In this document: positions 1-60,575 of the stretch, piece by piece
How the letters are laid out: each line of letters begins with the position of its first letter
Numbering within the stretch: position 1 is the stretch's first letter
NCBI GenBank assembly: GCA_002256025.1
Contig: NKIB01013282.1
Span: forward strand, 1-60,575
DNA from: Asterionella formosa
Lineage: Eukaryota
Length of the DNA: 60,575 bases
Direction of reading: 5' to 3'
The notes under the pieces: model-generated
The model's input: only the letters and a program-made list of their open reading frames with translations
Databases searched by the model: none
Told to the model about the DNA's origin: nothing
Position numbers and translations under genes: made by a program

Positions 1-1026
1 GATACTTGGCGTATTGCTATTCCTACATCATTATTGGATCCTATTATTAATTGGTATCATCAGATGTTAGCTCATGTGGGTATGACAAGATTAAATGCTA
101 CAATTGCTACACATTTTTATCACCCTATATTAAAAACAAGAGTGGAACATATTGTAAGAGTATGTGAAGCATGTCAACGTACAAAATTACCTGGTACTGG
201 TTTTGGTGAACTTCCACCCAGGAATGCATTATTATTACCATGGTCAGAAGTCGCAGTAGATCTAATTGGTCCATGGAAGATAACAGTGGCTGCTCAAACG
301 ATTGAATTTCGTGCTCTAACTTGTATTGACACAGTCACCAATTTAGCAGAAATTTCACGTATCATCAATAAAACATCAGAATATATTGCAATGAAATTTG
401 AAAATGATTGGTTAGCCAGATATCCCCGTCCAGAACGTTGTATACATGACAATGGAGGTGAATTTTCTGGTGCTCCTTTCTTACACATGTTAGTATTGAA
501 TGGAATCAAAGATGTGACTACCACAGTAAAGAATCCACAAGCAAATGCTATCTGTGAACGTTTCCATCAATCTATCAGCAATAGTCTACGAGTTATGTTA
601 AAGGCTCATCCTCCAATCAATGAATTTCAAGCCCAAAATATTGTGGATACATGTTTTGCAGCTGCGTCATATGCAGCTCGAGCTACTATTCATAGTATAT
701 TACGTATTTCACCAGGAGCATGGGTTTTCCAACGTGATATGATATTAAATATTCCTTTGATTACAGATTTACAATTAATACATCAACGTCGACAGGTGAT
801 AATTGACGAACGTTTACGTCGTGCAAATTTCCGTCGTCGATCTTATGATTACAAAGTGGGTGACGAGATTTTAATATTATTGGATAATCCTACTACTTTG
901 GATGATCGTGGACGAGGTCCTTATACTATTATTCAAGTACATGCCAATGGTACAGTTACTTTTCAACGCACTATGCATATTACCGAACGAATTAATATTC
1001 GTCGTATCAAACCTTTTCATAGGTAA
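1..1026 (+). mobile_element. Ty3/Gypsy LTR retrotransposon pol C-terminus (integrase), 5'-partial
   Basis: The frame is open from base 1 (DTWRIAIP...). It has an HHCC zinc finger (WYH...H...CEAC), a DDE core (VAVDLIGPW, HDNGGEF, NPQANAICER) and a GPY/F motif (RGPYTI). Integrase is the last pol domain, which is the Gypsy order. Confidence 0.95.
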
Positions 1027-1052
1027 AAGGTTTTCCCTCAAGTGTGGGAGAG

Positions 1053-1455
1053 TGAGCAATCCTGCACATCGATACAGATATATATAGAGTTGGGGTTATG
1101 TCAAATATATCGGAATTCAATAATGAGAGAACTCGACTAACACCCATTCTATACTTTGATGTCAGTTCAGGAAATGAGTTATACATAAGGATTAATTAAT
1201 AAGCTCATATATTCAACAAATACTACTACTTCTAGTTAGATACTTCACATGCTACTGCATGGTCGTCCATTGTTAAATTTTTTGATACCAGTACCGGTAA
1301 TCCTGCCTGATGGTACTTCTATCGATCAATCGTTTGCTAGCAACAAAACAGTAAACCTGTTTCGTGAACGGGTGTACCGGTACATACTATCGGAGCATCC
1401 TTCAATCTTACTACCGTTAACTTGCTACCGGTAATACAGCATACTGGTATGCTCA
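1053..1455 (+). mobile_element. Putative 3' LTR of the Gypsy element (~403 bp)
   Basis: A purine-rich PPT-like tract AAGTGTGGGAGAG (1040-1052) directly precedes TGAGCA at 1053. The region ends in its inverted complement TGCTCA at 1450-1455 (TG...CA). The 5' LTR is outside the window. Confidence 0.7.
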
Positions 1456-1840
1456 TCCCACTTTTCAAGAACCAAAATAAGCCAACGAGCTGAAGAGGTT
1501 GTTATGGGGTAATAAAGGCAGTGAACTAGTTTGAAACTATTGTTAGCAGCTTGGTCAAATTTAATACTAGTACATAGTACTCAGGATATCACAGGTTCAA
1601 ACTGTTGCGGGCTCTAAGGATGCCGGGTCACTACCATCCCAGCAGCACCGAAGAAAAACGAATGGCTTCAAGGACTTTCACATAATGATCGTAAACATGG
1701 GGAAGAAGCAAACTTGAACTAAGATTGTGAGTCAATGCTTATTGAAAGGTAGTTGTCTCGAAATCCCCGTTCATGAATGAGTCAAGGGAGTTTTAGTATC
1801 GCAGTTTGAACCAAGTTGATTGTTACCCAAAAACAAATCT

Positions 1841-3787
1841 CTATTTGCAAATAGCCAGGCCCATTACCTTGAACGTAGTGCCCCCAACTAATTCGATTAC
1901 AACACGAAAATCAGCTCCCACATTCACATCGATTTCCATTCGATCGGTATATACTTCACTAGTGTGCTTTGCATGAAACCCAAATATAGAGTTCCTTCGG
2001 ACTTCGTTCCACATTGACTCTTTCTTTACCATCGCCGAAACTTCGATTTCGGAATCACTCCACTTTTCACCGTATGACTTCATGTAAAACATGGTAATTG
2101 AATGAATGGGTTGTTTCAGCAAGAGAAACTCTAGGACCATTTTCTTTGACTTGGACGGTGATATGCCAACCTTTCCACCGCCATCGTCAACCACCCAAGC
2201 ACTTCCGTTGATGCTATGCTTTTCAAAAATTTCCTTGGCATATGTTGCATTCTTGCCAGCATTGCTAATGCCCGAAATCCACGAGAAAGGGCACTTGTCG
2301 ATTTTACCTTCGTTTAAGGGACAAAAGTCACTATTAGGTACCGGAGCAGACCGCCAAAGCGCTGCAACTTCATTAAGATCGAGAAAAGTCGTCAGCGCAG
2401 GTAAAAGTCCCTTGGGTATGGGCTTCGGCTTCCCGGGAATAACAGGTGTATTCCTCAACGCAGGCAATCCTTGAATAGCTTGATACGGAATTTTGTCGGT
2501 GGTGACTTCCACAGCAGAATCGATTTCCCACTCCTCAATAGTGCAATATGTCAACCCCAAATTCAACAATGCATACGCTGCCACCCAACTGCTAACAATA
2601 TGCATCCCCATACCAGGATGAATCTCACGCACCATAGTGTTACCTTTATACCAACCACTCGGCGAAAACCACGTCTCCTTGGTATCCCCATATACCAAAT
2701 CCCTCACCACATTGGCATACGACATTGCGACGAAACCATAATAACTAGACAACGTTTGTACGGCTTGAGAAAGTTGCATCGTGGCCAATACTTCTCTTTG
2801 TTCATTTCCCAAATAGTCGTCCATATGGAGCATTAATGGAGCACAGGCTCCATCTTTCATCACGGCCCTTACAAAGTCTTGTGTCATTTCCATAATCTTC
2901 TCCCTGAGCGTCGTGTTTCCTTCCTGTGCTTCTAGAACTGTCAAAATGTGCATATCATTTGTTGAATAGGCATTGATCAAAATATCTGGATGCTTGAATT
3001 CGGGTGGCACAAAGTCACTTTCCCACAGTACAAATCCCGTTGCTGTGTTGGTCCCACCCAAGGCAATTTTGTCGACTTTAAAAATGTCGGCTCCCCAAAT
3101 ATTATTGAGAAAGTACTCCAATCGATGCGTCCAAGTACACAATCTGTGTGGCATGGGAAACCCCAGGTTGTAGTCAGATACAATTTTTCGGCAATTGACT
3201 CCTACTACCAAACTTCCACCCATGACTAAAATCTTGACTTTTTCCTTGACTTTTGCTCCTCCTCCATGTTGAAGATATTGGTATCGTTCATATACCAACT
3301 CCATAACTCGTTTAACTGCTGTATAATCGTTGGGCAATCCAACCACGCTCTTTTGAATTCTACCACGTTGTGAAACAAGATGGAGCAACTCGGCTGTGTA
3401 GTCGTGAAGCTTATATTTGTCGTCATTGGCATGTTTAGATGCATTGAGAATTATATCCAGATTGGCCCTCCAGATAGCCAACGTCGATGGAATCGGTTGA
3501 GGGAGGTGGGAACACACCGCGGACCTCGTTTTGGGTAAATTGGGAGTCCAGAGGTTGGTTGATGCAGTTGCTGTAGTTGCGTTGTTTAGTAGTAACTTCT
3601 GTTCCAGGGCCGCGAGTTGTTGGTTTGCCTGGGCAAGTGCTCGTTCCAATTGATTGATTGTAATGTACGACTCCAGCCGTTGGGGTGCCGTATTATTGAT
3701 CACAGAGAGAGTGCTGATCACGATCCACATAAGCGCGGTGATGATCATGATGCCAGTCATGACTGGAACAAAGCCCAGTCTTGCCAT
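1841..3787 (-). CDS. Type II membrane protein with SGNH/GDSL-hydrolase-like domain (648 aa)
   Basis: Long intact ORF with an N-terminal TM helix and coiled coil. SGNH-like blocks are ILVMGGS, GGTNT, AYSTND and EIHPG...H. Confidence 0.75.
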   Translation of the reverse strand: MARLGFVPVMTGIMIITALMWIVISTLSVINNTAPQRLESYITINQLERALAQANQQLAALEQKLLLNNATTATASTNLWTPNLPKTRSAVCSHLPQPIPSTLAIWRANLDIILNASKHANDDKYKLHDYTAELLHLVSQRGRIQKSVVGLPNDYTAVKRVMELVYERYQYLQHGGGAKVKEKVKILVMGGSLVVGVNCRKIVSDYNLGFPMPHRLCTWTHRLEYFLNNIWGADIFKVDKIALGGTNTATGFVLWESDFVPPEFKHPDILINAYSTNDMHILTVLEAQEGNTTLREKIMEMTQDFVRAVMKDGACAPLMLHMDDYLGNEQREVLATMQLSQAVQTLSSYYGFVAMSYANVVRDLVYGDTKETWFSPSGWYKGNTMVREIHPGMGMHIVSSWVAAYALLNLGLTYCTIEEWEIDSAVEVTTDKIPYQAIQGLPALRNTPVIPGKPKPIPKGLLPALTTFLDLNEVAALWRSAPVPNSDFCPLNEGKIDKCPFSWISGISNAGKNATYAKEIFEKHSINGSAWVVDDGGGKVGISPSKSKKMVLEFLLLKQPIHSITMFYMKSYGEKWSDSEIEVSAMVKKESMWNEVRRNSIFGFHAKHTSEVYTDRMEIDVNVGADFRVVIELVGGTTFKVMGLAICK

Positions 3788-4254
3788 GTTGTTGTACTGT
3801 TCGGTACTCCGGTTTGAATTGCAACGCGGAAATGTTCTTTGTCGGAGGCAGGACAGGAACTATAGGACCTTCTCTCTATAACAATCAACGAGCTGCTATG
3901 ATTGCGCGCTCGTGTGATGGGTGGTAGAGTCAAGGGTTACCATGGATACAGAACGAGCGGGCACTCGGGTGTTGCTTTGCCCTCACTAACAATGTTCTAT
4001 TTCATCACAATAAGTTGAATTTCTAGATTTGGCAGCACTTTTTGTTGAAATTGCGTCCCGAAGCCTTCTATTGCTTTCTTGTATCCTGCAAGGACACGTC
4101 AGGGACCAAATATGCTGTAGATATGAACAACGATGGTGCAGAGATCGATTGTAATCGTTCCTAAAAGTTTTAATTGAATTATAGGTTTTCCTGGTGGTGA
4201 AGATTGTTTTCGAATTCTGTTCTTGGTACCGGTACCGGTATTCTTTTTGACTCA

Positions 4255-4905
4255 TTTGATTCGAAATGTCTTCCTCGGTTGCTTAGTACAAAGGAACATT
4301 TCTTTCATAACAAGCAATACCGGTAGTATGAAATACATTTGCTTATCATAATCTAGTTTCTTCGATTTTGTATTGACAGTGAACAGCTTGTCTGTCCATG
4401 GAAAATTTCCAACACCTTCAAATTTATCTCGGAAATCATCAATCATTGATTTCACATATTTAGTCATATCCATTCTCAACACTCCTGGAAAAGAGTAACC
4501 TAATGTCATCACCAAGAAGTAGTCATGCTAATTTCCACACAAGATCTTGACTTCACCATTTTTGTCAGAAGTGTAAATCTTTTTGATCCATTCCCAAAAT
4601 TGATCATTCACTTTGCTATCCACATCAATAGATTTTAAATCATCAATGTGCCAAGTAATTGTGTGCTCTTTGCCATTTACAGTGCGATTTGCAATGCATG
4701 GATCACGAGGTTTGACTTCAATCCAATTGACTAAATATCCTTCCAAAATTTCTTGTAATTTAACAGTGATGACTGTAACATGCCATATAGTGCCTTGATC
4801 ATCCAAACATATAGGACCTTGCTGTTTCCTTCATAAACAACATAGTTTTCAAAAGTCTCAGGGCTGAGTTCTGTCTACATATTGACAAGTAAACCTCTAC
4901 ATACT
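4255..4905 (-). pseudogene. Degenerate Ty1/Copia reverse transcriptase fragment
   Basis: Frameshifted translation gives KVLYVWMIKALYGMLQSSLL, DPCIANRTVNGKEHTITWHIDDLK, MTKYVKSMIDDF and FHT..VMKEMFLC. Confidence 0.88.
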
Positions 4906-5644
4906 ACCATATGGAATTCAAGATGTTTTTGAAAAGCAGTCAATGATTGGCAGAGCACATGATGTGGTGCTTCTGCATTTTCGAACACTTCAAGTGGTGA
5001 ACATTGGGTGATAAACTGAATATTATGAATGTATTGGCAGAGGAAGATTTTGATGATGAGGACCTTATGTTATCACAAAGATGACTACAGAAGCGATGAA
5101 AATGAAACCATCAGCAGCAGTCAATTATCATAGGGTACTATTATGAGTACTTGCCCTAGCTGTATTGCTATAAGCAAACACAAAACAACTATAGTAGACC
5201 ATATTTTGTGGTTGAGAATTTTTGACTTTCAATTTTCAGTAGAAGAGAGTTTGATGCTTCAATCATTAAAAAATATTCCAGTTTTGAGTGTACAAGTGAC
5301 TTACAATGGAACATGAACCTTGTAATCCATTTTTAGATGTTAAGATAGTAGGTTATAGGTATACTGGTACCAGTGACCTCAATACAGAGATTATTAATGA
5401 AATTCTGAAGGTTGTTCTTGATTTACTTTGTCAATATTAATCTTCCTTCAAAGAGCTTGCAGCAGGACGGCGATCCGAGAAAGGAGGAGAAAACATTATG
5501 TAGTGCTGGTGCTCTAAAAGGTCTCATATCACTAATATTCAATATTTTTTATAAACATTTACATTATGCAAAGAAAGGTCAACCAGAACTGAGGATGCCA
5601 GTTCAAAGTCCACACTAAAGAAAGAATCATGCCCCGCGCTCACA

Positions 5645-6208
5645 TCACGATAATATCACAAGTGTTGCCGTGGGTACTACAAGAATGTCATGTTCAGCCG
5701 CTAGTATTCGAGCATCCTTCTTTCGTTCAGCTCGTTTGGAAAAGGCTCTTGTGGCACCAACGGCTCCAGCAGTAAGCACGATACCCCCAAGAGGACCTGC
5801 AATTGCACTTCCCAACACAAATCCTCCCATACCACCAATAACCATTCGACGACGGCGTCGGCGGCGACGTCGAGTCTTTTTTTTACTCAAGTCTTCTCCA
5901 AAAATGTCAATAGTTTTGGTAGCTGGTGAGCTGGATAATTCAATCCCAGCTGTTGTGGATGAGGGCAGTGTTTCGTCTTTAAGAAAGCAGTCATCCGTAG
6001 ATTGGACAATACTGGGCGAATTAGTTGTTGGGCATTGCAAAGAAGTGTCACTGATTGTGTATGCGGTGGGTAAGCACGAAGCACTCAGTGGAAGATCCTC
6101 CTTGATGATCTGTGCAACGGGAATGTCCCCGAGTATCATGAGTGCTGGCTTGTTGTCAATGACAACAGCAACGGCATACTGTTGGTGGTTGATGCCGGTG
6201 CTTGTCAT
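5645..6208 (-). CDS. Small protein with poly-Arg tract and glycine-zipper hairpin (paralog A, 187 aa)
   Basis: Intact ORF containing KKTRRRRRRRRRMVIGGMGGFVLGSAIAGPLGG...SKRAERKKD; clearly homologous to 7344-7859. Confidence 0.8.
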   Translation of the reverse strand: MTSTGINHQQYAVAVVIDNKPALMILGDIPVAQIIKEDLPLSASCLPTAYTISDTSLQCPTTNSPSIVQSTDDCFLKDETLPSSTTAGIELSSSPATKTIDIFGEDLSKKKTRRRRRRRRRMVIGGMGGFVLGSAIAGPLGGIVLTAGAVGATRAFSKRAERKKDARILAAEHDILVVPTATLVILS

Positions 6209-7343
6209 TTAGTTCGCCGTTAGGAATTGTTGGCATTGAGTAGTCCTTCTCTGAGTGAAGTACCGCTAATGAGGATGATGGAACCACGATCAAAAAAATA
6301 TTTTTTTGCGAGGTTTCGCAGAGGATGGAACAACAAGGAACACAACAAAATGTATGGTCAGGACATAGTAGTTAGCTAGGGGCTCCATATACCAGGTACA
6401 TAGTTGTCACTCCAACTTTACCAAGTATTGTACTCCTACTATGCAGTTGTTCTACGCACAGGTACCTGTACGGTATCTGGTACAAGGTACCCTGAACTCT
6501 GCATCGCTTACCGGTATCATATGTAGCTTCTTGCCATTAACGACTCGTACTTGAGTTTGAGCTATAGTGATGTCGCTCGGAGTGTCACCTATGTAGCATG
6601 GCACTACATACATATGATCATGCGCGTATCAGATGGTGGTACATTTATTGATGGAGCAATGCACCTGCAAGTTGCGGTAATTTTGATGAATCCTAGATTA
6701 TATTCTATATTTGAGCAAAATGACCGCAACTCGCTGATGGTTGCAGGATTGTGCCGGTAGGTGCATACCTGTTTGATGGAGTGAGGCACGTGGTACAAAC
6801 CGCACGATTCAAGGTAGACAGTAGGTACTGGTACCAGGTAGTTCAATCCCTATGGAGTGCAGTACATAGTATTCATCATGTGTACAGTATATACTGGTGC
6901 CAGGTGCCAGGTACCTGGTACCTGGTACTGTTAATTAATGAGAGCAATACAGGAGTCGTGACCCTGGCATGATCCAGCGATACTGCTTACAGGTAGACTA
7001 CCTGGTGACCAGGTTACCAGATTTCAGATCCGCCGACTTTGGACGGCTTATTTCTTTCTGCCTCCATGACTTAAAAACAAGGCAGATCTGAAAAGAAGAA
7101 TATTTACCGGTATTCAATTAAATTGCAAGGCACAAGAAAGCGAAGCATACACCGGTACTATGTTGGAATGATCGTATCATGTAGCACTGCGTTTGTACGA
7201 TACATACGTAGTATTAACAAATCGCATACTGATAACTCTACGTAAGATCAATGTTGTGCCTATGAAACTACCGGTAGAAAATAAGAAAGGACTTGCTATT
7301 TATCATCATACGAAGCACACATACCATAACCGCCGGACTCGAC

Positions 7344-7859
7344 ATGAGCTCTACTTATCAGCCAACCCACTATACCAATGCTGTTATAATCGATAGCGAT
7401 GACACACCCGCTGAACAAACAGGAACATACCACCCTCCATACGTTCCTGTGGCACAGCTCATCGACGTTCCATATTACCCAACGGGACCAAGTGCTGCTC
7501 CCGTGGCTTCCGCCTATATGATTCAGAATCCCGTCATTACGAAAGAACCATATTTCCTGCCACCACCGCCTCCAGCATATCAAACTATTGAGACAACGAA
7601 TACCACTTATCCTGTAGGGGAATCTCCATTGCATAAAAAGGCCAGACGACGCCGTCGACGACGTCTTCGTATGGTGGCTGGTGGTGTTGGTGGATTTGCA
7701 GTGGGTGCCATTGCGTTGGGACCTGTTGGAGCTATTCTGGGATGTGCTGGAGCGGTCAGTGCGTCTAGAGCCATTTCCAAGCGAGGAGAACGTAAAAAAG
7801 ACGATCGAATGGCTCATCAAAAACAAACTCCTCCGGTGATCGCAGGAGTCTTGAGTTAG
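7344..7859 (+). CDS. Small protein with poly-Arg tract and glycine-zipper hairpin (paralog B, 171 aa)
   Basis: ATG at 7344 (MSSTYQP). Contains KKARRRRRRRLRMVAGGVGGFAVGAIALGPVG...SKRGERKKD. Confidence 0.8.
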   Translation: MSSTYQPTHYTNAVIIDSDDTPAEQTGTYHPPYVPVAQLIDVPYYPTGPSAAPVASAYMIQNPVITKEPYFLPPPPPAYQTIETTNTTYPVGESPLHKKARRRRRRRLRMVAGGVGGFAVGAIALGPVGAILGCAGAVSASRAISKRGERKKDDRMAHQKQTPPVIAGVLS

Positions 7860-8409
7860 GTCTTGTTAAACAAAGGAATCATTATTCAGGGTTGATTGAT
7901 TTCTCTTGTTGACTACAGTATACACAATCAAAAATATTAGAGTTGTGAAACATCAGATTACCACTTATCTAGTTAAACTAACGTTGGAAATGGTTTGGTG
8001 CTGTAAATGATACTGTTACCGCCATATGGGTGAAAGGAAATAAATTGGATACTACCCGCATCAAACTTTAAGTACTTTCAATTACCGGCAGACTTAAAGA
8101 ATGAAACGGAGCAACATATGAAGTCATGTAGTCAATAGGTTTACCCGGTACCAGAGCGACCCATAAAAGTGTATGTATTTGATGCAGCTTTCACATTCCG
8201 AAATGAATGGGTCCTTCTTGAACATTCTCTGTTCGAGACTATGTAAGAAAGTAGATGAATGACAGACACAACCACCATACTGGCTACTATGGTTGTATAT
8301 ACTAGTGAAACATTCGTCATGTAGGGCAGGTACACACGAGTGGAAATGTATTGCTGTTAATGCGTTCCGAGATCAACGCCAGCTTGATGAACTAGGGAGA
8401 CTGCTTCTC

Positions 8410-9903
8410 TCAGTTGGTAGTGCTTCGAGGGGGAGTGATGAGTCTAGAAGGGGCTGATGCGACTGAAGCTGATGATGATAACTGGGGTAGATTGAGTAGG
8501 GGAGCTGGTCGTGACGGACGAGAAACTGACAATCCCGAATGACTACTCATCTTTGGAACAGGTGTCCTTATCCCAGGGCTGTCAATAGCTCGAATATGGG
8601 TGGATGTCAATGCCATATGACCACTAAGACCTGTTCGGAAGTCAACGGCCACAGCAGAGAGTGCTCGATAATTTGATTGGTGAGCTGCTGCCATCGAGTT
8701 GGAGCTTCCAAATGTGAGACTTTCAAATGATAAGGAATCCATAACATTTCCGGGTTGATCGATGCTGCCCACACCAGGCACACTGTTTTGTTTGGGCTTC
8801 GTATTTGGTTTGGGAGAGTTTCCATCTGGTACGTTGCTACGAGCAGACGATTCGTTATCTCGTCCTTCCAAGCTAAGGTTGACGTTTGCAGTGTCTAGAT
8901 CCATGCTAGAAAGTTCTGCGCTGACTACAGTAGTATCGTCGTCCTGCATCAATGAAGTGTGTAGGTCACGCATAAGAGTAATAACTTGATTGTCCAATTG
9001 ACTCTTTTCAGACTTTAGCGTTCGCCGACGAACAGCGAGAGATCTCAATGCTGCTTCCAATCTACAAGCGCGATCGACGGGAGGTCCGACTATTATTCAG
9101 GAGCGGGGTATTCAAAGAATGAGAATGTGCAGTTCCTTACAATGTATAATGACCGACATAATTCGTACATCCCACCCAAACGTACCTTTTACAAGTTGCC
9201 CAGCTTCTGCTTTGATAAAGCCGTAGCCTCTAGCAAGTTTCGCCCATCCATCCTCCAGCGAAACAATCTGCACTCGATCGCCGCGCTTCAAGTGCGTATC
9301 AGTTTTCAAGTTCTGTGAGTCCATGTGGAAGTATCTAACTAGCGTATCAACGTCTTCTTCTTCCGGCACATCAGAGAGGGGTCGTTGGTAGGCTGACTTG
9401 GAGGGTTGACTAGGAAAGACAGATGCTGTGGCTTTCGTAATGACGTAGGTCCCGCACATACCAATGGCGAGAGACGTTCCCACTCTGATGCACTCCTCTT
9501 CCGTGTCGCCCAGTGATTGGCAGTGCCGAATCGGACTAGATTCCGGCGAGTCCTGACTCATGAGCGCCGTCGCTTCCATCAAGGACATCAAGACGACGTT
9601 CTTCGGAAGGGGAAGGCGTCGACTGACAGGCGGCGATTTGTGCTCTGGTGTAACCGATGCCGACGATGTCCAGCCAGGTCTTACTTGTGACGGCCCTCTG
9701 CGGGTCGGTGTGGGTGGCACAGGCCTCGTTGCGTTGGGCAGCATGATGGACAGCGCCGTTCGACACTCCATGCACTTGTCCAGCCTGTTGGCGCATTCGT
9801 TGCACACGTAGGTGTGGCCGCACGGTAGAACCACTGGATAACGCTGCTCAGCATCAAACTCCTCGATGCAAACGATGCAATGAAAAGAGAACGGTGAAGT
9901 CAT
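8410..9903 (-). CDS. RING-finger protein with SH3-like module and coiled coil (2 exons, intron 9090-9185)
   Basis: RING motif CIVC...LPCGHTYVCNEC...CMEC and SH3-like LKRGDRVQIVSLEDGWAKLARGYGFI. A GTACG...TAG intron joins the two ORFs in frame (VK-VGPPVDRACRLEAALR). Confidence 0.88.
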
Positions 9904-11578
9904 GCTTGATCAATATTTCGTGAAACTGATCGAACGCGGAATCTTGTCGCGACGGAATAAGCGAGGGCTCGGAATGAGGCCACTTGTATATTGCACAATT
10001 CAATCAATAACAGCTCGATGAGGAGCGGCGAATGCCTGATGACTTGGGTTATATTTGTTACAGTTGTCAACTTGTTCCTTCTTTGTAGTTGCAGCAAACT
10101 GTCAAAAAAAAACCCGAGGGAAGCACAAGGTGTTGGAGAACTCTTCCGCGCTCTATCTAGCTGCTGCATCAAACTCCTAACGCTTGCTTCCCTCAAAATA
10201 CTTTTTCCCACCAACCATCCGCGTTTGAAAAACAGCTGTAGCTTCGGCTCATCATTTCTATGTATACCGCAAGCAGTACCTTGATGCACATTTAAAAGTG
10301 CCGACAGTGCAAAAAACCTCAATTTAGATACGGCCCCAAAAGGAAAACGATTGGCAAGAGTAACGGTCGGTGCGCGCTCAGAAATGGCATGGCAGCCAGG
10401 AGTACTCCTAAGAGGTGAGAGAGTACGTTGCCTCCCACTTGTACGCTGGTAATGTATGGGACATATCACAAGTTGTGCCTTGGAGGCATTCAGAGAGACC
10501 TTTATGAGTCATCACAAGGCAGTCATCTCCCATCGATCGTGTTTTTCTCCGTTGAAACCTTCTCTCGAACACTCCTTCGAGCCTTTTGATAAAATTCAAG
10601 TACGGGAAAATTTCTACTTACAATACATTTTATTTGTGTGATGGCTGGTATGATTCTCTTACCCTGATCACGGCACTGTATTTTCTACCTGGTGAGAGTA
10701 CCAGGTACCACCATCGTACTTCCACAACAGCAGCATAGGAAATGAGAACACTCTGAATTGTCGTTGAATCTCGGTACCAGGTGGTAGTATGTGTCCCATC
10801 GCTTACCGGTCATCGATCGTCCCAAACCTCCAGAATAAGATATGATTACCGGTATTTTTCATGATACGATTACCTGTACCGGTATTTTCCATGATTTGAT
10901 TTCCGGAATTTTCTATGCATACCAACCTCCGAGACCAGGCATCACTTCAGCGCCCGTTGGAAGTTAGTACCGTATTACATACAGGTCAAGAATTCTAAGA
11001 ACATAGGCTAGGTCTATACCAGTTACTCCGTACCTGGTCTCACGAGGTACCTCGTGGTACCCTGAGCTCAGCTCCCTATCCGTCGATTACCGCAGCAACA
11101 GGTATACTTTGTGGAATTTAGTACACAGAGTGTGAGGTGAACCCGTAGATTACGAGATAAAAGTTGGAGAGCAACAATGGTCAAATGGTGCATCAACCAA
11201 AACCGCTTCACCCTGCTACTACTGGATAGGAAAAGGTGTCTGGGCCCTTGTTTCGTGACCATCATAATTTTGCTATACTAATCAATGTTGAGTTGGAATA
11301 CATCACACAAAGCACCACTTCATCACATTAGGAACCACATCAAAAAATGTTAACTGCAATGGATCCAAGTAGTGATTGTTTTTCTAATGCCTACAGTCCA
11401 ATAAAATATAATTCACCATTTTCAATAGGATCAAATTTTGCGTGACGATACTTTCCATAGTTGAGGTCGTTAAAGTGGATGAAGGCGACTACTTAGTCCA
11501 TAGATTGTCAGACCAATGGTTACGCATCGTCATGGTGTACGTATTAGTTCGTTCCAATTGTCAAAACAACAAATTTAT

Positions 11579-12045
11579 TTATTTTTTCTGGGGAATTATT
11601 ATAGACTTGATCTTTGGAATTGGGATTCCGTCCGAGGGTTGTGGGTTTTGCAATCCCAGTTCACCAAAAATATCAAGAATCTCTGTGGTAGACAGTTGAT
11701 CGGATGCTCCAATGTTGGTCAATAGAGTTTGTAATTCAGCAACGGAAATGACACCATCTTTGTTTTTATCGGCTGCTTCTAAAACTTCCTTGACGAATCG
11801 AGTAGGAATGTCTTGGCTGTAGCTATTGATGTGATGTGTAAGAGAGATACAGAGAGAGCGTGTCAGATTGTAGTAATGGTAATGATAGCGGCGAATGTGT
11901 ATTGTTTCACTTACTTGGTCTGCCGATATTCCTCCATTATTGCTCTCAATTTATCAACGGCGGGTGATCCGCTCTCACTAAAATGAGTGCGACACGCAAT
12001 CATGGAACGAATCACTCGAACAGTGGTGCTGTGGCGCATCATCAT
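11579..12045 (-). CDS. Small EF-hand protein, 124 aa, possible mitochondrial presequence (2 exons, intron 11823-11914); absent from the ORF track
   Basis: Manual splice GTAAGT...TAG gives MMMRHSTTVRVIRSMIACRTHFSESGSPAVDKLRAIMEEYRQTN-YSQDIPTRFVKEVLEAADKNKDGVISVAELQTLL...QKK*. DKNKDGVISVAE is a canonical EF loop. Confidence 0.85.
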
Positions 12046-23490: not shown

Positions 23491-24958
23491 GTGCGTGGCG
23501 GTGAATATGTTATAAATGTTATTTGCTCTGAGATATGGAATGTCGAGGTTAGAGAGGCGTCTGTTATTGTCGTCGCATCCAACTCAAATTGCACCAGCAT
23601 ATAAGAATGGCCGATGGAAAGGGAAAATAGGAACTACATCAATGTGGCCTGTTGCACTTTTCCGGATCGAGCCGAGCGATTCGAGACAAAATGTACTGGC
23701 ACCAGATACGGACAAACCTACGAATGACTGGTGGTTCCGTACCCAGTACTGCCGACAGGGAAAATCCTCCGGAACTGTGGTTGGCTCATGAGCTTTTGTG
23801 TAGGGGTCGTATTCAGTTCTACAGCACATGCGATCTTGTACGTCCTTGTTCTTCACATGACTGCTGTTGTCACAACATGCACTCCCAGGTATTGTTCGGA
23901 CAACCTGAGCACAGTATCATGCCCTGTTTCGTGACACCAATCAAAATCGTTGCGGAGTTCTATCTCAGGGAGTCAGAGCTGCAGAATGCTTCCTATTGGT
24001 TCATCCTCGTTCATGCACCAGCAGCTAATAGTACATCATGATTAGAAAAGAGTGGTGTATGATGTATCATCCCGTGCATACTTATTTGTACATATCATTA
24101 TGACAATCAACCAGACGAGGATTGAACAATTTACCGGTACCTGGTACCAGGTACAGGTATCATATATCCACCGGTATCTAAGTATTTTTATTGGTAGTAA
24201 ATCAGGATACGAGCGTATGACATACAACCATACATACGTAAACACCCCGCCTTGCTTCTAACCATGTGTTGCCGGCATGATTAAAAACGTTGTGTAATAT
24301 ACGTCTTATGTACCGGTACATACTCACTAGATATGCTGCACACAGACAAGCATACCGGTATCTGGTACTATTTGAGGGAGGTCACATCCATGAATATATT
24401 GATGTATGAACATTATGATGTCATACAGTACCTGGTACCTGGTACCAGGTAGCTAGTACGGTGCTGGCACCAGTTCCTGGTACCGGTACAAGGATACCGT
24501 TATTAACCTGGGAGAACACCAGTATAACAATAATAAAAAATATATATCACATTGTAACAATTAGATGTAGTACCTGGTACTGGTACCAGGTTCCCCGTAC
24601 CGGTAGGCCTCGGCCAGTAGCTCCTAGACATTAAAAAATATTTGTCTACCAAATAACGATACACGGTTTATGAACAGCACGTTCTTCCTGTGGCTGGTTG
24701 TGAATTACGGTTCTATATATATAGTTACACTTACTACATCATATCCTTTTGCATACTATGCACCAGGTTGGTGCATTTCTGAAATTGTGCAATGTTAAAC
24801 TTCACCATAGCAGTGATAATAAAAATTGGCAGATGTTCAACAATGATTCTGGTTCATTAACTGTTGTCATTGAATGGTGTCTATATGTCTAGTTCATTGT
24901 TATGTCTCAAGGACATGTGCAGAACATTCAAGACTATATAAGTTAATAAGTCGATTCC

Positions 24959-26161
24959 TTATAGTAACCATCCATTGAATGATGGATCCTGACTTTGCTT
25001 GTACCAATGAAATGCATTCAACATGGTTGGAACAGCAACAAGTGATATGCCCACATAAAGTTCAGCTTTGAATGGAAACTCGAAAAAAACTTCGCCATAT
25101 TTGATAGCATAAGACGCAAGTACACTAATGCCAAGGAGTTTGAGAAAGAAACTGGCATCATCCTCCACCAACAAAAGGCCTTGTCCTTGAATTGAGCTTT
25201 GTTTGGTTTCTTTGGGTTCTTTGGTTCTTGTTGTGATAACTTGTGCAGTCATGTCGTCTTCTAGTTTAGTCCGAGATTTCAATCCTAGAGAGAACGACGG
25301 GGCCCATCCATTGGAGCGTGCTATTCGTAGAGCTGCAATAGCGGCAGTGACACTCCCAATGCAAGTTTGTACTGCTTGGAGTGGCACCATGATAGGAACA
25401 CGGTTGTATAGCAGATGGGCAGCGCAAGCAGTTATTCCTGATGATTGTAGCGGTAACAAGCCCCAGGTCAATCCCTTCCATTTTGGATTGTTGACAATGC
25501 TAGCCCATTGCCAAACATATCCCATAACAATGGGATATTCGATCAATGAGGCAATGTGAAGGATCCAAGTTGCCACACTCAGAGCGTTTTCGGGTTCTGC
25601 ATTCTGACCAGCAGAAAGTATCTTTGCAAGGTGGCTGGGTAGGTCCATAACACCTCCCAAGTATGGAGTGTGTACTTCTGATCCCATCATCACATGCGTT
25701 AAGACAATGGAAAAGGCGACGGTGCTCAAAACGGCAACTAGTCGTACCATTGGTGCATAGCACTCTGCGCTTGCGGGTCTGGGCAATTTCTTCACTGTTG
25801 CTCGAATGACTTGCCGAAAGGCAATAACAATGACTAAATTATGAATAACCAACATACTCTCTGCGAATCCATGCAGCCAGTCGCAATCAGAGATTGATAC
25901 GCCGTACAGTGTTTTGGCGGCCACAGCTGCTGGAATAGTCGCAAGTACAAATACAAGGCAGGTTGCGAACCCTACTGTCACTCCTTTCGGGAATTGGTTT
26001 TCCTTGACGTTGAGGAAGTATATGAAGGCGAGGTAGGGGAACAGGCTTGCGCCGAAGATGGGGCCAGCAAGTGCTTCTGCTTCGTGTTTGCCGATGCTGA
26101 TGAGGTGCATCTGCTGGATACAATTTGCCAGACTGTCGATGAGAGTCAACATTGAGTTCAT
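24959..26161 (-). CDS. Multi-pass membrane protein, DUF3593 + Ycf49-like (DUF2499) fusion
   Basis: FGASLFPYLAFIYFL...DWLHGFAES is DUF3593-like; NALSVATWILHIASLIEY...WKGLTWGLLP...CAAHLLYN is Ycf49-like. Confidence 0.8.
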   Translation of the reverse strand: MNSMLTLIDSLANCIQQMHLISIGKHEAEALAGPIFGASLFPYLAFIYFLNVKENQFPKGVTVGFATCLVFVLATIPAAVAAKTLYGVSISDCDWLHGFAESMLVIHNLVIVIAFRQVIRATVKKLPRPASAECYAPMVRLVAVLSTVAFSIVLTHVMMGSEVHTPYLGGVMDLPSHLAKILSAGQNAEPENALSVATWILHIASLIEYPIVMGYVWQWASIVNNPKWKGLTWGLLPLQSSGITACAAHLLYNRVPIMVPLQAVQTCIGSVTAAIAALRIARSNGWAPSFSLGLKSRTKLEDDMTAQVITTRTKEPKETKQSSIQGQGLLLVEDDASFFLKLLGISVLASYAIKYGEVFFEFPFKAELYVGISLVAVPTMLNAFHWYKQSQDPSFNGWLL

Positions 26162-27009
26162 ATAATAGCAGTAACAACTGTAACCAATTTATCAGTGGAT
26201 GACACAAATAGATGAGGACATGATACCGTGCTTCCCGTCGTAGCTTTTGTGTCTCACAAGGGAGTTGGCAAAATGGAGTTCGCTTTGTTGTCGATTGCCT
26301 CGAGTGAACGTTTTTGGCCCATTTATTTGATTCGGATCTGCCTTTTTTACGTTGACGCCCACGATGGTCATACCTTTAGTCGGCGTCCAAAATCATTGGA
26401 CTAGATAATCGGTACCGGTAAACATATCTCATCGCTCATCCGCAGTTGATTTATACAATGGCGCAACTCATTATTAATATCCGTCACCTGCCGGTGGCCG
26501 GTATTTCACTTTCGACGAGAATAAAATCATCCATTTTTACCTAGTTTTAGTCGTGACAAAGTCTACATGGATGTGAATGTGTTGATGTCCTAAATCTAAG
26601 AATATTGAGTGCGGTTGTTCGTCTGGTAAGAAATTACCAGTAGTGTGTGAATTTGTGTCCACCATAGCTACTGGTACCAGGTACCGGTAGTCATTTCTGA
26701 AGTATAAATGGAGACTAAAGCAACACATTGTTAGCAAATAGAGTCTGATCTATTTTATTTATTGTGATCATGCTACTATGTTTGTGTTGGTGAATGATTT
26801 GGACCTGGATACAACAATTCAACATACTTCTCCATGTTGTTTCTGTGCCTCAAACAGCATTGGTACTAATCCAAGAATCCTTCAAGGTTCTATTTGCATC
26901 ACATAAAATGAGAAAGTGCACAAACTAGGGCAAGGGACTCACTCAGTCACTCCATAAAACTGGATACATCTCAGTTTCGAATCATTCAAAACTGCATTGT
27001 GCATTACAC

Positions 27010-27452
27010 AGGAATATACCACTTAAAAAAATTATTCAAATTGTAGAGGAGCATCCTGACTTGGTCAAGGTCAGGGATCACATGTAGCAGCCAAGTCTTA
27101 GGGAGGCAGCCACCATTTGAGTTGATTCACTTTGTGGTGCTGGAGCATATCCCAAATCCCCATCAAGGCTACTAGGTATTCATCTTAACGTTTTTATTTA
27201 CATAAAACATGTATAAGTAGTGGGGAACCATTATAGTTGATTCAGTATTTGATTGTGCAATATCCTGAATCCATCAAGTTCAGGGAACTTGAATCTCTTC
27301 CTTTGCATTTAGCATTTAGAACTTATGTTCCAGTGTTGATAGTTCATTTCTTGGTGGTAGGGCTACTGATATTTCCTTGCGTGGTGACATTTATAAACTG
27401 CTTGGGAAATCACCTTTGGATTTTGCAAGCAATGAAACTTTTTGTTATTTAA
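27010..27452 (+). pseudogene. Degenerate ankyrin-like (LPLH-repeat) gene fragment
   Basis: Fragments IPLKKIIQIVEEHPDLVKVRD and IQYLIVQYPESIKFRE..SLPLHLA, interrupted by stops; CpG-poor. Confidence 0.4.
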
Positions 27453-27626
27453 CAGTGATGACTTGTGATTATTAGATTGGATAGTGATTTAGCAAATTCA
27501 ACATGACATGTAAATACAATGATTGCGTTATTGTATACATGTGCTTGAAATTGACTTGCCATAGATAATACAGTGTTGATCCAAAAGGAGGAACACTATG
27601 TATAATAAATAACATTTATGCAATTA

Positions 27627-28826
27627 CTAGTCCATCTTGAGGTGCTTCAACAAGGCCACATAGTCTGTCGTGCATCTCTGCTCTGCTGCCTCACAAAACT
27701 CATGTCGGTGCTCAAGTCCACCTTCACTGATCAGTTCATCACCACATGCAATTCCCACAGAACAAAATCTCACATTGCGCTGTTCTCCAGTACCTGCTTC
27801 AATGTAGTCTGGAGGAGGACACAAGTCATATGTGACCATGGCAAGAGGATAATAATGAGTGGGTATTTTGGACTTGTTTCCCATTAGTCGAAACATATCA
27901 ATTGTCTTGGAGTCGAATGGAGCAATTGGAACTTTTCCTGTTGTCAAGTCCCGACGGTCACGTCCACCACTGGGGGCTACCCATAGGGCTGTTCCTCCCT
28001 GTTTTAGCAAAGTCAACATATTTCCCATGGCATTGAGATTCTGCTTTTGTTTCATGGGCTTGCTTTCTGCATCAGCATCAATATGCTTTTTCGAATGGAT
28101 GCAAATTAGGTTACGCCCCATGGAAAAAGGAATGGCCAGGGCATCTGTAGTGACCTTATGGCCCGCCACGTAGGTAACCTTCTCAGCTTGTTCCGGAAAG
28201 CCCGCCATTTCCAGGCACACAGACATGACTTGAGGGTCAGCTTCTGATTGATGATTCGCGAAAAAGACCACGTTTTCTCCCGCTGCCAGCTGGTCCATGG
28301 CAGCTTGCAAGTTGTGCTGTCCCAAAACCACAGAATGTGTCGTGTCAATGACAGGTCGGAAGAAATCGCATCCAAACTGGTAAAAGTCTGTCCCATCCAA
28401 ATCTCGAATAGCCTGATGCGTAGCACCAAAGAGAAATTTCTTTTCTCCCATTCCATAGGTCATGCCCAACGTAATGCCCTGCACGATGCGTTGGGCTGTC
28501 AAGTCTGGAGCGTTGAGCGGGTTTCCCGTCTGAATCAATGCCTTCTGGTTGGCGCCAAAGTACTCCTTGGTAAAGTGAAGGAGTGGCTGCAAGATCTTTG
28601 CATTGGATATGGCAGCCCCCAATTTGGCTTCGGTTTTGGCAAAGGCTGCTTCGAATTCTGGTGAAAAGTTGTATGGATCAAGGGCTTCTTCCGTTGCTGC
28701 TGTTGTTGCGACGACCTCGGCTGCAGACCAACGGCGTGTGATTCCACTGCGAGCGCTGGCGGCGGGCACAAAGGCCGCTGATGCTGGTGTGAGAGCGAGA
28801 ATGAGAGCTAGGACAGAGGTCTTCAT
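27627..28826 (-). CDS. ATS1: Plastid glycerol-3-phosphate O-acyltransferase (399 aa)
   Basis: NHQSEADP (HX4D), PFSMGRNLICIHSKKH and WVAPSGGRDR. Signal peptide plus ASA-AFVP plastid-targeting motif. Confidence 0.95.
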   Translation of the reverse strand: MKTSVLALILALTPASAAFVPAASARSGITRRWSAAEVVATTAATEEALDPYNFSPEFEAAFAKTEAKLGAAISNAKILQPLLHFTKEYFGANQKALIQTGNPLNAPDLTAQRIVQGITLGMTYGMGEKKFLFGATHQAIRDLDGTDFYQFGCDFFRPVIDTTHSVVLGQHNLQAAMDQLAAGENVVFFANHQSEADPQVMSVCLEMAGFPEQAEKVTYVAGHKVTTDALAIPFSMGRNLICIHSKKHIDADAESKPMKQKQNLNAMGNMLTLLKQGGTALWVAPSGGRDRRDLTTGKVPIAPFDSKTIDMFRLMGNKSKIPTHYYPLAMVTYDLCPPPDYIEAGTGEQRNVRFCSVGIACGDELISEGGLEHRHEFCEAAEQRCTTDYVALLKHLKMD

Positions 28827-29834
28827 GGTTGGTTAGAAGTGGAGATTATTTGTATAGGCAAGAATGTTATACCAGTATGTCTTTTGTCCAGCGGAACCAC
28901 CGTATGCAACAATGATGATTCATAGAAGAAAACAATAGGAGGATAATTTTCAATTCTGCCTTGCCGCTACCATAACTAGTACCGGTAATGCTGTTTTTAT
29001 TTTACGCAGGTGGATTCATGTACGCAGATGTCCTGATACATACCGGTACAGGAAGCGAGGAGAATTACGTATGAAATTGGTTTCATCGTGTACCCTACTG
29101 GTACCAGGCTAGGAGTAGCAATGTACGATGTTCGGAGGTGACGAGCACACGATGTGCGACGACAGTGTAGAATACGGTGCCAGGTACTGGTATTCAACCC
29201 GGAAATTACTAGAACACGTCACCTCTTGTTGGTAAATCATTGCGGTACCGGTATATCTGCCAGGTACCTGGTACCATGGTACGGTACTACAAGTACTCCT
29301 ATGTATCTGTAAATGATACCTTCTTGTATGCATTGTTATCACCACCAAGAATCAAGCATCCGTAATAATGGTGGATTGAAACGAACGATGACCGTGGCTG
29401 GCGGTGGCAAGACTGCGACAATCAGCGTACGGTACCAGGTACCAGGGTACTGGTACGTATGCGCACCAAGGGTACGTGGTTCCTTTTATACAGACGATAC
29501 GCACCGGACAGATCTACCGGTGGGTGGTACCTGGTTACAAGGTAACTACGGGTAAGGTACCGGTAGATGATTGATTATTTTACAATTATCATTACCGGTA
29601 CCTACCGATATTCAAACTGAGAGTGAACCACTATGTACAATACAAGGTACTGGTACCAGTACCCTGGTACCAGGTACCTGACGGTACATACAGCATTTTC
29701 TATCAGCTCACACACTAATTTCCATCATTTTATTGCAGCATCCACATTCCATTGCTGCTGCTGCTGACATTATTACCCAACAACTAGCTACCAGCAACAA
29801 ACAAACAAACAAAGTTACCAACAACAACTGCAAC

Positions 29835-31094
29835 ATGAGCATTGCCAAACCGTCACAGCGCGACGAAACCACCGCAAAGATCATTGGGACTGTCATTGAA
29901 TTGGGCGTCGTGTTGACCGCGTCGTACTTTCTCTCTGGGTACATTAGTCGAATGATACAAGGCAATCAGCTCAAGAGGCCCAGCAACTCCGCCGCCAGGA
30001 AGAGACTGCAATTCATTATGAGCAAGCGCGGAAAGACGCTGCCGGAACTCTCCGAATACGAAACTCTCATTGCAGAAGATGTCATTGATCCCGACACCAT
30101 CGATGTGTCCTTTGCCGACGTGGGCGGACTGGATACCATCAAGCAGGAGTTGTGGCAGTTGGCTATTCTACCACTGCAGCGGCCGGATCTGTTTGCAGCG
30201 AATTCGCTGGTGCAGCCGCCAAAGGGCATTCTGCTTTACGGCAAGCCAGGAACTGGCAAAACCATGCTGGCCAAGGCCATTGCCAAGGAGGCGGGATCCA
30301 CTTTTTTGGCGGTCAAGTTATCCAAAATAATGGACAAGTGGTTTGGGGAGTCCAACAAAATGATTGCGGCGGCGTTCTCGTTAGCGGAACAGCTGGCGCC
30401 AAGTATCATATTTATTGACGAATTGGACACGTTTCTCAATCCGAGGGACGGGTCAGAGGGATCTGCAGCGGCCACACTCAAGAGTGAATTCTTAGTCATG
30501 TGGGATGGAGTGGGGACTTCCAGCAACTCAGGGGTGTTGGTTCTGGGGGCTACCAATCGACCTCACAATGTTGACTCAGCCATATTACGACGCATGCCAC
30601 GGGCATTTGGTATTCCACTGCCAGGAAAACAAGGGCGACTTCAAATATTGCAGCTCATTTTACAAAATCAAGACATGACATTTGAAGCACGAGAGTATGT
30701 GCCTGTCATGGCGGAATTAACAAGAGGGTACTCGGGATCGGATCTTAAGGAAGTATGCCGAGCGGCAGCGATGGAGGCGATTCATGAACTCATGGCAGAA
30801 CACTCGAGAAAGGCTGTCATGGGGGAAGCAATACCAAACACAAATTTTGATGCTGATGCCATAAAAGAAAAAATACGACAAATGACAAAAATGGATCTCG
30901 AACAAGCCATGTTCAAGGTCAAACGAACAGGACAGGAAGCGCAACTATATGGAAGGCAGTTGGATCAAGAGACCGCACCATCCAATGGAACTGTCGATGC
31001 CAAAATGCTTCAACAAGCCATGAAGCTATTTCGAACATTGAGCATGGTAGAGCAGGCTGAAGAAATAAATGGAGATGTACCTGATATGGACTAA
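29835..31094 (+). CDS. MSP1: Msp1/ATAD1-family membrane-anchored AAA+ ATPase
   Basis: N-terminal TM helix, [24 protein letters not shown], Walker A GKPGTGKT, pore loop KWFGESNK, Walker B IIFIDE and [18 protein letters not shown]. Confidence 0.9.
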
Positions 31095-31276
31095 TTAATA
31101 AAAAGCAAATCTTTCTTTTTTCTTGACGAAAGCGTTTGCTATCATTCCAAAAATCAATTATCATGGTCATTGGGTAATCGACGACACTAAAAAAAAATTG
31201 AAATGCGCATCGCATTATTACTATGGCACCTTCCAATGGCTATAGACTACTTCAATCTATAGTTTACGTGTTTGTG

Positions 31277-34066
31277 TCATTCTTTTACGTTGTCGCTTTC
31301 ATCGTCATCACTTTCGTCCATTTCATCAAAAAAATCATCTTCAGTGATTGTTTTCACCTTGACAGTACCTCCAGGAGTCAACTGACATGTCATTTCAAAA
31401 TCTTCATTCTCAACTCTCTCAGACAAACTGCGTGATGATCCTTGTTTGTTTCTCGCAACCTTCTTCCGCTCCGCTATTCGCTCGCGCTCGCCTTTCGAGA
31501 CTCCTCGCCGCAGTCCCTGAAGATATGTCTTGTAACCAACCCTTTTGAGGACACGCATTGTAGACTCATTGTCATATTCCGTAATCATCTCACTGGCCGT
31601 GCCTTTACTATCAACAATTGGGCTGCCAATATCAAAGTTTACCATTAGATTATTTCCAGATGCATAGTAGCAGTCACCTCCAAACTCATCTCCTGCTCGC
31701 GCTCGCATCGGGGTTGCATGGAAGAGATCATCAACAATATGCCTTCGCGAAAGCATTTGGTTGCCAATGATCTTGTTTGGTCGACTCTTCTTGGGGGCTG
31801 GCGTCTTGACAAGCGAAAACCAATGGGTTTTGCATTCCGCCTCAGTCTTACCCTCCACTTTTGCTGCCACTGACGACCAAAATAAAGACGACGTGGGGTC
31901 CGCCAGTGACTGTGCTTCTCTCAAGGCATCAACTTGGTCACTGCTCCAAATTTCTGGATCGAAGGGAACCACAGTGTCGCTTTCTTTTGGTCCCTCATGA
32001 TTTGTCAGGACCTTCTTGGTTGAATTCATGTTGTACTCTGCGACGACAGGAGGATTCTTTATGGTAACGGTTGCTTTCTCACTAGATCCACGTTTTCCCT
32101 TAACCGTAGGAATTGTTTTCTTTGTTTTGAATTCTGGTTTTGTTGAAGTTGATTGCTTTTCTCCCAAAATTGCAATACCTTGCTTCATCTCCAACTGATT
32201 GGCTGGGATATTCTCTTTTTCACATGTTGGATCAGTTGGCTGTGCAACTACTTGACTGGGGGTATTTTTAACTGGCAAGTCCATTGTTGCTTTCATAATG
32301 TCTTTCCTCGTTGGTGAATATCGATCCGTTATTACAGACCGACGTCCTGACCGTCTCACATGGGCCTCTCGCCCAAACTTTCTTTGAGTAGAACATTTTA
32401 TGCTCGATTTTTCCCGTTTCTTGACCAACTTGATTTTTGACTTGGCGCTCTTCTGTACTCTTTTATTTCTCATCGTTTCATTTCGGGAAGTAGGTTTTGC
32501 AATTGGCCACGGAAGAAAATGAAAAGGAATAGGCATGGAAACCTCCTCTTCATCAAATACCTTGGTACCAATATCGTAGTCTTTTGGGTTTAATGAGGGA
32601 GTACTGCGTTTGATCCCGTCGTGGGCTGAGATAAAATAGTTTTCCTGAATCTTATATTCGGTACAAACGAAATTAGCAGGCTCGTTGATCTGTCGGAAAT
32701 GTTCGTTGTCATCTATTGATAATTTAGTGGCTTTCATTTTGGCACTATCTTGGTCTGCTGAGGGCGGAAGACTTTCAATTAAAAAGTCTTTGCGTAGTGC
32801 TCGCTTCATATCCTTTTCATTGTGAATATTCGAAACTTTTTGAACGGAGGAAGTAGTGGTTTGTTCATTACACGAGGTAAAACTATTCACCTTGATTTCA
32901 GAATCGACAGCAACAGGAATATTTGTCACTTCGGAAGTTTTTGCCATTTTTTCTGCAAGGTTTCTAAATTTTACGTCAACTGGCAAGGACGGAAAGATCT
33001 CAATCAAGGCCACTTGATTTTGGGGTTCTGTTGCCTTGTTCACTGCAATGTCGTAGTTCACACCATCGCCAACAACGACGTCGGTTTGATCATCGCACGA
33101 GATTAATTTATCATTAGAAACGTTATCGACTGGCTCCTTAGGACAAATCCCCCTTGCTGGGACCTTCCTTTTAGCTCTCACCGGATGAGAAAAAGCGGTA
33201 AAAGGCGCAATCAAGGCTGATTTTGATTTGGAACGAGTCCTTTTGTTATATTTGATACTCTCAACCGCAACTTCGTGATGGGAGTCGTTGGTTTGTTCAT
33301 CGCAGGAGATGATATTATGCTCCTTGATGTCAATTTCAGTGAATAAGGAATTTACTGTAGAAAGTCTTGAATCCATGGAACAGCGACCAACCTCCATGTC
33401 TCTCGTTGATGATATGGTAGCTGACTTTTTATGGAAAGTGTCTGTCTTGCTTATGGGTCGCTTTCGTTTGTTTTCTGGTTTGCGCTCGTGTGAATTGGAT
33501 ACGGACAGCATATTCTCAGTGGATAGATTCACATTTCTCTTTGGTCTGATATCATAAGCTTCAAACGATACCAGCACAGATCCAATGGATTTACTTTTTC
33601 TTGATTTTTTTATCGCTGAGTCTGGTGGGAACTGCGCCATCAGTCCACAAGTAGAGGAAACAATGGAGCCAATATCCGGCTTCTTGGACAATGATGCATG
33701 TGCCAGTGTGGGTTTTTCTGCCACTGCCTTGCGGGCTTCAGAGTCACGAATGATTCGTTGCCTTTTCGGACATGTGTGGGTTCGACTAGGCTTGTTTTGC
33801 ACTGCTGAGGCAAAAGACACAGTCGCGTCTGGGCATGGTGGCTCAATGAACAGAGACATCAATCCATGATTTTCATTCTCTATTGAAGCAAGTACCGACA
33901 CCGGGTCTTTGGTTCGTTTTCCTCTCCTCTGATGAACTCCTCCTCCTACTGATAGATTTCCCAAAATTCCTAGGCGGTCTCCATTGTTGGGTTCTGGTCC
34001 TTGAAAGAGAACTCGACGAACATGATTTCCAATGGACATTATTGAAGCGGAATGAATTGAAATCAT
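31277..34066 (-). CDS. Large low-complexity basic protein with C-terminal SANT/Myb domain (Mis18BP1/KNL2-like candidate)
   Basis: ~930 aa intact ORF with ATG at 34066 or 34039. Myb domain WSSDQVDALREA...FWSSVAAKVEGKTEAECKTHWF is followed by DDLFHATPMR and an acidic tail. Confidence 0.7.
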   Translation of the reverse strand: MISIHSASIMSIGNHVRRVLFQGPEPNNGDRLGILGNLSVGGGVHQRRGKRTKDPVSVLASIENENHGLMSLFIEPPCPDATVSFASAVQNKPSRTHTCPKRQRIIRDSEARKAVAEKPTLAHASLSKKPDIGSIVSSTCGLMAQFPPDSAIKKSRKSKSIGSVLVSFEAYDIRPKRNVNLSTENMLSVSNSHERKPENKRKRPISKTDTFHKKSATISSTRDMEVGRCSMDSRLSTVNSLFTEIDIKEHNIISCDEQTNDSHHEVAVESIKYNKRTRSKSKSALIAPFTAFSHPVRAKRKVPARGICPKEPVDNVSNDKLISCDDQTDVVVGDGVNYDIAVNKATEPQNQVALIEIFPSLPVDVKFRNLAEKMAKTSEVTNIPVAVDSEIKVNSFTSCNEQTTTSSVQKVSNIHNEKDMKRALRKDFLIESLPPSADQDSAKMKATKLSIDDNEHFRQINEPANFVCTEYKIQENYFISAHDGIKRSTPSLNPKDYDIGTKVFDEEEVSMPIPFHFLPWPIAKPTSRNETMRNKRVQKSAKSKIKLVKKREKSSIKCSTQRKFGREAHVRRSGRRSVITDRYSPTRKDIMKATMDLPVKNTPSQVVAQPTDPTCEKENIPANQLEMKQGIAILGEKQSTSTKPEFKTKKTIPTVKGKRGSSEKATVTIKNPPVVAEYNMNSTKKVLTNHEGPKESDTVVPFDPEIWSSDQVDALREAQSLADPTSSLFWSSVAAKVEGKTEAECKTHWFSLVKTPAPKKSRPNKIIGNQMLSRRHIVDDLFHATPMRARAGDEFGGDCYYASGNNLMVNFDIGSPIVDSKGTASEMITEYDNESTMRVLKRVGYKTYLQGLRRGVSKGERERIAERKKVARNKQGSSRSLSERVENEDFEMTCQLTPGGTVKVKTITEDDFFDEMDESDDDESDNVKE

Positions 34067-35071
34067 AGAGAATGGGGCGATGCAAAAGTAAGGGACAAGA
34101 AGGCTAGTTGTAGCGTCCACTTTTGTGTGAAGAAAACGAAAAAGTGAGGAGTGATAGTAACATTGGATTATTTTTATACCGCCGATGGTAGAAAAGCAAA
34201 CCGCCAAAAATTTTACCGCCTAAAACATGTAGCAGTACGGAGTGAGTGACAATGCATATCCGGTGCGTATGCAGGTGCGTAGAATAAAAGAATAGTATGA
34301 ATACCGGTATTGCTACATAACATCAACGAACTCAAAATCAAAGTATTCAATAGCGACCTACAGTACCAGGTAGTACCAGGTACCACGCATGATTGGTGTC
34401 CATACTTACAGTACAGTGCCGGTACTGGTACCAGGTATATGCAGATATTGCCCACACTTTTGTTTGTACCGGTTCGTCTTCACTATCCTCATGTACCTAA
34501 CCCCGACTGTCGTGCAATTACCGGTATAAACGGTCTACATGATAGGTCACAGGTACACTAGAAGACGGATTTTACTACCGGTAGTAAATACTGTTGGAAT
34601 AATTTAGCTAAAGTGATCATGAACACGATATCCACATAGGTCAGCTAGCCCAACAAACAACAAACAGCCAATATACGGCAGCACACCAACAGTCAACTCC
34701 GGTTGCTGTCGTATACGATGACAGGCGGTCACCACGGCTGATCGAGAACAATATCTCTATACCTCCTTACCAGCGTACACATCACATTGCTATCTCGTAT
34801 GATTTTACTGACTCTATCCGACAAAACTGATGTGGTGCACCTCATTTACATAATATTACTGTCGAATGACAAAGTATCCTAATAGTAGTCCTGGAAGTGC
34901 ATGACTACCGACAGTCTATGATACTTCTTCCTTTTGCATTCCAAACGATATATAGATACAAAGTAATAATATATCATATAACCAACAACACAAACAACAA
35001 GCCCAAAGATCACAGAGAGTTGTACATAGCAACACATTTCCAGTTTCGGTTCGAAAAGAAGAGAGCAAATT

Positions 35072-35843
35072 ATGTTGAAATCACTATCATTTAAAGTTAG
35101 ACAACTGCGGGCCAACCACATGGCACAAATGCTTCCACGCAGGATGTGCAGTGCACCATGTAAGAGTCGTTATTGAAGGCTTCGTTCAAACAAACGATGG
35201 TTTGATTGTCATGATTTCGTTTCTCATGATTATCATGCTTTATCTATTTCAAATACATTTCAGCCGCGAAGAATACTGTTCCGATTATTTATATTGATCC
35301 AGAGGGCATTGAAAAAGAAGTTCAAGCAGAGGTTGGGAAGCATCTATTGGATGTTGCCCATGACAATAACATTGAATTGGAAGGTACGTGAGCGTGTGTG
35401 TTTGCTTGGCTTGGCTTGGCTTGGCTTGACACACCACACATCGTTTCATGGTTACCTTCTGAATCTTGTTCACAACCAACCAATTTGCTGTTTGTATAGG
35501 AGCTTGCGGAGGGGAATTGGCATGTGCAACGTGCCATCTAATTTTTGAGAAATCTATGTATGATACTTTACCACCCAAAGAAGACGAAGAAGATGATATG
35601 CTGGACCTGGCGTTTGAATTAACACCAACGTGAGTACAAGACAACTATATCTCAAACTCTTCATTATACTCTACACAAGCAACGAAATCGCTGAGTATAT
35701 ATACCACATACATATTATTTCACTTGCCAATTTCTAATACTGTTTTCCTTGTATTTGATCACAGCTCTAGACTAGGATGCCAAATATGTGTAAGCCCTTA
35801 TATGGCTGGCATGAAAGTTCGCATTCCTAAAGATGGTTTCTAA
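35072..35843 (+). CDS. Mitochondrial adrenodoxin-type [2Fe-2S] ferredoxin (4 exons; introns 35160-35263, 35384-35499, 35630-35764); absent from the ORF track
   Basis: Manual splicing gives [44 protein letters not shown]...[19 protein letters not shown]...[22 protein letters not shown]...GF*. All four Cys ligands are present and all introns are GT-AG. Confidence 0.93.
35404..35428 (+). repeat. (GCTTG)5 intronic microsatellite
   Basis: Read directly; lies in ferredoxin intron 2. Confidence 0.9.
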
Positions 35844-36455
35844 GGAGACATGTATACACACATACAAGCATAATGTGCCAATGCTACATAAGGAATGGGT
35901 TTGGAGTCTGTCGTCGAATGGATTCAATTCAAGTCGGGACCCTTTGGCGATTTTTTTTTAAACAGATCTCACTTTTAGGAATAAGAAACCTCACAAAGGC
36001 CTGTAATTTTGGCTTGTACATCATATGGCAGGCAAAATAATTGAGAAGAAATTATTTTCCGAGGAACATACACAGTATTTATTTATAGACTACTATCGAG
36101 AATATTTCCACATTATTATGATCATGACAGTATTTTTCACGCTTCATCACCTACTAAAAGGGACGGTTTGCTGACCAAAATTGTTTTATTAGAATTGACA
36201 TATCTCGAAGATTCAAACTCTCTCGAAGTGGCTGCCCAACAGAAATTCTATTTGTACCTTCTCGTTCGAGATGGGAATGAGGAAATTGCGAGGGGAAAAC
36301 AAAAAAAACCTACACTGCAGCAACAAACATTACAGAAGATATTCATTGTCGACCGACAAAGGCGTTTAGTGTCTTAAACATGTAAATTACAACCATGATG
36401 GCAACGGCACCATGACCGTTGACATTCATTTGATATTTTGTGAATCCTGAATCTT

Positions 36456-37328
36456 CTACGTTTTGCGTCTGTCATCTTCTTGATCCGATACCATGTCATC
36501 GGCCCACTCGTCGTCCGCTTGTTCATCGAAGATCTGATCCATGTCACTCGAGAATTCACTGTCTTGGTCTATTTCTGTGGAGTAATCCATTGGAACACCA
36601 CCCTTCGGTATCACGACAGGGTCATCTGCTAACAATCCATGCTCACGACGAATCTTGTTTTCAAAAGCTTGCCGCCTGGTACAATTGTCAGAAAATACTT
36701 TGAGTTGCTTCAAGTAGAATGAATCCACTTCACTCCAAAAGGTGCTCGGACGCTCCTTAACCTTGTCTTGAATTGCTTTACAGAATTCATCAGCAACAAA
36801 CGATCTTCCTTCTACAAGCGGCAACGATGCCAATTTAGGAAAGAGTTGAGTGTCATCGAGACTAGAGTTGGCTACCAAGGCACCGACAAGGAGCGATGCG
36901 TACACATCAAACACAACTTTGGCAAGTGACAACATTGTAAGTGCGAACCCTCCTCGTGGCTGTTCCGAACTAGGAACAGCAGTTGTCGAATGCTGGAATG
37001 GATTTCCAGCTGAAGTCGTTCCCGGCGGAGGGTCGAGGGTGTACCCTCGTCGCGAGATGAGTCGTTTCGCAATGATTTTCGGAATAGTCCGAAGTGCAGC
37101 AAATGTAACACATGTTGCCACAACTCCTTCGACCAAACCACTTTGATTCAATGCACTCAGACCCTTTCTTTCTTCTTGGTACTCACTACGCTGATCCTTA
37201 GGAATCGATCGAATGTTGGAGCTTTTCAATTGGGAAAGCAGAACAGAAACAAACTCATTGAGAAGCAAGTTTTCCTCTCTGCGTTTCTCGCTCTGCTTTC
37301 GATCTTGAACTTCCTGAGGCGGACTCAT
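36456..37328 (-). CDS. Hypothetical protein with two hydrophobic segments and an acidic tail (~290 aa)
   Basis: Intact ORF from MSPPQEVQ with coding-like composition; no family recognised. Confidence 0.75.
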   Translation of the reverse strand: MSPPQEVQDRKQSEKRREENLLLNEFVSVLLSQLKSSNIRSIPKDQRSEYQEERKGLSALNQSGLVEGVVATCVTFAALRTIPKIIAKRLISRRGYTLDPPPGTTSAGNPFQHSTTAVPSSEQPRGGFALTMLSLAKVVFDVYASLLVGALVANSSLDDTQLFPKLASLPLVEGRSFVADEFCKAIQDKVKERPSTFWSEVDSFYLKQLKVFSDNCTRRQAFENKIRREHGLLADDPVVIPKGGVPMDYSTEIDQDSEFSSDMDQIFDEQADDEWADDMVSDQEDDRRKT

Positions 37329-38253
37329 GTCTCTTGATGTACAGAATATCTTTAGATTACGGCTTGACAAGTATTATTGATTTGAGTTGAGTAGTGATGG
37401 TTAAGAGTAGTCCTGAGCGAAACGATCTTGATCTGAAACATGTTAATGACGAGGGACCAAATGATACATATGCTGTTATGCACAGTGGTGTTGTACCAGT
37501 AACAAGCAGCAAAATACCTACCAGTACATAGAGAATTTAAAATGTGGTGTACCTGGTACCTGGTACCAGGTACCAGGTACCGATAGTTCGTAGGAGCAAG
37601 AGTACGATACCGGTACCTTGTAGACAATCAGTGCCTGGTACCAGGTATGCGAACCCACTCCTGTCGTGTTGAACAATTCTTGATTCCTGACACGCTGACA
37701 CCGATTGATTAATAAAAATAGCTAGTTCATCTTGTGTATCAGTACCAGCAAGTCGTCGCGGTCATTTTGTATTATGTCGAGCACCAACAGGGGAGGGTGA
37801 AAGAATGTGTCTGTTAGGCTGTTGATGTCAACAGGTGTCCGAAGGCTAGATGTATTCTGAGGAATGTCTAAATAGAAATAAATCCATTTTATTACCGGTA
37901 ATAATACTGTATAGCAGAATAAAAAGCAAACGAGCGGCGCGAGAAAGGTCTTGACTGGTGATTCCAGGGCCGTAGCTAGCATGTACTTGGAGTACGTAGC
38001 ATCTCACAAACGTTGGGATATACAGGTCCTATGTATCATTGATTTGCTTCTCGTTTGTTTTGCTTACCGGTAGTAATGTAGGAGGACTGTTTTGCTTAAA
38101 GTAGCAATTTTGCGTTTTGTGACTTCATCATTTCAACGCTGCTGCCATCACAGTCACCTATCTTACGATCTATGTACAACGTAATAATACTGTAACTATA
38201 ACTCTATACCGGTATACTGAATGCGCACCAGTAGTTGTGTACCAATAGTTGCA

Positions 38254-38527
38254 AGCGGCTGAAAAATCCTTCATCATCATGTCATTGCAGTGTTGACCAT
38301 GATGAAAATAGCGAATTTCTCGACGAAAAGTGAAAACGATGCTTACCTGTTTTTTGATACATATATCAAACAAGACATAGATTGTAAAATCTTAAAAGAA
38401 TTATCCTATTAGCACTAATGTTGACAACAAAAATTGAAGTCGCCGCTGGTACATTTTTCATCTAGTAATTTAGAGATGTGCAATCTTTCAAGAACAGATA
38501 GGACACTTTTACAGTGCGTAGCTACAC
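38254..38527 (-). repeat. Dispersed repeat module B, copy 1 (inverted relative to 39884-40139 and 46888-47080)
   Basis: The reverse complement shares GGCGACTTCAATTTT...ATGGTCAA...ATGATGAAGGATT...CAGC with the other copies. Confidence 0.8.
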
Positions 38528-38779
38528 AACAGACAACACTATGACTACAGTATTAACATGAATACTAATCGAAGCAAGAGATGAGAAATAAGGCTATTAT
38601 CTACTGAGAATTGATTGATTGTGAATGGGTAATTTGTATATAGTCCTTGTAGAAGCCGGCAGATGTAAAGCATTTGCTCTAGTGTATGATGTCGTCAATG
38701 CTGCTGGTAATGCTGCCGGTAATGCCCTGCAGTAGTTACAAGGCGATTTAGATACATAGTAGGTTACCTGCAAATTGCA

Positions 38780-39131
38780 TCAGTATAACTTCTGGCAGGT
38801 GACTGCTGAAAGGAACTTCAGTTTTTTTACTATGCCAAATAAAGTGATTTCCCCCAACTTTTCCAGTCCTTATAGCATAGTAGAAAACAGAAGTTCCTTT
38901 CTGTAGTTTCTCGCCAGATCTTATATCCTGACGATAAATAGCGTTGACCTATACCCCTACTTTTGTCAATGACTGTTTTTAAGCATATGGAAAGGGTGTA
39001 TATTGGTGAAAGCTCCGTTTAGCGATATCTATTTATGTTTTACTCATAAGAAGTGTGTGTTTGAGTACTCTTACTCAATATTATTTTTTTAACCCTACCT
39101 GTAAACTAGGGTTGAAATGCAGCAACCTTAA
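38780..39131. mobile_element. End of a non-autonomous DNA transposon (module A), terminus ...GCAGCAACC|TTAA
   Basis: ~350 bp highly similar direct copy of 45050-45404. Contains a long internal hairpin (38791-38918) and ends at TTAA (39128-39131). Confidence 0.7.
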
Positions 39132-39588
39132 GTAGAGTCGATTTGCTTAGCCCCAATTTGTCAGAACCTGTTTTGTCTCTAATTATCTGAATTTGTCGAC
39201 TTTTCCAGTCGTCTTTACACGGCCTGTCTGCGCGAGACATTAGAAGTTTTATACTTTGTTTTCTTGAAGGCTTGCGAGTCGGGGAATATTTGTCGGTTTT
39301 GGGAATGAGTACACGAATACGTAAAATTTCCGCAAATTGCAGGAAGGTCCAGTAGCGCACGTTTTATTCGCACCTTTTCAGTTTCTACGCACTCCCAATG
39401 GATTTTATCATTTCTGCCAGACGAGATAGTCTGGCTTTTCATTCCAGACTCTCTTAGTAATTCAATTTCATCAATGATAAATTATCATTCAATATATCCA
39501 AGTCGTGTTCTGATCATCGAAATCATGTTGACCTACTACTTCTGGTATTGGTATTCAGCAACTGGATGACCTTTTGCTAATGAAGAAC

Positions 39589-39760
39589 TTCTAGTCGCTC
39601 GTAGTCAGCAATTTCTAGTCAAAGTCAGCAGTTTCTTTTCGTAGTCAGCAGTTTCTAGTCTTAGTCATTAGTGGCTGTTTTTAGTTGTAGTCAGCGAATT
39701 CTCGTCGCTGTCAGCAAGTTCTAGTCGTTGTCAGCAGATATATAGTCTCATTTAGTCGCT
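39589..39760 (+). repeat. Degenerate ~20-bp minisatellite (consensus about GTCAGCAGTTTCTAGTCGTA)
   Basis: GTCAGCA and TTCTAGTC cores recur at ~20-bp spacing. Confidence 0.8.
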
Positions 39761-39883
39761 AGCTGGATCAGCAATCATAAACAGAAGAGTTATTTTTGAA
39801 AATGGCAATGGACTATTAATCAACATTACTTTAATAGAAATCAAACAAAATTTGGCTCCACCTACAAGTTACCTTAGTGTAGC

Positions 39884-40139
39884 GTGTTGCGTACTGTGAA
39901 AGTGTCAAATCTGTTCCGTAACTTCGTCGTTTTCAATTGTGCATTGTCTAAACTACCTGAAGAAATGTGCCATTGGCGACTTCAATTTTCATTGTTAATA
40001 GTAGTGTTATTTCAATTATTTTTTTAATGATGGCATTATTCATGTCATTTTCGATATATGTACCCAATAGCAAAAATCATTTTCATTTTCCATGGAGAAG
40101 GTCAAGGCAGTGACGGCATGATGCAGGATTCCCCAGCCG
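39884..40139 (+). repeat. Dispersed repeat module B, copy 2
   Basis: Inverted homolog of 38254-38527. Confidence 0.8.
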
Positions 40140-40165
40140 ATCACAAGAACTTCACTCCAGCGTTT

Positions 40166-40317
40166 AGTAGTACTGGTATGACAGTACCAGCACAATGCTG
40201 CTGGGGGTACTAAGCAGGCAGGTCTATGGCACCAGGCTGTGCATTCATGTACACAGCTAACTGCCAGTACTTCTGATCTTGCTACTGTCATTTCTCTATC
40301 TTTCCCTTAGGAGTCTG
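40166..40317 (+). mobile_element. Fragment of the Copia 5'/gag region (inverted copy of 58608-58761)
   Basis: TAGTAGTACTGGTATGACAG...TTTCCCTTAGGAGTCTG matches the reverse complement of 58608-58761 with few differences. Confidence 0.85.
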
Positions 40318-41863
40318 TAGATTCACTACTCAGTCCATGGTGCCAGCACTTCATTAGTTGCTTCTGGTACTTCCTCACCTTCCTTGTTTTGCCAACTAGA
40401 ATTAAGCTCATATAATTGAAAACATCAGTTTTGTCAACCAAATTTACATTCATTCCTTTCTTTCAACCTTAGATCCCTACAAGATCCACCCTTCTTGACC
40501 TTCCCAAACAGTTTTTAACTTAAGTTCTACACAACCTTGGATCCTTCTACAATCAGTAATCTTCTGGACCTTTTTAGTATTCATCTACCTTTTTTATTAC
40601 CTTCGATTTAAGACTCAATCTCTCATATATATCACTACCGGTACATCATCAAGTGATATACTGACTTTCTTACTATAACAGAAATTTTTCCTATGTACCC
40701 CGTAAGATATGTCGCCCTATCTATTCATTCATACGACCATGTTACAGTTCGTGGTTTGGTTTGGATAGTGGTGGGTGGTGATTGATGCTGAGGTTTCCCA
40801 TGAGGAAACCCCGCCAGAGTTAAAAATACTTTTAATTATATATATCACAATACGGGTACCAGGTAGTACCAAGTAACCGAAATGTACATACCACACGAGC
40901 GATGTGAACGAAAATTGCTGTACGCTGTACTATTGTTAGTACACAATGTACATAATGCCGCTATTTGGTTTGATTACCGTTGTATATTTGCGGACAAATA
41001 TTCGCAATATTCGGACTTGGCTGTTCCACGGAACCGGATATGCTTGTGTCTTCTGTTAAATGGTGCAGCCACGGGTCTGTCTCACTTAAAAAATTTCTGG
41101 TACCAATAGGTACAACTGCTACTTCGGAGAACCAGGTACCTGGTACTGGTACCGATACCGTGGAAATGTGTGGTCACTGCGCGTGAAGCGTTTCTCCTTA
41201 AATTTTCGACTATCCCTAACCTTCTTCATTCACAATTAGAAAATTGCACTTCACATACCGGTATTATGCACATACTGTCTAAGCAATATTTCTTTGCTTT
41301 TTCTGCCTTTGTTCACTTGTTACACGAACCCTAACCCTCCAATAAAGACGATAGAACAATTATAAAATATATGCCCGTACTCCATCTATGTACCGTTATT
41401 GGGGGAGTACCCGTAGTGATGTGCCACGAGGATTTGCTGCTACATAGGTACTAGGTACCACATGTAGGAATACATCGATCACAAAAAATGTGATGTGAAT
41501 TGGGACCGAGAAAAATGTTGATTTGGTATATTAGTTTGAAAGTGTGACTTCCCATTTGGTCCTTGGGTTCGGGTGGCGTTAATGTTTAGTCCCACTTACC
41601 AACAACCTTGCCTGATTTATTGACCGATTCGAACTATAATGCCGGTATGATATATTTTTATTGATGGTATTCTTCGCGACCCCTGTTCGAAGGATTATGT
41701 ATGATGTACCGGTATATGTATATGCAACTGTGTACCGGTATAACTTCAATTTATATATTTTCTCCGTCCAGCACTTGCTGTTCGAAAAACAATGTACGTG
41801 TTCGCCTCTATATTAAGTTGACACAACTTATTATTTCGAAACAACGCAACAGCCTTCTAAATC

Positions 41864-43063
41864 ATGTCGAACAGGAAGAAAGCGCTGCCTCCCTCATTCT
41901 CTGGCAATTACATGCCAGCAAACGTCACTGTGGATGTAGGTGATGACATTGGTGCTGAGACAACTCGACGAATTGGCGGAGTTGGAGTTGTGCCTATTTT
42001 CCATCACTTTGAAATGGCCGCAGCCGGTCCTTCCTTGCAATCAGACCCTTCTTTTAGCACAGCTCCGCAGAAGGTTGCCACTATATTGCTACCACAATCC
42101 ATGAGGCATAAATCACCCGAACCCGAGAAGAAGAATGGATGGAAGCTGAATGATGCTCCCGTTCTGCCGGAGTTTCATCCCCTCGAGCGTTCAGCCGTCT
42201 TCGTGCCACGAACCAAAGTTTCCGAAGTTGCGCAACGTATCAGTGAGGTATTGAGAGATCGATCCATTGCAGCCACGTATGACAATGTCAAGGCTAAGGC
42301 CAGCTGCTCGACCCCTGATCAAGTGGAGTTTAGAATTAGACTTTATCGTGGCAGAAATCAATACTGTCATGGCATCATTGTGGAAGTTCAGCGACGATTT
42401 GGTTCTTCTGCTTCATTCCATGATGACACTGCTGCTATACTCGAAGCTGCTGAAGGCAGGGTCCCTCCTCTTGCGATTGGTTCAAAAGGGAATGCACTAC
42501 CACTTGTGTCAGATTCCGAGGACGACTATAATGATACTAGGCACACTTCCTCATTGGACTTCGTTGCCAAAATGCTTAACTGTCCTGACTACGATGCGCG
42601 CCATCTGGCTCTCGGGACTCTAGCGACTTTGACAGATCCAGCCAAGATGGGGCGTAAGACTTCTCGCAACATCTCGAAGGAGCTTCTTGATGACGACAGC
42701 GACGTCGGGTCCAAGATCATTTCTCTAGTCGTCGACACCAAGCTTGATTACGAAGAAACCTTTGGCCTTCGTGTCCAGGCGATACTTGTTCTCGCAAACG
42801 CTATTAATGCGGTCCGTGGAAATGTTTCCATGTTCTTGCGTGAGAGACTCCGTTCTGCCATTATCACTGACTTGCGAAATGCAGAAGCCAACCCTCAAAT
42901 GGCCTACCTGGCAGCAAGATGCATTGAACCCCTACTCCAAGATGCTCACAGCGAAAGTGAAGTACACGCTGCTCTCGAAGTCGCACGTGCCGTTGGAGAA
43001 TCACGTCACGCAACTCTCAAACGCCAAGCCGAAATTTGTATTCAGAAAATTGAGATGCAATGA
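41864..43063 (+). CDS. Hypothetical protein with KA1-like domain and ARM/HEAT-like helical C-terminus (399 aa)
   Basis: Intact ORF. VEFRIRLYR...GIIVEVQRRFG...FH resembles a KA1 fold; the C-terminus is helical and Leu/Ala-rich. The fold assignment is inferred. Confidence 0.75.
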   Translation: MSNRKKALPPSFSGNYMPANVTVDVGDDIGAETTRRIGGVGVVPIFHHFEMAAAGPSLQSDPSFSTAPQKVATILLPQSMRHKSPEPEKKNGWKLNDAPVLPEFHPLERSAVFVPRTKVSEVAQRISEVLRDRSIAATYDNVKAKASCSTPDQVEFRIRLYRGRNQYCHGIIVEVQRRFGSSASFHDDTAAILEAAEGRVPPLAIGSKGNALPLVSDSEDDYNDTRHTSSLDFVAKMLNCPDYDARHLALGTLATLTDPAKMGRKTSRNISKELLDDDSDVGSKIISLVVDTKLDYEETFGLRVQAILVLANAINAVRGNVSMFLRERLRSAIITDLRNAEANPQMAYLAARCIEPLLQDAHSESEVHAALEVARAVGESRHATLKRQAEICIQKIEMQ

Positions 43064-43824
43064 GTCTTTTGCATTGGACTTATATCTTTCCTGCTTCCGC
43101 ATTCGATTTTTACAGTTCAGTCTGTGCTTTTGTACATTTCCATTTCTATAACATGTGTTCCTTGCTGTCTAATCTAAGTGAATTCATGCCTCATTACGTT
43201 GGACTCTTATTGCACCATACGTTGTCTCTGGGTAACAGAGGCTGCCCCCCTAACCAACGCTACAAAATGGGAAAGAATAAATACATTTAAATAAGTTCTT
43301 CACAATTGAGGAAAACTTTAGTTGAAACTCAAGGTATAGCTAGTTTCATCCGCAGGCAGCAATTATCGCCTCACTGTAGGAAACTAATAGTTTACAACAC
43401 TCTTGCTGTCGCACAGGAACATGACCACACGCCATATTTTAAGCGTAAGAGGGTTGCTGGTTGATTTCCTCATGGTGCATTGCTAACATTCGGCCGAAAC
43501 TAAGACCGGAGTATTTATATAGAACAAAAATAATGAATGATTGCTGCTCGGCTTTGTTCTTAGAATACGTTTGATGTATTCAGAAAAGCTCTATTTCCTA
43601 AATATTGCTTCGACCGCACATAAAAATCAATTGATTCCGATACTTGCTATGTAATGAATCACAGTTCCTATCGGTATTCAGTCACCATATTGAATGAAAA
43701 TCATTTCGGACTTCGGTCGTAAATTAAATAAACTCAAAAACCTAATTCGCCTTATACTATTCATGATTACCTGGTACCAGGTACGGGTACTTCCTCTGTC
43801 GGAAAATAGTTGCATCGATTTTTC

Positions 43825-43897
43825 AAATTTCTCCGGGGCCATTTTAACTCCTACGATTTTCTCCGGCTCAATTTCCCTTTTGTGCGGCTTGATCTAA
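43825..43897 (+). repeat. Dispersed repeat module C (second copy 47699-47755)
   Basis: AAATTT.TCCGGGG.CATTT...CTCAATTTCCCTTTTGTG.GGCTTG.TCTAA occurs at both sites. Confidence 0.7.
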
Positions 43898-45049
43898 AAA
43901 TAAGGCCGTTGCTAGCCGTTGACCCAAACTAACCAAAACCCAAAAACTTATTGTTGGATTGGTTTTGGTTTCGGTCAAACTGACACAAAAACGATGCCAT
44001 CGGTTTTTGGGAAATCCTTTACCGGTATGTTGTCAACCACCCATCTATTGTGACGTAGGATAACAAAACCATTATAAAAAAAGTAAAATATTTCTGTTAG
44101 ACTACTCTTATAAATGAAATATTATTATTCCTATTTGGGAATAAGTGTCTTTTTCCCGCAATTTGAGCGATGCTGCTGTCTTGTCATCCAACTACCGTTC
44201 ACACCAGTATGTATGTACCGGTATACTATAGTGTCGTAGTATATATATCTACTCCGAGTAGATATTACCAGGTACATAACAACCACAAGAACATAACATC
44301 TGTCGATCACTGCTCAGCATCCTCGATCATGGCGCCAGCACCCCTTCCAGCCAAGAAAGCTCTTTCTCCCTCTGCACAGCAAAAGGAGTTGCAATGAACT
44401 GTTGCTGTTCTGGACAAGATATCAGCAGGAGGGCCAACAATGATGATCAAAAATCTTCAGAATAAAATATATCTACTCTATCATGGCGATCCATCTGTGA
44501 AAGGAAGCATTGGATATTTGGAGTCTCTGCTGAGGGGAAGGGGTCAGTTAGAAGACCTTTGGAGTAGGAGAGGAGCTGAATACCAATGTCCCAGGAAGAA
44601 ATGCAGATCGCGTTTCTGCCTTTGATTTGGTACCAGGTACCACACGTATGATTTCCAATGATGATAATCCACTGGTACCCGCACTGGATATAGTATCGGC
44701 CAACCAGTACACCCAAAGAAATGTTACATGTTTATCCAATGTGGCCGGTGTGGGTTTGCAATTCCTCGCACAATCAAATGGAGGTGAATATTTCGCAATA
44801 GCCAATCAGTACATATATAATACTGTGTGCACTTAGAATGGAATTATTGGTACTGGAAATTTTACGACTAAATATTGCATCACAAGACTATCATTCCAAT
44901 GATGACGTTTCAGCGCTAAGTGGTTCTGATTCCGACATTTTGGAGACCGTAGAAAAGACCGATTTTGTCGAATTTTTGGACAACGATAGCTCAACGTTGG
45001 CTGGGTCTGAAGCCAATTTAGATACACAGCAGGTAACCTTCAAATAGGA

Positions 45050-45755
45050 TCAGTAGTTAACTTCTGGCGAGAAACTGCTGAGAGGAACTTAAGTTTTTTT
45101 AACTATGCCAAATGAAGTGATTTCCCCCGAAATTTCTAGTCTTTATTATAGCATAGTTTAAAAACCGAAGTTTCCCTCTGCAGTTTCTCGCCAAATCCTA
45201 GATCCTGACGATATATAGCGTTGACCTTTACCCCTACTTTTGTCAATGACTGTATCTAAGCATATGTAAAGAGTGTATATTGGTGAAAGCTCCATTTAGC
45301 GATACACATTTGTGTTTTACTCGTAAGAAGTGTGTGTTTGAGTACTCTGACTCAATATTTTTTAACCCTACCTCTAAACTAGGGTTGAAATGCAGGAACC
45401 ATAAGGTTGCAGCCCCGGAGTTACACATTACGAGGTCCGTTTTTTGCCAAAATAATTTTATAACGTACCTTAATCAACGCATTAAGCACAATTATATAAA
45501 ATAGTTAAAGGTAAAATTAGCTTTCACCAATACAACCACTTTGTTTACCGGTATGCTTAGATACAGTTATTGGTCGACTTAGGGGTATGTTCTATCTTCG
45601 GATATGGTAAGGACCTCATTTCTGGAGAGAAGTGGCAGTTGTCCCTCTTGGAATCGTAACTATCCAAAAAATAGTCATAAAAGGGGGCCATCAAGCTTTT
45701 TAAAAAATCTTCGAGGGATAACTGCCACTTCTCTGCAGAAGTTAAATGCTGAAGT
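45050..45755. mobile_element. Two abutting module-A transposon ends in opposite orientation sharing ATAA (45401-45404)
   Basis: Junction reads ...GCAGGAACC|ATAA|GGTTGCAGC... The right arm contains reverse complements of left-arm blocks (AGCTTTCACCAATAC, ATGCTTAGATACAG, CAGAAGTTAA). Confidence 0.7.
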
Positions 45756-46592
45756 TATAGGGTACACGGCTATCTATTTCATTCTTCATGAAACCCCGTA
45801 GATGTAGAGCAATCCTCCTCCAAAAAGTCGACCCGATCGGCTTTTTCAACAGTCGCTAAAATATTGGAATCAGAATTTGTATGTGCAAAAACGCTCTCGT
45901 AGTATACTTAGAGTCTTGCGTAGGTATGTTTCGCTGAATAATTCTCAGTCCGAAAAGACTCCAGGGTAAGTTCCTGCGTCACTACATATATTCTGATTGG
46001 TTGAATTGAATTTATTCACCTGCTTCAGATTCGCTGAAGTATCCCGGTCTTGTAAAATCCCGCCAGTCACACTTGAACCACACGTATTAGATGTACTGAA
46101 TACTGGTTGGTAAAATTAGTACCGGTACTACCGGTAGTGCATCCTGTCTTCCATCATGATGAACCAAGATTATGTACTACCTGGTACTCCGAGTACCGAA
46201 ATACCGTTACTCTAGGACTCCGGTACTGGCCCACCAGGACAACGAAGAGATTTCCCTAACACTGGACCTAAGTAAATTTCATAAGTTCAAAAGGATAGCG
46301 GACATTTTTCTAAGATGTATTAATATGAAAATTATTTCCGTGCTGTGAAAAATGAGAGAGTTCTTCCATTAAAAAAAAACAAAAATGATATTTAAACATT
46401 TATACTTTTTCTACGTTGCTGAAGGATGTAGACATAATTTTGCTCAACACCAAAACACGTACATATATCAGGAGTATGCCAACATGTATGCTCATGGCTC
46501 TTGTTCATACGTCAATTATGAATCTACGTTGCTGTATGTAGTTTCAATATCACTCCACGCACAAAGGAATATATCGGCATGTAAATCCCCCT

Positions 46593-47080
46593 AAAGGTTG
46601 CAGCCCCGGCTTAACCCTAGTTTGGAGAAAAAATCGCTAGGGTTGTAAAAACGGCATGGAACAGGGAGTTTCCTACTATGAATTCCCATGATTCGAGTGT
46701 CCATTTGAAAATTTGAATTAAATAGGAATCGGCGCCAGAGTGATAGAGTTTCATTTTAAGCTTGCGGCCCCGGCTTAACCCTAGTTCGGAGAAAACATCG
46801 CTAGGGTTGTAAAAACGGCGTGGAACAGGGAGTTTCCTACTATGAATTCTCGTGATTCGAGTGTCCATTTGAATATTTGAATTAAAAAGCGGCGATCTCA
46901 ATTTTCGTTGTCATTATTAGTGTTATTACTTTACTTCTTTTACAATTGTATTTCTCCATGTCATTCTTAATACAGGTAGCAAGTATTTAGCAAAGCGTCG
47001 TTCTCTATTTTCATGGAGATTATTCGTATTTTCGTCATGGTCAAGGTTGCGACAACATGATGAAGGATTCTCCAGCTGCT
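46593..47080 (+). mobile_element. Non-autonomous element end: tandem-duplicated terminus (164-bp period) followed by module B copy 3
   Basis: AAGGTTGCAGCCCCGGCTTAACCCTAG... occurs at 46594 and again 164 bp later. 46888-47080 matches module B. Confidence 0.75.
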
Positions 47081-47088
47081 AACAGCCA

Positions 47089-47198
47089 CTACCTGAGTTC
47101 TATTGCGTTTTGTATGTACAAAAGAATCGCAACATGATAACTAGCTACCTGTTTTCTCTTGTGTTTTGTATGTACAAAAGAATCGCAACATGATAGCT
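47089..47198 (+). repeat. Tandem duplication, ~56-bp unit x2
   Basis: CTACCTG...GTTTTGTATGTACAAAAGAATCGCAACATGATA.CTA occurs twice. Confidence 0.88.
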
Positions 47199-49658
47199 AA
47201 ATAAGTATATACTAGTGCCTACGAGGACAAAATAAAAATTGAACAACGGCAACCTGCGTTCAATTGTTGAATGCGCAACCCCAAAAGTGGCGATGGTGGG
47301 AAGGACGAAAATGATGGTATACTTGTTTTGAGGATTGTAACTGTTAAATATCCGGCGGTAGTATGGTCCATGTAGGTGCAACAACTGTGGTAAGTATACC
47401 AAAAAACAATTATTCTATTTATGTTATTTTTATGAAAGTGGCTTCTTGTATTCGGTTCCCCCAATTTGTTCAAATCGCCGGCCAAATGAAAAAGCATTTG
47501 GCGATATGTACATGTACCCAATGTATAAATATGTGCTGAATTGGCTTCGATTATTTTATTTAAAATGCTAAACATTTAATTACAAAAACAGCATTTCTGT
47601 TCACATCTATGTGACTCATTAAAAACGCATTTATCGAGTTAGCCGACCCTCACGCAGAAAATGGGTCCGTCTGGGCGAAAAAAATTGCAGTAAATGTAAA
47701 AATTTATCCGGGGTCATTTTTGCCTCAATTTCCCTTTTGTGTGGCTTGCTCTAAGCTACAGAGCAATCCATGAATAGGACGTGGTAATATAGATGTACCG
47801 GTTAGCCAATTAAGATCGAAAGAGGTTTTTGGGCTTTTTCGATTTTCACTGATGGCTATAACATCTCGAGCAAAATGTAAATGCATGAGGACCAATTTTT
47901 CTTCGAACCATTGTCTGCAAATAAAAAGTAGCATGCATATAGGATCAAGGGTATGGTACGCTAAGTGGCACAGGATTTCATATGTATGATAATTTTTGGA
48001 TCAAACTATGATGAAGGTATCCTGTAGCTATGATGATTTATTTATATTTTACCAAACTTGAAGTATGATGATAAAAAGAACATTATCATCACACAATGTA
48101 TATCAACTGATCAACAACATTTCTCATCAACATCATAAACCTTCTCATATTATTTCCAATTCTCGTGATCGCCCGATGTAAATTATTACTACAACGCATC
48201 CTAAAATCAGCTAAACTCTATGCTATCATGTGAATTGTTTCATCGTAAATCTATCTTAAACATGATCATAATACTAATCACAAGCATTGTTCAAAAAGGA
48301 TTGGAATGGATCGTTATATAATTGACATATTTAACAGGATTGGATTAACAAATTTAGCAATGCTATTTTTGATTCTGCAGGCCAGCAACCCAACATTTCT
48401 CTCTCTACTCGGCTAAATGTATATTTTTCCTATCTCGCCCTTCTCTTCCTCTATTCTGAATCTTGTGCCAAGCAGTGCCTTTACTAATGTTGTGTCTCTT
48501 TCCCTGTTGTCAGTGTCATTCTGAACTCGCCGACTATTCCGGTGTTTGATCGGTTTTATTGTCCTATGCAGTTACAGTAACAATGAGAAGGAATGACTTG
48601 TTAGCTAGACATGTTGCACTGACACAACATCACGCCATTCCATCGTATCCTCTTGCTTGCTTCACTTACCACAGCCAAATCAAAGCAAGTGATGCATAAG
48701 TCTGTAATAGTAAGCAAATTGTCAGTAAATTCTTGAATGAGTAAGTTTCAGGTTTCCAATGTTGTCGAATAAAACTTACCGATTCATTTTCGGTAGCTTA
48801 ACTTTGAGAAAAGGTAAACGTGGCGTGTCCGTCAGTTATGTTCCATCAGAAGTGAATAGGTCCAATGACAAGAGTGCTTATCAATTTTGTTTTGTTAACC
48901 ACGGTGCTACCCAACAAGCAAAACGAGCTGTTGAATCAACTAAGAAAAAAGGAAATGTGCATTTAGTTTACAATTTTTCGTTGTCCTGCTTCCCAACGAT
49001 TGTCATCCAAGTACCACATTGATGGCTTCATTACCTTAAACATACTCCATCCTTCGAAGGCGCAATGTGTCGACGCCACAATGTTTTTCGTTATTGCGTA
49101 AACTTTTCCTTTCTTGTCATGTGCTTTCCTACAATATTTCTTTTCATGAAGCAGGCATTGTTTGTTAACATGACAGAACGCACGATTTCAAATATATTTG
49201 CCATGTATATAGTTATAAAATTTGTAAATACATAAATATGTCAAGTGCTGTCGTACATTTATAAAAATCAAAGGCACTCTCAATATGGAATGTCTGGTAT
49301 TGTTGAGATGATCATATTCGCATATCGCATATCGTGCATCGAAAATATTCAATGCACGATATGTCCATTGTTTTCCACGACTTCGTGTACCGGTACTGTT
49401 TCTAAAATTTGTTTGCATCGATATTTTCTACGCCCGTTGGAACTAATTATTTACCGGTAGACCATTCAATTGTTGTAAGTCATAACCCATTTGTATCATT
49501 ATTTATATGCAAGGATTTTGGTAGCAAATTGTTTAAGCATCTTTTTTGGGCGGGAGTTCTTCATGTGTACCGGTACATCATACGACAATAAAATTTTATC
49601 ATATATACCTACTGGTATACAGAGTAACAGTATCAGGTAGTAGGAAGTGATATAATGG

Positions 49659-50123
49659 GGGTAGTCAGAGTAGTAAGCGAGCAACAGAACACCATATGTT
49701 CATGACTGTTGCTACTGCAGTGGGACAGTAAATCATCATAGTTTTGGGATCGTATGATCATAAAATTGAAAAAGGATAGTCGGAGTAGTAAGTAAGCAAC
49801 AGAGCACCATATGTTCATGACTGCTGCTACTACAGCGGGACATTAAATTATCATATTTTTAGGATCGTATGATCATAAAATTGAAAAAAGGTAGTCGGAG
49901 TAGTAAGCAAGCAACATAACACCATATGTTCATGACTGTTGCTACTGCAGCAGGACAGTAAATCATCATAGTTTCGGGTTCAGGATTGTATGATTGTAAA
50001 ATTGAAAGAGGGTAGTCGGAGTAGTAAGCGAGCAACAGAACACCATATGTTCAAGACTGTTGCTACTACAGTGGGACAGTAAAGCATCATAGTTTCAGGA
50101 TCGTATAATTGTATAATTGAAAA
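49659..50123 (+). repeat. Tandem array of four ~115-bp units
   Basis: Units begin GTAGTC(A/G)GAGTAGTAAG at about 49661, 49776, 49891 and 50012 (periods 115, 115, 121). Similarity covers the whole unit and there are no unique spacers. Confidence 0.95.
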
Positions 50124-52269
50124 CAAGATATGCTATTACTCAAACTCGGTTCTGATTTTGTATATGCTAATGTAAATAGCACTGTTGGGTCTCATGGTAT
50201 TATATCTAGACAGCGTAAAATATTATAGGTAGTGGCTGATGATTCATTTCATTGTAGCTAGCAACACCTGATTTTAAAATTATCGAACTTTAAGGAAGAC
50301 AACGACAAAAGTTATCTAGTAGTACAATGTCTTCAAAAAACCATAAAGAGGTTCATGGAAACAAGCGACATATGGCAAATACTGCCGGTAGGGAACAAAG
50401 AAGCAAGTAACAAAATGAGTTAACAAGACAAAGAAAAGCGAATAGGCAATTATCCAAAGGAACCCAATCGGCGACAGGGAGTAAGCGGGGGTACTACCCC
50501 ATCATTGATGGGGACACTCACATAATTGATACTGGCTGAAAGCGATGATGATGTTTCTTTTTCAGTTGTTGATACAAGGAAAATGGCTCCTGTTGATGAT
50601 ACCATTAAAAACTCCCGAATGCAGATGGACAAAATGGTACCATATCATAAATTTTCGAATCGCACGGACCAACACCAAGTACATGACAAACTGAGGGAAA
50701 AACATTTTGCACTTGCCAAAGGATATTATGGATATAGATGACATTTTTTAGGTTGGTGTTCAGCCTTTATCGTTTTGCGCAGTCACAGGACATTGACAGG
50801 GTAGGGGAAGCCAGGGATACCAAGTCTGGCGTGATGTTCTTGATCCAGTGTATTTTATAGGCAGGACAAGCCGTGGAGAACCATTTTTAACAGGAGACAA
50901 ATCTGGTGTGACCAAATTTCAACTAAGTCTTCGGGCACAGTGTGAATTGCAATCACGTTTTGTTGGTTCGCTGATCAATGCCAGTACAGAAGCATTTTGC
51001 TTCTTGGTGCTGAAAAGAAAAATTCCGATTACAACAAAAACATTTGGGTTGATGAAATTTCAGAGAACGATATTCGTCATTCTACTGATTTTGTCGACAT
51101 TGGTGGGAAACCACTTATCAAAAAAAGTGTGAGGGAAGAAAGTTCATTTTCAAATGGTCTCACTGATCAATGGACTGATGATTTACTCGTTTATTATAAG
51201 GAAATCTACACTGGACTTTCACAGAACAATCGATCTGAATGTGGAAGGAATCCTAGTAGTGGAATTGCTACCACCCCCTACTTCCACCACAAATATCATC
51301 TACCCACACTCATACTTCTCATTTCCCAACGTAAGTGAAGAGGATATGCAACAATATGTTGAACCACTTCAACCAAATGTTCCTGAGAAGAATATTGATT
51401 ACAATGACCGCATTAATCAACGGGACATTGATGACGACGTTGATTTTGAATGGATCTAATAGAATCCAATGCATACTTAGTAGTTACATAATAAATATAG
51501 TTAGTGTGAAACTTCTACAATGCACAAGCCATATCATAGATGTAAGGAAAACATTGATGCTGCTCTATACTACTTGTAGTGGCGCTGTACTGTATGTAGC
51601 TGTATACCTCCATTTTTACTACTATGGTGGAGTGATAATTTCATGACTCTGTATCGTCCAGCACAGCATGATCGGAGTGATGCTAAATTTATTATAATTA
51701 TTATTTCATTTTCATTCTATCCTGTTCATATCCTGACTTGTTCATCATTTGAAATTTGCAATGTCTTTGCGGACATTGCAATGGTGTTATCTGTGTAACT
51801 ACAAATTTCGGAAGAACAAATCTCCATCTGAGTCTCACAACCGAAATTGTAGCAACCGTGTTTTTTATGCATATGGTCACTGTCGAAATTGCATGCAAGA
51901 CCATTGAGTTCCTGGAATACATAATGAAACTATGTATTGCGGTAGTGCGCGCATCGAATCATTCAAGGAAAGAAGTTAATGGCAGTGTAACTGCTGCAGC
52001 ATTTAGGGAGAGTAGACAACAAGAAGAGATTATGTGTCCTATCCTTGAATCAAGTGGCCACAATCATCCATTTCATGACAACAGCTACGAATCAGTTTAT
52101 AACAATATTCAGTCATAACAAAACGAACAATTGATACTAAAAACTCTCCAAGGATTGAATTCAGAAACCGTGCAATATTCAGATTTCCAAGATCACACCG
52201 GCTTTCTCCCTGAAAATGCAATGGAAATGCCCCTTCCTCCTCAATTTCAACTTCCAAGTAAACATTCTC

Positions 52270-53078
52270 TAAACATGCGCGCATCCAATCGAATAAGAAC
52301 TCATGTTATTCCTTAACAAGAATTACCTTCCACCAGTTTACTTTGATCATCTAATGAAATGGCTGTACAAGGCAAAAGCAATGAAATACTTTGATGAAAG
52401 CAAGGTATCAAGCTCCATCCTACCAGACTTTGAAGAAAAGCATGGATGTTTCATTTCCGCCCACATTAGCTGGTGGTCAACTGTTGACCAAACAAATACA
52501 GATTGATAACAATTCAAACATGATCATCCCACGCACACTCCATTATATCGAACCAGTACAGCTCATGGCAGGATTGCTACGCGATTCCGACATCATGCAA
52601 CATTTTGTATATCACCCGCAAGTGAACCTTGTGCAGAACGCATATATGAAGAAGTAGCTCCGCAACTTGGTTTGAAAATGCATTCAACATTTCTCCTGCA
52701 TCAGAAAATGGAGTGTTGAAGACAGGGTGTTTATTTGTTGCCCTAGCAGTTTTCAGTGATGGTTCACCTATTGATAAACACATGAAACTTTCCGAGCATC
52801 CGTTTTTGTTGACAATGTTAAATTTAACGTTAGAAAATGGAGTGTTGAAGACAGGGTGTTTATTTGTTGCCCTAGCAGTTTTCAGTGATGGTTCACCTAT
52901 TGATAAACAAATGAAACTTTCCGAGCATCCGTTTTTGTTGACAATGTTAAATTTAACGTTAGAAGGAAGGAAAAAAGTTGATGGATGGCGATTGGTATCT
53001 CTTTTGCCAGACCCCCACATTGAAGTCAGTGATCTGGAGAAACAAATGAATCTGGAGGGAACTGTGACTCCTTTGTAG
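52270..53078 (+). pseudogene. Plavaka/CACTA(CMC)-type transposase relic, truncated after the first catalytic-Asp region
   Basis: YIEPVQLMAGLLRDSDIMQHF...RIYEEV..ATWFE, then ALAVFSDGSPIDK.MKLSEHPFLLTMLNL..EGRKKVDGWRLVSLLP, which fits the Plavaka-like pattern l..Dg..d....p...Tl.N....R....w..l..lP. Frameshifted. Confidence 0.7.
52703..52964 (+). repeat. Near-perfect in-frame 129-bp tandem duplication inside the transposase relic
   Basis: AGAAAATGGAGTGTTGAAG starts at 52703 and 52832. I see one substitution between the copies (His to Gln). Confidence 0.95.
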
Positions 53079-54119
53079 GAATAGAGTCTTCATCCGCCGC
53101 GAAGAACAACTGTTTGGGTTTCCTCTTTGAAAGAAATCTTTCCTTCTTTTCAATCTCTGCCACTTTTGTATCGGCATACTTCATTATTTTTTCTGGAATA
53201 TTATGAATCTTTTCAAATTTATAAATTTTTTGAGTGTATTCAAAGGAATCTTCGTTTGATTTCATAAGTTTCTTCATCTTCTTTTCAGAAAAGATGAAGT
53301 CGTGTAGTGTATAGTTACGTGTCTTGTTTGACTGATCCTTTTCATGAAATCCATGAAATGCCATTTGGAAAGTTTTCAAAGGGCCAGAAGACTATGATGT
53401 AAAACAGTGGAAGGGAAACGCGGAGCTTTTTGCGGGGCTTGTGGAGTTGCAGCTGGTGTGATGGTAACTGAGTGTAGTTTTTGTTGAACAGACCACAGCA
53501 GTGTAATGTGCATGTTCCGCCAGCATAGTGTTAACACAATACACATGCCGGCATATATATAGCTAAAACAACGAAAGACGACACGACAATGAACGTAATG
53601 GCTGGTTGTTGAGGATACTGGTATGTGATACTAGGCATCAATCCATGTCACAAATCACATTATAGTGATGTACATATCAACGCATCCGTATACTCAGATC
53701 CTATCCACTGTATAATATTATCATATTCACTGTTGGCTTTTACTGTATACATTAAAAGACGAATATGTATATTATTTAACATACTTTATGATTGATTGAT
53801 TTATTTTCTATGATGTATTGATAACACTTAAAATCATATTTTATCGTATTTTATTATCATTGTATTATTTTAAAATGATCATATTTTGATCAAAATTATA
53901 TCATAAACATTTTAAAAAATCATCATAGTTCTATGATCAATGTATCATAGCTATGTTATATACTTTACTCAATATAACGTATCATACTTTGGTGATATAT
54001 GCATCGATATAACCCTATCGTGAAATCACATTATCATAATTTTTCCAGCGGCAAACCCCAAAAATGAAGGAAACTTGTCCCTCTATTGATAAGGATGACA
54101 TGGACACCGACTTTTCCAG

Positions 54120-54420
54120 GAGCAAACAACAATGAAGAGAGCCAGGCCACTTGTCCCTCTTTTGATGGTAACAAAGATGCGGACAAGTTTAACAGTGAAT
54201 ACAAGAACAACATACCAATGAAAACAAGTCGACAGTGTGTGTACGCACATGGCAAGCAGGTTTGAGGCAACGGACAGTTCCAACAAGCAAATGACAATAC
54301 GGATATCAAATATTTCCTACGAGCAAACAACAATGAAGAGAGCCACTTGCTTTCGCTCTCTTGATGGTATCAAGGATGCAGACAAGTTCAATGGTAAATA
54401 CAAGCAAGTACATCATGCCA
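54120..54420 (+). repeat. Imperfect direct repeat (~100 bp, 201-bp spacing)
   Basis: GAGCAAACAACAATGAAGAGAGCCA...TTGATGGTA.CAA.GATGC.GACAAGTT.AA...AATACAAG at 54120 and 54321. Confidence 0.85.
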
Positions 54421-55106
54421 AATGCAGAAACGAGCGAGCGATAAAAAAATGAAATTCTAATCAGAATCATTCTATAACTATAGCTATGTAGACAGTAGTC
54501 TGTTACATTTTCGTATCTCCTTCTATGCTGAATCTCAATAGTAGATGTAGTATCATGTGAGAATTGAAAATGTCAACGAGAACAAGTAGAATTTGTTTGT
54601 TTACGGGTTGATTGGCAAGATTGTAATGCTGGTGGTGGACGAAACGGATTTACAATTTGCGCTGTGTGTGGAACCATTACGAGTTCGAATGATTTCTTCT
54701 TTGTAAACTCTTAATTGAATGATTATGAACAAAGGTTCACTGCACATGACAATTACTCAAAGATATAATGATCACTTGACCAACAATTGAAGACGTTATC
54801 GCAAACAATCATTCCACTTGTCATCGCTAATATTTCGTTGTTGTTGCAAAAATCGGAGTGATGACAGATGGAAATGATGAGCCTAATTACATTACTTGAG
54901 CTGGTACATTATCCTACCAAGAAATTCGAATATAGGAATCTGATAGAAATAAAACATATAATAATTAAATATACATAGTCAAAAGGGTTACTATTTAAAT
55001 TACAAGGGCATTTAGCAAAAATATTAGATGATATAACGAAAAATTATGATCAGATGATCACAATCCTATGATGCATCATGGAAATATGATATTTTTTATT
55101 TTCAGA

Positions 55107-58100
55107 TGTTGGGAGCATGAGAGAATCGAGAACACTGGTGAAACGCAAAGGCAATATTGGGATGAGAGTTGTTGCTCAACAAATAAAGAAGCATACCTAT
55201 GACAGATCGATAACTCCAGGTTTCAGTCATGGCAAGCCCATCAACATCAGACCCCAGCAATTCTTGTGTGGCAGGAGTCCAGGTTGGGTTGGCAGAGTCG
55301 AGACCTCCTAGCTAAGGTAGAGATAATGCGGCAGTGGAGGCATGATTCTTTGAGAGTCCCAAGAAACTGCACGACGCGAACGAGGCTTCCATTCTGCATA
55401 GTAGAATCCAGGACATACATGGGACTTCCCCACCATACTTGGAGATCATTGCATTTGTGGGTGTGCCATTTAGTGCCTGAGAAAATGTCAAGAGGTGCCA
55501 GGCCATTTTTCCTGTTAGGGGGATGATTAATATGAATGTACACAACAGCCATAGGCCAGAGGGTAGTATCAGCAGTGTCACACCAGCAGATGGCAGCATG
55601 CAGCATCATACTTTACGCCATAGACATAATGGTTTGAATGTTCTGCTCTGCAACACCATTATGATGATGGGCACCTACTCCAGCAAAGCGACTAACTTGT
55701 TTGAAAGCTGCCAATTCTGCAATATTCCTTATCAGTGAAAGCCTTTCCATTGTCTGAAAGGTAAGATTGAACAATAAGAACTACAGAGTCACGAGCAGCA
55801 GCCTCAAATTTTTGTTTTGAAACCAGAGTTTCATGAGAGGTCAGAGAGACTCAATGTTCCACATGAACAAAACCGGAATCATGGTCAACAAACAGACATC
55901 CTCTTGAGTACATTTGCTCTTGAACCGTTTTTCCTTTTGAATCATAGTGTCGTCCCTTAGCGTGACAAACAAAGTGATCGACTGAGACTTGCTGCCCTGG
56001 TAGGAGGTCTCCTTTTTTAAGTGCACCACAGCTTGATGGAACAGGCGTAGAAACACTGCTGTACGTTGGTTGAAGTTTTGCCTTTCCAAATTTGCAGGAG
56101 GCACAGCGAGGTAGGACACAGTTGGATGCTGAATGGTGCAGATTCTTTTGCCCTTCACTTGTTGCAAGGGCTCCTGATCTCAACAGTAATTGTATTGATT
56201 CAAAGTGTATATGGCCAAGCCGAAAGTGCCAACGCAATAGTTCCTTCTGAGCCTCGTTGGTTAGATTTTGATTGTTGGAATCGGTAACACAGAGGTTAAG
56301 CTCTTGAGCATATTGATTGACATCCACTTCATTGTATCCATAGCTGATAGGAAGGTTGTTGGTTGAGAAAGGGATAGCAATGTCTGGTGCTCCACCTCAA
56401 CAGATACGAATATGAGAATCAGACTCAACTTGACCATAGGCTGGAGTTTTAGATCCAACAAAACCTTGGATATAAGATGGCCAACTGAGGAGTCGTTGGT
56501 GAGCTTCAGGAGTATAGAAAGTAGAGAGCTCAAGACAATGGAGAGTACCATCCACCTGACCTTGCCTTGACCTTCAATTGATAATCCTGCTGCTAGTCCT
56601 TTCAGTGTGACAGGTGTTGCCAAGGGGGTTATCCCATCAACAAAGTCCTGAATATTGTGCGTGAGTAACTGTACTGAATGCTCCTGTGTCCCAAATAAGG
56701 ATAACTGGTGTGCTGCTGAAGAGAGCCCAAGGACAGTAGTTGGACTTTTAGTGGCAAGACAACAAAATGGACTTGGGACTGGATTACTGGCAGCAATTGT
56801 TGGTGTATAGAGAAGACTCTGAGCCTGACACCAATGTTCAACATTTGATCTGAATAGGTTTTGTATAACCTGCAATCTGGGATGAGTAAGGCACATGGGG
56901 AGTCTTGAGAACAATTGACTGTGGAACAGGGTCCGTGGTTGAGATAAAATTGGGAGGCTTCGTCCTGATAAAGTCAGACCTGTCTTGTCGAAGCCGAAGT
57001 GGATGTTAGCGAGAGTTAAATAACATAAGACTGAAAGGTTGCTGGAGTTGCTTCTGATGTCGATAATAACGGCGACGTGTAGACCAGTGCAGCAGCTTGT
57101 TGGCAGGAGGGTGGGGATGAGCATGGTGCATGAAGTGAAGCCAGAGCACTTGAGAGAAGACAACCAACCAGAAGCACACACAAGGTCCCAGGGAAGCAAG
57201 GACATGGTTGTGATTCAGAGACTGATAAGAGAGGGAGGAACTCAAAGGAAAGGGTCAATCTCTGACAAAGTATCCAAAGAAGAAATGAAAGTGGATGGGG
57301 GCTCCCCGAACCCCAAGTCAAAATTGAGTTGCACAAATTCCAAATCCATCATTGACACCAGCAAGGTTTGCACTTATAACAGGTGCTTCAATGGCAGGAG
57401 CACCAAGTGTGGGGGCAGCAGGAGAGGCAGAAGAAACCGCATTTGGAGGTTTTACATGAGTAGATCCAAGATGCGTTGCTTGAGGTCCAAAGTCCCACCA
57501 GGCCTTTGCGACACTTGTTACAGAAGATGAATCTTTTACACCAACAACTTTGACAGAGTTGGCTCTCCATGCTTGAGTGCTACTTCACGCCAGTTGTGCT
57601 TCTTATGATCTGTGGTCTTGGGAGGAGAAACAGGCACATTACCACTAGGTTTAGCAGCAATGGCTGCTTGAACCAGAAGGGCATTGAATGATGCTTGGTC
57701 CATTCCAGCATAAAATAGGGAAGGGGCCTGTTGTATATCCTTTACAGTGCTGGCAGGGGGACCAATCACCATTGTCCAAGAGAGAGCGGTAGGCTTCTTC
57801 AGCTAGATCAAGGATAGCTATGTAGTGAAAACCCTTTTTGACCATGAACTTCTTGGATGAATCTTTGGATAGGTAGGCTGAGTCTGAGAGAGCAGAGTCA
57901 AGGTCAAGACGCTTGGTGGGATGCCAAATGGCACGAAAACTCTCAACTGAAACTTGACAGAGTGCCTTACTAATGATTGCCAACACTAACAGCCATTCAA
58001 ACTGATGGACACTAGGACCCATTCAAACTGATGGGCATTTTCAAGTTCACAGCGAATTCTGCGGATCTTGTTTGCATAGAGTGAGACATTGCTTTCATCA

Positions 58101-58761
58101 GCTTCCTTAATTGGAGACAGCTGCTTGAGTTCATCCTTCTTTCGGTTGAATCTCTTGACAGATCCACTGCTAACCAGACGAAGGATGCGCCTCCAGGTAA
58201 CGCCAGCAAAGTCACCTGGTTCCTTGAGGAGTGAGGGATCAAGTGTGGATTCAAGATTCAATCGAGCAGTTGTTTCATTGTCCTGGTCATAAGAATCAAA
58301 TTTGTTCTTGTAGTACTCAGATTCATCAAGGACATGGTAAAGGGTGACCTGCCCGAAGTTCTTGATGACATTGACCATATTGGTGTCATCACTGAGGCTC
58401 TTGACATACATGATGGAGTCCATACCTGTGAGTTCAAGGTGTGCCAAAACCTTAACACCATAGGAGTATAGGTCTAGATCCTTGCCATCCTTTTGAAACA
58501 GAATGAGAGGTGGAACTGTGAGGTAGTTCCAGTTCCTTGACTGGCTGATCACTGGACTTAGTTGGACAAGAGCAGTTGGGAGAACGCTTGATTGCTTTGA
58601 CATTGGCCAGACTCCTAAGGGAAAGGTAGAGAAATGCCAGTAGCAAGATCAGAGGTACTGGCAGTAAGCTGTGTGTGAATGTACAGCCTGGTAGTACCAT
58701 AGACCTGCCTGCTTAGTACCCCCAGCAGCATTGTGCTGGTGCTGTCATACCAGTACTACTA
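55107..58761 (-). mobile_element. Degenerate Ty1/Copia retrotransposon (gag, protease, integrase, RT C-terminus) with internal deletion
   Basis: gag-like LELTGMDSIMY...; protease IWDTGA; LLRWHFRLGH...CASC; integrase PGQQVSVDHF, AHHHNGVAE, MMLHAAICW, LWPMAV, WGSPMYVLD; then directly the RT tail WSYRSVIGMLLYL...IAFAFHQCSRFSHAP. Many frameshifts; no LTR identified. Confidence 0.92.
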
Positions 58762-60179
58762 TGCACAAAACCTGGTACCCAGTCTGGTAGCATCACTAAA
58801 TTCCCGCCGGAAGTATCATCATGGTAACTGCCTGGTACCAGGTACCACCACAGAACCATCGTCTGATGGCCGCTAAGCATCACTAAATTCCTGCTGCCAG
58901 GAGCCGGTATGCAACAAACCAGTAGTACCTGGTAGTCAAGTGCTGCTCCAGCAGTATGGCGCTGCCGTGATTGACAGGGCAGAAGCGATTCAGCGCTACT
59001 GTTGGTGATATACCGTCATTGCTCCTGCTCCTGTAGCTACTAGCTAGTACACAAATGACCAGTATACTGACAAGTAATGTATGTATTTTCTACAAAACAC
59101 AGTCTACATATTTGTCTTTACTACATGCATGAGGAGCTTTTAATCTTCAAAATTTGATGCCAAAATATTAAATGTACATTATTGATTTCTACTCTTTGTT
59201 GTCCATTTCATATGTATTTATCATTTTTGTAGCGCATTCTTACTATTCTACTTCTAGAGTTGCCGTCATTGCGCTCCATGGCCCGCCATGTAAGGTGGGG
59301 CGGTGGAAAGGGTTGGTTGGAAGTCACTTCCTTGTGTGGAAGTAGTTTAAAAAAGTTGTGGTAGCTTTGTTCTTGGTTCAGTTCTTTATGACTGCACTTC
59401 TTGTGTCAGCCGGAGAATAGGATGGTGAGTGTGGATTGGGTTAAGGATTTCCCATTTAGCCCCATTTCTGGTGATTCAATTTGAAGTCTCTATAACAATT
59501 GGTGATTCCAGGGCTTCCAACTAGTTGTTTTTTGTTGTTGTCTTCATTATCACAAAAATTATTGTTTTGAGCAGCCCATACACCTCTGGCGCAATTTATT
59601 CATCAGTGACTTCTTCATTTCTCTGTCTTCTCCTTCATTCTTGTTAATGTTTAGCATATCGCCATTCTTGTATTCTTCTGCTTCTTGCAATGTAGCTAAT
59701 AGCGCTCACTATAGTAGTGAAAAAGGTGTTAAGCTTCTTCTTTTATTTTTTCTTGATACTGTCTTTTCCTGGTTTGTGTTGTGTTGATTCCATTGCTGTG
59801 AATTCCCCAACTGTTTGTAGTGTTTGTGGAAAATGCCAAATCGACATCCATGCAATCACTAGTTTTCACCGCTCCTGCATTAATCTTTGTTTGCTTTTCC
59901 ATCTCCTCCTCTTTCTACATTCTCTTTCTGTCGGATTTCATTACCATCTTATGGTGCTGTACCACATGTATGAGTTGTTCTTTCTTTGCCTGGTTGGCTG
60001 CTTGGATAGCACCTTTCGTCATGGTGAATTGGTCGTTTTTAGGATTTCTTAACTATCGGGATCCGGAGGTCCCTGTAGCTTATGTACCACTAAATTCTGT
60101 GATCAGCGCTGCAGTACTGTAGTATCTTAAACTCGTCTTTATACTTGACCAAAACGTTTGTTGTCCATTTCAATGTTTT

Positions 60180-60371
60180 ATTCCCCTCATAATACCGTAA
60201 ACCTCTTAATATCTCCACGTACTTTTCGGGTTTTGTGGAGCACGCTTAGTGATGTAATAAAACCGGTTGTGGAGATTCCCCTCATAATACCGTAAACCTC
60301 TTAATATCTCCACGTACTTTTCGGGTTTTGTGGAGCACGCTTAGTGATGTAATAAAACCGGTTGTGGAGAT
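60180..60371 (+). repeat. Perfect tandem duplication, 95-bp unit x2
   Basis: ATTCCCCTCATAATACCG...GGTTGTGGAG starts at 60180 and 60275; the copies look identical on reading. Confidence 0.95.
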
Positions 60372-60575
60372 ATTGTGAAACCCTAACCCTAATCCGCTCA
60401 AATTTGGGGATAGGGATAGGTTTCATGACGTCATCGGACACCAAAATAAATAGCAAAAGACACCATCCATATAAAAATTTAGTATAAATACTGGTACACA
60501 TGTTATACATACATGAAACCATGTAAAAATTTTGACAGTGGTGACCACTAAGAGTAGCTAATGCAATGTAGTTAA

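Follow-up and report, generated by a model that had tools for sequence, protein, structure and literature searches.

The window, the whole stretch of 60,575 nucleotides that was analysed from Asterionella formosa, a pennate diatom of fresh water, is nuclear DNA carrying host genes and retroelement sequence; the genes include an EF-hand gene, gene 7 (ankyrin and synaptobrevin domains), a kinase gene, a DUF3593/DUF2499 gene, and a divergent acyltransferase and AAA ATPase pair. Dispersed through it are 115 strict copies of short palindromic units bounded by TA (approximately 1.9 per kb of window and 3% of spacer bases), the features of which are collected in Table 1. The range of 4227..58850 given in the original prediction is too narrow, as further units lie at 188, 1286-1449, 58926, and 60489.

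Table 1. Units, chains, and associated features in the window.
Position	Strand	Feature	Setting and details
188..196	+	TACCTGGTA	Codes LPGTG in the intact retroelement integrase frame
1286..1449		Five strict units: TACCAGTA-CCGGTA chain, two single TACCGGTA, TACTGGTA	Flanked by the retroelement integrase ORF and by a gene without assigned function (3' end)
1407-1434		14-bp tandem duplication with unit	
4227..4240		(CCGGTA)2 chain TACCGGTACCGGTA	Upstream of minus-strand ORF 1844-3859; period 6, 2.7 copies, 100% match
6826..6927		Chain region: TACTGGTACCAGGTA, then gCCAGGTgCCAGGTACCTGGTACCTGGTA	Second block A,A,T,T, mirror-symmetric, two TA>TG changes
12154..12672		Eight strict units, including chains 12340-12355 and 12376-12390	Divergent spacer, EF-hand gene (-) / gene 7 (+)
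12949..12969	+	Mixed chain CCGG-CCTGG-CCGG	Transcribed 5'UTR of gene 7, ~140 nt before ATG 13107
19892		Unit	3' of the kinase stop codon, although counted in a long ORF
24132..24605		Twelve strict units in 474 bp	Chains 24132-24153 (CCGG, CCTGG, CCAGG), 24429-24451 (T,T,A), 24571-24585
26413..26689		Five units	Upstream of the DUF3593/DUF2499 gene; chain 26669-26689 (CTGG, CCAGG, CCGG)
28870..29676		14 strict and many degenerate units	Divergent promoter spacer, acyltransferase (-) / AAA ATPase (+)
~29436-29454 and 29655-29673		19-nt inverted arms	226 bp apart; both carry the irregular unit CCAGGG
34302..34583		Seven units	All 83-364 bp upstream of minus-strand ORF 31280-34219
34362-34382		10-bp off-phase tandem duplication	
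37550..37579		Perfect 30-nt palindrome, four units (CCTGG, CCTGG, CCAGG, CCAGG)	~180-200 bp upstream of ORF 36459-37373
38065 and 38207		TACCGGTA	Inside a high-copy repeat
40636..41740		Units, with TACCGGTA at 41707 and 41733	Upstream of highly expressed gene 41861-43060; RNA contig start 41769
43768..43783		16-nt perfect palindrome TACCTGGTACCAGGTA	One of 4 window copies
46120..46136		TACCGGTAC-TACCGGTA	Unit duplicated in tandem (9 bp, off phase); the TA is not shared as in a chain

The most over-represented 8-mer of the window is TACCGGTA, with 51 copies in the whole window, where 100 dinucleotide shuffles predict 0.37 (at most 2 in any one shuffle) and base composition predicts 0.84; this is a 140-fold excess over the shuffles with all eight positions fixed. 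The nine-letter form TACCWGGTA is found 42 times (25 with an A centre, 17 with T) against 0.30 in shuffles, with W at the centre in 42 cases and S in 2, so that the enrichment over background raised in the original prediction is confirmed for both forms. TA is present on both sides of 51 of the 136 CCGG sites and 42 of the 135 CCWGG sites in the window, and bounds 51 of 61 ACCGGT sites; the runner-up flank classes of CCGG and CCWGG are TG/CA, each one transition away from TA. Fifteen permuted cores (GGCC, GCGC, GGACC, and others) are absent from the window between TA and TA. Solo GGTACC is at chance level (15 versus 10-16 expected), therefore the KpnI-like word is a by-product of the units and not their seed.

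Two further words, TACTGGTA (15 copies) and TACCAGTA (7 copies), exceed their expectations of about 1.2 and 1.1 and are the CpG-transition products of TACCGGTA in a CpG-depleted genome (CpG observed/expected 0.73-0.77; TG/CA 1.2-1.3). One-mismatch variants produced by CpG transition number 22 versus 2.3 expected, such that 22 of 73 members (30%) of the CCGG family carry a CpG mutation; the remaining 11 one-mismatch neighbour classes reach 39 together versus 18.5 expected, none with more than 9. The spread of variants looks like a mutation spectrum rather than a binding profile, and the decay is neutral-looking. The five words originally listed come down to two primary forms, with CpG decay accounting for the rest.

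With a long ORF taken as 120 aa or more, 110 of the 115 units lie outside long ORFs, at a density of 3.47 per kb versus 0.17 per kb inside, a 20-fold depletion. None of the five in-ORF units falls within verified host coding sequence, which bears out the rarity first noted in exons. In the integrase ORF 1-1023 the reading frame is unbroken through the unit at 188 by a frameshift test; this unit arose by chance or is ancestral and does not represent an insertion. Outside ORFs, the first 500 bp on the upstream side contain 8.4 units per kb (59 units in 7.0 kb), compared to 2.1 per kb downstream (12 units in 5.8 kb), and 69 of the 90 units outside listed ORFs from 1844 to 43560 are nearer a 5' than a 3' end. 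One unit is found across 1,352 nt of 3'UTR, and the retroelement-rich region from 46 to 60 kb has 0.63 units per kb. At least one unit is located within 500 bp upstream of the ORF in 13 of 14 genes, however three 3' or convergent spacers (7866-8412, 21472-21690, and 31092-31279) have none; the claim that nearly every spacer carries the words is therefore narrowed to these 5' flanks. Units are also present 3' of genes (1286-1449, 24462-24605) and within repeat DNA (37893-41263). In three genes a unit (28870, 37494, 41733) lies 26-40 nt past the end of an RNA contig, contig ends not being equivalent to transcript starts.

The strong 5' bias is fitted equally well by a functional promoter motif. 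Under this alternative, the chief competitor of the preferred reading and possible although doubtful, TACCGGTA and GGTACC-W-GGTACC are putative sites of a dimeric DNA-binding protein marking promoters and 5'UTRs of this diatom's lineage, with half-sites TACC/GGTA at a spacing of 0 or 1; selection would maintain their abundance and slippage would multiply them locally. The palindromic form of the motif is consistent with such sites, as are the units upstream of almost every gene, their density and proximity to 5' ends, and those just beyond the RNA contig ends. The transcribed chain at 12949-12969 is also identical in all five other records that cover it (four spliced transcript proteins and one genomic ORF), and three other residues of the same 5'UTR stretch vary among the records; the chain is in frame by chance within the 5'UTR, translating as LPVPGTG, and the sample is too small to weigh. 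Graded degeneracy is normal for binding sites, yet only the CpG-transition variants are common here, and a strict site with eight of eight positions fixed would not tolerate the CpG mutations seen in 30% of the CCGG family. One 850-bp spacer contains as many as 14 strict units, and since adjacent units overlap by a shared TA, neighbouring dimers could not bind together. The units 3' of genes and in repeat DNA further argue against promoter sites, and the palindrome has no known factor; none of the papers listed for the octamer, diatom palindromes, short insertions, MITEs, footprints and mariner elements, or a freshwater diatom genome describes the motif. TACCGGTA itself turns up in 509 papers, and the 20 matches listed are primers and barcodes.

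The 115 strict units form 93 clusters, of which 77 are single, 11 double, 4 triple, and 1 quadruple. At the -1/+1 positions of the 43 single TACCGGTA, G is found in 35% versus 28% and C in 26% versus 27% for all TA of the window; their flanks resemble those of any TA. Most CCWGG units are flanked by GG..CC: of the 42, 35 carry G at -1 and 33 carry C at +1. They also account for 22 of the 38 units in chains as against 20 of the 77 that stand singly (Fisher p = 0.002); neither the flanks nor the chain bias is predicted by one process acting at any TA. All seven chains named in the original prediction are present (6826-6840 with 6912-6927, 12340-12390, 24132-24153, 24429-24488, 29433-29676, 34364-34437, and 37550-37647). 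Chains mix CCGG, CCAGG, and CCTGG and share the TA; a mixed chain such as that at 12949-12969 is not derivable from slippage of one unit, which upholds part of the view that slippage explains the chains poorly. However, Tandem Repeats Finder detects short arrays at the chains, with a period of 6, 7, or 14; units are also contained in tandem duplications of 9, 10, and 14 bp that are off phase, and mirror-symmetric blocks occur at 37550-37579 (T,T,A,A) and 6898-6927 (A,A,T,T); slippage and fold-back copying therefore also build chains. The units near a tandem array at 49659-50123 are not part of the array.

Chains are also present at numerous loci, with flanks unrelated to one another, in the three DNA data sets compared (X1, X2, and X6; the X2 contigs are from another population), with a loose-end consensus agreement of 0.35-0.44. 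Many X1 and X2 contigs terminate within 24132..24605, where flanks are likewise unrelated, and 58 + 29 X1 contigs run off into unrelated sequence at 37581/37582; short-read assemblies are broken by units because contigs end at chains. A MITE at 29433-29676 was considered and rejected, as a single-copy X1 contig (depth 910, 0 differences) spans the left arm and most of the interior to 29610.

A microsatellite of identical head-to-tail units is rejected because most clusters are single and the chains are mixed, even though short arrays exist. A more elaborate form, which is improbable, holds that the units are a self-propagating quasi-palindromic microsatellite without any special enzyme; GGTACC-based hexamer and heptamer arrays would expand by slippage, strand switching would flip W because the unit reads alike on both strands, and copies would be scattered into nearby breaks by ectopic or repair-templated copying of the polymerase-theta type. 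The arrays of period 6, 7, and 14, the unit-bearing off-phase duplications, and the shared irregular CCAGGG of the two inverted arms are consistent with this, and the mirror blocks are as predicted by fold-back priming. One population also differs by one heptamer, as the X2 contig over 37556-37834 (the 37550 chain) has 7 extra letters and 0 other differences. Among prokaryote genomes a 20-mer chain pattern gave 11 matches in 596 billion bases, none diatom-like; in bacterial contigs L008 and L010 it lies within GGTACCT/GGTACCA heptamer arrays with A/T flips, therefore such arrays are possible without a diatom-specific agent. A search of IMG/VR returned 0 matches for the 20-mer and 10 for a 16-mer, at chance level and without local enrichment. 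The excess of single clusters (77 of 93) argues against this scheme, since slippage cannot seed single units with unrelated, ordinary flanks; solo GGTACC is not enriched, and the dominance of one word in the k-mer spectrum and the W-restricted centre (S in 2) are left unexplained.

CCGG and CCWGG are textbook m5C targets, and the nuclease families that cut CCGG and CCWGG are related. An origin through a methylase and biased T:G mismatch repair (VSP-like), or through a site-specific nuclease with fixed-filler repair, is very improbable; the CpG inside the unit is hypermutable, and the cyanobacterial HIP1, for which an origin of this kind has been put forward, is a precedent as an over-represented palindrome that is linked to methyltransferases in the accounts of PMC5861425 and PMC4390886, but the CTGG/CCAG decay products should fall rather than rise (22 are seen), and the obligatory TA on both sides, the exclusion from ORFs, and the chains are unexplained.

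The reading preferred here, with a probability somewhat short of even, is that the units are sequence-specific gains of 6 or 7 bp at TA, footprint-like, locally expanded, and CpG-decayed. As part of this joint reading, and on an equally tentative footing, the units may reflect a DNA-level, sequence-specific mutational process rather than selection on point mutations. Directly observed are the sequence specificity, the bounding by TA, the restriction of the centre to W, the 5' bias, a neutral-looking decay, the spread through the genome, and the single 7-letter difference between populations; we infer both that the seeds are insertions at TA and that a transposase-type enzyme is their maker. 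At a TA, CCGG+TA (6 bp) or CC(A/T)GG+TA (7 bp) would be added to give TA-core-TA; a TA-duplicating cut-and-paste element with 5'-CC...GG-3' ends, which inserts and is then excised, would be a model for this step, and the central W could be explained by two A residues that face each other unpaired where the ends are joined, or by a single A added without template. Events would cluster in the accessible DNA of gene 5' ends and be purged from coding sequence. Seeds would become chains through slippage between both TAs, small off-phase tandem duplications, and fold-back (strand-switch) copying across GGTACC palindromes, the latter flipping W; decay would proceed chiefly through CpG transitions to TACTGGTA or TACCAGTA.

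The insertion and excision at TA put forward in the original prediction is partly supported, by the TA-bounded and sequence-specific units, the ordinary flanks of single TACCGGTA, the W-only centre, and the mixed chains, but neither a donor nor a DNA transposase was found in the 60 kb. TA-flanked elements with CC-starting termini, as envisaged there, were not found in the 60 kb, the inverted matches being the chains themselves. Among 72 window ORF translations there are 0 DNA transposase domains, only retroelement integrase and gag_pre-integrase domains; two large ORFs without assigned function match diatom hypothetical proteins with a weak Myb/SANTA lead, and are neither nuclease nor transposase. 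An exact-sequence look-up of 10 ATG-to-stop spacer ORFs found 1 on record, in a cluster of one, and a similarity search with the spacer ORF 12116-12388 gave no match. The minor footprints expected of such a process are at background (TACCATA 7 versus 5.3, TATGGTA 7 versus 5.6, TACCATGGTA 1), as are TA-bounded cores of 1-3 nt. In 60 kb, 115 supposed scars stand beside 0 donor elements, and the lack of change in the 12949-12969 chain among the five other records likewise counts against this origin.

Among the indels listed (12 of 46), no gain or loss centred on a pre-existing TA was seen directly, and the 38065/38207 repeat showed no well-supported 6-letter gap; the TACCGGTA copies at these two positions may be ancestral to that repeat. 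Two window repeat pairs (38740-39132 / 45010-45405 and 40165-40317 / 58608-58761) display no unit-sized indel; a 3-letter TAC difference inside a GGTACC in the repeat-pair comparison is ambiguous. An X2 contig is without 28966-29045 (80 bp), a difference that does not fit a simple TA-duplication event. A JGI metagenome scan with the acyltransferase protein found no same-species contig, only a relative (L001, 40% identical); with 1 TACCGGTA in 20 kb, there is no enrichment in that relative.

The units look more like scars of an insertion process than ordinary repeats. If they are insertions, a mutational process would insert an invariant word of 6 or 7 bp roughly two times in every kb of spacer, concentrated at promoters and 5'UTRs. 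Regulatory sequence and indel polymorphism would then have a new source in algae of ecological importance, and genome accessibility a natural read-out. It is further conceivable, if unlikely, that an undescribed, recently or currently active process writes CCGG or CC(A/T)GG into the TA of open promoter and 5'UTR DNA; candidate agents are a transposase, either domesticated or of very low copy number, and a nuclease coupled to fixed-filler repair. Such active writing, if true, would have built much of the intergenic and regulatory sequence in this lineage, and would parallel, in a eukaryotic nucleus, the cyanobacterial highly iterated palindromes. Should the units instead be bound by a protein, few promoter motifs known from algae would match them in abundance or sharpness of definition, and they would offer a practical handle for diatom promoter engineering. 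On either reading they are an easy lineage marker in freshwater metagenomes.

Short GC-rich palindromes in AT-richer spacers adjoining genes are known from the mobile G+C-rich clusters of yeast mitochondria and the double-PstI palindromes of Neurospora mitochondria, sometimes as tandem arrays in which a short AT target repeat is shared; in Neurospora, TA links two 6-bp palindromes into one unit. These units are organellar, 18-50 bp in length, and have hairpin potential on their own, whereas the diatom units are nuclear and only 8-9 bp. The bacterial GGTACCT/GGTACCA runs with A/T flips resemble the diatom chains, however they are isolated arrays, while the diatom units are mostly single and dispersed. 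HIP1, which is tied to specific methyltransferases, occurs inside genes and is not excluded from them. In PMC5861425, HIP1 (GCGATCGC) is an 8-bp palindrome with an excess of 15- to 300-fold, compared to 60-140-fold for the diatom octamer; on that description both are perfect 8-bp palindromes, the most over-represented word, and of unexplained origin. HIP1 is bacterial; the diatom word is eukaryotic, nuclear, and excluded from ORFs, with a +1 variant and TA-sharing chains, and it is not spread through genes and spacers alike, as 0 units lie in verified coding sequence. For Tc1/mariner elements, footprints are given as 2-4 bp in PMC7913693, and the canonical footprints of Sleeping Beauty as 'cag' or 'ctg' between duplicated TA in PMC5224488. 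The diatom CCWGG core of 5 nt (42 units) exceeds the stated range, no matching-end element or transposase was found in the 60-kb window, and the units differ in their density (about 1.9 per kb) at gene 5' ends, their TA-sharing chains, and the missing other footprint sizes. The likeness to the footprints described in these sources lies in a TA that is duplicated at either side, a short core presumed to derive from element ends, and an A/T at the centre; the diatom CCGG core of 4 nt (51 + 22 decayed units) falls inside the 2-4 bp range.

The palindrome TACCGGTA occurs 51 times in the window against a mean of 0.37 and a maximum of 2 in 100 dinucleotide-preserving shuffles, and TACCWGGTA occurs 42 times against 0.30 expected from shuffles; the enrichment over background on which the original prediction depended is therefore borne out, and every chain it named was found in the window. 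TACCGGTA is the most over-represented 8-mer of the window, and its sub-words head the 6- and 7-mer lists. Among words of the form TA-N(1-7)-TA, the cores that stand out are CCGG (51 observed, 0.84 expected), CCAGG (25 and 0.24) and CCTGG (17 and 0.24), followed by CTGG (15 and 1.2) and CCAG (7 and 1.1) and by no others; fifteen cores with the same bases in permuted order, placed between TA..TA, have no occurrence in the window. TA lies on both sides of 51 of the 136 CCGG and 42 of the 135 CCWGG, the next flank classes being TG and CA, each a single transition from TA. Counted strictly, as TA-CCGG-TA, TACCWGGTA or a listed decay word, the 115 units group into 93 clusters, of which 77 are single, 11 double, 4 triple and 1 quadruple; strict units occupy 918 of the 31,686 non-ORF bases.

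Only the CpG-transition products are frequent among the one-mismatch neighbours of TACCGGTA, with TACTGGTA and TACCAGTA together found 22 times where 2.3 are expected; TACAGGTA/TACCTGTA follow with nine, and the remaining classes have 1-6 against 1.2-2.3 expected. The observed/expected ratio of CpG in the window is 0.73-0.77 and that of TG and CA 1.21-1.30, both within and outside ORFs; because the CpG-transition variants are common and the window is CpG-depleted, TACTGGTA and TACCAGTA are considered decayed TACCGGTA and not a separate product. The centre of the 9-mer is A/T in 42 cases and C/G in 2, and given this W centre and the CpG decay the family reduces to TA-CCGG-TA and TA-CCWGG-TA. 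Approximately 30% of the CCGG form (22/73) carries a CpG mutation; the variant pattern suggests copies that were exact when made and drifted later, not selection holding all eight positions.

The -1 and +1 bases of the 43 single TACCGGTA units are near those at any TA of the window. CCWGG units are preceded by G in 35/42 and followed by C in 33/42, mostly as GGTACC-W-GGTACC; GGTACC itself is not a seed, since 52 of its 67 copies have their TA in common with a unit, leaving 15 that stand alone, the number expected by chance. The tentatively preferred explanation is a sequence-specific gain, at the DNA level, of CCGG+TA or CCWGG+TA at a TA; it is favored by the eight exact positions, the obligatory TA on both sides, the ordinary TA context of single units, the A/T-only centre of the 9-mer, variants which track mutation rates and not binding tolerance, and chains that share their TA.

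The 60,575-bp window has a G+C content of 42%, and its ORFs are long and nearly without introns; by Pfam they encode an ABC1 kinase, an FAD-dependent oxidoreductase, a fused DUF3593/DUF2499 protein, an acyltransferase, an AAA ATPase, a RING protein and a double Cpn10, among others. The ABC1 kinase has 100% identity to an environmental protein, and its best named relatives are from the pennate diatoms Grammatophora (66%) and Asterionellopsis (63%); together with near-identical DNA in metagenomes and metatranscriptomes of fresh waters and lakes (13 studies), this places the window in the nuclear genome of a pennate diatom from fresh water.

Of the 115 units, 5 lie within ORFs of at least 120 aa (0.17 per kb, vs 3.47 per kb outside), and none of these is in verified host coding sequence. 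The 500 bp upstream of 14 orientable ORFs hold 59 units in 7.0 kb and the 500 bp downstream 12 in 5.8 kb; 13 of the 14 genes are preceded by at least one unit. Between 1844 and 43560, 90 units fall outside the listed ORFs, and 69 of them are closer to a 5' end than to a 3' end. The 3'UTR under RNA contigs (1,352 nt) has one unit, density is highest in two divergent promoter spacers, and the retroelement-rich 46-60 kb has 0.63 units per kb (computed for 46201-60575) against 2.29 per kb elsewhere in the window. The main rival, in which the palindrome is a candidate binding site of promoters and 5'UTRs, fits this 5' bias, which equally supports insertion into open chromatin; this rival is considered only somewhat less probable than the gain at TA.

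Features of the window by position, with strand in parentheses
Feature	Position	Detail
Retroelement integrase frame	1-1023 (+)	Intact (H2C2 zinc domain, D..D..E-like core motifs), runs past window start; TACCTGGTA at 188 forms LPGTG codons
Off-phase tandem duplication with a unit	1407-1434	14 bp
Divergent promoter spacer	11951-12990	11 units
Chain upstream of gene 7 ATG	12949-12969	Reads LPVPGTG
Double Cpn10 (GroES-like)	16268-17234 (+)	Two ORFs jointly, different frames, ~100 nt overlap, suggesting an intron or frameshift between them
DUF3593 + DUF2499 in a single ORF	24962-26188 (-)	Small domains, both typical of cyanobacteria/plastid-bearing eukaryotes
Divergent promoter spacer	28833-29681	14 units
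980-aa ORF	31280-34219 (-)	No Pfam match; protein atlas gives weak leads (0.77-0.86), as leads only, to Myb/SANTA-domain proteins, e.g. Mis18-binding protein
Off-phase tandem duplication with a unit	34362-34382	10 bp
Perfect 30-nt palindrome	37550-37579	Units CCTGG, CCTGG, CCAGG, CCAGG
High-copy repeat DNA	38000-41300; 43340-44000	Summed contig depth 40- to 600-fold single-copy in X1, X2, X6
400-bp repeat pair	38740-39132 / 45010-45405	86% identity
Inverted repeat pair	40165-40317 / 58608-58761	92% identity
400-aa ORF	41861-43060 (+)	No Pfam family; deepest RNA contig by far in metatranscriptome X8 (depth ~6,800, neighbours 250-1,200)
Off-phase tandem duplication with a unit	46120	9 bp
Tandem repeat, right third	47089-47199	56 bp x2
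Tandem repeat, repeat-rich right third	49659-50123	115 bp x4
Degenerate Copia-like retroelement	~50800-59000 (-)	Numerous broken ORFs; gag_pre-integrase domain 55854-56396
Tandem repeat, repeat-rich right third	52703-52964	129 bp x2 (99%)
Tandem repeat, right third	60180-60371	95 bp x2 (100%)
16-nt palindrome TACCTGGTACCAGGTA		Four copies in window

CCWGG accounts for 22 of 38 chain units but for only 20 of the 77 units that stand alone (Fisher p = 0.002), and CTGGTACCAG is found 16 times against 6 for CAGGTACCTG (binomial p = 0.05). Several chains have mirror symmetry, and two inverted 19-nt arms, 226 bp apart, have the irregular unit CCAGGG in common; these symmetric chains and inverted arms, with the off-phase duplications, indicate that small ordinary duplications and strand-switch copying contribute to chains. 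Slippage, which the original prediction considered a poor explanation, does fail for mixed chains and for dispersed single units, but its part in chain growth had been undervalued, as the palindromic chains and off-phase duplications show. Pure microsatellite dynamics account for chain growth and leave the dispersed single units unexplained; this rival is considered improbable. Biased repair linked to methylation is slightly less probable again and accounts for neither the TA flanks nor the plentiful CpG-decay products.

Contigs from DNA data sets of three studies (X1, X2 and X6) and from an RNA data set (X8) were aligned on 24000-43999. In each data set, tens of contigs match at the chains and then diverge into unrelated sequence; those leaving at 37581/37582 number 58 + 29 in X1, 47 + 22 in X2 and 39 + 20 in X6, with a consensus agreement of 0.35-0.44 at the loose ends, and summed depth at chains is 5- to 250-fold above the single-copy level. 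Because of these many diverging contigs and the excess of depth, chains are genome-wide in this species, and short-read assemblies break there. Over 37556-37834, an X2 contig is longer by 7 letters and otherwise identical, so that the populations differ by one heptamer; further X2 and X6 contigs have 3-19 gap letters. An X2 contig is also seen without 80 bp (28966-29045) of a divergent promoter spacer, a segment that has one TACCGGTA and ends within another.

The stop-to-stop ORF of gene 7, a plus-strand gene with ankyrin and synaptobrevin domains, extends upstream across the chain that precedes its ATG; the leader with this chain is present in five other records of the same species, four being spliced transcript-derived proteins and one a genomic ORF. 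The chain is identical in 5/5 records, and three other residues differ in the ~70-residue leader; the chain is therefore transcribed in a 5'UTR and common to strains, and an identity of only seven residues says little about constraint.

The CC-ended, TA-flanked elements expected in the original prediction did not emerge: inverted ends of this kind in the window are the chains themselves and nothing else, and a general search of the window for TA-flanked 14-nt inverted ends at most 3 kb apart likewise returned chains only. Pfam scanning of 72 ORF translations from the window gave no DNA transposase; the only transposon-type domains were part of a retroelement integrase and what remains of a gag_pre-integrase; self-BLAST of the window gave few internal repeats and no pairs differing by a unit, and a single metagenome scan, with the acyltransferase protein, no contigs of this species. 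Chain words in viral and prokaryote collections are at chance level or within bacterial heptamer arrays. Such arrays (GGTACCT/GGTACCA, GGTACTT, CACTAGT and others) are seen in the bacterial metagenome-assembled contigs L008 and L010 (both ~1911-2110) and L003 (~2021-2110); runs in L008 and L010 switch between A and T at their variable base, a small-scale likeness to the diatom chains.

If units are gained by insertion at TA, as preferred here, CC(A/T)GG may by analogy arise from the meeting of two CC-ended overhangs, each strand with one unpaired A, or from the addition of a single untemplated A, while the same overhang join minus the extra base would yield CCGG. The closest known pattern is the excision footprint of the Tc1/mariner family: Sleeping Beauty excision leaves 'cag' or 'ctg' between duplicated TAs (PMC5224488), and family footprints are quoted as 2-4 bp (PMC7913693). 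Unlike such footprints, the units come without a donor element or transposase in the window, their second core has 5 nt, footprints of other sizes are at background, CCWGG units have GG..CC flanks, and there would be a very great number of scars; because of these five differences the process is taken to work like a footprint-forming one, yet the units are not classed as Tc1/mariner footprints.

Full-text literature searches did not find the motif described; as far as searches show, no eukaryotic nuclear genome has been described with an 8-bp palindrome enriched 60- to 140-fold, kept out of genes, clustering at their 5' ends and linked into chains by common TAs. Transposon footprints are among its closest parallels, as is HIP1 of cyanobacteria; the GC-rich palindromic clusters of fungal mitochondria are another close parallel to the diatom units.
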